Assembly (NCBI RefSeq): GCF_963921235.1
Contig: NC_086108.1
Coordinates: forward strand, 34,722,001 to 34,786,000
Direction: 5' to 3'
Length of the DNA: 64,000 nucleotides
Origin: Mobula hypostoma
Lineage: Eukaryota
A program made the translations under genes and the position numbers. The notes below the pieces were generated by a model. The model was not told the origin of the DNA. It did no database searches and saw nothing but the letters and a program-made list of their open reading frames with translations. Positions 1 through 64,000 of the stretch are shown here, one piece after another (within the stretch, counting starts at the first letter, position 1; the number at the start of each line of letters is the position of its first letter).

Positions 1-397
1 GTTCTGCATTGGTATGTTCCAGTGAGACAGAGAAAGGATGGTAGGGTACAGGAACCATAGTGTGCAAAGGCCTTTGTAAATCTAGTCAAGAAGAAAAGAA
101 AAGCTTTTGAAAGGTTCAAAAAACTAGGTAATAATAGAGATCTAGAAGATTATAAAACTAGCAGGAAGGAGCTTAAGGATAAAATTAGGAGAGACAGAAG
201 GGGCCATGAGAAGGCCTTGGCAGATAGGATTAAGGAAAACCTCAAGGCATTCTACAAGTATCTGAAGAGCAAGAGGATAAGATGTGAGAGAATAGGACCA
301 ATCAAGTGCGACAGTGGAAAAATGTGTATGGAACCGGAGGAGATAGCAGAGGTACTTAACGAATACTTCGCTTCTGTATTCACTACAGAAAAGGACC

Positions 398-2461
398 TTG
401 GTGATTGTAGGGATGACATACATGGATATGCAATGGCAGGCATTTAAAGGTTGCATGGATGAACTACAACAATTGTTCATCCCAGTTTGGCAAAAGAATA
501 AATCAAGGAAGGTAGTGCACCCGTGGCTGACAAGAGAAATTAGGGATAGTATCAATTCCAAAGAAGTAGCATACAAATTAGCCAGAGAAAGTGGCTCACC
601 TGAGGACTGGGAGAAATTCAGAGTTCAGCAGAGGAGGACAAAGGGCTTAATTAGGAAGGGGAAAAAAGATTATGAGAGAAAACTGGCAGAGAACATAAAA
701 ACGGACTGTAAAAGCTTTTATAGATATGTAAAAAGGAAAAGACTGATAAAGACAAATGTAGGTCCCCTGCAAACAGAAACAGGTGAATTGATTATGGGGA
801 GCAAGGACATGGCAGACCAATTGAATAATTACTTTGGTTCTGTCTTCACTAAGGAGGACATAAATAATCTTCCAGAAATAGTAAGGGACAGAGGGTCCAG
901 TGAGATGGAGGAACTGAGCGAAATACATGTTAGTAGGGAAGTGGTGTTAGGTAAATTGAAGGGATTGAAGGCAGATAAATCCCCAGGGCCAGATGGTCTG
1001 CATCCCAGAGTGCTTAAGGAAGTGGCCCAAGAAATAGTGGATGCATTAGTGATAATTTTTCAAAACTCGTTAGATTCTGGACTAGTTCCTGAGGATTGGA
1101 GGGTGGCTAATGTAACCCCACTTTTTAAAAAAGGAGGGAGAGAGAAACCGGAGAATTATAGGCCGGTTAGCCTAACGTCGGTGGTGGGGAAACTGCTGGA
1201 GTCAGTTATCAAGGATGTGATAACAGCACATTTGGAAAGCGGTGAAATGATCGGACAAAGTCAGCATGGATTTGTGAAAGGAAAATCATGTCTGACGAAT
1301 CTCATAGAATTTTTTGAGGATGTAACTAGTAGAGTGGATAGGGGAGAACCAGTGGATGTGGTATATTTGGATTTTCAAAAGGCTTTTGACAAGGTCCCAC
1401 ACAGGAGATTAGTGTGGAAACTTAAAGCACACGGTATTGGGGGTAAGGTATTGGTGTGGGTGGAGAATTGGTTAGCAGACAGGAAGCAAAGAGTGGGAAT
1501 AAACGGGACCTTTTCAGAATGGCAGGCGGTGACTAGTGGGGTACCGCAAGGCTCAGTGCTGGGACCCCAGTTGTTTACAATATATATTAATGACTTGGAT
1601 GAGGGAATTAAATGCAGCATCTCCAAGTTTGCGGATGACACAAAGCTGGGTGGCAGTGTTAGCAGTGAGGAGGATGCTAAGAGGATGCAGGGTGACTTGG
1701 ATAGGTTGGGTGAGTGGGCAAACTCATGGCAGATGCAATTTAATGTGGATAAATGTGAAGTTATCCACTTTGGTGGCAAAAATAGGAAAACAGATTATTA
1801 TCTGAATGGTGGCCGATTAGGAAAAGGGGAGGTGCAACGAGACCTGGGTGTCATTATACACCAGTCATTGAAAGTGGGCATGCAGGTACAGCAGGCGGTG
1901 AAAAAGGCGAACGGTATGCTGGCATTTATAGCGAGAGGATTCGAGTACAGGAGCAGGGAGGTACTACTGCAGTTGTACAAGGCCTTGGTGAGACCACACC
2001 TGGAGTATTGTGTGCAGTTTTGGTCCCCTAATCTGAGGAAAGACATCTTTGCCATAGAGGGAGTACAAAGAAGGTTCACCAGATTGATTCCTGGGATGGC
2101 AGGTCTTTCATATGAAGAAAGACTGGATGAACTGGGCTTGTACTCGTTGGAATTTAGAAGATTGAGGGGGGATCTGATTGAAACGTATAAGATCCTAAAG
2201 GGATTGGACAGGCTAGATGCGGGAAGATTGTTCCCGATGTTGGGGAGGTCTAGAACGAGGGGTCACAGTTTGAGGATAGAGGGGAAGCCTTTTAGGACCG
2301 AGGTTAGGAAAAACTTCTTCACACAGAGAGTGGTGAATCTGTGGAATTCTCTGCCACAGCAAACTGTTGAGGCCAGTTCATTAGCTATGTTTAAAAGGAA
2401 GTTAGATATGGCCCTTGTGGCTACAGGGGTCAGGGAGTATGGAGGGAAGGCTGGGTTCTGA
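398..2461 (+). CDS. CR1 ORF2 reverse transcriptase (C-terminal ~680 aa, no endonuclease; first codons come from the host element)
   Basis: RT motifs YRPVSLTS, DFQKAFDKVPH, GVPQGSVLGP, KFADDTKL; stop-free for 687 aa. Confidence 0.88.
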   Translation: MVIVGMTYMDMQWQAFKGCMDELQQLFIPVWQKNKSRKVVHPWLTREIRDSINSKEVAYKLARESGSPEDWEKFRVQQRRTKGLIRKGKKDYERKLAENIKTDCKSFYRYVKRKRLIKTNVGPLQTETGELIMGSKDMADQLNNYFGSVFTKEDINNLPEIVRDRGSSEMEELSEIHVSREVVLGKLKGLKADKSPGPDGLHPRVLKEVAQEIVDALVIIFQNSLDSGLVPEDWRVANVTPLFKKGGREKPENYRPVSLTSVVGKLLESVIKDVITAHLESGEMIGQSQHGFVKGKSCLTNLIEFFEDVTSRVDRGEPVDVVYLDFQKAFDKVPHRRLVWKLKAHGIGGKVLVWVENWLADRKQRVGINGTFSEWQAVTSGVPQGSVLGPQLFTIYINDLDEGIKCSISKFADDTKLGGSVSSEEDAKRMQGDLDRLGEWANSWQMQFNVDKCEVIHFGGKNRKTDYYLNGGRLGKGEVQRDLGVIIHQSLKVGMQVQQAVKKANGMLAFIARGFEYRSREVLLQLYKALVRPHLEYCVQFWSPNLRKDIFAIEGVQRRFTRLIPGMAGLSYEERLDELGLYSLEFRRLRGDLIETYKILKGLDRLDAGRLFPMLGRSRTRGHSLRIEGKPFRTEVRKNFFTQRVVNLWNSLPQQTVEASSLAMFKRKLDMALVATGVREYGGKAGF

Positions 2462-2557
2462 GTTGGATGATCAGCCATGATCATAATAAATGGCGGTGCA
2501 GGCTCAAAGGGCCGAATGGCCTACTCCTGCACCTATTTTCTATGTTTCTATGTTTCT
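423..2557 (+). mobile_element. Young 5'-truncated CR1 LINE with 5-bp TSD ATACA
   Basis: Uninterrupted RT frame; 3' motif GGGCCGAATGGCCTACTCCTGC and (TTTCTATG)n tail; ATACA at 418-422 and 2558-2562. The host CR1 reads through when the insert is removed. Confidence 0.93.
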
Positions 2558-3598
2558 ATACAGCGGACTAAAAAGTTTGAGCATATAGATATTAAGAAGG
2601 AGGATATGCTGGAGCTTTTGGAAAGGATCAAATTGGATAAGTCACCGGGGCTGGACGAGATGTAGCCCTGGCTACTGTGGGAGGCGAGGGAGGAGATTAC
2701 TGAGCCTCTGTCAATGAGGATGGGAGAGGTTCCAGAGGATTGGAGGGTTGCAAATTTTGTTCCCTTATTCAAGAAGGGGAGTAGAGATAGCCCAGGAAAT
2801 TATAGACCAGTGAGTCTTACTTCAGTGGTTGGTAAGATCCTGAGAGGCAGGATTTATGAACATTTGGAGGAGCATAACATGATTAGGAATAGTCAGTATA
2901 GCTTTGTCAAAGGCAGGTCATGCCTTACGAGCCTGATTGAATTTTTTGAGGATGTGGCTAAACACATTGATGAAGGTAGAGCAGTAGATGTTGTGTATAT
3001 GGATTGAGTTTAGGAGCCGAGAGGTAATACTTCAACTATATAGGACCCTGGTCAGACCCCACTTGGAGTACTGTGCTCAGTTCTGGTCACCTCACTACAG
3101 GAAGGATGTGGAAACCATAGAAAGGGTGCAGAGGAGATTTACAAGGATGTTGCCTGGATTGGGGAGCCTGCCTTATGAGAATAGGTTGAGTGAACTCGGC
3201 CTTTTCTCCTTGGAGCGACGGAGGATGAGTGGTGAACTGATAGATGTGTGTAAGATGATGAGAGGCATTGATCGTGTGAATAGTCAGAGTCTTTTTCCCA
3301 GGGCTGAAATGGGTAACACAAGAGGGCACAGTTTTAAGGTGCCTGGAATTCGATACAGAGGAGATGTCAGGGGTAAGTTTTTTTACGCAGAGAGTGGTGA
3401 GTGCGTGGAATGGGCTGCCAGCAACGGTGGTGGAGGCGGATACGATAGGGTCTTTTAAGAGTCTCCTGGATAGGTACATGGAGCTTAGAAAAATGGAGGG
3501 CTATGGGTAGCCCTAGTAATTTCTAAAGTAAGTACATGTTTGGCACAGCATTGTGGGCCAAAGGGCCTGTATGTTCTGTAGGTTTTCTATGTTTCTAT

Positions 3599-4600
3599 TG
3601 CTATCCTCACTGTCATGGGGCACAGGCATCAATCCTGAGTTTACTACCCTTGAGGTCCTGCTTCTCAACTTCCTTCCTAACTCCCTGTATTCTGTTTTCA
3701 GGACCTCCTCCCTTTTTCTACCTATGCCATTGGTACCAATATGTACCACGACTTTTGGCTGCTCACCCTCCCTTTTCAGGATATTGTGGACGCGTTCAGA
3801 AACATCGTGGACCCTGGCACCTGTGAGGCAAACTAACATCTGTGTTTCTTTTTCACATCCACAGAATCGCCTTTCTGTCCCCTTAACTATAGCGTTCCCT
3901 GTTACTGCTGCCTTCCTCTTTAGTTCCCTACCCTTCTGAGCCACAGTGCCAGACTCAGTGCCAGAGGCATGGCCGCCGTTGCTTCCCACCTGATTGGCCC
4001 CCCCCCCCAACAGTACTTAAGATGGGGTACTTATTGTTGAGGGGGACAGCCACAGGGCTCCTCTCCACTATTTGATGTTCAATTTTCCCTCTCTTGACAG
4101 TCTCCCATTTATCGGTCTCCTGTAGCCTTGGGGGTGACTACCTCCCTGTAGCTCCTGTCTATCACTGCCTCACTTACTCTAACAAGCCGAAGGTCATTGA
4201 GCTGCAGCTTCAGTTCCCTACCATGGTCTCTAAGGAGCTCCATCTCGATACACCTGGTGCAGATGTTGTCGTCAGGGAGGCTGGAAGTCTCCTCAAAATC
4301 CCACATCTGACACCCAGAACAGAACACTGGCCCTGCAGACATACCCCTATTCTTGCAAGAATTTAATAAGAAAAAGAAATGAGAAAGCAACTTAACTACT
4401 TACCTCAACTCCGCCAGTTCTCACCAAAGCCTACCGAGCCAAGGCTTTATCACTCTGACTCAAACCGCTCTGATGATGACTGTTCCGCTAGATGGTACCT
4501 CTCTTTTAGGGAGAGTGGGTTATTCAAGCTCCACTCCGGACCTGCGCAGGAACTCTTCTACTGTGTCTGTACCGCTGTCTAATCAAATACTCGCACTGGA
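3599..4600 (-). mobile_element. Decayed CR1 5' portion: 5'UTR and ORF1 (Cys-rich finger, coiled coil, SGNH/GDSL esterase-like domain)
   Basis: ATG at 4342 reads MSAGPVFCSGCQMW...NICTRC; downstream VTGNAIVKG and VVVHIGTNGIGR resemble the GDS and HxGTND blocks of CR1 ORF1 esterases; frameshifted. Confidence 0.82.
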
Positions 4601-4829
4601 AACTGGCTGCATTTTCAACATCTGTTCTGGACATATGTGGGAACTTCACGAAAGACAGACTGATGCATGAGTTGGAGGGGACTCGGTGGTGCCCCATGTC
4701 CTTGCTGTCCTTGTCTTTCTTTATGGTAGATGTCACAGGTTTAGGGGTCTCAAAGTGGCCTGGGCAACGACCGGAATGTATCTCGTTGATGCCACACTCT
4801 GCAGACACTGAGTGGTAGTGGTGGAGGAA

Positions 4830-5010
4830 ATCAGAATCACGTTATAACCACTGACTTGTGTCGTGAAATTTGTTGTCTTGTGGAAGCAGTACAGTGCAAT
4901 ATGTACAACGTACTATAAATTACAATACAAAGTATATTTTAAAAATTAAACAAGCAGTGCAAAGAGAGGGGAAAATGGTGAGGTGGTGTTCATGGGTTGG
5001 TTCATTGTTC
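4830..5010 (-). mobile_element. Rex1-like LINE 3'UTR/tail fragment
   Basis: Reverse complement resembles the (CTGATT)n-tailed 3' end at 48485-48546. Confidence 0.55.
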
Positions 5011-6436
5011 TTTCAGAAACCTATTCGTGTGATTTATGTGCTGTCAGTCGAGAAGAATGCTTTGTTTCCTGAAGTCATGTTTCTTTAACATTGGTGAAGC
5101 TACACTCATCCAGGCAAATAGTGGTATTCTATCAGGTTCTTACATTGCAGATAATGGAGAGGCTTTGAAACGTCAGGAAAGGAGTCATTCACTTCAGCCT
5201 GCTTCTGGGCTGCTCTTGTAAACACATTTGGCTGCTTCAGTAAAGCTTCAAGTCGGTGGTGAATGGTCGCTAATGTTGGAGGCATTGACAGGATGTTATA
5301 GCATTACGGTAGGTTAGAGTTTCGTTTTGTGTCTCTCAAGATCTTGATACAAACGGACCAAATTGAACCGGGGGATACAAACGGTTAAAGAGGGTTATCA
5401 CAGGACCATGTGTCTCAGAGCAGGTTTTAGAGTTGTGCCACTACAGATGCACACAGGAAATTTTCAAAAAGGGGGAGGAAGGTTTGGAAGCTGTCAGCAA
5501 GTTTCCACTCTTGGGCTCAGAGCAATTGTCTGACTCCAACCTGATGTGGCTGAAGACTTAGGGATTCCCCATTATAACCTGATTTACGAGGCGACCATGT
5601 GTACTCCAGAAGGAAGGAATTGTACAGTGCAGTAACCACATGAAGATATGGAGTCCCTTTCTGAAAATTGCATCACAAATGCAGAAATCTCAGAGTACCA
5701 CAGTGGGTAGACACAGGCATTCTCTCAGTGTAATGCCAGCTTAAAATTGAAAAGGCGATTATGTTAAATTAAGTGAGTAGGAAGAGAAATCAAAGTATTC
5801 TCTTTTTCAGCAAAAGACTAGCTTATAAGTGTATGATTCTGATTTGCATTTCACAAGAGCAGTAATCTTATAGTAACATGCATCCACTGTGGCAGTTAAT
5901 GTCTGCAAGTGTGATGTGAAATCGTTTGAAAGCTTTCAGTGAACATAAAATTAAAATGCGGATGGGAAGTAACAGTTCAGATTTCTTAAGCTCCATTCAC
6001 TGTAATAGATGCAGAAATTTACCATGTGTTCCTGTGGATATTAGTTGACCAATGATCATCTAAGGGTTAAAATGCAAGGCCTGTGGATGGTTAAACTCAG
6101 CATTCTTGGGAAGGGTACTGGGATTCAGTGCAATGCTTTCAACTTTCAGGATTAGAACGAATAATTGATGATCTTGATCATTTTGCCAGCAGGGTGATTC
6201 TATGCTCCTGAGCATTGGGATGTTTCCCTGGCATGATGAGAAGCAATGTTCAGAATCTGCATTTCCATACAGGGGACTTAAAGGTTTCAAAACATTCAAT
6301 TGAATTTAGCAGGGCTGAGGATGAACCGGAAGTCAGTTGGCATTGGAAAGTGGCATTTAAACCTGTGACGGAAGAGTCTCTTTGAAATACTTGGCCTTGT
6401 TCTATCCCTGATGGTTTGGCTTGGCAGTACACGGGG

Positions 6437-6660
6437 CAAAGAGAAAATCTGCAGATGTTGAAAATCTAAGCAACACACACAAAGTACTGGAGGAACTCAG
6501 CAGGCCAGGCAGCATCTATGGAAAAAGAGTCCAGTCGAAGCTTCAGGCTGAGACCTTCATCAGGACTGGAGAAAAGAAGATGAGGGGTCAGAGTTAGAAG
6601 GGTTTCGGCCCAAAATGACTATACTCTTTTCCATGGATGCTGTCTGGCCTGCTGAGTTCC
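6437..6660. mobile_element. Penelope-like element 3' remnant, head-to-head inverted pair
   Basis: Left arm on the minus strand with a degenerate hammerhead at 6532-6568; right arm on the plus strand from ~6597 (GAAGGGTTTCGGCCC...GATGCTG...GAGTTCC). Confidence 0.75.
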
Positions 6661-7221
6661 AATGCAAAAAAAAAGTAGGGAGGTAGTGTTCATGGGTTCA
6701 AAGTCTATTCAGAAATCTGATGGCAGAAGGATGAGGCTGTTCCTGAATCATTGAGTGTGTGCCTTCGGGCTCCCGTACCTCCTGTTTGATGGTAGAAATG
6801 AGAAAAAAGCATCTCCTTGGTAATAGAGGTGCTTAATGCCGCCTTTTTGAGGCACCGCTCCTTGAAGATGTCCAGGATGCTGGGGAGGCTGGGCAGGATG
6901 ATGGAGCTGACTGAGTTAACAACACTCTGCAGCCTATTTTGGTCCTTTGCAATGCCCCCCGCCTTCCGTACCAGACGGTGATGCAGCCAGTTAGAGTGCT
7001 CTTCACAGTCCACCTGCAAAAACCTGCGTGTCTTTGGTGATGTACCGAATCTCCTGAAACTGCAAATGAAATATAGCTGCTCTTGTGCTTTATTTACAAC
7101 TGCATCGAACAGTTGGGCCCAGGATAAGTCCTCAGAGATGTTGACACCCAGTAACTTGAAGTTACTCACTCTTTCCAATTCTGATCCCTCAATGAGGACT
7201 GGTGTGTGCTCCCTCATCTTA

Positions 7222-7322
7222 TCTTTTCTGACGAAGGGTCTCGGCCTGAAACGTCGACTGCGCCTCTTCCTATAGATGCTGCTTGGCCTGCTGCGTTCAC
7301 CAGCAACTTTGATGTATGTTGC
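7222..7322 (+). mobile_element. Short PLE 3' terminal fragment
   Basis: Hammerhead followed by CTATAGATGCTGC...CAGCAACTTTGATGTATGTTGC, homologous to the other copies. Confidence 0.75.
7228..7260 (+). ncRNA. Minimal type I hammerhead ribozyme motif (intact core)
   Basis: CTGACGA-AGGGTCTCGGCCT-GAAA-CGTC-GACTG: CUGANGA and GAAA boxes, stem II, palindromic ACGU stem III, GUC triplet. The 5' strand of stem I is largely lost. Confidence 0.75.
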
Positions 7323-7430
7323 AGTGGGTCCAGCTCCTTTTAGAGGAAAGAGTTGGTTCTGGCCATAACCAACCTCTTAAAGCTCTTCATCACTGTAGGT
7401 GTGAGTAGTACTGGATGATAGTTGTTAGGA

Positions 7431-8848
7431 TAGATAGATAGACATACATTATTGATCCCGAGAGAAATTGGGTATCGTTACAATTGCACCAACCAAGAAT
7501 AGAGTATAAATATAGCAATATAAAACCATAAATAATTAAATAATAATATGTAAATTATGCCAGATGGAAATAAGTCCAGGACCAGCCTGTTGGCTCAGAG
7601 TGTCTGACCCTCCAAGGGAGGAGTTGTAAAGTTTGATGGCTACAGGCAGGAATGACTTCCTATGACACTCTGTGTTGCATCTCGGTGGAATGAGTCTCTG
7701 GCTGAATGTACTCCTGTCCCCAACAAGTACATTATGTAGTGGATGGGAGACATTGCCCAAGATGGCATGCAACTTGGACAGCATCCTCTTTTCAGACACC
7801 ACCGTCAGAGAGTCCAGTTCCATCCCCACAACATCACTGGCACTACAAATGAGTTTGTTGATTCTGTTGGTGTCTGCTACCCTCAGCCTGCTGCCCCAGC
7901 ACACAACAGCAAACATGATCGCACTGGCCACTGCAGACTCGTAGAACATCCTCAGCATCGTCCGACAGATGTTAAAGGACCTCAGTCTCCTCAGGAAATA
8001 GCGTCGGCTCTGACCCTTCTTGTAGACAGCCTCAGTGTTCTTTGACCAGTCCAGTTTATTGTCGATTCGTATCCCCAGGTATTTGTAATCCTCCACCACA
8101 TCCACACTGACCTCCTGGATGGAAACAGGGGTCACCGGTGCCTTAGCCCTCCTCAAGTCCACCACCAGCTCCTTAGTCTTTTTCACATTAAGCTGCAGAT
8201 AATTCTGCTCACACCATGTGACAAAGTTTCCCACCGTAGCCCTGTACTCAGCCTCATCTCCATTGCTGATGCATCCAACTATGGCAGAGTCATCCGAAAA
8301 CTTCTGAAGATGGCAAGACTCTGTGCGGTAGTTGAAGTCCAGGGTATAGATGGTGAAGAGAAAGGGAGACAAGACAGTCCCCTGTGGAGCCCCAGTGCTG
8401 CTGATCACTCTGTCTGACACACAATGTTGCAGGCACATGTACTGTGGTCTGCCAGTCAGGTAATCAATAATCCATGACACCAGGAAAGCATCCACCTGCA
8501 TCGCTGTCAGCTTCTCCCCCAGCAGAGCAGGGTGAATGGTGGTGAATGCACTGGAGAAGTCAAAAAACATGACCCTCACAGTGCTTGCTGGCTTGTCCAG
8601 GTGGGTGTAGACACGGTTCAGCAGGTAGACGATGGCATCCTCAACTCCTAGTCGGGGCTGGTAGGCAAACTGGAGGGGATCTAAGTGTGGCCTAACCATA
8701 GGCCGGAGCAGCTCCAGAACAAGTCTCTCCCGGGTCTTCATGATGTGGGAGGTCAAAGCCACTGGTCTATAGTCATTGAAGCCACTTGGGCGTGGCGTCT
8801 TCGGCACAGGGACAAGGCAGGACGTCTTCCACAGCACGGGAACCCTCT
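7431..8848 (-). mobile_element. Young 5'-truncated Rex1-clade LINE with open RT frame
   Basis: [42 protein letters not shown] within ORF 7536-9050; tail GGGATCAATAATGTATG(TCTA)n; GGA at both junctions (7428-7430, 8849-8851). Confidence 0.9.
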
Positions 8849-9326
8849 GGAGACTCACTTTGCTCATATTGGGCACTGGTATGATTGGTACCCACTTGAA
8901 GCGGGTAGAACTTATGACTGTAGCAGTGAGAGATTGAAAACGTCTTTGAACACACACTCCTGCCAGTTGGTTGGCACAGGTTTTCAGAGCCCTACCAGGC
9001 ACACCATCGGAGCCTGTCGCCTTGTGAAGGTTCACTCTCTTGATAGACAATCTGACTTGGCCTCTGAGACAGAGATCACAGGGTCACTGGGATCCTCGTA
9101 GCTGTAATTTTATTCTCCCTTTCAAAGTGTGTATAAAAAGATTTGGGCATGCAGATGAAAGAGAAGTTTAAATTTATATCTTGCCCATCAAAATATCGCA
9201 AAACTTGTTGTAGGCCAATCAAGTGGCCTGGTCATTGTTGTAAAGGGGGAACATGGCAGCAAACGAATGTATGGCAAGGTCCTTTAAAGAGCAGTGTGAT
9301 TATAACTAAATATACTGATTTGACAA

Positions 9327-10098
9327 TGTAACGTCCTGGTTAAGCTTTTACTGCTAATGCTGTAGGGTATTTCATTTAATAGATTTCTGCTGAAGCAGTG
9401 GGTTCTGCTGGTAGTGTTTGGGTTACTGTTAAAGATAAGGGTTTGTGATGATCAGCTTAGGAATGTCAGGTCAGCCAACCACGATGGTGGAGTTGAGAGC
9501 AGGTTCCAGAGAAAGCTGGGCGGAGAGGTTTTGTGACAGATGCAAAAGGGATCGAGGTCTTTTTTCGGCAGAAGATGGAGAGAGAAGAAGATCAAGAGAA
9601 CCAGCAGTGCGATTCAATTCAACCAGAATGCGCGACTCGATGGAGTCCAAGATGGAAAGTTCTATCAGTGATCGGTGAATAGGAGTTGGTGCTGTGAGTA
9701 CATGGACACCTCCAGCTTTTGGAAGTTCTGAGCTCCAACTTTGTGCACATTTGACTATTTTAATTATAATGAACCCTTTTATTTCCCCCCCCCTTTTTCC
9801 CTTTCTTCTTTGATAACTGTTTGATTAAGTGATATTCATAAATACACCCTTATATTTGTATGCAGTGTATGCTCTGTCATTTCTTGCCGATGGTAATTGC
9901 AAGTGGCAGCACTTATGCAGTATTCACTCAGATTGGGGGTGTGGGTGGTTGAAACATCCCAGCTCTCCCAAGTCAAATCAACCCTAAATGTACGGAGTTC
10001 GAGAAAGGTTGTTTTTTTTTCACCGCTGAGTCCATTGGCTTGTTAGCGAGGGGCTAACCACCAGTGTTTCTAGAAACGCCCAGTAAAAAGGGGTTTCA
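9327..10098. mobile_element. Possible solo LTR
   Basis: Starts TGTAAC and could end TTTCA; LTR-like composition; no TSD found. Confidence 0.4.
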
Positions 10099-10185
10099 TT
10101 AACGTTGGTTGTAGGATGAAGAGTGGCCTGGTCAATAGGGAGAATATACCTGCTCTTCTTGGAACATTTGTCTTGTGACATTTTT

Positions 10186-10278
10186 CTCACAAGAAATTCT
10201 GCAGATGCTGAAAATCCAGAGCAATACACACAAAATGCTGGAGGGGCTCAACAGATCAGGTAGCATCTATGGAGAGGG
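10186..10278 (-). mobile_element. PLE 3' terminal fragment truncated before the ribozyme
   Basis: CTGCAGATGCTG...CACACAAAATGCTGGAGG...GCATCTATGGA family sequence. Confidence 0.7.
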
Positions 10279-10369
10279 TTTTTCTCTCATCGACCTTAAG
10301 GGGCACATAAGGCCTTGATTTGTATTTCAACCCAATGGAGAGTCCCTGATACAAAGGAACAAAAAAAAT

Positions 10370-10925
10370 CATTTTAGTGCAAGTTGGTCATATTATTGCT
10401 ATACTGAGGTAATGATTAGAATTGTGCAGGTTGGTTTAAGAATTGAATGGCTGAAGATAAATTGTTGATCTTGAACCTGGCTGTGTGGGACTTCAGGCTT
10501 CTGTACTTCCTGCCCAATGATAGCTGTGAAAAGATGGTGGGAATCGTTGAAGGATGTTGTCTTCTTGAGGGATGTAGATGCTACTAATGTTGGAGAGGAA
10601 TGTAGATGCTACCAGTGTTGGAGAGGGATGTGCAGGTGAGACATTGGGTTGGGTCTACCACTCTCTACAGCTTCTTACATTCCTGGCCATTCATATTGCT
10701 GTAGCAGACCACAATGTTATTAGTCAGGGTGCTTTCATCAGGACAATTACATAGGGCCTTGGTGTGATCACACCTCCAGTATTGTATATATTCTTCTTCT
10801 CCTTACCTAAAAAAAGAGGATATACTGATGGTAGGGTGAGTGCACCAGGCTGTATATAACTCAGTTGGGAAGGTTGGACCTTGATTCTCCAGAAAACAGA
10901 GCGATGACCTTATTGAAGCATCCAA
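10370..10925. mobile_element. Decayed Rex1 (minus) and CR1 (plus) fragments
   Basis: Similarity to the 3' regions of other copies in the window. Confidence 0.5.
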
Positions 10926-10949
10926 AACCAGGATGGCATGGCAGAGTGG

Positions 10950-11192
10950 AGACAGCATGGAAAGAGAGTTAGCGTTAGACTATTTCAGTGCTAGCAACCC
11001 GGATTCAATTCACCCACCGTCCGTAAGGAGTTTGTTCACTCGGTGATCACCTGGCTTCCCTCCTGGTGCTTCAGTTTCCTCCCACATTCCCAAGGTGTAT
11101 GTGTTAATAAGTTGATTGGTCACATGGGTGTAATTGGACAGCGCAGGCTCATTGGGCCGGAAGCGCCTGTTAATGTGTTGTATCTCAAAAAA
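10950..11192 (+). mobile_element. tRNA-derived V-domain-type SINE
   Basis: B-box-like GGATTCAATTC; central CCTCCTGGTGCTTCAGTTTCCTCCCACA; CR1-like tail GGGCCGGAAGCGCCTG. Confidence 0.7.
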
Positions 11193-11869
11193 TCTTCTTC
11201 GAGGGCTTGATTGGATGTGGTAAAGGTGTTTCATGCGGTCAAGGAGCCATTTAGGACTGAAATAAGAATTGTTTGGATGACTGAGACACGGCAGCATTTT
11301 TACCTCTGAGGTGTCTCAATCATTGACTGCTTTACTAGATTACTGGAGAAAGGAATCTTGGAACAGGGTGGAAAATAATGTTGAATTTGATCAGCAAATA
11401 ATCTTATTAAAATAAAGATCTGGCTCGAGGGATCAAGTGGCCTAATGCTGCTAATTTCTAAATTTTCTCTGGACAGATGCTGTCTGAGTTTCTATTTCTA
11501 GCATCTTTTATAGTTTCTATTGAAGATTTCCAAAATATGCCATCTTTTGGCTTTTTGATTGAGGTGTTCTTGCGTCAACCAGAAGTTGATAGCTGGTTTA
11601 TTATATACATCGATTTATTGCTGAGATTTTCCTGTGGAGAAGCCCCTTGCGTGATGACACTCCTATTTTTAAGGAAGTGTCTTTTTGAGATGTTTATTGG
11701 CACATCACCAACAAAGGAAATCTTTTTGCATCAACTATGTTTACAGGTAATCAGAAGCTTTCCGCAGGCTGTTGGTATGAAAATAATAGCATTTGAATGA
11801 ATGTTTATTTCCAGTGTGGAAATAAACCATGGGCTCTGTTGACTCCCTTTCACAAAACGTGACTGTTTG

Positions 11870-12648
11870 AGGGAGAGCCTCTGAACTTCTGCTACTGTAG
11901 GGGCCTATAATCTGCATTTTGGTGCTGTGTTTTCAGGGCATTTGAACGATCTGGCGCTTTGCTGTCTCCAAAAGGGTTTCATGAGCTTTTGGGCAAAGGG
12001 TGCAGCCTCGGGGCCAAGAAACCTGGAGATCAGGCGCGAGTCCACGATTGACTCCATTTTTCACCAATCTTGCCAAGCTTCGAGGAAGATTGAAATCTTC
12101 AAGGAGTGAGCGGAAGGCAAGCAGGTGCTCAGCACTGTCTACTACCTCTCGCTCGCTGCTGCCAGAAGAAGGTGTCTGAAGGTGACGGTCTCACTCGCCT
12201 CTCGCTTGCTGCCTCCAGTGGAAAGTCCCTGCATTCAAATGGTCTCTGCTGGAGGATTGTGCTGGAGTCCTGGGTCTTAGGCAAGGTTTAATCGACAAGG
12301 TTTGTGGATTGTAGTCTGTAGTTCATGTTGAGGTGTGTTTCTGGCTGCTGGTCGGTCCTCTTTTAGTTGCTATTTTGGGCAATTTTGATGGGAGCGACCT
12401 GCAGATGGTGAGTGATACAGTGTTAGGTAGGACTGAATTGAATATGCCCGGACTGTTCCTTTTTTGTGTTTTATATTCTGTGTTTTTCACTTGTGTTTTT
12501 GGTGTTTACTTGATTTAATTTTGTTCTGCATGCTGGGGGGAGGTGTTTGATGGCTTTCTTTATTTCATGGCTGTCTGTGGAAAGATGAATCTCAGGGTTG
12601 TATACTCTAAACATGCTTTGATAATAAATGCACTTTGAACTTTGAACT
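11870..12648 (+). mobile_element. Non-autonomous retroposon with Rex1-like 3' tail
   Basis: Ends GAATCTCAGGGTTGTATA...ATAATAAATGCACTTTGAACTTTGAAC, a tail shared with Rex1 copies ending near 28400 and 57460. The 5' boundary is uncertain. Confidence 0.55.
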
Positions 12649-12847
12649 CATCCCAGAGTCCACAGAATGCTCACAGGCCAAACATTCTCATGGAGGTCTC
12701 TTCACTTTTGAGCCTCAGTCTGTGTGTGTTCCATTATCACCTTGTGTCCATTCTCTGAGATTCCTTCGAATATCAGCATTATCTTCTTATCTTTCACAAC
12801 TTAAAAAAAAGTACTCAGCATTTGTTTCTTTGAATTTATCTATTTTG

Positions 12848-13262
12848 GTGGGCAGCACAGTAGTTAACGGTTAGTGCAGTCACTTCACGGTGCCATTGAT
12901 AACTAATGAGGGTTCGATTCCTGCCACCGTCTGGAGACAGTCTGTATGTTCTCCCGGTCACCATGTGGCTCCAAAGACGTATGGATTCGGGTTAGTGAGT
13001 TGTGGGCATGCTGTATCAGCGCCAGATGCATGGCAACATTTGCAGGCTGCCCCAAGTACAATCCTCACTGGATTGACTTGCCACAAATGAGGCATTTCAC
13101 TGTAGGTTTTACAAACACGAGAAAACCTACAGATGCTGGAAGTCCAAAGCAACACACACATAATGCTGGAAGAGCTGGTTTGCATGGATGCTGTCACCCT
13201 GCTGACTTCCTGCAGCATTTTATGTATGTATGTTCTGATGTACATCTGGCAAATAAAGCTCT
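12848..13262 (+). mobile_element. tRNA-derived SINE interrupted by a PLE fold-back
   Basis: B box GGTTCGATTCC at ~12911; tail GATGTACATCTGGCAAATAAAGC. Confidence 0.65.
13113..13228. mobile_element. PLE 3' end fold-back insertion
   Basis: A minus-strand terminus is joined to a plus-strand GATGCTG...GCAGCATTTTATGT. Confidence 0.65.
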
Positions 13263-13370
13263 TTAATATGTGTCCTATTGAAGCCTCTTCACTGTTCACA
13301 ATTCTGCCAGCTTCTTCATCAGCAAAGCTGGGAGTATGACATTGACGTTGATTTAAGACAAAATATCCTG

Positions 13371-13761
13371 AGGTGGCAGGTGGTGACATGTCTCTATCAA
13401 AGGGGGTGTGAGGCGCCCTGTCCCTCCGCTAGCCTGCAGGTCACCCTTGGGCGAGGTGTAGCACCTGCTTACTCCCCCTCCCCCAGTCAGGGTCACATGA
13501 AGCCATGGGAGCAGGTGCTGGATGGCCGTATGAGCAGCCGGTGCAGATCACAAGTCCTGGTTATGCGACCGCTGACACCAGGCAGACAATCGCTGAAGAG
13601 TATTGATGATGGCTGGGGTCACCCATCTCGTTAAGACACTGCCTGGAGGAAGGCAATGGCAAATCACTAATGTTCAAAAGTTTGCCAAGAACAATCATGG
13701 TCATAGGCCATGATCACTCACGTCATACGACATGGCTCATAAGGATAATGATAATGATGAT
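13371..13761 (+). mobile_element. RTE-derived non-autonomous element with (GAT)n tail, copy 1
   Basis: Contains GGAGGAAGGCAATGGCAAA, resembling the Bov-A/RTE 5' motif; three homologous copies in the window. Confidence 0.7.
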
Positions 13762-14289
13762 CCTACAAGGATGGCAGTATTAATTGACACTAATTAAAAT
13801 CAGCATTGTTGGTGTCCATCACTTACCACAATGTTTCAGAGCAGTGAAAGCCTGTAGATGAACTTCTCGCAGCTGCCCTGAGTTAACTGTGCTGACAGTT
13901 GTCTGCCAGTCATTAAAGGTACACTCACACCACACCACCCCACCAGTACGTTTTGTAGCTGTTGAGGAGTGCTGCTTTCTTATAGATGGCCATGGCTTGT
14001 GATTCGTAAGGATAAGGAGTGAGCTCCCAGGTTTACTGAGAGGGGTCTGGAGAGGCTCTCCATCTGACCACATCACTTTGCAAGACGGATGTCCAAAGGG
14101 GCCATGGTAATGCTTGAGCTCTCATAGACAGCACTGACTGGTTATTTTCAGGAGAACATTAGCTCAAACCAGTGGCCAGTGGTAGAACGTGTAATGAACT
14201 TGCTAGATCATTCAAGGTGGGTCCTTCCCAAATTATTTTATTTTATAACTCCATCCTTGCCCTCACTTCCATTCATAACCTGCCAACAT

Positions 14290-14492
14290 CAGGGAGAGAT
14301 TACAAATGGCCAATTAACCTACTGATGCGCACGCCTTTGGGATTTGGGCGGAAACTAAGGTACCCAGGTGATGTTCGCGTGGTCGCAGGGAGATTGTGCA
14401 GACTGCACACAGACTCTACCCGAGGTCAGGATTGAACCTGAGTCGCTGGAGCTGTGAGACAGCCACTTTTAGCTGGGCTGCTTTGCCACCAC
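14290..14492 (-). mobile_element. V-domain-type tRNA SINE
   Basis: Reverse B box (GGATTGAACC) and V-like core. Confidence 0.6.
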
Positions 14493-14759
14493 TGGTATGG
14501 GCAGTGATCAACCACCTGAGCAAGTGATGGCCCTTCTTGCCCTGTTCTTCTCCAGGTCGATGAGTGGTAAGCTGTGTTCTGGCTTAAAAATGAAGGAGCT
14601 GTGAAAGTAGCCAGTGTAGTGGAAATGGATCATCGGAACAGTCATCTGCTGTCCAATTGGAGGGTGGAAAAATGGATTATCCTGCAATTAATATTTGTGC
14701 ATCACAATGGGAGTTAAGGCCTCGTGTAGTTGCTGGGCAGCTGCAGTTTAGGGACATAG

Positions 14760-15120
14760 GTCTCCTATCACTTCCCTCCTCCCTCTGTTTCCGTCTGCCC
14801 ATCATCCCCCCTGACGTGGTCTATTCACCACCTTCCTTTCTTACCGGGTTACATAATCTCTTTGTTGTCTCTACCAATCACCTCCCCTCCACTGCTGTAA
14901 CTACCTCTGCCCCCCCACCAGAATCTGTCCATTATATTGCCAGCTCCTGCCTCACCCCTCCTCCTCACCTCTTTATGTTGCCACTCTCCCCTTTATACTC
15001 TCAGTCCTGACGCGGGGTCTGGGCCTGGGCCTGGGCCTGAGCATCGAGAGTCTGTTTTCCTCCATAGATGCTGTGTTCCTGCAGCAGTTTGTAGGTGTAG
15101 ATCCCAGCATCAGCGGTGAC
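14760..15120 (+). mobile_element. PLE 3'UTR remnant with degenerate hammerhead
   Basis: Pyrimidine-rich tract, then CAGTC-CTGACGC...(CTGGGC)x3...CCATAGATGCTG. Confidence 0.6.
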
Positions 15121-15204
15121 TTGTATCTGCACTTTGTGTGATAACATCTCTGGTAGAAAATGCCTTTGGGCTGCCATAATGGTGGAGGTCTTACGCTGGA
15201 GGTT

Positions 15205-16030
15205 ATTTAGCAGATGACACCAAGATTGGGGGCGTAAACAGCAAAAAAAAGATAACAAAGCTTACAGTGAGATTTGGACTGGCTAAAAAATGGCAAAATG
15301 AATTTAATACAGACAAGTGTAAGGTGTTGCATTGGAAGGCCAAACCAGGGTAGAACCTGCACAGTGAACAGTAGGGTATTGAGGAGTGCAGTAGAATTAA
15401 GGGATCTGTGAATGCAGATCTGTAATTCCTTGAAAGTGCCATCACTGATAGATATGGTAATTAAGAGAGCTGATGACTCATTGGCCTTCATAAATCGAAG
15501 TATTGAGTACAGGAGTTGGGATGTTATGTTGAAGTTGAGTAAGATGTTGGTGAGGTCAAATTTTGAAGGCAGTTCTGGTCATCTACTGTACCTACAGGAC
15601 AGCTATCAAAAAGATTGAAAGAGTTCAGAGAACATTTATAAGGATGTTGCTGGGACAAGAGGACCTGAGTTATAGGGAAAGGCTGAATAAGTTAGGAGAA
15701 TTCCCTGGAGTATAGGAGAATGATGGGAGATTTGACAGAGGTATACAAAATTATGAGGGGTATAGATACGGTAAATGCCAGCAGGCGTTTTCCACTGATG
15801 TTGGGTGAGACTAAAACTAGAGTTTATAGGTTAAGGGTGAAAGGTGAAATATTTGAGGGGAATCTGAGGGGGAGTGTCTTCAGTCAGCAGGTGGAACAAG
15901 AGTGGGATGATGTGCCAGCAAGGTGGTGGATGTGGGTTTGATTGCAGCGTTTAAGAGAAGTTTGATAGATACATGGATGGAAGGGATATGGAGGGCTGTG
16001 GTCCAGGTGTGGGTCAATGGAATAAGGCAG
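15205..16030 (+). mobile_element. Old CR1 3' fragment
   Basis: Decayed ADDTK region, LAFINRSIEYRS and GDLTEVYKIMRG. Confidence 0.8.
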
Positions 16031-16192
16031 AATAACAGATCAGAGCCTGAGGCTGTGAGTGAGGGTGTCTGTGACTTTGACTGTGAAACTCACACAGGTG
16101 TCTGTGCAAGTCTGTATGAAGGTTGCAGTTATGGGCAAGTGCCACCTTATGGGCGTGCAGCCCAGGTAAACAATGCACCTCTGAGTCTGCCT

Positions 16193-16400
16193 GGCCAGCG
16201 AGTGGCATAGTGGCATCAGCCCTGGACTTAGGAGCGAAGGCTCCCGAGTTCAAATCCAGCTGGCTCCCTTGCACGCTTTCCATCCGTGCTGGGTTCAGTC
16301 TTGTAAAAATAAGAAAGCCTGCTTAAAACAAAAAGCCGTCATGACGGCGTCCTGATGACTCCACTCGGAGTTAAGGGCTTTCTTCTTCTTCTTCTTCTTT
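16193..16400 (+). mobile_element. Complete tRNA-derived SINE with (TTC)n tail and 11-bp TSD
   Basis: A box TGGCATAGTGG (16203-16213); B box GAGTTCAAATCC (16246-16257); TSD TGAGTCTGCCT at 16182-16192 and 16401-16411. Confidence 0.88.
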
Positions 16401-16609
16401 TGAGTCTGCCTCCCTTGGTCCATGGGGTGTTGTGTTCTGAGCCCTTTTTACACATCCTGTGATGTTGTCCCTATGGAGACATCTTTTGCTGATCCACATC
16501 ATTCAGGTAGAAGAGGATCAGGTTGAGGTAGATGAACATTAGAATAGAAGTATTTGAGGGTGTGAAAAAGGGTCAGTCTTCAGTGTGACCAGTGTGTATA
16601 TTTTTTTGA

Positions 16610-16716
16610 AGCAACACAAAAAATGCTGGAGGAATTCAGCAGGTCGGGCACTGTTAATGGTGAGAATTGGACAGTCAATGTTTGAGTTGAGACCCCTCTG
16701 AGTCCTGATGAAGGGC
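16610..16716. mobile_element. PLE fold-back remnant
   Basis: The minus arm ends in ribozyme stem II and is followed by plus-strand AGTCCTGATGAAGGG. Confidence 0.6.
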
Positions 16717-17339
16717 ATGCTGATAACGCCAGAGGTCAGGATTGAATCCCGGTCTCTGGAGCTCTAAAACAGCAGCTCAGCCATCTGTGCCACCATGCAA
16801 GAATGTGCTGTCATATATAGAATGCAGCAGTCAGATAATAAAAGTGGTTTGAATGTGAATGACCCTTTCTCTCTATTTTAAGGTTTCCTTTGCAAAATGT
16901 ACTTGTGTTGCATGAGTTATGACAGTCAGTATTTATTGAATGTGCTTGAAAAATTCCGGGCCTTGTACTACTCGGACGCTTTACGCTGGATAAACAACAC
17001 TTGTAAACATAAAAACCTTGTCCGCCGTGAACAGTTGACGCCATTAACCAGCGCCAAGCTAGCTCAAAATTTGCTGAAAATTGCTTCACTCCATGCCGAT
17101 ATGAGTTTGAACATCATTGCGCTGATTATTTTGGGAGAGTGCAAATTAATTTGCAGTCCATTCTGTCTCAAATAGGTCAGTCAAACACCCCTTCTTATTT
17201 CAACACAGAGAGAGGGTCTTCAACCATCAAGGCCCTACTGGTTTTCAGCAGAGACGTTCCGAGAATTTTTTTTCTCTTTAAAACTCTCTCACATGCCTAT
17301 CAACTTCCCTTTGTGATTTTATGCCACTTACCTCAACAA

Positions 17340-17800
17340 TGAGTTAAATTATAGCCGCTAATTAAACGAACAGCATGCCTTTGTGAAGTAGGAGTAAACC
17401 AGAGTAAGACCCATGCAGTTTGAAGGAAGAACGTGGAAACCAACCAGGCGACCCTCTGAGGTTAGGATCGAACCCTGGTGCCCGGATCGCCGTGCTACTG
17501 GGGCTCCTTTCACACCTGCATTATTCTTATAATTGAGTTCAAAGCAAGCAAAAAAGAAAGATGCATAATGGTTAGCTCTGTGTATCGGAGTTCAGAGTTC
17601 AACTGTGACGCCGTCTCTAAGGAGTTTGTACGCTGTTACACGTGGGTTTTCTCCAGGCTCTCCACGGTCCTGGATAGTAGGTTAATTGGTCATTGTAAAT
17701 CATCTTGTGATTAGGCTAGGGTTAAACAGGTGGCTTGCAGGGCAGTGTGCTCATTGGACCAGAAGGTCCTGTTCCCCACTGTATCTCTAAATAAAATAAA
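17340..17800. mobile_element. Two V-type SINE fragments (17340-17500 minus, ~17590-17800 plus)
   Basis: B-box-like GGATCGAACCC (minus); GGGTTTTCTCCAGG core and (TAAA)n tail (plus). Confidence 0.6.
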
Positions 17801-18074
17801 CAGATCCGCTGGCTTGAAATGCTTGCAGCAGCGTGCAGCAGGTTGTCCTCTGAGTTGTGGAGACTTGAGGAGCATTCTGTAGGGTTTGCGTCCCTGGTGA
17901 TGCTGCTGTGGGGAGAATCAGGATCATGAGGAGAGCCATGAGAAGGCACATCCAGTTTGGAAAGGTAGCTCACTGCACCATTGAGGGCTTGGAAAATGAC
18001 AGAAGGAAGGAGAAAGAAGATTGAAAGCACTAGACGAGCCTCAATAGCTGGCAACAGGATTTCTGAAGGGGTCG

Positions 18075-18460
18075 TCATCATCATTATCATCACTATGTGT
18101 GTGTCGTATGACATGGGCGATCATGGTCTCTGTGACCATGATTATTCTGGGCAACTTTTTCAACAGAAATAGTTTGCCATTGCCTTCTTCTGGGCAGTGT
18201 CTTTACAAGACGGGTGAGCTCAGCCATCATCAATACTCTCCAGAGATCGTCTGCCTGGCGTCAGTGGTCGCATAACCAGGACTTGTGATGTGCACCAGCT
18301 GCTCATACGACCATCCACCACCTGGTCCCACGGCTCCACGTGACCCTGAGTGGGGGCTAAGCAGGGGCTACACCTTGGCCAAGGGTGACCTCCAGGCTAA
18401 GGGATGGAGTCAGCACCTTACACCTCCTTTGATGGAGATGTATCCCCACCCCACCACCCA
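18075..18460 (-). mobile_element. RTE-derived non-autonomous element, copy 2
   Basis: Reverse-complement homolog of 13371-13761. Confidence 0.72.
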
Positions 18461-20689
18461 TCTGAAGGAGTAGGACTCTGAAAGAAGAGACAAATGCTCT
18501 TGGCAGTTCCTGATCGTGGCATGTCAGCTAAACGGGACATTCTGTAGATAATCCATTTCCCACCATTCCTTATTAAAGTTTCTATTTTTCTCTATATTTT
18601 TAAGAAGACTCAACTCATGTGTTTTTCTTTAAATGAGTTATACCAAAGATGCAACCTTGATTTGTGTTAATTATTTACCACAACCTATAGAACTATTCTT
18701 TATTGGGGGCAGTCATAGTTTCTTTGCATTTTTTTCATTGCCTGGAAGCCAAATTACTGGTAAATAGATTACTCAAAGAAAAAGGAATTTTCAAACATAG
18801 TTAATGGTTATTCAAATATAAAGACCTTACATTTTGTAATTATGCTCTGAGTTTCCAGATTGATACTGTGCTGTGTGCACACATATATTCTCTGATAGAG
18901 TGCATTCTAATATTGTTACAGTTCCAAGTGTGTCTTCTGTTATCTAAGGCATCACATATATAACGGGCCAGGTTCTCTGATGACTTGCAAGCCGCCTGGG
19001 CTTCAGAGTCCCATATTTGATCTTCAGTGGGAGGCTAACTCCCAGATAACTGACCCTCGAGTCATTAGTGTCCTTAGCAGCCAATGAAGCCCAGTGCTAT
19101 TCTTCTGAGAAGTTCTTCTGAAACCCATTCTCTAGAGAGCTTGGGGTCGCACACGTGGCACTGCTGTGTTGTTGGGCAGCTGATCGGAACATAAACAAAC
19201 TCCTTTTGGAGTCCTGTGAAATTACATTCAGAAAGGCGTGAGAAGAGCCCTCTGTAACGGAATGGTGGTGGGTGTGGGTAGTGGGTAGTGGTGTCATGTG
19301 TAGAGGTAGGGGTCTAAGCAATAGTAGGCGGACAGCCTCAGGAGAATGTGTAACTGATAAATTGTGCTTTTAACATTGATTGCTAAAGAGTGGCTATAAA
19401 ATGGCTTAAAAATGCCTGTTGGCTAAAATATATCTTAAGAACTAAGAACGAATTATATAATGGCTTATTAAAATAACAAAAGTCGTTAGCTAAAATCTAA
19501 CTTAAGAACTATTTGTATAATGAATTAAACAATTGCCTAGTTTCTCAGAAACTATGGGCAACTCCACTGTATGCCTGATTTCGTCTGTAATCTTCTAGTT
19601 GCAATGAATAACTTAGGCCCAATGGAGCGTAAATACTTGTCGCTTTTGATTTGTTTCACTGAGATTGGTAGACTTAAAAAAAAACTGATCAATTTGACTT
19701 CCCATTTTGAACTGTGCAATATACTGGCTTGAAGTAAATGGTTTTGACAACGGAACTGTCATCTTAACCTGGACCTTCTCTACACAGGGTGAGTTGCCTC
19801 TTGCCCTGCAGGTGGTCACGACTAGCCCATCCCACAGGGGAACTGAAGCAAATCCAATTGTCCATTAACTGCCCACTCCAGTTGCAGTAACAACCCCAAG
19901 CCTCTGCTCACTTCTCCCAGTACATCACCCCTGTTCCAAAGAAAGAGCCGACAAAGATACAAAATGATCTTTTCAACCTTCCTGCCCAGAGTAGTTCTCA
20001 CTGGGCAATCTTTTCAGATATTGAGTAAGGATTTGGGTTTTTGTTGACTTTGACCTTATAGGTACAGGTTCAAATTTATCATTCAGCTACCATTTCTTAA
20101 AGGTCAAATCTCAAGTATGAAATTATGTTGCTGTTAGCTGCCAACAAAGTATTACCTCTCTTCAATGCTTTTTTTGTTCTGTTTAGTGTATGTTTTTGTG
20201 TGAATGATGCTTATATGATGCTATGTGCCTGTAGGTTTTCCATTTTACCTATGCTACATACTGTATGTCAATAAACTTGACTTTGACTATTAACTTCCTC
20301 TTAGTTATACAAAGAAAATACTGTAACAGTGAAATTAGATTATCAGCACATTCTGCTTCAGGGCAACACATTCATTTGTTTGTGCTGTGTTGTCATAATC
20401 ATAGTCTGATTTCTCAAATTTCTCTGAAAAGACCCATTTCCACTTGGGTTAAATCCCTCTCTGTTTACAATCTGCACCTCCTGTCCATACATGGAATTTA
20501 TATGATAACTCACTTACTTTATTCAGTAATTTCTAATCACCATTCAATTATTTGTATCCCCATTGTTACAAGCACACCTAATCCTGTCCTATCCATCCTG
20601 CACACGTCCAGTCTCGTGAAGTCACACTTACCACCTTGTCTCTGCCAACATGATAGTTAATGCAGCCTTCCTCTGGGTTAGCTTTCTAA

Positions 20690-21565
20690 GGCTATGTCCA
20701 CACCAGACCCGATAATTATGAAAACGCCGGTTTCGCGTAAAAACGATAGGCATCACACCAGGCGTTTTTGAAGATACCTCCGTCCACATTAGAATGGATA
20801 TTTGGATGAATCTCCTCCAACTGGGCATTCGCAGGTCACACAGAAAACAAGCGAAGAGGAAATGGTATACTTGGAGCGCGTTTGTCCAGTTACAAAATAG
20901 AAAATCTTAAAAGGAAATTGCCAAACGAAAGACTTGGTGCACGTTTGTCCAGAAACATTTCCTACAGCCATAGTCTCTTCACCGATGAAAGGGACAACAG
21001 CTACAAATAAATGCAATAAAGCTTGTTACTGGGCAGAAGTGAAATTTGCTGTTACCTCATTTGTTTGCCTTTACTTTTGCCATGTCGTTGTGCATTACCT
21101 TGCTGTATTTAACATGTGCAATAAAACAAGTTACTGGGCAAAAGTGGCAATTGCATCTATTGAATGTTTGCACAAGCAATACATTAATAAAGCACCTTGT
21201 TAAATGTATAAATCATGTCTGCATCAGTGATATCTTGTATTTCCATACAATGCTACATTAGGATGTTACACATCTATTGTCAGATATTGTTGTGGTGTTG
21301 GAGGTTGTGTTCAAGAAAACAATGAAATGCCTCGCTGCTGCCACCATTTGTTCCGGCACGTCAAGACAGCGTTTTTAAATTTAGCCAGTTACCCCGTACA
21401 CACTGCAACGGCCAACTGGTGTTTTCAGATTTAAACACTCTGGAGAGCGTTTTAGAAAAGCTCCGTTTTCGGGGGAGGAAAATGCTGTTTCAGTGTGGAC
21501 AGAGGGTCAAAACAAAGAGAAAAAGTTTTGGTTACGGATTTATCCGGTCTAGTGTGGACGTAGCC
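20690..21565. mobile_element. Non-autonomous PIF/Harbinger DNA transposon
   Basis: 26-bp TIR GGCTA(T/C)GTCCACAC(C/T)AGACC(C/G)GATAA with 3 mismatches; flanks TAA and TGA (imperfect TNA TSD); no transposase ORF. Confidence 0.85.
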
Positions 21566-21847
21566 TGAGTAACAAGCGGACAACTGATTTGCTTAATGGC
21601 TCTGTACACAAAGGTCTCTGTAAAGAGATTTGCATATTGTTTTAATTCTTCAGCCCTTCCAAAGCTATTTACAAAAGCAAAGATCTTATTGGAGTTAACA
21701 GGAGTGCACATTTACATATGATTTGCAAATCAGATGTACGGTAATTTAACCCTCAACAAAGCATCCCAGCCTGCTTTAGTACAATTTTACAAATATTTTC
21801 TGAGAAAAGACTGAGGGTTTTATTCAATATTGCAGCTGAGGTTTCAG

Positions 21848-22020
21848 ACACATGATTCTGCAGATGCTGGAAATCTTGAGCAACACACATGAAACGCTGG
21901 AGGAATGCAGCAGATGAGGCAGCATCTACAGAAGGGAATAAATAGTCAGTGTTTCGGGTCCAAGACAACTGAACCAAGCCAATGCTGCCTGACCTGCAGA
22001 GTTCCTCCAGTTTTTTGTGT
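21848..22020. mobile_element. PLE head-to-head fold-back remnant
   Basis: The minus arm ends inside ribozyme stem II (GTTTCGGGTCCAAGAC); plus arm ATGCTGCCTGACCTGC...TTTTGTGT. Confidence 0.7.
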
Positions 22021-22669
22021 ATAAGATACGTCCTCCTTGCTGCTTGATGACCATGGGTTTACCTTCAGCAGTTCAATAAAAATTAGAAATATATGAGGAA
22101 AGGTTTGCATGCCCTCCAAGACTGGTGAATTTATTCTCTTGTGTTTGCATAGGCCTTTGGGTGACGTAGTGTTTGGAGAAGAAATTCTTCCTATTCTACA
22201 TACAAGCCTGAGATACAGTCCAGTCTGATTTCCTGCATCGTGCATTGCAAATATGCACTCTTAAGCATTAATGTTGGTTCTGTGACTGATAATCCCTTGT
22301 ACAACACAGACAAATCTCCTCAAAATTGTGCAATAACCTTTAAAAATTCAAGCTTGATAATTTTGCTCTTTAACTCTTGGGCAGAGGATGAATCAAATGA
22401 TAGCTTTCCTGCTTGTCTGTTTCTTTAGTTTAAGATTTTTTGATTGATTTCTCCTTGTTTTGTCTGGCTTGGTGTCTTTTCTTTGAATAGTCTTTATGGT
22501 GTCGGCATTAAAGGCTGCCTGGTTTAAGTGCCTGTTATTGAACAGCGTTCGGTGACATGCCTTGGAGGCAGTGTCTCTCCTTGTTTCAGTTTGATAGCAC
22601 ACAGATCAGAGAGCCAGCGCAACCTTGCTGCCGGCTTGAAAGGTACTCAAAGAACAGCTTTCAGGATTT

Positions 22670-23640
22670 CTCAGTAGGATGTAGATGTCACTGAAGAGGT
22701 GCCATTTTATTTCACAGAAGTTGTTGAGAAGCTGTCGGCTTGAACCAGTGCAACGTAAGGGGTGAAGAACCAGTGCTGTTAGATCGAGAGCGCCGGGATT
22801 TTAATGCCCGCAATGGCAGAGTATCTGTAGAGCAGCATGTGACTTCTATAGGACCTGCAAATGATGGTGTTCCTGTGCGTCTGCTGCACTTGTCCGTCCA
22901 GGTGGGGCTGTGGGTTTGCCAGGTGCTGGTGTAATTGGACGAGGAAGCGTTGAATCCATAGGGTGATGGATTGGGTGCCTCTCAAGCAGGCTGCTTTGTC
23001 CTGAATAGGCTTAAGCTTCTTGAGTGAGGTTGGAGTTAAAATATCCAGTCCCATGGAGAATATTCCATCACAAGGGCGAGCCGTAGCTTGTGAGACAGGG
23101 GAGAAAATTTGGTGATTCTTGAAAGGTATGCACTCTTGAACTTGCTCTTGTGGCTGCAGTTTTTATTTGGCCAGTCATTGCAGGTTTTGCTAAATGATGA
23201 AGACCAAGCCACTGATGATTGGAATGTCATTGAAAGTCATTGTCTGCTTAACTCTCTCTGGAGGTGGCAGTTGTGTTGAACCTGTATGGCTTGAATGTAA
23301 CTTGCTGTTTTATCAGTCACCAGTGTATTGTCCCAGCCTTGACTACCAGTGCAAACTATTTATCTAACGACTTCCAGTCTTGACAGCATGTGCAATATAC
23401 GTACCTGAAACAAATTTGCAATCACTAGCGCCTAGTCTGATCCCAGGATGGAGAGTGGTCGCTGATGAAGCGTAAGATCACTGGCCAGTCCGGTGGCCTG
23501 AGAAACTCACATTAATGTCCTGGACCATACAGCAGTTAACTTGCAATAACCAGTAACTGCCTTTCGTCGTGTTGGGCATGACTTGAGCCCAAAGGAAAGT
23601 TTTCTCTTGATTCTCACTGACAATTTTACTCTACTTTCTT
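22670..23640 (-). mobile_element. Ancient CR1/L2-class LINE fragment
   Basis: Similar to the LINE 3' end at 46440-46820; translation LKPIQDKAACL. Confidence 0.5.
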
Positions 23641-23659
23641 TGCGTTAGTCTTAGATGTT

Positions 23660-24490
23660 AGATGGAAGGGTGGAGATATGTCTCTACCAAAGGATGTGTA
23701 AGGTACTCATTCCCATTCGCTAGCCTGCAGATCACCCTTGGGCAAGGGGCTTATCCTCCTGATTAAGGTCACATGAAACCATGGGAGCAGGTGCTGGATG
23801 GTGGTATGAACAGCTGGTGCATATCACAAGTCCTGGTTATGCGACCATTGACAATCCCTGAAGAGTATTGATAATGGCTGGGATCACCTGTATTAGACCA
23901 TAAGACCAGAAGACAAAGGAGCAGGTCAGCCATTCGGCCTATCGTGTCTGCTCCACCATTTTATCATGAGCTGATCCATTCTCCCATTTAGTCCCACTCC
24001 CCCACCTTCTCACCATAACCTTTGATGCTCTGGCTACTCAGATACCTATCAGTCTCTGCCTTAAATACACCCAATGACTTGATCTCCACTGCTGCCCATG
24101 GCAACAAATTCCACAGATTTACCACCCTCTGGCTAAAAAAATTTCTTCATATCTCTGTTCTGAATGGGTGCCCTTCGATCCTTAAGTCATGCCCTCTAGT
24201 ACTAGTCTCCCCCACCATGGGAAACAACTTTGCCACATCCACTCTGTCCATGCCTTTCAACATTCGAAATGTTTCTATGAGGTCCCCCCTCATTCTTCTG
24301 AACTCCAAGGAGTACAGTCCAAGAGCGGTCAAATGTTCCTCATATGTTAACCCTCTCATATTGTAAAGACACTGTCCAGAAGAAGGCAATGGCAAACAGC
24401 TTCTGTATTAAAATTTGCCAAAAACAGTTGTGGATATAAAGACAGTGAATGCCCACATCATATGAGACAGCACATAATGATGATGATGAT
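23660..24490 (+). mobile_element. RTE-derived non-autonomous element, copy 3, split by CR1
   Basis: Homology to copy 1 resumes after 24358; (GAT)n tail. Confidence 0.72.
23895..24358 (-). mobile_element. CR1 3' fragment
   Basis: LGLYSLEFRRMRGDLIETF; (TCTTATGG)n-type tail; TATT at both junctions. Confidence 0.85.
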
Positions 24491-24526
24491 AAGTCTTGGA
24501 TGGATTCTCGCTGAATCTCTTGTGCA

Positions 24527-24632
24527 GAGATATTTACTCTGTTCCATAGATGCTGCCTGACCTGCTGAGTTCCTCCGGCATTTTGTGTGTGGTGCTTTGG
24601 ATTTCCAGCATCTGCAGCTTCTTTTGTGTTTG
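24527..24632 (+). mobile_element. PLE 3' terminal fragment starting just downstream of the ribozyme position
   Basis: TTTACTCTGTTCCATAGATGCTGCCTGACCTGCTGAG...GCATCTGCAG. Confidence 0.7.
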
Positions 24633-24859
24633 TGTCTTTACTGTTGTTTCCAGCCCTTTAGAAATTCTGTAGCGAATTTCACAGTAAATTTTTGCACAAT
24701 CCAGATTCCTTTCTGTTAAGCCAGAACTTTGCGATTTGTCCTCTTCTGGAAAATGTCCTTATGTAGTTACATTTATCAAAGCAGTTCTTCCTTCTAATGA
24801 GGAGGAGTAAATTCTGGCCAGCAGGGCCAGGGCAAGACAATATTATCAGTGCTTTGTGC

Positions 24860-26470
24860 AAAGTTTAAAGTAAGTTTATTATCAAAGTACATAATGTCAC
24901 CATATACAACCGTTAGATTCATTTCCTTGCAGACTTACACAGTGAATCCAAAAAAAACACAATAGAATCAATGAAAGACCACAGCCAATAGGACAGACAA
25001 ACAGCCATTGTGGAAAGGACAACAGACTTTGCAAATGCGAAAGAGAAATAATAAATAAGCAATAAATACCGAGAACATGCAACGAGGAGTCCCTGAAAGT
25101 GAGTCCATAGGTTATGAGAATAGAGATGGAGATGGGGCAAGTGAAGTAGAGTGAAGTTATCCCCTCTGATTCAAGGTTGAGGGGTAGCAACCGTTCCTGA
25201 ATCTGGTAGTGTGAGTCCCAAGGCTCCTCAACCTTCTTCCTGATGGCAGCAGCGAGAAGAGAGCATGGCCATGGTGACGTGGGTCCTTGATGATAGATCT
25301 GATGTCCTGCAACAGCGTTCCCTGTAGATGTGCTCAGTGTGTAGGTGGGGAGGGCTTTGCCTGTGATGACTGGGCTGTATACACGATTTTTTTGTTGGAT
25401 TCTTTGTTCAAGAGTTTCCATACCAGACCATGGTGCAACCAGTCAATAAACTCTCCACCGCACACCTATAGAATTTTCTGAAAGTTTTAGGTGTCATCCT
25501 GAATCTTTGGAACCTCTAAAGGAAGTAATGGCACTGATGTACTTTCTTCAAAATTGTACTTGGATGCTGGGCCCAGGACAGATTCTCTGAAATGATAACG
25601 TCAAGGAATTTAAGGTTCTCTCCACCTCTGATTCCCTGATGAGGATTGGCAAATAAACCTCCGGTCTCCTGCTCCTGAAGTCAATTTCCAGCTCCTTGTT
25701 CTTGCTGACATTGAGTGAGAGGTTAGTGTTGTGTTACCACTCAGTGAGATTTTCAATCTCTCTTCTATGTGCTGATTAATCACCACCTTTGATTCGACCA
25801 ACAACTGTGATGTCATCAGCAAACTTAAATATGGTATCGGAGCTGTGCTTAGCCTCACAGCCATAAGAATAAAGTGATTATTCTTACTATTAAAGTGATT
25901 ATTGGCAGGGGGCTAAGCACACAGTCTTGTGGTGCACCTGTTCTGATGGAGATTTTGGAGAAGACGTTGTTGCCAATCTGAACTGACTTGGGTCTGCAAG
26001 TGAGAAAATCAAGGATCTGATTACACAAGGAGGTATTGAAGCTAACGTTTTGAAGCTTATTGATTTGTTTTGAGGGGATGATGGTATTGAATGCCAAGCT
26101 GTAGATGCCCTGCCACAGCTGTCAACCATCACCTAGTGACCCAAGTGTGGTCTGAATTGCCACTTCACACATGAGATGGCTTTCTGGAGATCACACCTGG
26201 ACCACTTGTATCTTACATGGTCACCAGACATGAATGCCACTGATTTGGCCCTCAGCAGATTGTGGATCTCAAGGTTCATCCAGGGATTCTGTTTGGGGAA
26301 GACTGAATAATTTTGTGGGGACACACTTGACCACAACTGTTTTTAATAAACTCTGTGACAACCGTGGTGCGTTCATTCAGATCCTCTGTTAAGCCCTTGA
26401 ACATGCCCCAGTCCATCGACTCAGAGAAATCCCATAGCTGCTTCTCTGATTGCTGCAGCCACTGCTTGGA
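24860..26470 (-). mobile_element. Old Rex1-clade LINE
   Basis: Fragments FPKQNPWMN, AFNTIIPSK and GAPQDCVLSP; (TTTRAAC)-like tail. Confidence 0.8.
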
Positions 26471-26489
26471 GCCTAAAAAATAAGGCTAT

Positions 26490-28400
26490 AGAGACTAAGG
26501 TAACTAAGAGGTGGTCACAGGCGGCAGAGGAATGATTACAGGATTGGGCCATGTTGAAGCAGTCATCTGTGGATCTGGGTCATTGTTCAGGGTCTTCCCC
26601 AGTCAGAATCCCTGGATGAACCGTGAAATCTGGAATTTGCGGAGGGCCAGATCAGAAGCAATCAAATCTGGAGATGAAGAATGCTACAAGATATGCAGGT
26701 CTGATCTCCGGAAAGCCATCTCACGGCCAAAGTGGAGATTTTGGACTAGACTGGAATCATTGAGGGAAACTCGATAGCTGTGGCAGGGTTTGAATGCCAT
26801 AACCATCTACAAAGTTAAATCAAGCAACATGGGGGACAGAAGAGCTTCATTTCAATGCATTCTGTGCTCACTTTGACTATCAGAACATGGAGGAGCCATT
26901 GCGCACCCCCATGTCTCCTGATGATCCCTGGGTCTCAGTATCTGAAGGTGAAGTGTGGGCTGCCTTTGAGAGGATGAATCCAAGGAACGTATCTGGTCCA
27001 GACAGAGTAGATGGCTGAGTACTGAAGGCCTGTGCTGACCAACTGGCTGGTGTGTTCAAGGGTATCTTCAATCTCTGGCTTCAGCAGTATGTCGTACCCA
27101 CCTGCTTCAAGCAGGCTTCAATCATACCAGTGCTCAAGAAGAGGGTGGTAATTTGTCTCAATGACTATCGCCCGGTGGCACTTACATCCACAGTGAAGAT
27201 GTGTTTGAGAGGCTGGTGTTGAAGCATATCAGCTCTGGTCTGAGTGGCGACTCAGATCTGCTCCAATTTGACTACTGGAACAACAGGTCCACAGCAGATA
27301 CCATCTCACTGGCTCTTCACACAACCGTGGAACTTCTGGACATCAGAAATGCATACATCAGGATGCTTTTATTGATTACAGCTCAGCATTTAATAGCTTC
27401 ATCCCCTCAAAACTAACCAGTGAACTCCAAGACCTGGACTTCAATACCCCCTTAAGGATTCTAGAATTCCTGACCTGCAGACCCCGGTTATTTTGAATTG
27501 GCAAACACATCTCCTCTACAATCTCCATCTGTGTGGCTAAGTACAGCTCCAATGCCATATTCAAGTTTGCTGACGACACCACTATTGTGGGCCAAAGCAA
27601 AAGTGGTGATGAATCAGCAAATAGGAGGGAGATTTAAAATTTGGCTGAGTGGTGTAATAATAACAACCTCTCGCTCAATGTCGATGAGACCAAGGAGCTA
27701 ATTGTAGACTTCAGGAGAGGGAAACCAGAGGATCATGAGCCAGTAATCATCAGAGCATTGGAGGTAGAAAGGGTCATTAACTTTAAATTTCTGGGAGTCA
27801 CTATCTCAGGAGACCTGCCCTGGACCCATGTAATTGCAAAGAGCGCATGGTAGCGCCTGAATTTCCTTAGAATGCTGCTGAGGTTCGGCATGACATCAAA
27901 AACTTTGACAAACTTTCATATGTGTCATGGAATGTGTATTGACTGGCTACATTACATCCTGGTATGGGAACACCAATCCCTTTGAACAAAAAATCCAACA
28001 AAAGGTCGTGGATTTGACACAGTACGTAACAGGTAAAGCCCTCCCAACCATTGAGCTATCGACATGAAATGCACCGCCAGGTTCAAGGACAGTTACTACC
28101 CTTCAACCATCAGGCTCTTAAACAAAAGAGGATTATTACACTCTCCTATTGAGAAGTTCCCGCAACAAACGATCTCACTTTAAGGACTCGTTATCTTGTT
28201 ATTTCGTGGTCTCGTTATTTGTTGCTATTTATTTATAGTTGTATTTTTTAATAGTTTGTTGCCTTCGATGCTCCTGCTCTTTCATTGATCCTGTTTACAG
28301 TTACTATTCTATAGCTTTGCTGAGTATGCCTGCTGGAAAAAGAACCTCAGGGTTGTCTGTGGTGACATGCATGTACTCTGATAATAAATTTAATTTTGAA
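26490..28400 (+). mobile_element. Old Rex1-clade LINE
   Basis: [42 protein letters not shown]. Confidence 0.85.
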
Positions 28401-29204
28401 GTGGAGGTGAGGATTACTTTTTACACTGGTTGCTGTGATCTGAGATAGACTTTTCTGGGGTTAGTCAATATACTCAGATGCACTGTGGACAACAATATAA
28501 CAGGGATTTCCTAATACTCAGAGTACCAATGCGTGGAACTCCGAGATCTACACAGCAGCTAGTGACCACTTTCAAGGGCAAGCATGTTCCACCTGTGCTG
28601 TCTGATTCTGTGACTAAATTCAGGTCTGACATTTAGCAGGCAGGAGGGATCGGGGCCGGGGAGTAAACAATCAGCTCCTTAAATCCCACCGGCCCCCACC
28701 GTGACATTTTCCTAGCCTCTTGTTTGGGTCTGTCTTAGATTAATTCAGGGCGACTGATCACTGTGACTGATAGAGAAACTTCATGGTTGTTGTTCTACCA
28801 TGTGATTCTCGGCATAGCAAAGGTCAACTGCATGGTGTTTTTTTCATCTGACATTTGCAGTGTTCCTGTGGTATAGCCCAGTGAGCAGTCAATATCTTCA
28901 GAAGTGGTGAGAATCTATTGGTAATGAATAGCAACAAATTTTAAAACAAACACCGCTGCACAGGGAAGGTGTGTGATCCATAATTCATTTTGGAAAGAGA
29001 ATGCTTTTATGGTTTCCTGAGGCTTCACGATGGGTCAGAGGCTGGTGCAATACCATGGGAGTACTCATTCCTGACTGCTGCATTTAACTTGCTGTGTTGG
29101 TATTATTGGAGTGTTCAGTGATGACTTGTGGAGTGGGAGGAATGGGAATTGTGCAGTGATCATTGTGAACTGCATATTAAGCAGGTCATTGCAGGCTCAA
29201 ATAA

Positions 29205-31790
29205 AAGTCAAAGTCAAAGTAAATTTATTATCAAAATACGTAGATGTCACAATATACAACCTTACGATTCATTTTCTTGCAGGTTTTTACTGAAAAATGA
29301 AGAACTACGATAGAATTTATGAAAAACTATACATAAAGATTTACAAACAACCAGTGCGCAAAAGTGGTCAGATTGTGCAAATATAAAAAAAATACTGCTG
29401 ACCGCAGGAGTTGTAGACTCCTTGAAAGTGAGTGTGTAGGTTGTGGAATCAGTTCGGAGTTCAGGTGAGTGAAGTTATCCACGCTGTTTCAGAAGCCTGA
29501 TGGTTGAGGAGTAACAACTGTTCTTGAACTTGGTGGTATGGGACCTGAGACTCCTGTGCCTCCTGCCTGATGGTAGCGGGAACAGAGCACGGCCTGGATG
29601 GTTGCAGGTGCTTGATAGATGCTCTCTGGTGCTAGTCATCCTTCTAAGTATGTTTAAAGGTGGGGAGCGCCTTGCCTGTGATGGACTGGACCATATCTAC
29701 CACCTTCTGTAGACTTTTCTGTTCCTGAGCGTTAATGATTCCACACCTCTGATCCCCTGATGAGGACTGACTCATGGACCTCTGGTTTCCTCCTCCTGTA
29801 GTCAGTAATCAGTTCTTTGGTCTTGCTGACTTTGAGTGAGAAGTCTTTGCTCCAGCACCACTCAGGATATTTTCAATCTCCCTGCTATATGCTCATCCAT
29901 CACCACCTTGGATTTGGCCAATAGCATTAGTGTCGTCAGCAAACATAAGTATGCCATTGGAACTGTACTGAGTCTTACAGTCATAAGTATAAAGTGAGTA
30001 GAGCGGTGGGAGGGTGAGGGGTTAAGCACACAGGCTTGTGCTGAATCTGTGCTGATGGTGATTGTGGAGGCGATCTTGTTGCCAATCTGAACTGAGAAAA
30101 TTGAAAATCCAGTTGCACAAGGAGGTATCCAGGCCTCGGTCTTGCAGGTTGTTGAATAGTGCCGAGGGATGAACGTGTTGAATGCCGAGCTGTAGTCAAT
30201 GAAGAGCATCCTGATGTCTGCACCGTCATACCCCAGATGTCCCAGAGCTGAGTGAAGGGCCAGTGAAATGGCTTCTCATGTTAACCTGTTGTGACAGTAG
30301 GTAGATGGGAGCAGATCCAGTTCTCTGCTCAGGTAGGAGTGAATATGCTTCATGATCAACCTCTCAAAAGACTTCATCACAGTGGATGTCAGTGCCACAG
30401 GACGACAGTCATTGAGGCAGACTACCACGTTCTTTTTCAGGACCGGTATGGATTGAAGACTGCTTGAAGCAGGTGGGGAGCTCAGACTGCCAAAGCAAGA
30501 GGTTGAGGGTGTTCACGAACACTCCAGCCAGTTGATTAGCACAGGTCTTCAGTACTTGGCCAAGTACACCGTCAGGACCAGATGTTTTCCGTGGGTTCTG
30601 CCTCTTGATGAGTTCGGAGAAGAACATAAAGATACGGAAGGCGCTGGCGTGGAGGGCTATGAACGACATGAAGGAAATCTGGAAGTCAAACCTGACCAGA
30701 GGGCTTGAAAAGGGGATTTTCATAGCCGTCATAGAGTCCGTTCTCATGTACGGATGCGAGATGTGGACACTCACCAAGACGATGTGAAAGTCTCTAGATG
30801 GTTGCTATACACGAATGCTCCGGATGGCTCTTGATGTGAGTTGGCAACAGCACATGACGAACGTTGAGCTCTATAACAACCTACTGATGCTCTCCACTAA
30901 AATCAAGGCGAGAAGACTGCAACTAGCGGGGCACTGTCTACGCCACCCCGAGCTACCTGCCAGCCTAGTCATCATATGGGAGCCCAAGCACGGAAGGATG
31001 AACCCTGGGCGCCCTCCCAAGACTATGGTCAACACGCTCCTAGAAGACAGCGGCGCGGCTAATGTAGGTGAACTGAACACACTGATGATGGAGAGGGAGA
31101 AGTGGAGAGTCGGTCATCGTGCCCGACGCCGGCCCCCTAGGCCTGAGTTGACGTAGTAGTAGTAGTCTGCCTCTTGAAAGATGCTCTCACATTGACCTCA
31201 AAGACTGAAATCACAGGATTGCCGGGCGTTTGTGAAGGTGCTACCATGTTTTTTCCATCAAAGCAAACGTAAAAGGTATTGGGCTCACCTGGGAGCAAAG
31301 CCTTGTTGTCAATTACTGTATGTTGCTTGATTTTGGTTTGTATGATATGATGACATTCAAGCCCTGCCATAGCTGCCGGGCATTCTTCTGTGATTCAGGT
31401 TTAGTCCAGAATCGCCAGCTTGCATGTAGGATGGCTTTCTGGAGGTAATACCTGGACCTCTTGTACTTTCCTGGATTGCCAGTCCTGAACCCCTCAGGTC
31501 TAGCCCTCAGCAGATTGTAAATCCAGGGTTTCTGGGTGGGGAAGACCCTGAATGATTTTGTGTGGATACACTTGTCCATGAGAGTCTTTATAAAGTCCGT
31601 GACAACCGTGGTGTATTCATTCAGTTCCTCTGAGTCCTTGAACATGGCCCAGTTCATTGATTTGAAGCAGCCCCATAGTCATTCCCTTGTCTCTCATCAG
31701 CATGTCTTTGTTGTCCATACCTCTGGTGTCTTTGTCTTTAGTCTCTTCCTATATGGAGAAGGAGGAGAACAGCCAAATGAACAGATTTCC
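29205..31790 (-). mobile_element. Old Rex1-clade LINE split by RTE
   Basis: MLFIDYSSAFNT, GPDGVLGQVLKTCANQLAG, FPTQKPW; (ACTTTG)n tail. Confidence 0.85.
30609..31165 (+). mobile_element. Young 5'-truncated RTE-clade LINE with 12-bp TSD
   Basis: ESVLMYGCEMWTL, RRLQLAGHCLRH, GRPPKT; (TAG)n tail; TSD TCTGCCTCTTGA at 30597-30608 and 31166-31177. Confidence 0.9.
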
Positions 31791-31819
31791 TGAAATGTGG
31801 TCCAGGCATCCTTCATGAT

Positions 31820-32803
31820 AGTTATTACGATTATGAGGTCACGCAGTCCCCTTTTATTGTCATTTAGTAATTCATGCATTAAGCAATGATAAATGCTTTT
31901 TCCAGAATGATATCACGAAAAACACATGACAAACCGACTTAAAAACTAGCAAAAACCACATAATTATAACACATAGTTACAACAGTGCAAAGCAATACCG
32001 TAATTTGATAAGAACAGACCATGGCACAGTAAAAGTCTCAAAGTCTCTCGAAAGTCCCATCATCTCACGCAGACGGTGAACCTCCAGTGCCGCCAACTTG
32101 CCGGTGCAGCATCCTGGAAGCATCCGACCACAGTCTGACTCCGAGTCCGTCCAAAAAACTCCCAGCCTCCGACCACCTATTCGACACCGAGCACCGAACA
32201 CCATCTCTGCAGAGCGCTTTGACTCCGGCCCCAGCAACAGGCGATACACAAAAACTGTCTGAAAAGAGGATGCTTTGTAAGTTGCATGCCATCTTGGACA
32301 ATGTCTCCCATCCACTACATAATGTACTGGTTGGGCACAGGAGTACATTCAGCCAGAGACTCATTCCACTGAGATGCAACACAGAGCGTCATAGGAAGTC
32401 ATTCCTGCCTGTGGCCATCAAACTTTACAACTCCTCCCTTGGAGGGTCAGACACCCTGAGCCAATAGGCTGGTCCTGGACTTATTTCATAATTTACTGGC
32501 ATAATTTACATACTACTATTTAATTGTTTATGGTTCTATTACTATTTATTATTTATGGTGCAACTGTAATGAAAACCAATTTCCCCGGGATCAATAAAGT
32601 ATAGCTAAACTAAACTAAACAAAGCCAAGGATTTGGGGCCTTCGTCTCCGGAGATTCTCGATCGCACAGTAGCAGCGGCAGTGAAGCAGGCATTTCAGAA
32701 GTTACTCAAGAGGTTCCTCCGTGCTTCTCACGGCTGTCTCCATCAAATCCAGATTGTGCACGGCCCCTAGTTACACATACAATATCATTCGGAATGGCCA
32801 TGC
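31820..32803 (-). mobile_element. CpG-rich non-autonomous retroposon, unclassified
   Basis: LINE-like tail AATGACAATAAAAG on the minus strand; no ORF; interrupted by Rex1. Confidence 0.55.
32253..32618 (+). mobile_element. Young Rex1 3' fragment (same family as 7431-8848)
   Basis: Near-identical SEKRML...FLPVAIKLYNSS; (CTAAA)n tail; candidate TSD ACAAA. Confidence 0.9.
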
Positions 32804-33299
32804 TAGTCTAGTCGTGGTTGAGTTTGTTGGGTCATTGAATCTTGAATCTTAAAACTTCTGTTGCTGCAGGTCATGTGCTGAAGGTAGTTGGGCAGGGGTT
32901 TTGTCAAGCTAACCTGATTGAGGTCCCTGGCAGGAATGTGAAAGGCATCAAAGTAGGCCATCTCTTGTTTGTTAATCATGGCACTTGACATTTACCTTTG
33001 GCAGTATGTAAATTGCACTCAAGATCTTGGCAGAGAACTCGCTCAGTAATTAGAATGGTCAGCACTTAATCATTGGATGTTCCAGGTCATCTAAATCATT
33101 AGATACCCAGAACTGTATCTCTGTAATTTTAAAAACTTGAACCTGTGCCAAAGCCGCGGTCTAGAATGAACTGAAGTGCAGTATAATTGGCTTCTGGCTC
33201 ATTCTGGTTCCAGATCAGCCCACTATACTTGCAGTACACAGGTAATCTTGCATTCTACACAGATATACTTTACAGATAATGGAATCTCTGCTTTGCAGG

Positions 33300-33580
33300 G
33301 CTGGAGACCCGGGTTCAACTCTGACCTCGGGTGCTCACTGCATGGAGTTTGTGCGTTCTCTCTGTGACCGTATGGGATTCTTCTTGGTGCTTTGGTTTCG
33401 TCACATGTTACACAGACATGAAGCTCGGCAGATTACAGGCCTCCATTAATTACTCTTTATGACAACGTGGAGAAAGTAAGGAATAGGATGAATATAGGTT
33501 TAGTGTTAATGCATGGTTGATGCTTAGCGTGGACGTAGTGGGCTGAAACTCCTGTAACACCCTGTATCTTTCTATGACCT
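33300..33580 (+). mobile_element. V-type tRNA SINE
   Basis: GACCCGGGTTCAACTC, then GGAGTTTG...TTCTC and a CR1-like tail. Confidence 0.65.
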
Positions 33581-34429
33581 CCTCTGCTCCTCCATCGTAA
33601 CTCCATTACAACCACACTGCAGCTCCACTGCCTTTACTGATCAACGTAAGATATACTTGTAAGATGAATTATAACTTCTGATCACTGCATCACTGATTCT
33701 ACAAAGTCACAGTGAGGAACCTAATGTTGAAACTTGTCTTGTGTATCTTGCTTGTTGTTAAGGAAGGTATACGGGGTAGTTTTAGAAAATAAGGAGGTTT
33801 TTACCTCCTATACCCCTTCACTTTACTCTGCATAGATTGTGGCAAAGACATGAAGAAGATAATATTATCAGGCGGATTTCCAGTACAATATCTGAACATA
33901 GGATGGTATGTTCTGTTGTAGGGTCAGCTGTAGTTACAGGTCCCACTTAAAATGCTATTGTTGTTTGACTTCCCACCTCTGATTTATGACCATTGGCACT
34001 TCTGATGTCCAATGGAAACTGAGCTGGAACTGTATGTGAAATTGTAGGAATGGAGAAGATGGGCCACACACTGAAAGGGAAGTTACCTGCTCTACATTCA
34101 CTAGGTCTGCACCTTTTGACTACTGTTGGGGCCCTAATGCAAGGACTAGAAGTCATCTCGCAGGCTGCGTAAGACCACTCCTGTGACTGGAGTGACAGGT
34201 TGACTGTATTCCTGAAGGGTCCATCTCATGGTGTTCCAATTCAGTCTGACCCGTTCTGTGTCTACACTGAATGTGAATTAATCAATTAATAGATATTGAT
34301 TGTTAACTTTCAATATAACCTTTGTTCCCTTTCCCACAATGTTAACTAATAAATTTTGAAAGGTAAATAAAAAGAAAACTTTCAACGCCCTACTGATTTC
34401 TTTCTGATTTCCTCGGCCAAAGGAAGAAA

Positions 34430-34575
34430 GGTTAGCGTTTACATATAATCTTTCACGTCCCTTTTAGATCAGCTCAAAGTACTTTTCAACCAATAAAATA
34501 TTTCAGAACTGCCTGTTGCAGTTTGCTCGCAACAGAATCCATCAAAGACAACATGAACATAATCAGAATACTTTT
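34430..34575 (-). mobile_element. Possible ancient L2-tailed (Deu-type) SINE remnant
   Basis: Weak resemblance to the recalled L2-SINE tail consensus. Confidence 0.35.
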
Positions 34576-34789
34576 AGAATTTTGATAAATATTGGCAACT
34601 CTCAGAATATTCTCGTGTTCTGCTTCTTTGAAGTGGTCATAAAGTCGTAGAGCACTGAAACAGACCACTCAGCCACCAAGTCCATGCTTCTTTCAAGCAC
34701 TTTTGCACAAATTCCATTCTTATCCATTTATCTTTTGCTCTCACTCCCAGCGACTCCCTCCAGATTCTACCAATCAGCCACAAACTCGG

Positions 34790-34950
34790 GACAATTCATA
34801 GTGGCCAGTTAATCTACCAGCATGTTAGTGGTTGTGGGAAAAGCCACACACGGCCACAGGGAGATGCAGTCAGATAGAACCCCGAGGTCAGGATTGAAAC
34901 GATGCCACTGGAACTGTGAGGCACAGCCCTTCTAACTGCACGATTGTGCC
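34790..34950 (-). mobile_element. V-type SINE
   Basis: Homologous to 14290-14492. Confidence 0.55.
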
Positions 34951-36359
34951 TCAGAATAGTTTACCTCCACCCAAGGGAGAAGAAAAGGCTTCATTCCTTA
35001 ATTAATTTTTAATTTCTGGAGACTCTACGATAATCCAGGGCAGTTGCTGTGGTGTGTTACGTTCATTTCTCCAGAGCCCATGGAAATAACTCCTCCAGCA
35101 AATTAAGGATATTAGTCACAGTGCGCTTCAGGTCTATACATCTATTGTCTTCTAGCCAGAAAAGTCTAAACTTCTATTTAATAGCAATAGTTGTGGCTTC
35201 TCAGTGTGCTCATACCAAAATCATTCTCTCTCTGTTGACTTTGAGGTGACACCATTCATATCAAAATCAGATGCAGTATTCAGCTCTACACGAAAACAAG
35301 CTACAGGGTTTTGAAAGTTCAAGGCCTTCCTGTCAATCAAATCACATTGCTTTCCCTTGGTAAGCTTCACTTACAGTTGATGACTTGACCTCACTGACCC
35401 TTCCCGAGCTCTGGAATCCCAAGCGGAATCAGGTAGTTCACTGAGGATAGAGGAAGCCAGAGTTTTGTATCATAATCTGGGTGTTTTCAGAAATCTGTAA
35501 TACTGACAGAGCATAATTTCTGATGTGCATGGCAACTGTGAGTGAGTTACCACTATAAACCATTGCTGCAAGGTCAACACTTGAGTATTGAATTCTACCA
35601 TGGTTCAGTCTGCTAACTGGAAGTCCTTGCATCTGTGATAATTATCATTATTAATATTTTTAAAAGTTCAATGAACTGATCTACATCAAACCAGAAGAAC
35701 CTGTTCATGACTGCAATAATTGCTGCTGCTTCATTTATGTTTATCAGTAAAAATACACCTGGTTCAGGCAGCATATAATCTCTGAAATTCTTCCAGGCAT
35801 AAATTAAGTAACACTTTGTGTTTAAAACCACTGGATTATGGAAGGACTGGAATGGCTGATACGTCAATTACGTCAAGAGAGAAAATGAGTTCATTACAAT
35901 TAATTTCACAGTCATGAAATGAAAACATTGGTGAAAAATGTAATCATATTTTAATGAGATATTTGCTGAATTCATCTCATTAGAGTTTATTTTAATTCTG
36001 TAGCCCAGTCTAATTCTTTGCATTTAATGGTATTTGTGTTGTTTTTAAATGGGTTAAAATTTACTAGGATATTTTTACTGTAGGTTACCCTGTAGTTCAA
36101 GTTTATCTGGTATTCTGGAGGTCTTGATTGATTGGTACTGAAGGTGCCAAATGTGATATTGTTATTAGTTCTCTGGGATATTGTCATTCAGGAGAAAAAT
36201 TCATCTCTATCCATAGATATGAAAAAGTCAGATAGTTATGTATCATCTGAAAATAATATATTCAGATCTTGGTATAATAAAACTTAAAGCTGATTCAGAG
36301 AAAGTTCACAGGCATATCTTAAGTTCTAAGAGACTAAATGAAAATTTATAAAAAACTTT

Positions 36360-36560
36360 ATATGCTGGAAATCTGAAACAGAGAAAGTGCTGGAAAAACT
36401 CAGATGGTCAGGCAGTATGTGTGGGAAGGGAAACCCTCAATGTTTCAGGTCTGTGATCCTTCATCAGAGCTGAGCAAGAGATAACCAAGTAAGTTTTCAG
36501 TAGGAGTAAAGATGGGAGGCAAGGTGTATAGAACAAAGGGAGTGTCTATGATAAGATGAG
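36360..36560 (-). mobile_element. Older PLE subfamily remnant with hammerhead core
   Basis: The minus strand reads CTGATGA-AGGATCACAGACCT-GAAA-CATT at ~36435-36472. Confidence 0.6.
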
Positions 36561-36703
36561 GTGAAATGGCTTAATGGGGTAGGTATCAGCAATTAAGCTT
36601 CTGGGCCTGTATTTTTTGTGTAATGAATTGGTAAGGTAAAGGATCCTACAGGCAGCTAGTGGAATAAAATATTTTATTGTCAAATACCTGGGATTTGAGA
36701 CCA

Positions 36704-37552
36704 TAGTGAATTCCGGTTAATTTGGACATATAAGGACAATACATATTGGCTCAATTAAGCAGCTGCCCCAATTAGTCAACGTTTCATGGAAATAATTAAG
36801 AAGGGTGTAAAAAGACAATCTAACAGTTATCAGAGTAACAAATTACGTAGTTAACTGAAATACAGATCAAATTAGAATACTAGCAATGCTGCTACAGTAC
36901 CATAGAACTGTGTGTTCATTCCTAGTTGTTATTGTCAGAGGAATTCATCCAATGTATCTTTGTGCTGCCACATTCTTTTTTGGTTGACTGTAAATAAACA
37001 AAATCTGAGCAGCACCTAGTGTAGATAAGGGACTGACTTCATACAATGCAATCACTGATTGCATTCTCCAAATCTTTATATTCACTGTAACATTCAAGAT
37101 GATTGTTGATACCTTCAAATTATTCATAGTTCCTAACTTCCTGAAGTAGTGAAAGTGTTTCATTTTCACTCCCAACTGTTTCTGGCATCTCCAAGCCTGA
37201 ATGCTTGAAACCGCAGTGAGCAAAATAGTTCTGAATTGGCTTACTGCTGCTATCTCACCAACCACCAGTGACAAAAATCATTGAATTTTGAAAACAAGCA
37301 CATGCAGCTGACGCTACTTAAAAACTGTTCGCTCTAAGCACTGTGTAGTATCTAACGGCCACACAGTGCATGTGACCGATACGAGTTAGAAACTGTTCAG
37401 CAACAGTCTCCTGCCCCGATTAAGTGGCATTGTGTCCCAAATAAACTAAGTAAACCCTGGCTATTTTCTGGATTAGTTTTTGTTCTTTACAGGTTGTCCC
37501 AAATAAGTGGCTGCCCCGCTTAACTGAGGGTCCAATTAACTGGAGTCCACTG
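36704..37552. mobile_element. Non-autonomous Tc1/mariner (Tigger/pogo-type) transposon
   Basis: Imperfect TIRs TAGTGAATTCCGGTTAATTTGGAC ... GTCCAATTAACTGGAGTCCACTG followed by TA. Confidence 0.78.
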
Positions 37553-37829
37553 TATTTACCCAGGGCTTTGCCCTCGATATCTGAATTATTAATCCAGTGA
37601 TAATGCCACTGTGCTAAACTTCAAATGTGTGTTTTGCTTTGCCAATCATCAATAAGTGTGTAACTTTCATCTTTTTTCCCCAACTCAATGATTTGTAATC
37701 TGCTAAACTTCTTTTCTCAGCTGTCATCTCTCTTAGAAGGAGGGTCCAGTTTCTCTGGTCAAACCTTGTAGTTGAAATCCATCATCACTACAAACGTTCT
37801 GGTAAATCTCTGCACCATCTCTGTTGTGA

Positions 37830-38525
37830 CTGTGATCAAAGTCATCAGAGAGACACTGAAGCTGCTGATGTAGAAGTCCTTATTCAGCACAAGCAGACAT
37901 TCGTCTACAGACTCTCTCAGTCGAGTCTCACAAATTCAAAAGTACAGCACATTTTTTATACTTTTAAATCAAAAGTAACTGTAGGTGATTCAGTACAATT
38001 TCAATAGTTACAATGACATCATTTGCATCAATATTTTGGGTTGACAATGTTTCCTTTGAATTACATATCTACAGTGACAGATGTCTCTGAATGTACAAAC
38101 ATTCTGGAGCAAAATAATTCACACAAATAGTCTAAAAGCTTCTGGGTCAAGGATCCCAGACACACAAACCTATTGATAGATCAGCTATTTGATGTGCTCA
38201 GTGTTAATATCAGTCTGGTCTGCAAGGTTCCTTTAACTCAATTCACAATGGTGCAAAGTAACTAAGCTATGTTGCCTGTTTTGATGCAAGTCCTATAATA
38301 TAACCCCAATATCTTAACATTTGACTGATGTATCTACTAACATCAGATTGTTATCATTTTGTAAACCACATCTCTTGGTCTGAGGGTGGCCTGTGCTCCA
38401 CAGAAAATATTGTTTATTAACAAAGGTGTGCATTTAACTTCAATTTACTGCTTGTAATTTACATTAAGAACTGAAGACTGGTTCTTGTTTGAATTAATAT
38501 CTGTTATATTTACATAACTCTAGAA
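37830..38525 (-). mobile_element. Possible solo LTR
   Basis: TGTGA start; minus-strand TATA (TTTTTATA) and polyA-like signals in LTR order; no TSD. Confidence 0.3.
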
Positions 38526-38614
38526 TACTCCCTAATAATCTCTTAAAATATTCCCATCGTTCCTAATGTTAGCTGACTGGAGTTAGTCACAATACACCAG
38601 CTGTAGCATTAATA

Positions 38615-38836
38615 TGTCTTATGCTCAACCTTGTTTTCTTTAAAGTTATCTCTGTATGATCTGCTCAGGAACATCATTTTGTCAACACTATTTTTGGCAC
38701 TCTTCATGTGCCAAACTAGCCCACATTTCCTTTTAACCTGTCTTTGAGATTTATCTGTCAGTGGAAATACCAGCATTTAATACACATCCCTAATTGCCTT
38801 TGAGGAGATGTTGGAGAGCAACATGCAACCAAGTAG
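38615..38836 (+). repeat. Local direct duplication, copy 1 (~220 bp)
   Basis: Aligns to 45011-45231 with about 15 differences (manual count). Confidence 0.9.
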
Positions 38837-38990
38837 CTTGCTTGGGGGGGGGCGTCAAGTGATGACGTGGGATTGAGACGTGTAAATCCAGCTCTCCCGC
38901 AACAAGTCAGTAAAGTACCGTTTAAACAAAACAAAGTTAGTAAATATTTTCTGAAAACTATTTATAAACTTTGTAAGATTACTTTACGAT

Positions 38991-40112
38991 ATGCCTCCTA
39001 AACCGCAACAAAAGAAGTCTGCTGTTGCGAAGCAGCCGCGAGACGGGAAGCAAAAAGGGCCTACTGCAACGATGGAGCCTCGGACTCAGGTTGGATCTCC
39101 TTCGGTAGAACAGAGAGCAACGGCGGTGGCAACGGTTTCTTCGAAGAAGACGCCGGTAATGCACATGCGCAAAGAAGAGCGCATGCGCAAACCGACACAA
39201 CACAAACTACAAGAACCAATAGCCACTGCAATTGAAAATGACTCAGAGTCAGAATCGGATTCCGCAGAGAACATAGATGAAGAAGAGGAGGAAGAACTGG
39301 AAGCGATTGGAAGTAAAGGAGATGATAGAGATATGAGAGAGGCTATATTGCAATTAACGGCTGAATTAAGAAAAGTAAGAGAAGAACTTAGAGATACGAA
39401 GATGTGCTATGATAAAGTTATGGCAAGACAGGACAAAATGGATAAGAAGCTTCAGAAGATGGAAAGAGCAATGGGGCATATGAATGATAGAGTGGAAAAT
39501 ACAGAAAATGATTTGCTTGTCTGGAATTCGGAAAGAAACCGACTCTTGGAGAAAGTGGACATGTTGGAAAATTTTAGTAGAGGTAATAATATTAAAATTG
39601 TTGGTCTTAAAGAAGGTATGGAGGGAGATAAACCAGTTAAATTTTTTGAAAAATGGATCCCAGATGTTTTGCAAATGGAAGAGGAGGTTCGATCCATTGA
39701 AATTGAGCGGGCACATAGAGCTTTAAGACCAAAACCAAAAGATGACCAATATCCACGATCGATTTTAATAAAATTCTTAAGATTTCAAGACAAGGAAAGG
39801 ATTCTACAGGCAGCTACTCGAGCTGCCAAAGATAGAAAAGGGCCATTGATAATTGGAGACAACAAAGTTTTTTTCTATCCTGATATAAGTTACGAACTTT
39901 TGAAGAGAAGGAAGAAATTTAATCCAGTGAAAAAAACCCTATGGGAGTATGGTTATCAATTTACACTGCGTTATCCTGCAACTTTGAAGATTTTTTTGGT
40001 GGGTGGAGAAAAAAGATTTTTTGATGATTATCAGAAAGCAGAGCAGTTTGTGCGAGATTCTCTGAAAACTCACCAGACACAAGAACAAACCCAGGAGAGC
40101 GAGATAGATTGA
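38991..40112 (+). CDS. L1 ORF1p (coiled coil, RRM, CTD), intact 373 aa
   Basis: LENFSRGNNIKIVGLKEG, IERAHR, PRSILIKF, FYPDIS, YPATL. Confidence 0.92.
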   Translation: MPPKPQQKKSAVAKQPRDGKQKGPTATMEPRTQVGSPSVEQRATAVATVSSKKTPVMHMRKEERMRKPTQHKLQEPIATAIENDSESESDSAENIDEEEEEELEAIGSKGDDRDMREAILQLTAELRKVREELRDTKMCYDKVMARQDKMDKKLQKMERAMGHMNDRVENTENDLLVWNSERNRLLEKVDMLENFSRGNNIKIVGLKEGMEGDKPVKFFEKWIPDVLQMEEEVRSIEIERAHRALRPKPKDDQYPRSILIKFLRFQDKERILQAATRAAKDRKGPLIIGDNKVFFYPDISYELLKRRKKFNPVKKTLWEYGYQFTLRYPATLKIFLVGGEKRFFDDYQKAEQFVRDSLKTHQTQEQTQESEID

Positions 40113-40580
40113 AGATGAAGATTGGGTTAGAGAATGGACTTGATGGATTTTTGAAGCTGTATGAATGTATAAATATATTATTAATTATACGAGGGGGGTA
40201 AGAAAGGTTAAAACTGGAGGAATATTAGTTGGGAAAAGTAATACTAATTTTGTCTATATGTATATAATGTTTTTTTTTGTTGCGGGGGAGCTGGAAGAAG
40301 CACTGATCGATTGCTACGCTAGTCATGTGTGCAAGCGTGGCTTTTGCCACGACCCGCAAAATGGAGGGGGGTAGTGTTGTGTATCCTTTCGTTCACAACA
40401 TTAGTGGGGGGGTATTTTGTTTTTTCTTTTTTTGTACTTTTTCTATCTTTTTTCTTTTTGCCTGGAAGGTTGGGAGGGAGACACATAGCAACATGGTGAG
40501 GTTTAAAGAGATTCCCCAAGGAACTATGAAAGTTGAGAAGATAAATAATGTTTTAGATTGGAGTAACTTTGTGAAGAATA

Positions 40581-43500
40581 ATGACTAATTTATTGAATTT
40601 TTTGAGTTTTAATGTTAATGGGCTTAATGGACCAGTGAAAAGAAAAAGAATCTTAACACATATTAAAAAAATGAAGATAGATTTAGCTTTTTTACAGGAA
40701 ACGCACCTAACGGAAACAGAACATCAGAAACTAAAGAGAGATTGGGTGGGTAGTGTTGTTGCGGCTTCATTTAACTCAAAAGCGAGGGGAGTAGCAATTT
40801 TGATCAATAAAACGTTACCAATTAGAATACAAAATGTAATAACTGATTCTGCGGGGAGATATGTGATTATACATTGTCAACTTTTCTCTGAATTATGGAC
40901 TTTTATGAACATTTATGCACCAAATGAAAATGATGCAAAATTCATACAAGAAGCTTTTCTGAATTTGGCGGATGCGCATGAAAAAATATTAATTGGAGGA
41001 GACTTTAATTTTTGCTTAGACCCAGCCTTAGATAGATCAACCAAGGCTGTTATAAAATCGAAGGTAGTAAATTTAACTTTATCATTGATGAAGGATTTAA
41101 ATCTGATTGATATATGGAGAAGAATCAATCCTAAAGAAAGAGACTATTCGTTTTACTCCCATAGACATAAAACTTTCTCAAGGATAGCTTTGTTTCTATT
41201 ATCAATGCATATTCAACACAGAGTGAAAAATATGGAATATAAAGCAAGAATATTATCAGATCATTCCCCTTTATTAATGACAATAATAATGGCTGATAAG
41301 GAAGAAGTGGCTTATAGATGGAGATTTAATTCAATATTATTAAAACGTCAAGATTTTTGTGATTTTATGAAAAAGCAGATTCAATTTTTTTTGGATACAA
41401 ATTTTCATTCAGTGGATGATAAATTTATATTATGGGATGCGATGAAAGCATATCTTAGGGGCCAGATAATAAGTTATACGTCTAAAATTAAGAAAGAATA
41501 TATGGCAGAACTAGATCAATTGGAAAAAGAGATTACAAAACTAGAAAAAGAATCTCAAAGATATATGTCAGAAGAGAAACGAAAACAGCTTGTCAATAAG
41601 AAGTTACAATACAATACGCTTCAGACATATAGAACGGAAAAAGCAATTATAAGAACTAAACAAAGGTATTATGAGTTAGGTAAAAGAGCACATAAAATTC
41701 TTGCCTGGCAGTTGAAAACAGAACAAGCTTCCAAAACAATAAATGCAATTAGAACAAGCGCAAATAAAGTATCTTATAAACCTCTTGAAATAAATGAAAC
41801 TTTTAAAAATTTCTATTCTGAATTATATCAATCAGAATCCCAAAATGATATTAATGAGATAGAAGGGTTTTTATCACAAGTTTCTCTTCCAAAATTGAAT
41901 TTGGAAGAACAGAAGGGATTAGATATGCCTTTTACATTAAAAGAAGTTGAAGAAGCTTTAGGATCACTCCAAAGTAATAACTCTCCAGGAGAAGATGGTT
42001 TTCCACCTGAATTTTATAAAAAATTTAAAGATTTATTATTTCCTCTTTTTATGGAACTAATACGTCAAGCAGAAAAAATACATAAACTTCCAGAATCTTT
42101 TTCAACAGCGATTGTAATAGTATTGCCAAAAAAAGACAGAGATCCTATGAAACCAGCATCATATAGGCCTATTTCTTTATTGAATACGGATTATAAAATA
42201 ATAGCAAAAATTTTATCGAATAGATTATCTAAATATTTACCAAAATTAATACATATGGATCAAACAGGATTTATTAAAAGTAGACAATTGGCAGATAATG
42301 TAACTCGGCTACTCAGTATAATTCATTTGGCACAAAAAAGGGATGAGAAGAGTATAGTAGTAGCTTTGGATGCAGAAAAAGCATTTGATAGGTTAGAATG
42401 GGATTTTTTATTTAAAGTACTAGAAAAATATGGGTTAGGAACATCTTTTATAAATTTGATTTAAACTTTAAATTCTAACCCTAAAGCTAAAGTAGTGACA
42501 AATTCTCAAATTTCAACACCATTCCAGTTAAAAAGGTCAACTAGACAAGGTTGTCCACTATCACCTGCTTTATTTGTATTGGCGATAGAGCCATTAGCAG
42601 AACTAATTAGAATTGATCCAGATATTATGGGTTTTAGAGTTAATCAGGAGGAATATAAAATTAATCTTTTTGCCGATGATGTTTTGATCTATTTAACAAA
42701 TCCACAATATTCGTTACATAAATTATCTTCTGGATTGGATGAATCTGGGAAGGTATCAGGTTACAAAATAAATTGGAATAGAAGTGAAATTTTACCTCTT
42801 ACTAAAGGAGACTATAGTCAATGTCGATTAGTAACCCAATTTAGATGGCCGGTAAATGGTATAAAGCATTTAGGTGTAAGACTTGATAATGATGTAAAGA
42901 ATTTATATAAATTTAATTATTTACCACTATTGAAAAAAATTCAAGAAGATCTTGACAAATGGATGATATTACCAATAACATTAGTAGGTAGAGTCAATGT
43001 TGTAAAAATGAATATATTTCCTAGATTACAGTATCTGTTTCAAACATTACCAATACAATTGCCACAGAAATTTTTTCAAGAGTTAAATAAATGGGTGACA
43101 AAATTTCTTTGGAAAGTAAAATGTCAAGAATATCATTGGAAAAATTGACATGTAAATTTGGGTTAGGAGGGTTACAACTTCCAAACTTTAAAAACTATTA
43201 TAAAGCAAATCAACTTAGATTTATTGCATCTTTCTTCGATGATCGAAAACCAGCATGGATTAAAATAGAACTAGACAAGATAGGAGAAAATAGACCTGAA
43301 GATTTTATATATAAATGGGAATCTAAATTGATACGGGAAAAGAAAGAATCTCCTATATTAACACATTTGATTGATCTATGGAATAAGATAAATGTTGATA
43401 ATGAAACACAGAAATCTCTATTAGCAAGGAGACCTTTGTTCTAAAACAGACTTATTCCTTTTACAATGGACAATCAACTTTTATATAATTGGTACCAAAA

Positions 43501-44356
43501 AGGGATTAAATTTATAGGAGACTGTTTTGAACGAGGTATATTGATGTCATTTGAACAATTAAAGGATAAATATAAAATATCTAATAATACTTTCTTCTGT
43601 TACTTTCAATTAAGGGCTTACTTAAAAGGTAAGCTGGGTCAAACAATGTTTTTGCCAAAACCTGATGACATTGAAATTTTAATTCAAAAAGGGAAAATTA
43701 AAAAATTTATTTCTTGTATGTATAATTTGATTCAAGAACAGACAATTAAACAAGGAACCCATAAGTCAAAGCAAAAATGGGAAACAGATCTGAATATTAT
43801 TATTGATGAAACAAATTGGTCAAGACTTTGTCTTGACAGTATGACAAATACAATAAATGTTCGACTTAGATTAGTACAATATAATTTTTTACATCAATTA
43901 TATATTACACCGCAAAAAATAAATAGATTAAATACAAATTTTTCTGATAAATGTTTTCGGTGTAATCAAGAAATTGGTACTTTTTTACATTCTACTTGGT
44001 CTTGTTTTAAAATTCAACCTTTTTGGATAAATTTAAGAATCTTATTGGAACAAATTACTGCAACTCAACTTCCACATAACCCTGTATTATTTTTATTAGG
44101 TGATATTGAAGGGATAAAACCGAAACTTAAATTGAATAAATATCAGAAAGAATTTATAAAAATTGCATTGGCAGTAGCTAAGAAGACTATAGCAGTTACT
44201 TGGAAACCTGATTCGTATTTAAGTATGGATCGTTGTAATAATGAAATGGCTAGTTCTATTCCACTTGAAAAAATTACTTATAATTTAAGAGATAAATATG
44301 TAACATTTTTGAATATTTGGCGCCCTTATTTACAAAAGATAGGATGGCATATTTAA
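40581..44356 (+). pseudogene. L1 ORF2 (APE endonuclease, RT, CCHC), disabled
   Basis: FNVNGL, LQETH, GDFN, SDH, YRPISL, DAEKAFD, RQGCPLSP, LFADD, CFRC...H...C; stops ending at 42464 and 43444 and a frameshift near 43115. Confidence 0.93.
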
Positions 44357-45010
44357 GTGCTCCAATAAAGACTTTGGTCACTTGGGGAAAGTAACAAATA
44401 ATTATACCAAATTCATTTTGAATCCCATGGAGCATGTGGAAACCTTCCAATAACCAGGCGGTTCTTTTCTTTTTTTTTCTTTTTCTTTCTTTTTAGGTAG
44501 GACTATATATGGGGGGGGGGAGGGTTAAGAGGAGGGGGGAGGGTAGATTCTTTTTTTTCATGTATTCTTTTTGAAAATTCAATAAAAATTATATTTAAAA
44601 AAAAAGTAGCTTGCTTGGCCATTTAAGGATAGAGCATATGCTGTGTATCTAAAGGCCAAACCAAATACAGAACACCAGTCATGAACTAGTTGGGTTTTTA
44701 CAACAATCTGGAACTTTTGTATCAACATCATTGGTGTTTGGTTTTCCAAGTTCCAGATTATTATTTAAATTTAAATTCCACAATGGCTTGGAAATTTGAA
44801 CTGGATTATTAGCCTAAACGTGGATTATTAGTCTTTTAGTTTAACTGCTATGCCTCCACCATACCAGTTAGAGCAATGCTTCAAAATGTATGCAGTTTCT
44901 TTCATTAACTATATTCACCTTGAAAACAGCAGTCACTGTCCAAAGACATAGCATTTATTAGCTGTAAATGCTCAGAAGCTATAGTATGTATAAGACCAAT
45001 GAAACTATAT

Positions 45011-45231
45011 TGTCTTATGCTCAACCTTGTTTTCTTTAAGTTACTTCTGTATGATCTGCTCAGGAACATCATTTTGTCAACACTATTTTTGGTACTCTTC
45101 ATGTGCCAAACTTGCCCACATTTCTTTTTAACATGTTTTTGAGATTTAGCTGTCACTGGAAATAACAGCATTTATTACACATTCCTAATTGCCTTTGAGG
45201 AGATATTGGAGAGCAACGTGCAACCAAGTAG
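45011..45231 (+). repeat. Local direct duplication, copy 2
   Basis: See 38615-38836. Confidence 0.9.
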
Positions 45232-46298
45232 AAATAATATCCCGACTGCTTCACTCAATGTGCGTCATTGCTTTGTTCACTACTTTGCTTCAAGCCTCAC
45301 TGACCTACAGTGAGATTATAGCCATTAGATCTTCTTTGACTGTGTGGAGGATGGCTTGCTTTCACTCCAGATTTGTAGGTTCTGAGGCATTTAATGAGGC
45401 CTGTGTGAGAATTGGAGACTGTTGCACACTTGGGACAAGGGTGTCGCATTGGACAGACAGGGGCTGGTTGGTGATCAGGTGGTGCACTCTTTTCCCCTAC
45501 CTGTGAAATGCTCCTGAAAATCTACCTCTTTGTCAAAGTTTTCGTTCTTTTGCCCTCAGGCATCCTTTGGTGCCAGTCTGTCAGATGTAATTTGATGAAG
45601 CTCTTGTGTTGCATCTGTGATGTTTTACTATATTAATGATGCTACATAAACACAAATAGTTGTTGAAGCTGTTCACAGTTCTATCTGGCCTTTAGCTATG
45701 TTTTCATTTACAACATACTCTGAATAAGAGGTCGGTCTTCTATTTTTTTCCTCTTTGCTTGTGGTCTGGCATGACCAAATGGCTTCCCAGACCGCTTTTG
45801 ACAATTGAATACATTAATCTGGCATTGGAGTAACTTATAGGGGCTGGAGTTCTCAGAGTTTAGCTACCAGTGAATCCGATCTGGGTATTGTTATTTGGCA
45901 GTGTGACAACTTCTATGGGAATGAATTTCTTTATTTTCAGACTTTATTAACTGAATGCAAATTTCTAAGTTGCCTGCACCCTTAGGAGCATTAATGTAGA
46001 GATCTCTGGGTGCATGGCCATGGCTCTCTGAAGATAGCAATACAAACAGATAGGGGAGTTCAGAACAAAAATTGAGGAACTCAGTTGCAGTTGTGAAGGT
46101 TAGGCTACACTTAGAGTATTCTGGTTGCTGCACTACAGGAAGAATGTTGAGGCTTTGGTGAGGGCTCTGAAGATGATCTCCAGGATGTTGCCTGGATTAG
46201 AGTGTATTAGCTACAAGGAGGGGTTGAACAAATTTGAATTGTCTCCTCTGGAGTGTCAGAGGCTGAGGGTTGTTGTTATAGATTATTATAAAATTTTA

Positions 46299-46363
46299 CA
46301 GTACTGTGCAAAAGTCCTAGGCACATATGTAGCTAGGGTGCTTAAGACTTTTGCACAGTACTG
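46299..46363. mobile_element. 65-bp Tc1/mariner MITE
   Basis: 26-bp TIRs CAGTACTGTGCAAAAGTC(C/T)TA(G/A)GCAC; TA on both sides. Confidence 0.9.
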
Positions 46364-46439
46364 TAGATTATGTATTTCCAGTTACCAAATAACACTTAAT
46401 GCTACTGAGCTAAAACAAAGCCAAGTACCCTTATCTCTG

Positions 46440-46820
46440 TTTCTTTTTTTTTATATGTATTTATTTGTTTATGGACGTGGGTGTGTCGCCAGCTAAACCA
46501 GCATCTACTGCCCATCCCTAATTGCCCTTGTAGAGGTGGTGATGAGCTGCCTTCTTGAACCGCTGCAGTCCCTGAGGTGTAGGTACACCCACAGTGCCGT
46601 TAGGGAGGGAGTCCCATGATTTTGACCCCGCGACAGTGAAGGAACAGCGATATGTTTCCAAGTCAGAATGGTGAGTGACTTGGAGGGGGATTTCCAAGTG
46701 CTGGTGTTCCCAGGTATCTGCTGTTCTCATCATTCAAGATGGTAATGGTCATGGATCTGGAAGGAGCTGCCTTAGGAACTTTGGTGTGTTGTTGCAGTGT
46801 ATCTTGTAGACAGCACACAG
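46440..46820 (-). mobile_element. CR1/L2-class LINE 3' end
   Basis: WDSLPNGTVGVPTPQGLQRFKKAAHHHL, then GGGCAATTAGGGATGGGCA and an A-rich tail. Confidence 0.8.
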
Positions 46821-46852
46821 TTCCCAACCACCTTCCTATTGTAACCAATATG

Positions 46853-46922
46853 CAGTACTGTGCAAAAGTCTTAGGCACTAGACCTGTATACTGTTTATGC
46901 GCCTAAAATTTTTGCACATCTG
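46853..46922. mobile_element. Second copy of the Tc1 MITE (right end decayed)
   Basis: CAGTACTGTGCAAAAGTCTTAGGCAC ... GCCTAAAATTTTTGCACA. Confidence 0.8.
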
Positions 46923-47329
46923 CATAGTATGTAGTGGAGATAGGGTAGATAGTCAGAGCCTTGTTCCCAGGGAATGTTCAATTACTAGAGGCATAGATTT
47001 AAAGTGAGAGGGGCAAAGTATGAGGCAGGTCTTTTTGTGCAGAGGGCAGTGGGTGCCTGAAATTCCAGAGGTTTTTAGACAGCGACATGAGCGGGCTGGG
47101 AATGAAGGACATAGATTAGTTGCAGGCATTTTGGGATTAGTTTGGATTGGCATCACAGTTGGCTCAGACATCATGTCTCAAAGGCTCTGTTCCTGGGCTG
47201 TACTATTCTATGTTCTATGCTAAATGGGTTTCAACTCATGTTCTTCGCATTACGTATCCAGGCCTCCAGGTTTTAGGTCTGGTCATGTAACTAAAAGGAA
47301 CATCATACTTGTGTATTGGTGATGGAGGT

Positions 47330-47460
47330 GGTCTCAGCTGTGGTTCATTAGTTAGCACTGCATCGGTAGGTTGTGGGTTCAAGTTCAACCTGGTTCTCCA
47401 TTGTAGTACTACGGTGTACAGTACAGCTACATCAGTAGTGCCTGCCTTTGATGAGACATC
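47330..47460 (+). mobile_element. Ancient tRNA-headed (Deu-type) SINE remnant
   Basis: GGTTGTGGGTTCAAGT B box followed by ...GCCTTTGATGAGAC. Confidence 0.45.
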
Positions 47461-48099
47461 TTTTTGAGACTCCTTCCCAGGTGCATCTCTGAACACAGAC
47501 AATCCTTTGGAAATTTCAATGGCTGCTGTTTTAACTTTAGATTTCCAGCATCTGAGGGTTAATTGATTTTCAGCTCCCCAATTCCGCATTAGGTCCATCT
47601 TTCTGATATAACTGAATTGAAATTGATGAGTATGGTGGAGACTGGTGTGATTCTCTGCTGCCTTTAGAACTAATAAAATTGTTTGTTTGCCAGCAAAGCA
47701 CTTAAGGTCATTCCACTTCTCCATTTCACTCTAGAGTCATTCAAACTAATTATATTTTGTTACTTCATTTAAATATGAAAGGAAGCTATCTGGATTGAAA
47801 GCCTGCCAATCAAATTACATTGCAGGGGGTATTTTTTTCTGTCCAGTATAGATAATTGATTCTGCAGGCCTCCTACAACCAAAAGATTAGATACTTTAAA
47901 ACCCTTTAGGAGACCAGACATATTTGTATTCTCTCTTCTTGTGGCTGTTGAAACCTGGACATTCATTCTGTGTAGAAATTCATTTGCAAAAGGCAGTCAA
48001 TAATTTTTTTTTATCTCCAGAGACGATCCTGGCATGTACATAGATTCTCAGAAGTTGCCTCTGGCCCCATCCATAATCACCTGTTACTTCAGGAAGGGG

Positions 48100-48546
48100 A
48101 CATTTCTACAGATATACCATGGAGAGCATTCTAACTGGCTGCATTCTCATCTGGTATGGGAGAGAGGGGTAGGGATCTGCTGCAGAGGTTCAAAAGAAAC
48201 GGCAGAAAATTGTGAACTCAGTCAACTCCGCCATGGGCACTAGCCTTCCTAGTATCCAGGACATTTTCAAGGAGCAATTTCTCAAAAAGGCGGCATCCAT
48301 TGTTAAGGACCCCCATCACCCAGGTCATGCCCTCTTCTCATTGCTACCATCAGGGAGGAGGTACAGGAGCCTGAAGACACACACTCAATGATTTAGGAAC
48401 AGCTTCTTCCGCTCTTCCATCAGATTTCTGAATGGACATTGAACCCATGAACACTAGCTCACTACTTGTTTTGTACTACTTGTTTAACCAAAAACAACAG
48501 ATTTCATGACATATTCCAGTGATATTAAACCTGATTCTGATTCTGA
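48100..48546 (+). mobile_element. Rex1-like LINE 3' fragment
   Basis: Homologous to 6700-7000 (reverse); (CTGATT)n tail. Confidence 0.8.
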
Positions 48547-48857
48547 TGGTTGATGCCTGGTGTAAAATCAACTGAAGGCAGGTGGCCAACACAAATGGGC
48601 TAATGCTGGTTTGCTAGTTCTGAACAACTGTATATCGGTCGCGAGCCATCCTGTCCAACACAGCCGGTGGAGCTGCTGCCTCACAGCACCAATGACCTGG
48701 GTTTAGTCGGTCGTCCCGCTGCCTTGCGGGACTAGTCAACACAATCACAGACCCCTCCCGCCCCAGTCATTCTCTCTTCTCTATAGGGCAGAAGGTAGAA
48801 AAGCCTGAGGACGTGTTTCAGTTGTCTCAAGGACAGCCTCTGTCCTGCTGTAATTAG

Positions 48858-49235
48858 GTTTCAATAGGCTTCAATAGGTACATTGAATGTCAGAGAAATG
48901 TATACAATATACATTCTGAAATTCTTTCTCTTCGCAACCATCCATGAAAACAGAGGAATGCCTCAAAGAGTGAATGATAGTTAAGTGTTAGAACCCAAAG
49001 ACCCCCCCCAGCTCCCCCCTCCCACATATAAGCAGCAGCAAAGTGGCAACCCCACCACCCCAGCAGAAAAGTATCGGCGCTCCCCACCAGCACTCAAGTG
49101 TGCAGCAAAGCATCAATAAAGACACAGACTAACAATAACCAAAGACTACTCGTTCACCTGGTATTCGAAATACCACAGGCTGGCTCTCTGTCCCTAAGAA
49201 GGGAAACAGAGGTGTCCCCGTTTCACTTCCATTTC
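48858..49235 (-). mobile_element. Non-autonomous retroposon inserted in a Rex1-like fragment
   Basis: ATTAG at both junctions (48853-48857, 49236-49240); repeated tail. Confidence 0.6.
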
Positions 49236-49886
49236 ATTAGCCTCTTGAACTGACTCCTTGTACAATGCGATGGACGATTGATCTCAGAATCTTCCTCGCC
49301 ATGGCCCTTGCACCTCATTGTCCCCCTGCAGCACACGTTCCCTGTAGCTGTAACACTTTATTCTACATTCTGTTATGGCTTTTCCTTTCATACTTATCCT
49401 GATGTCCTTGTGTTTGGAATGATATGTCTGGATAGCATGCAAAAGAAATCTTTTCACCAGACCTTGATACATGTGACAATAATAAAGCTGTTACCAATTA
49501 GAGTTTCTTCCCTAATTCAAAGACCCTCACCATCCAGCCCATGCAGGTGATGCAGAAGTCTCAAGTCCCATACCACTGGGTTGAGGAGCAGTTATTACCC
49601 GACAACCCTCACACTCCTCACAGCATGGATACCTTCAATCACTGCTATTCTGGACTGATGCTAATATTTAGACTCACTTTCAAGGACTCTTCATAACTCA
49701 TGTTCTCAGTATTATTTATTTGCATTTGTCATTTTTAGCACATTAGTTGTTTGTCAGTTTTTGTCTATTTATGACGTTTTTGGTAAATTCTATTGTATTT
49801 GTTTTTTTTTCCCCTTGTAAATACCTACAAGGATCTCACACTAGTATATAGTAACATATACGTGCTGCATTTTGATAATAAATTTA

Positions 49887-50041
49887 GGATCTTGATTAGC
49901 CAGGGCATCAAAGGGTATGGGGAGAAGGCAGGGGAGTGGGGATGACTGGAAGAATTGGATCAGCCTTGACTGAATGGTGGAGCAGACTTGACGGGCTGAA
50001 TGGCCTACTTCTGCTCCTATATCTTATGGTCTTATGGTCTT
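49887..50041 (+). mobile_element. CR1 3' end inserted into a Rex1 tail (host ~49510-50060)
   Basis: GGGCTGAATGGCCTACTTCTGC and (TCTTATGG)n; TSD ATTTA. Confidence 0.8.
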
Positions 50042-50339
50042 ATTTACTTTGAACTTGAATATTGATTCCAGGATGATCCTAAATAGTTTTCAGCTTGACT
50101 ATTTTTAGTAGTGCAATTACAAGTTCATCGCTTTGCTCTGCATCCAGGTCCTGTTGATCAAACTTCCAGCTTGTAACCATCCAATTATACACTGATTTGG
50201 GACAATACTGCACCATTCACATTTTTAACTGAATTGGGGATTTATCGCCATTACAATAATGTAATGTGATGATGTAAGTCCTTGAAGAGATTGCAACTAA
50301 AGGAATACACCATAATGTTTTAGTGAAAATGAAGTCTAC

Positions 50340-51760
50340 TTAATGAAAAACCAGAAATGAATTCTAGATATTATTATATGTATAGTGTTCATGAAAGAAA
50401 GAATAGAGAGGAGGCAGCAAAATTGAAAGAAAATATTGCAAAGAGAGGATGTTCTGGAATGATCAAGATGAGAATTTATTAGGTGATAGTTAAGAAAGAA
50501 CTGAGGTGCCATGATGTGACTGGGAAACTGGAAATATTCCACATCCCTTTGAATAGGGAAGAAAGAAGCATTTTGCAAGGAAATTCAGCATGTGTAAAAG
50601 CCAGTGTGCGGAAAGAACAAGGAGCTTTAACTATCCAAATGTACCTTGAAGTAGTGATAATAGAAGGAACACAATAGGGTGGGGGATGAAGTTTTTGAGG
50701 TTTTGTTAGGAGAATTTTCTTGATTAGCATGTCTCTGGCCCAACAAGGAAGATGATGTCCCTTATCTTGGTTCTGAGTACTGAGCAAAGCCAACCAGAAC
50801 AGTTCTCAATATAGAAATGCTTGAGGATTAGAAAAGATATGGAGGAGGGTGTGGACAACTTTAATTAATTGGAGATGAGTCAAGTTCACTGCATTGAGAA
50901 AACATCTGGTTCAGCTAAATTGGAATCAAAGATTGGCAGAAAAAACTGTGGTTCAACAATGGGAGTCTGTTAAAACGAGGATTGTTTCAGGTAGAGACAA
51001 GGTAGAGTGTGTAGGAAGAGGAGTCAGTAGAAACATGTAGTTCTGAGTTGCAGGAAGTATGGGATGCAGGGAGAGATGATGAGAATTAATCTAAGGGAAT
51101 TGGGGGTGCAGGAATTCACATTAAAAGGGTTGCTGGGCATGAGTGAGAGAGCACAGGTCAGGGTATTTTTAGCTTTCTTAAGGGGTACAGGGTTTTTTAT
51201 AGGATATGATGGTTAAGCAGGAATAGGGTACTAAGATGGCCAAAGATGGGAGGATAAAGTGTAGGTTAGGGTATGTGTGTGAGTGGGTGAAGGGATTTAG
51301 AATGTAAGTCTATTATACACTCCGGAGCAGAAGGTGGCGGTAATGCACCATTAAGCTGGGTGCCAACCACCGTAAAACAAGAAGAAGAAGAAGGTGAAAA
51401 ATTGGGCAAGTAATGCTCCTTGGATAGCCATAGTGAGTAAAATGAAGCAGCTATGTTAGGGATATAACACATAATTTCAGTACAGCCTGGTCATAGAATG
51501 TTTAGACTGGAAATTATGAAAAAGAAATAAATAAGTATAAAACAAAGCTGGGAGACAATATAAAAAGAGAACCCCAAAATATATATTTTTTAAGCAGTGA
51601 AAGGGTTTTAAGTGAAGAGATAGGCGGATTAGAGACCAAGTAGGAAAGTAGGAGGTGGAGAGCCAAAATACCAAGTGATTAGTTTATGATCATCTTTGCC
51701 AAGAAAGAAGATGTTGCTGGAGTATGAGTAAAGGAAGATGTAGTTGAGTTAGGCCAGCTT
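50340..51760 (+). mobile_element. Very old CR1 ORF2 remnant
   Basis: Purine-rich, with weak CR1-like translated patches. Confidence 0.45.
51004..51390 (+). mobile_element. I/Nimb-clade LINE 3' end
   Basis: Manual translation across two frameshifts: EEESVE/HVVLSCRKY...FLAFLRGTGFF/RI*; 3'UTR GGTGGCGGTAATGCACC and (GAA)n tail; candidate TSD AAGGT. Confidence 0.72.
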
Positions 51761-54700
51761 CCATGTTATATAACTTAATTAAACTTTATGACCCTTTGAG
51801 GGGTTTTGACAAAATGAGATCACTAGAGAAGTGGGATTTGCTCTCTTCGGATCAGACGAGGTTAGAGGAGATCCGGTGGAGTTATTTAAAATAGTTGGGA
51901 CTGGACAGAACAGGATCCAGAGAATGTAGAGTGAATGTAATTGGAAAAAGAAGCAATACTGATAGTAGGAAAAGCCTTACAACACTTTCATTTCATTCCA
52001 TAGCAGCAGTATTGACATGGTTCAGATGGAGTTCCCTTATCCCACCATTTTTGTATGATTCTTTAGGCATTCACTTTGATCATGTGATCCATTTCTAGAT
52101 CTGAGTGCTAACCAGAACAAACAGTTCACAAGTCAGCACTTAACAAGAACAGAGCTTAGGTTCAGACAGGTTCCGGCAGACCGTGATAGATCAAGGATTT
52201 CAATTAACTATGTTTCTCTTTTCATAGATGCTTTGTGAACTGCTGGGTATCTCCAGTATTTTCTGTTTTTATTTCAGCTTTCCGGCATTTGCTGTGTTTT
52301 ACTTTCCTGGGTCAAACTGGAAGTAGTTGAATGGCTTTCTCCAGAACAGTAATGTCCGTGATTGCAGTGTTTCAGACTTTAAAGGGTTAAAATCAACTGT
52401 TCTGTTTTTAAAACCTTGTTAAGAACTTCTTTCATTTGAAAATGAAGTAAAGAATTTACAAAAATGGAGGGAGATGATATGTTTGAGGAAGATTAAGTGA
52501 GACCCGGTTTTTTGTGGTATTCTTAATTTGCACAGTGAAGTGAATTCAGTCATAAAAATGTGCGACAATGACACTCCTTCCATCTGCAACCAAGAGACCT
52601 CGTCTATTAAATGCCAATAATTTCTATTTACAGTAAATTTTAGTGCTTATAAATCTGCACCGTTTTGATAAGAATTAGAGCCAGACATTCCCAAACTTCT
52701 CCTTTCAAACTGGCAGGTGAGAATGAGCTTTTCAATGACTATGGTACAGGTTATGGTACTTCAAGGCTAACTTTATGGAAATATGATGTCAATGTGTAGG
52801 ATTATGCATGCTTTTGTATCTGTAGTGGATTGATTATATGAATGGCACTGCTTCTGAATGATAAGGAAAGACGCAGGTACTTTTTTTTTCTTAAATTCTC
52901 AATGAAAAATGCCACAACAGTTCCTCACTGTTTTGATTAATGGATTTTGACCCAAATGTAATCCATCCGGGAGAGGAGAGGGAATCTGAATTCAGTTTGA
53001 TAAAGCTTCCTTTTGTGCAAGTTCTCTTTGTATTTAATAAAGAATTTCAAGAAATATGTGCGATGTGCATTAGTATGGACAGGCTGTATTGTGTTCTCAT
53101 TTTATTTCATCTTACTCCTTTCTCTCTAATGCATTTGTCCATGTTTGCATGCATTTCCTTTCTCTCCGTTCATGCATCACATTTTGTGGCTGTGCTGCAA
53201 TGCGCTGTGGTTTCAATTGAGTAACACAAGAGGTCCCTACTGGGCATTGATCAATGTTGTACGGTTACATGGACCATTAAGCTCTGTATATAGCGTCCCA
53301 GCAACACAGTTACAATATCAGAATCACACACCCTGCATCATCGATGTCATATTTTCCCCATGCTTTGTCATGTTGTCCAATTTGTAAAATCTGGATTAGA
53401 GCAGTGGCAGCAGACATTGCAAAACGTTTTGAAGACAACGCAGGATTCTTCGTGTTGTCAGTGAACTAGGAAAAAGTGACAGTCATTCACATAGCCTCAC
53501 TGTTTATTCTGCAACAGGTGCCTTTCGTCACATCTGATTTGTGAGCAGCAGTGGGTAGGGTGTCATCGGTTCACTTTGAAATGACGTGTGCACCCTTGAT
53601 GTACAATTTAATTTTCATTTAACATGTTTTAGTAGGAACTGAGCCGAGGTGGGCAAAATCAAAATAACCAGACAGTGACCATGGATTATTGCCATGTGTC
53701 TTTCTGGTGTAAAATCCATTCTCAGAAGCAGGAAAAAGAGAACACAAAAAAATAAGAACAGGATTAGGCCATACAACCCCTCAGGCTTACATTATCAATC
53801 AGTATTATCACAGCTGACCTGCCCCAGGTCTTTTCTGCTCATTTGTGCCAGACCTACATAGCCCTCAATTCCCCAATCTTACAAGATCTTTATCTGCCTC
53901 CTCTTCAAATCCTTCTCCAGATTACTCTGGGCGGGGGAATCCAGGTTCACCACACTCTGAGAAGCAGTGGGGGACCTAAAGGGCTGGATTTGTGTAAGTC
54001 GCTAAAAGTCTGCATTAGGCTTTCTAGTCGTCTGGTGCATTAACACGTGGGGACCTTGGACAGGTGTGGTGGAGTCTATAGACTCCACGTGGACTGAGTC
54101 AGTCACCCAAAAACTGCTAGAGAAGCAAGTCATCCTCAATCCAAGGTGAGAAGAACATTCTCACAACAAGCTCTTGGAGTAAGCACTGTGAGCATATTCT
54201 TTTCTTAGCCTGTTCCTCAGGATTGATGATGATTTACTTTAATTCCAGTGTAATTAATGAGGCACCCTTAATTATTGATATTCATGGCTTATTCTTCTTC
54301 ACTTTAAACATTAAAGTTTAAAGGGACCCCTTGCTTAATGGTATTGGTCCATGGCATAAAAATGGTTGGAAACCCTTGCTTTAAAGTATCCTGCTATATT
54401 CCTAACCACTACACTTCCCCCAGCCTACACCACCACTGGAGCTGCTGAATAATAATAGTGACCATGTCTTATCATCAGAAGTTTGTCTCAGATGTCTTCC
54501 CTTTGTGGGCATCACTAGCAAGATATTATCAGAATTTATTCTCTTTAGTTGGTTGCTCTTGCGCATATGAAAGCAAGGTTACTTGAACTACAGATGTCTG
54601 TGTGGTGATGGTGCTCCAAACTTTCGTGCAATCCTTCTTCCTTCACCTTAGGGTAACTAAGGAGATTATGGAGTGCAATATGTCATGGTGCAAATTAATG

Positions 54701-55546
54701 ATGGTATTATCTGAAACATTAGCATAGTCTTCGGACCACAATGAGGCCACTGACCTCAACTGGTCAATGCCATTGTTTGAATTCCTTTGACCTTTTCCCC
54801 CACTTGTTCCATCATGTCCTGTCTCTTTAGCAAACCAAAATGCAGATGCTGAAAACCTGAAATCACAACCAAAACCAAAATACTCAGCATATCAGGCAGC
54901 GTCTGTGGAAAGAGAAGCATGTCAGTGCTAAGATTTCAAATCAGAGCCTAGCATCAGAATTCAGTCATCCTTTGCTTTGTATGCCCTTCAGTGGCTTCTG
55001 TTTCTGACCAGGTGTAGACTTGGTTGTCTGAAGAAGCCTATCTGACTCTATGACCAAAATAAATTATAGCTTTGTGTGAATGTACACCTGCTTTAGGCTT
55101 CTGCCTTTAAAAAGATAAAATTAAGCTCTGGAATGGAATGTCATTTTGACACTTCTCACTTTCTCTATTGGAAATGAATTACTTTACATGTTAATTTGTC
55201 AAACCACCTCCTGAGATGTTTAGTGTTGAAAAGTGAAGGGAGCCATTTGCAGCACAGATGAGCTTTATACAAAAGCAGCACCATCTGTGAAGTCAGAAGC
55301 AATTGCTTAGAAAAATCGAGTGACAGACAAAAAACAAAAACAAACCGGTGAAAGAGCTTTTTAAAAAGTTGTTGGGGTGGTTTTCAGCTGAGCCGTGTGA
55401 AAGCCTGTCTTTGCACATGCCTGTTGGCAGCTGCTTATGAACTCATCGCTGCTGTGCCAGCACGAGAAAATCTGCAGATCCAAGCAACACACACCAAATG
55501 CTGGAGGAACTCAGCAGGTCAGGCAGCAACTATGGAAAAGAGTAAA

Positions 55547-55584
55547 CAGTTGATATTTCAGACTGAGATCCTTCATCAGGACTG
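55547..55584 (-). ncRNA. Type I hammerhead ribozyme motif
   Basis: CAGTC-CTGATGA-AGGATCTCAGTCT-GAAA-TATC-AACTG. Confidence 0.7.
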
Positions 55585-56574
55585 GAAAACACGATGAGAG
55601 GTTAGAGTGTGAAGGTGGGGGAGGGGAGGAAGAAGTACAAGATGGTAAGTGATAGGTGAAACCAGGAGAGGGAGTGGGGATGAAGTAAAGAGCTGGGAAG
55701 TTGATTGGTGAAAGAGATAAAAGGCTGGAGAAGGGGGCAACACACACAAAATGCTGGAGGAACGCAACGGGCCAGGCAGTATCTATGGAAAAGAGTACAG
55801 TTCACATTTCGGGACAAGAGAAGGGGCTATCTGATAGGAGAGAGTAGCGGACCATGGAAGAAAGGGAAGGGAGAAGAATGTTAGAGGGAGGTGATAATGT
55901 GAGAGAGGGAAATGGGAATGGGAGAATGGTGAAGGGGGGTGAGATAATTACTGGAAGTTTGAGATATTGATGTTCATGCCATCAGCTTAGAGGCTATGCA
56001 GCTGGAACACAAATGGAGTGTGGCCTCATCATGGCGATAGAGGAGGCCATAGATTGTTTCGGAATTGGGAGAGGGTTTCGCCGAACACCTATGCTCTGCC
56101 TACCAGGAAAAATAGGATTTCCCGGTGGCCACCCATTTCAATTCCACTATGTCAGTCCATGGTCTCCTCTACTGTTCGATGAGGCAGCACTCAGGTTGGA
56201 GGATCAATACCTTATATTCCATCTGGGTAGCCTCCTACCTGATGGCATGACCATCAGTTTCTTGAACATCCAGTAATTGCTCTTCCCCTCCATTGCATTG
56301 TTTCACCATTTCCCATTCTTGTTTCCCTCTCTCACCTTATCTTCTTACCTGCCCATCACCTCCCCCTGGTGCTCCTCCCCTTCGCTTTCTTCCATGAACT
56401 TCTACCTTCGCCTATCAGATTCCCCCTTCTCCAGCCCTTTTTCTCTTTCACCTATCAACTTCCCAGCTCTTTACTTCACCCCTTCCCCCTCCCAGATTCA
56501 TCTATCACCTGCCACTTAGTACTTCTTAATGCCCTCCCCCAATCTTCATACTCTGACTTCTCATCTTTTTTCTC

Positions 56575-56612
56575 CAGTTCTGATGAAGCGTCTTGGCCTA
56601 AAATGTCGACTG
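56575..56612 (+). ncRNA. Hammerhead motif with core mutation (GAAA to AAAA)
   Basis: CAGTT-CTGATGA-AGCGTCTTGGCCT-AAAA-TGTC-GACTG. Confidence 0.6.
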
Positions 56613-56911
56613 TTTACTCATTTCCATAGATGCTGCCTGGCCTGCTGAGTTCCTCCAACATTTTGTGTGCACTGCTGTGCCTGCACTACATTGACTGGGT
56701 TGTCAGATTAAGCAAGGGGGAAAATGCAGGTAAAATAAGAGCACGGTGCTCCCCTCTACTTATGGACAATCATCCCCACACCACTGTGACACATGCTCAC
56801 TCGATGGAGTGGCCCAATCAGCTCGGGTCAAGAGTTGTCTCAAGCTCCTGTGAGCTGCAAGCCAATGAAGAACCAGTGATCATTGAAAATCGTGATCTTG
56901 AAAATTGCTGT

Positions 56912-57049
56912 CACAAGCAATCGAAGATCTGCAGACGCTGGAAATCCAAGCAACACACCCAGAATGCTGGAGGAACTCAGCCAGCCAGGCAGCACCAGTG
57001 GAAAAGAGTAAACAGTCGACATTTCAGGCTGAGATCCTTCATCAGAACC
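56912..57049 (-). mobile_element. 138-bp solo PLE terminal unit with perfect 15-bp TSD
   Basis: CTTGAAAATTGCTGT at 56897-56911 and 57050-57064. Confidence 0.88.
57013..57049 (-). ncRNA. Type I hammerhead ribozyme motif (intact core)
   Basis: GGTT-CTGATGA-AGGATCTCAGCCT-GAAA-TGTC-GACTG; 4-bp stem I; GUC triplet. Confidence 0.75.
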
Positions 57050-57547
57050 CTTGAAAATTGCTGTGATCTGTGAAAGAAATTGCCTATCATTGTGCCAGGG
57101 ATGGAAAAGTAAGGCTCAAAGCACAAAAGCAATGCATTAGAGAGTTAGTGCAGCCTCTTTATCAGGAACCTTTTTCCTGAACACTGTGCCATGTACTCCT
57201 GAGCTGATTCAGAGTTCATGCGTCTCCCCTACAAGTTACAGTTTCTGTCTTGCTGATGGGAATGACACTGCACGAATTTGTGATGTCATCAGGTGGTGTC
57301 AGAAGCTGGACAGGCTAAGGGGAATCTGGGGTCAGTCTTTGTTTCTTTGATTCTATTCTTTTTCTTTGTTCTGCTGTGAATGCCTGCAAGAAAATGAATC
57401 TCAGAATCGTACTTGGCGACGTATGCGTACTCTGATAACAAAATTACTTTGAACTTTAGAACTTTGAGTGCCTGGGGCAATTGTCTTGTTCTTGCTAAAT
57501 GCAAAAAATAACCAGCATGAAATGGAATTTACTTTCAAAACACTCAC

Positions 57548-59012
57548 TGTCACAGTGGCGGGGGCATAGGGAGCAAGGGTGGACCCAAATGCTGAGACAC
57601 ATCTTGTGAGGTTACTTAGATTTAGTTTATTGTTGGATACCAAGAAAGCAAAGCAGAAGCAGGAATAACGAACAGGATAAGGACTCAGGACTACGACTAG
57701 GCTGGGACCAAGGGTCTGGACTTGGACTAGGAATCGGCTCCCAGAACTAGAGGAGACATGAAGAGGCTAGGGTATGGACTCCGAGCCCAAGACTGGGCAA
57801 GGACCCAGTACCTGGGTCTTGCCTCAGGCTTGGACCCCAGAACCAGGCATGGAGAGGAGGAACATAGAAAACAGAGCCTCGGTCTCGGGAGAGCAGGTAC
57901 ATGGAACCATGGACACATACACAGAACACAGAGTCGGGAGCCCTCCTTGGGTACAGGACATAGGGCCGGGACTCACACACAGAACAGCGACCCGGGACCC
58001 CTCCTTGGGTACAGGACATAGGGCCGGAACTCACACACAGAACAGAGAGCCAAGACCCCTCCTTGGGTACAGGACATAGGGCCAGGACTCATGACCCTCC
58101 GCGGGGCAACGGCAAGACGGCCTGACTTACCCCACGGAGGCGAGGACAAGACAAGACATGACTCCCCGCAGGGCAACGGCAATACAGCGTGACCTACCCC
58201 ACAGAGGCAAGGACAAGACAAGACATGACCAACACGAAAGAACACCAGACAGTACCTATCTAGCTCCAGCAATAGAACTAGACCGAAGTGCAGACGAGGG
58301 CTAGAGGCGAGAGGGGCAGAGAGGGGATTCAGACAGGGGGGGTAGGACAGGAATCACAGACTGCCAGGGCCAGGACTTGATTCAGAACTGGGAAGCTGCC
58401 AGGGACAGGACTTGACTTGGTACTTGAATGCTGCCAGGGCCACGACTTGACTGGGTACGTGAATGCTGCCAGGGCCAGGACTTGACTTGGTACGTGAATG
58501 CTGCCAGGGACAGGACTTGACTTGGTACTTGAATGCCACTAGGGCCAGGACTTGGACTTGGAACTTGAATGCCCCCGGAGCCAGGACTTGACTTGGAGCC
58601 TCCAGGTAGTGGTGAGCTCTCGACTTGGCCTGGGAACAGTAGACAGCGGTTCTTGATTCCCTCCGGCGGGTTAACTGACGGACCCACCTCAGTGAGGAAA
58701 CTTTGCAGGCTCGCTTTGGCGAGGTAACTAGACAGGGTTGCTCCAGTGAGGAGAGGTGAATTACCGGCACTCGCTTCGGGTGGAGACTAGGCTTGCTCTA
58801 GCCAGATGACATTGGCACGCCGTACCTTGGTGACTTTGCAAACGCTCCCGCGCCGAACGGCTGAAAGCTGGACACTATAAACTACCGGTTCAGCCGAGCA
58901 TTAATTGCCTCTAATCACCAAAGTCGAGGGACACGGGAAAACAGGGAATCAACGGTCTGGATCGTAACATAAACAAGGTAAATTTAAAGGGACCCCGATC
59001 CGGACCATGACA
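57548..59012 (-). mobile_element. Solo LTR (1465 bp), probably Ty3/Gypsy, with internal tandem repeats
   Basis: Termini TGTCA...TGACA; 5-bp TSD CTCAC (57543-57547, 59013-59017); minus-strand AATAAA near 57626. Confidence 0.88.
57916..58600. repeat. Minisatellites within the LTR
   Basis: ~58-bp unit x3 (57916-58089), a second ~55-bp unit x2 (~58095-58230), and a ~35-bp unit GCTGCCAGGGACAGGACTTGACTTGGTACTTGAAT x~7 (58360-58600). Confidence 0.85.
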
Positions 59013-59992
59013 CTCACACAAAAAAGCACAGAAAAAATAGTACAATTTCACAATAACTGACTTATTAATACATTTATCCTTATACTTTGTGATTTCTTAT
59101 TGCAGTGTCATGACTGAAATTGTAGTTAGAGTTTGTCATGGGTTATTGATCTACACAGATTCCAGCTTTGAAACCTAGCCTGCACTGGGCCAGTGAGGTC
59201 CTGCTAAAGGAGATGGCAGTATAATTTGTATCATCGTCCATCATTCCATAGTGAAGTGACAGAAATAATGCACTTAAAACAGTTGATGTGAAAGCATGTA
59301 CTTAATCTGATGTCTTTGTGTTCTTGATAGCTTAATAAATATTGCAACTTCCCTCAGGAAAGCTTGGTAATGACCTTGGGGCAAGCACAGGACCTCTGCT
59401 TTGTCTTTGTGAGCAGGGAAACTTGTAGGCGGTTTTATCACCAGAGAAAGACAATAGATAATTAGAGGATAAGATGTTCTGTTAAAGTCCCTCATGGTCC
59501 GTCACAAGTAGTATCCAGCATTTATGCCATCAAGTTATCTCAACCTGTCTTTTGGTGTCAGTTTCAAACAAGAGATTTACTTCAGTTATTTTTATCAGCT
59601 TCATTTCCCTCTGCCTATTAGTTTAATTACATTTTTGTTTACTGAATTCTTGAGTTTCATCTAATAAGACATCATGCATGTTTGCAGGTCTCGAGGTAAA
59701 CCCTTTCTGATCAGTGTGCCCCGTCACTTGATATCTGAGCAGGTTATCAACTCCTCTTGCGTACACATCTGCGGATTTTCTGTTTTACATAAACGTAGAA
59801 TTAAAATGTGTTTACAACTTGACTGGAAACCTAGAATATATTTTCCTATTACTCTTAAGTGCTTGCAGTTGCCCCAGAATGCTTCACAAACCTTATGCTC
59901 ATCAACATTTGGATCCTTTACATCCCCCACTGACTTCACTCAGTCATTTAGCACTGAATGATCTCAACCGCCGTAAATAAGATAGAGTTGAT

Positions 59993-60630
59993 AAACATGA
60001 GAGATTCTGCAAAAGCTGAAATCCAGTATAACAAACACGAATGCTGGAGGAACTCAGCAGGTCAGGCAGCAGCTATGGAGAGAAATGAAGACTGAATGTT
60101 TCAGGCTGAGACCTTTCATCAGGAAATGGAAGGAAGGGAGAAGAAGCCAGATTAGAAGGTGTGGGGAGGGGAAGGAGGATAAGCTAGAAGATGATAGGTA
60201 AAGCCAGATAAGGTAGATGGGCGAGGTAGGTTGATGATGTCAGAAACTGTGAGCTGATAGGTGGAAAAAATAAAGGGCTGAAGAAGAAGGAATCTGATAG
60301 GAGAGGAGAGTGGGCCATGGAGACAGAGAACGAAGTAGGTCATCTTAAAGAGGGTTGATAAGCAGGTGAGGAGAGGAGAAGGGATAAGAGGGGAGCCAGA
60401 ATGGGAAGGGAGAGAATGGGGAAGAGTGAAAGTGCAGAAATTACTGGAATTTGAAGAAATGAATGCTCATGCCATCAGGTGTTGCTCCTCTAACCCGAGA
60501 GTAACCTCATCATGTCAGTAGAGGAGGCCATGGACTGACATGTTGGGATGGGAATGGGGATTAGAATTAAAATGTTTGACCATCAGTAAATTCTCCCTGT
60601 TGTGGATGGAGCAAAGGTGCTCAACAAAGT
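59993..60630 (-). mobile_element. PLE 3' portion (GIY-YIG tail, 3'UTR, hammerhead core at ~60090-60125)
   Basis: Homologous to 55459-56671; the minus strand reads CTGATGA-AAGGTCTCAGCCT-GAAA-CATT. Confidence 0.8.
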
Positions 60631-60949
60631 AGAGTTTTTTTTTCTCTAGGAAGATGAGTCTTGGAATTTCCCTACTCAGTGAAAGTAGGGAGCAGAATCT
60701 TTGAATATTTTCAAAGCAGAGGTGGATAGATTCTTCACGAACGAGGGGTAAATATGACCAAAAGCAGGTAGGAATGTAAAGATGAAGCTACAGTTAGATC
60801 ACCCATGATCTGATTGAATAGGAGATTAAAATTGTTGAGTGGCCAACTAATAAACTTCTGATTCGTACGTTGGTGAGTGTGGGTGTGGCTGCGTCTAAGT
60901 CACGTACCTCTGAAATTCCCTCCACCGTTCTAACTCCTTCTCTTTGTTC

Positions 60950-61262
60950 ACATAATGTACTGGGTGGGCACAGGAGTACATTCAACCAGAGACTCATTCC
61001 TCCAAGATGCGGCACAGAGCATCATAGGAAGTAATTCCCGCCTGTGGCCATCAAACTTTACAACTCCCCCCTTAGAGGGTCAGACACCCTGTGCCGATAG
61101 GCTGGTCCTGGACTTATTTCATAATTTACTGGCATAATTTACATATTACTATTTAACTATTTATGGTTCTATTACTATTTATTATTTATGGTGCAACTGT
61201 AACAAAAAACAATTTCCCCCTGGGATCAATAAAGTATGACTATGACTATGACTATGACTATG
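60950..61262 (+). mobile_element. Young Rex1 3' fragment with (TATGAC)n tail
   Basis: Highly similar to 32320-32600. Confidence 0.88.
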
Positions 61263-62319
61263 TCTTTCATGACACACCCTGAAACCTGCAACCATCCAAA
61301 CTTTCAGCCACCTAGTGTGGCTCCATCTTTTGTTCAGTCACACTCAGTTTGATTTCACACCTGCCAAGCATTGTCAAATTAAGGATGCTACGTGAATGCA
61401 GGTTACTGAACACTGATGATGTTGAAGTACAGCAACTTGAAATCCAGAAGCCTAAGAAAAAACCTCAGTTGCTGTGTTTACAGTGTGAGTAACACATAAA
61501 CGGAATATGGATTATTTAGTTATCAGTTGGCAACATCATCACGTAACACGAAGGATAGTCCATGACTCACACCCAGTAATAAATATAGCAGTTCTTTGTT
61601 CATAAAAAGCACCCCTAGAATTTACAACAAGGACCAAATTCTTGCCAGTGAATGCAAATACATTGTGTTACCAAGTTTCTATGTTGAAGTGTTTTTCCAA
61701 AGTGTTGGTGGTAATGGAAAGGGCAGAATTAACTTATTGAGGATTCCCTGAGAATTCGGTTCGGTTTCTGCTCCCTGGAGTTTTGGTTTTCTGCGAGATA
61801 CTGTAAGTAAGAGGAGATTGTGTCACTCTGGAAAGGTGGGACCTTACAGCTGGAAGTCTGCAACTGCTGTAAGTCTAGGTAATGGCACGGGAGACTTGAG
61901 TCGCTGTGTAAGCACTAAAGGGTTTTGCCTCAGTACTGCTGAGCAAGCTCCTAGTAACTGCTGCTGAGTCCAAGAAGCTTAAGTGGTGTCAGGCTTTTCT
62001 GAAAACATACATTTAATAGGATCTATATGAATATTTTATAAGGAATACCAAATATTGAGTTGCAATAAGAAATAACTTTTCAAAATAGAGTTTGAGGAAC
62101 GTTATCGGTATGTGGCACCTGGGCTTTTCTTTAGTTTTCAGATAAACATATTTCCTTTATGTGAAGTTGCATAACTTATTAAATTAATATTCATTGGATT
62201 CTGACCATTAAATATGCATTTTAATCCAATTGCTTTGCACAATTAGAAAAATGAAGGTGCTGCAGTGTCAAGACAAAAGCTGGGCCGGAGGAACAATCAA
62301 ATCTTCATGAAGTTGATTA

Positions 62320-64000
62320 TTCACCAATTCTGCTCACCAGACTTGGAAAAGCTTGCAACTAAGTGCTGTCCATTTTACCTGCTATGAGAGATTGCAGTGA
62401 TTATTTTGGTAGCAGTGTAAGTTCCACCTCAGGCCAATATCAAACAGGCTCTGGATGATCTTAGCAATGTGATCAACATGCACGAAACAGCACACCCTGA
62501 CACCTTCACCATCATTTTGGGGAATTTTAGCCAGGCCAGCGTGAAAAAGTCACTAAATAATTACCATCAACAAATCACTTGTAGTACAAGAGGAAACAAC
62601 ACACTGGACCACTGTTACACTAAGATCAAGAGTGCTTGCCATGCTCTACCATGCCCACACTTTGGAAAGTCTGATCACCTGGCTGTACTTCTGCTCCCTG
62701 AGTATAGGCAGAGACTGAAGACTGCTGCACCAGTAGTGAGGACCAAGAAGGTATGAACATAGGGAGCACAGGAGCACCTATAGGACTGCTTTGAATCGGT
62801 GGACTGGACAGTAATCAGGGATTCATCTTTGAATCTGGTTGAGTATGCTGCAGTTATTACAGACTTCATTAAAACCTCTATGAATGAGTGTGTGCCTACA
62901 AAACCTTGCTGTACATTCTCAAACCAAAAGCCATGGATGAACCAGGAGGTTTGTTGTGTTCTGAGGGCTAGATCTGTAACATTCAAGTCTGGCAACCAAG
63001 GCCTGTGCAAGAAAACTATGTATGACTTGTGGAAGGCTATTTCAAGAGTGAAGAGACAACTCCAAGTGAGGTTGGAGGCGACATTGGATGCATGTCAACC
63101 TTGGCAGGGTTTACAGAAAGTTACTTCCCATAAGACGAAACGCAATAGCATGAATGGCAGCAATGTTTCACTACCAAATGAGCTCAATGCCTTCTATGTC
63201 TGCTTTGAAAGGGAGAATATAACTACAGCCGTGAAGATCCCTGCTGAACCTGGTGACCCTGTGGCCTCTGTCTGAGAGGCCAATGACAGGATATCTTTCA
63301 GCAGGGTGAACCCTCGCAAGACAGCAGGTCCCAATGGAGGACCTGGTAAGGCTTTGAAAACTTGTGCCAACTAACTGGCGGGAGTGTTCAAGGACATTTT
63401 CAACCTCTCATTGCTACCGTCAGACGTTCCCAACTGCTTCAAAAAGGCAACAATTATGCCTGTGCATAAGAAGAGTAGCGTGAGCTGCCTTAATGACTAT
63501 CATCCAGTAGCACTCACATCTACAGTGATGGAATGCTCTGAGAGGTTGGTCATGGCTGGAATGAACTCCTACCTCATCAAGGACCTGGACTCACTGCAAT
63601 TTGACTATCACCACAGCTGGTCTATGGCAGACGCGATCTCATTTGCCCTTCAAACAACCTTTCATCACCTGGGCAATACAAACACCTATGTCAAGATACA
63701 GCACAGATGTTTGGTGACTATAGCTCAGGGTTTAACACCATCATTCCTACAGTCCTAATCGATATGCTACCGAACCTGGACCTCTATACCTCTGTTTGCA
63801 TTTGGATCCTAGACTTCCAAACTGGAAGACCAGAATCTGTGTGGATAGGTATTAATAGATCCTCCTCGCTGATGATCAACACTGGTGCACCTCAGGGGTG
63901 TGGGCTAAGCCCACTGCTGTACACTCTCTACACTCATGACTGTGTGGCTAGGCACAGTCAAATGCCACGTATAAATTTGCTCATGATACACCCATTTTTG
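62320..64000 (+). mobile_element. Old Rex1-clade LINE (endonuclease end and RT start), continues beyond the window
   Basis: [40 protein letters not shown]. Confidence 0.85.

Follow-up and report, generated by a model that had tools for sequence, protein, structure and literature searches.

Repeat copies and hammerhead-like motifs in the window

The window analysed here, a 64-kb stretch of the Mobula hypostoma genome, holds 18 copies of a single repeat family, located with a profile of the whole repeat tail, and 8 of the 18 span an entire motif with the consensus CAGUC-CUGAYGA-A-GGGUCUCGGCCU-GAAA-CG-UC-GACUG. The parts of this motif follow in the order stem I, CUGANGA, one extra base (A), stem II, GAAA, C-G, U-H and stem I, and the minimal type I hammerhead layout suggested for it in a preliminary description agrees with the published alignment of minimal hammerhead ribozymes (min-HHRs) from metazoan Penelope-like elements (PLEs; PMC4209133). 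The copies and their junctions are as follows.

6439..6608 (-): PLE tail copy, motif 6532-6568; CTGATGA intact, GAAG for GAAA, stem II one base short; left arm of a head-to-head pair
6597..6660 (+): right arm of that pair, beginning within stem II; GGCCC-AAAA (G12 to A)
7212..7326 (+): young-subfamily copy; motif perfect from C3 to G1.5 (7229-7261; CTGACGA...GAAACGTCGACTG), CTTTT replacing the 5' strand of stem I
10185..10277 (-): tail only, the 5' truncation lying downstream of the motif
13109..13229: motif-less tail pieces, 13109-13173(-) and 13179-13229(+), head-to-head
14957..15116 (+): degenerate copy, motif 15002-15050; CTGACGC, a (GGGCCT)3 expansion and no GAAA
16607..16727: fold-back junction; 16607-16697(-) begins in stem II, opposite a short (+) fragment, GAGTCCTGATGAAGGG
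21853..22022: head-to-head pair; 21853-21958(-) retains just CCC-GAAA-CA-CT-GACTA, 21982-22022(+) is tail only
24531..24633 (+): tail-only copy
36352..36481 (-): old copy, motif 36435-36472; boxes intact, stems I and II broken, stem III ACAU
54837..54914 (-): tail-only copy
55457..55627 (-): old copy, motif 55547-55584; boxes intact, stem II of 4 bp, stem III AUAU, first stem I pair disrupted by G1.1 to A
55724..55812 (-): partial copy, beginning at stem II position 11.2
56532..56677 (+): old copy, motif 56575-56612; G12 to A (AAAA), stem II broken
56912..57067 (-): old copy, motif 57013-57049; boxes intact, stem III AUGU, homology from about 2 bases before C3
59991..60174 (-): old copy, motif 60090-60125; boxes intact, stem III ACAU, 3' strand of stem I missing

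The motif was recovered at every place where the preliminary description had listed it, and at five of its eight "full or near-full" sites, namely 7228(+), 36435(-), 55547(-), 57013(-) and 60090(-), neither core box (CTGANGA, GAAA) is damaged; the partial copies at 6597(+), 16701 and 21943 were confirmed, each sitting at a head-to-head junction. The suggestion that some copies in the window are intact did not hold, in that none of the 18 satisfies a strict descriptor combining CTGANGA, GAAA, Watson-Crick pairing at 15.2/16.2, U16.1, H17, and at least 3 bp in each of stem I and stem II. Damage in the window copies lies mostly at CpG sites, and we infer that every one is a dead relic, itself serving no function. 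Among the proposed stem III variants, ACGU stood as the palindrome of intact copies, whereas AUGU, ACAU and AUAU proved not to be alternative designs but products of CpG decay in dead copies. The family far exceeds what chance would give. A loose pattern, CTGATGA-N4-30-GAAA, has 7 matches in the window against 2.5 +/- 1.8 expected, a number attained by 2 of 100 shuffles; four of the seven are family copies.

A Penelope-like carrier with a GIY-YIG endonuclease

That the carrier is a PLE, as had been proposed, is borne out at locus L045, where the motif occurs in both terminal repeats around an open reading frame (ORF) with reverse transcriptase (RT) and GIY-YIG domains. The two motifs, at 2525 and 6040, lie 3,515 bases apart, which is the unit length, on either side of the ORF at 2613-5741, and the element ends at about 6169. 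Each unit carries its motif 128 bases ahead of the 3' end; the predicted cut site in the 5' repeat is 48 bases upstream of the first in-frame ATG, and this repeat opens with the end of a preceding ORF, a partial tandem (pseudo-LTR) feature. The 1042-aa product matches RVT_1 at aa 534-698 (E 2.2e-4; 21.5 bits, below the Pfam curated cut-off of 29.6) and GIY-YIG at aa 946-1020 (E 1e-3; 19.7 bits, just below the cut-off of 22.6). It also contains a DKG motif (PADKGG at aa 447) and a CX4CxxC linker followed by VIY...YIGETRRRL, and its nearest protein-atlas clusters carry HTH_animal, DUF8422, RVT_1 and GIY-YIG (score 0.98). In the accessible part of Craig et al. (2021), an additional Zn-finger-like motif within the linker is ascribed to Neptune and Nematis, and the form CX2-5CxxC is named for Neptune.

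A GIY-YIG ORF also lies directly upstream of the motif at two further loci (L003 and L001), and another (L046) carries an inverted partner. Copies have a common 3' end, 135-140 bases past C3 in 30 of 30 loci, and variable 5' ends, which spread without a break between 0 and over 790 bases upstream and reach the GIY-YIG ORF. Among the first 100 genome places of the intact 36-mer, all 8 opposite-strand pairs less than 1 kb apart are head-to-head. At the level of sequence, these features establish the family as a PLE bearing a GIY-YIG endonuclease, and the repeats flagged in the window are worn end-pieces of such elements, with a min-HHR of a type known since 2014.

The family resembles the metazoan PLE min-HHRs of Cervera and De la Pena (2014; PMC4209133) in its type I topology, in having CUGANGA and one extra base before stem II, in GAAA followed by a two-base palindrome (CG) and U-H, and in a 5-bp stem I; as there, the motif occurs in both flanking repeats, mostly in solo or opposite-strand truncated copies, with thousands per genome. 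Cartilaginous fish are missing from the text and supplement of that study (0 matches for shark or Callorhinchus). Our literature search found no paper on PLE hammerheads in this group, save a 2026 preprint that samples one chondrichthyan, whose species and family are not evident from the accessible part of the text.

Genome-wide load and sequence constraint

The very large genome-wide load foreseen in the preliminary description was confirmed by direct counts, the intact 36-mer occurring 35,322 times in the genome (control 0), a 24-base core 8,734 times (reversed control 0) and the 5' half of the motif with A6 127,549 times. In 1 Mb of randomly chosen genome the family has 192 tail copies, of which 109 span the motif and 19 meet the strict descriptor (about 19 strict motifs per Mb). 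The motif is scattered approximately once per 5 kb because truncated and head-to-head copies all retain the 3' tail, and it is lost fast in old copies because four or five CpG sites lie within it. The palindromic 15.2-16.2 (ACGU), present in intact copies, is lost in 61 of the 90 motif-spanning random copies that fail the descriptor. For annotation, this means that a 64-kb window full of "ribozymes" is ordinary repeat content in this genome, with nearly all old copies inactivated by CpG decay. The copy number is several times the figure of ~9,000 given for Xenopus in PMC4209133.

Conservation of CUGANGA and GAAA above the flanks across subfamilies, which had been anticipated, was found in a comparison of three subfamily clusters: variation affects 6 of the 38 columns in the motif, as against 13 of 13 upstream and 9 of 16 in the spacer, and all six are CpG sites, N7 or position 2.5. 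The single unpaired base between A9 and 10.1 is A in 135 of 141 covered copies. On Logan contigs of four organisms, variation of 20% or more within the motif is confined to 11.1 (U or C, either of which pairs with G10.1), and 33 places vary to this extent across the 281 bases upstream. Among 106 distinct copies the 10.1-11.1 pair is G.U in 48, G-C in 35, A-U in 6, unpaired in 12 and gapped in 5, proportions in which the ancestral state is blurred by CpG decay; older lineages commonly have C at 11.1, the young one U. G.U is the state of the dominant young form here; published families usually have G-C, and published cichlid and Xenopus min-HHR entries also show G.U at this position (PMC4209133). 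Stem II comprises 4 bp and a tetraloop, compared with the 6-8 bp reported in the same study, and in the dominant young form its terminal pairs are both G.U.

Canonical type I hammerheads (Rfam Hammerhead_1 and related) have the same catalytic boxes and the same GUC triplet, but the motif here lacks their helix III hairpin and loop-loop contacts. The search with Rfam hammerhead models that had been proposed gave no match, either on the window (at the gathering score and at E up to 10) or in 111 bases around an intact copy. Since these models demand features missing from min-HHRs, this null result is no evidence against a min-HHR. Covariation in stems I and II, the other structural test proposed, did not rise above shuffles in 115 aligned copies (106 distinct): 80.2% of cells were paired compared with 79.5% after shuffling (61 of 500 shuffles as high), and the covariation score was 0.185 compared with 0.175 (70 of 500 as high). 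The stems are nearly invariant within this genome, in contrast to the families "full of covariations" in PMC4209133. In ViennaRNA, the minimum-energy fold of the monomer contains stems I and II plus a GACG/CGUC pairing, and the dimer hammerhead (-12.9 kcal/mol) is less stable than an extended duplex (-31.7 kcal/mol).

Cleavage and other possible roles of the motif

We consider it probable that the motifs are copies of a minimal type I hammerhead from both terminal repeats of the PLE, and that intact ones would cleave the element's RNA after GUC only as pairs joined through ACGU or, alternatively, with the aid of the element's own protein. If both repeats were cut, the product would be a unit-length RNA from G1.1 to C17. 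Retrotransposition leaves 5'-truncated and head-to-head copies, in all of which the 3' tail is retained. RNA cutting by the motif is predicted to be weak and to take place in pairs. We infer self-cleavage, and hold it at that strength, because no window copy passes the strict descriptor, Rfam models and covariation gave nothing in its favour, a lineage with a dead core has spread, and copies do not pile up at the cut site. Cleavage of host pre-mRNA by lone intronic copies, an idea raised in the preliminary description, is unlikely: single min-HHRs had no detectable cleavage in the 2014 study (PMC4209133), and the hammerhead of an Anolis PLE, according to the accessible sections of its description, cleaves only when its protein is added (PMC11167929).

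This Anolis element, the Poseidon element PAc (Mob DNA 2024, PMC11167929, cited throughout from those sections), is like the present one in having a hammerhead in a terminal repeat adjoining the ORF start, and a GIY-YIG endonuclease. PAc is cut 26 bases downstream of its start codon, as against 48 upstream of the first in-frame ATG here, and its protein-requiring cleavage has been demonstrated by experiment, whereas cleavage by the motif described here is a prediction. In RNA-seq of PAc, no read had either end at the presumed cut site; here, 4 of 192 genomic copies start at the predicted one.

The dead-core lineage, CUGCYGA (A6 to C), numbers at least 9,388 copies (control 3), has flank markers in common with the family and has remnants of the PLE ORF upstream. 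Its abundance implies that an intact core in the copied repeat is not needed for spread. In the 192 random-genome copies, the raw counts of starts are 4 no more than a few bases from the predicted cut site and 28 around C3; the 5' ends of these copies show no pile-up at the cut site, and copy starts and fold-back joints gather near C3. A 5'-end hotspot exactly at C3 was considered and rejected, as just 1,228 intact 33-mers lack C at -1 compared with 35,322 with GTC, and 30 inspected 33-mers were divided about equally among point mutants, fold-back junctions and truncations.

These observations bear on a rather improbable alternative, in which a block derived from a PLE hammerhead is retained for a different job, with no cleavage in vivo, as an RNA-start mark, a reverse-transcription stop or a binding site for an element protein. 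The size of the dead-core lineage speaks for it, as does the clustering of copy starts and fold-back joints at C3, away from the cut site; moreover, the stems vary as little as the core does, so that sequence, not pairing, seems to be constrained. Published work adds that activity is low or protein-dependent and that insertion in vitro is independent of cleavage (PMC4209133 and the accessible sections of PMC11167929), and that PLEs without hammerheads proliferate well (Craig et al. 2021, in the part available). However, the dominant lineage keeps every core position that a hammerhead requires, its sole common variant (U or C at 11.1) maintains pairing, and the A6-to-C lineage is both old and outnumbered (9,388 copies compared with 127,549 with A6). 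The same layout is also found again in PLEs from across the animals, where the stem sequences differ, and this is more in keeping with a ribozyme than with a fixed protein site. There remains a small chance, marginally better than that of the reading just set out, that the block is kept in this genome for a non-cleavage role, in which it may mark the 5' end of the copied RNA or serve as a protein handle; if so, the genome would be a natural experiment on the purpose of PLE hammerheads. Hammerheads in PLE terminal repeats were already described in 2014, and this genome, with tens of thousands of identical motifs, full-length open-frame copies and a sizeable dead-core lineage, supplies unusually large and young material on which the role of cleavage in PLE spread and the start of the copied RNA could be studied.

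The non-LTR retrozymes of animals, described in NAR in 2020, reportedly contain type I hammerheads related to PLE terminal repeats. It is very unlikely that the short copies are likewise a separate non-autonomous element, either a circular-RNA retrozyme or a SINE/LINE tail, instead of truncated PLEs. Many copies are just 90-170 bases long, the 6532(-) copy lies just 3' of same-strand ORFs for a LINE-type RT, and the accessible part of a preprint (bioRxiv 10.64898/2026.07.22.740005) derives vertebrate retrozymes, with type I hammerheads like the present one and one chondrichthyan species included, from PLE terminal repeats. Retrozymes are tandem arrays of short units, whereas the copies here are dispersed, 5'-truncated or inverted PLE ends; their 5' ends grade continuously into the GIY-YIG ORF, and the window contains no tandem array of short units. 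The one close same-strand pair inspected, with members 460 bases apart, was rejected as a retrozyme tandem, since it comprises neighbouring insertions that differ in age (98.8% and 90% identity to the reference). The 6532 copy, one of two arms in an inverted pair, does not adjoin the LINE, and the idea that it is a LINE tail was dropped once full-length PLE copies and the inverted-pair structure had been found.

An accidental likeness to a hammerhead, for which the lack of Rfam matches and of covariation might be cited, is the least credible reading of all, since every feature of the published min-HHR descriptor co-occurs and the two repeats of a PLE both carry the motif, precisely the place from which such motifs have been described.

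Match to published minimal hammerheads and the copies in the window

Judged from sequence, the intact form of the motif (UAGUC / CUGACGA / A / GGGU-CUCG-GCCU / GAAA / CG / UC / GACUG) fits the published definition of the minimal type I hammerhead ribozyme (min-HHR), a kind of motif already known since 2014. Cervera and De la Pena (2014; PMC4209133) described metazoan min-HHRs as the two boxes with a single additional base separating A9 from 10.1, usually a G10.1-C11.1 pair, a short stem I and a 15.2-16.2 palindrome with little or no loop 3; they are located in both terminal repeats, their dimerisation is presumed necessary, and their activity in vitro is low. The supplementary alignment of that paper has the same column order as our motif, for example in the sea urchin entry (CUGACGAA ... 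C G U C) and likewise in the fugu, cichlid, lamprey and Xenopus entries. Stem II of our motif is 4 bp, shorter than in those min-HHRs. Position 11.1 is U in the dominant young subfamily and C in many older copies; G.U at 10.1-11.1 is present in two entries of the alignment. None of the Rfam hammerhead models matched the motif, as is expected for one without a helix III hairpin, and its membership among min-HHRs thus rests on a structural descriptor and on genomic context. Among the papers found, a hammerhead in a Penelope-like element (PLE) of a cartilaginous fish is described in none, with the exception of a 2026 preprint (bioRxiv 10.64898/2026.07.22.740005) in which a single chondrichthyan was sampled for retrozymes and PLEs.

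The preliminary description had located hammerhead motifs at a series of sites in the window, and a motif was found at every one. All are members of one repeat, of which blastn with the 57013 copy (copies are named by motif start) detected 12 further pieces, and a profile built on the final ~200 bases of the repeat detected 18 copies. Eight of the sites had been called full or near-full; five of them keep both boxes, and the 6532, 56575 and 15002 copies are damaged. None of the 18 window copies passed our strict descriptor (CTGANGA, GAAA, Watson-Crick 15.2/16.2, U16.1, H17, and stems I and II of at least 3 bp each), and a loose box pattern on its own showed only mild enrichment there, matching 7 times versus 2.5 expected (7 were reached in 2 of 100 shuffles).

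Window copies that are damaged or among the nearest to passing the descriptor
6532 copy: damaged; second box is GAAG
56575 copy: damaged; second box is AAAA
15002 copy: disrupted by a hexamer expansion, (GGGCCT)3 at 15020-15040, grown from stem II
7229-7261: among the nearest; perfect from C3, the front edge of the motif, onwards, but lacking the stem I 5' strand
57013 copy: among the nearest; AUGU replaces ACGU
55547 copy: among the nearest; G1.1 changed to A

The carrier element

Attribution of the motif to a PLE was upheld by the two-repeat architecture and the open reading frame (ORF) of genomic locus L045 and by the inverted partners seen at L046 and elsewhere. Thirty genomic loci, each centred on a 24-base core of the motif (CTGATGAAGGRTCTCRGCCTGAAA), share a 3' end ~135–140 bases past the start of CTGATGA, while their upstream homology varies in reach to a maximum of 794 bases; where it extends far enough, a GIY-YIG ORF lies ~300 bases upstream of the motif. 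A genome search with this ORF returned 207,958 first-look candidates, and most of the 150 that were scored are 99% identical, some of them within open frames as long as 1,043 codons.

L045 contains a whole element, with the motif at 2525 and 6040 (a spacing of exactly 3,515 bases), an ORF of 1,042 amino acids (ATG at 2613, stop at 5741), and an end at ~6169, 128 bases past the start of the second motif. Its upstream repeat opens with the closing portion of an earlier ORF, the mark of a partial tandem. The first in-frame ATG lies within the terminal repeat, 42 bases ahead of the unit junction (2613-2654), so that the full PLE ORF is present only in copies longer than one unit. The ORF has weak RVT_1 and GIY-YIG matches, both under Pfam's curated cut-offs, together with the motifs PADKGG, a CX4CxxC linker and VIY...YIGETRRRL, and its nearest atlas clusters combine HTH_animal, DUF8422, RVT_1 and GIY-YIG. 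At its 5' end the L046 copy adjoins an inverted, truncated partner. Of the first 100 genome places listed for the commonest intact 36-mer, eight pairs lie on opposite strands within 1 kb, and all eight are head-to-head; three or four head-to-head pairs are present in the window (6439-6660, 13109-13229, 21853-22022 and, probably, 16607-16727). Repeat architecture, ORF features and inverted partners are hallmarks of endonuclease-positive PLEs according to Craig et al. (2021), and given these hallmarks we dropped the reading of the motif as the tail of a LINE with the RT ORFs adjoining the 6532 copy.

Single contigs of three sequencing runs (X1, X5, X19) join the end of the ORF (L045 5728-5736) straight to 6036, omitting the ~300-base C/T-rich 3' UTR and meeting the motif at the base just before it; this joint may be a deletion variant, or may come from a lineage with another UTR.

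Abundance, decay and constraint

The very large genome-wide load that had been anticipated is borne out by direct counts in the tens of thousands, the commonest intact 36-mer occurring 35,322 times. The core has 8,734 occurrences across the 3.48-Gb genome versus 0 for a reversed control, placing the family far above chance. A random sample of 100 segments, each 10 kb long and taken from 14 contigs at round coordinates, contained 192 copies of the tail (the shared 3' end part of the repeat), or one per 5.2 kb, which extrapolates to ~670,000 genome-wide. The whole motif was covered in 109 of the 192, and 19 of these, all of the young subfamily, passed the strict descriptor, extrapolating to ~66,000 copies; the counts of the 36-mer and of the 5' half GTCCTGAYGAAGGGT (A6 form; 127,549 occurrences) agree with this extrapolation in scale. 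The 90 motif-covering copies that failed were most often defective in the 15.2/16.2 pair (61 copies), followed by stem I (56), stem II (44), GAAA (42) and CUGANGA (39), and the poorly conserved motif columns are CpG positions.

Lack of conservation over the flanks had been named as evidence that would count against a ribozyme; we found instead that the motif block is more conserved than the upstream region and the spacer, and is thus constrained. The majority base is kept in 0.82–0.96 of copies at non-CpG motif columns, compared with 0.37–0.72 in the upstream C/T-rich region and ~0.47–0.8 in the downstream spacer; farther along the tail, a hairpin block equals the motif in conservation. When 63 random copies covering profile columns 40–150 were clustered on flanking columns, the majority states of the three clusters of at least five copies (20, 11 and 5) differed at 13/13 upstream, 9/16 spacer and 5/27 hairpin columns but at just 6/38 motif columns, all six being CpG sites, N7 or position 2.5. 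Contigs from four organisms (probably from DNA runs), aligned to the repeat at ≥80% likeness, had variants at ≥20% in 33 places across 281 upstream bases, and inside the motif only at position 11.1, where U and C each pair with G10.1.

Copy starts, a core-mutant lineage and a possible mechanism

Covariation, which had been proposed as a check on the stems, did not emerge: in a formal pair count over 115 natural copies, pairing and compensatory change were not above shuffles, and the stems vary as little as the core does. A6 is an essential base of the hammerhead core, yet a CUGCYGA lineage in which it is C has 9,388 genome copies (control 3), versus 127,549 with A6. Most of 20 inspected copies (L178–L197) have upstream and spacer markers in common, and 4–6 of the 20 retain remains of the endonuclease ORF directly upstream, with 65–80% amino-acid identity to the young ORF. 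Copy number, markers and ORF remains together indicate a PLE lineage that spread with a presumably dead motif in its copied repeat.

CUGCYGA copies in the random sample
L049, 8772-8940
L083, 5812-5960
L126, 932-1039

Copy starts were found near the predicted cut site (within a few bases) in 4/192 sample copies versus 28/192 around C3, a rough comparison because local-alignment ends are fuzzy. Seven of 21 young terminal copies begin within -17 to +11 of C3, six of the 30 exact-core loci begin within ~3 bases of it, and L045 6036-6044 is where loose contig ends and strand-switch joints lie. An exact C3 boundary is infrequent (1,228 versus 35,322), with truncations making up about one third of the 1,228. 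At many loci the 5' ends of copies, the turning points of fold-backs and the loose ends of contigs appear to cluster at C3 or immediately ahead of it rather than at the predicted cut site, for example at window 56912-57067 (-) and 7212-7326 (+). The Anolis PAc element paper (PMC11167929) reports a hammerhead that cleaved only in the presence of its protein and was dispensable for insertion in vitro, with no RNA-seq ends at the cut site, and Craig et al. (2021) report that PLE clades without hammerheads proliferate well; the invariant stems, core-mutant lineage and copy-start pattern seen here agree with these results.

Beyond the sequence architecture, we infer a mechanism in which the dispersed motifs are by-products of PLE retrotransposition, the 3' tail always being copied. 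Two motifs in full or tandem element transcripts, either in trans or separated by 3.5 kb in cis, would base-pair at ACGU and between their stem I strands, forming two active sites, and would cut after GUC, probably slowly and aided by the element's protein. Cleavage within the 5' repeat would place the ATG behind a 47-base leader, and cuts at both repeats would yield the 3,515-base unit. Lone old copies, including all those in the window, would be inert, and cutting of host pre-mRNA by a lone intronic copy, raised in the preliminary description, is unlikely.

The window holds other retrotransposon sequences.

Other retrotransposon ORFs in the window
347-2461 (+), 7536-9083 (-) and 38955-44356 (+): two RVT_1 ORFs and an L1-like element

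One of the two RVT_1 ORFs also matches ALKBH8_N, and the L1-like element comprises an ORF1 with a dsRBD-like match, an AP endonuclease and an RT that a stop interrupts. A near-perfect hairpin at 46292-46370 is probably a palindromic repeat; each of its strands gives a weak mir-239 match (E 0.026 and 0.36), well under the gathering score.
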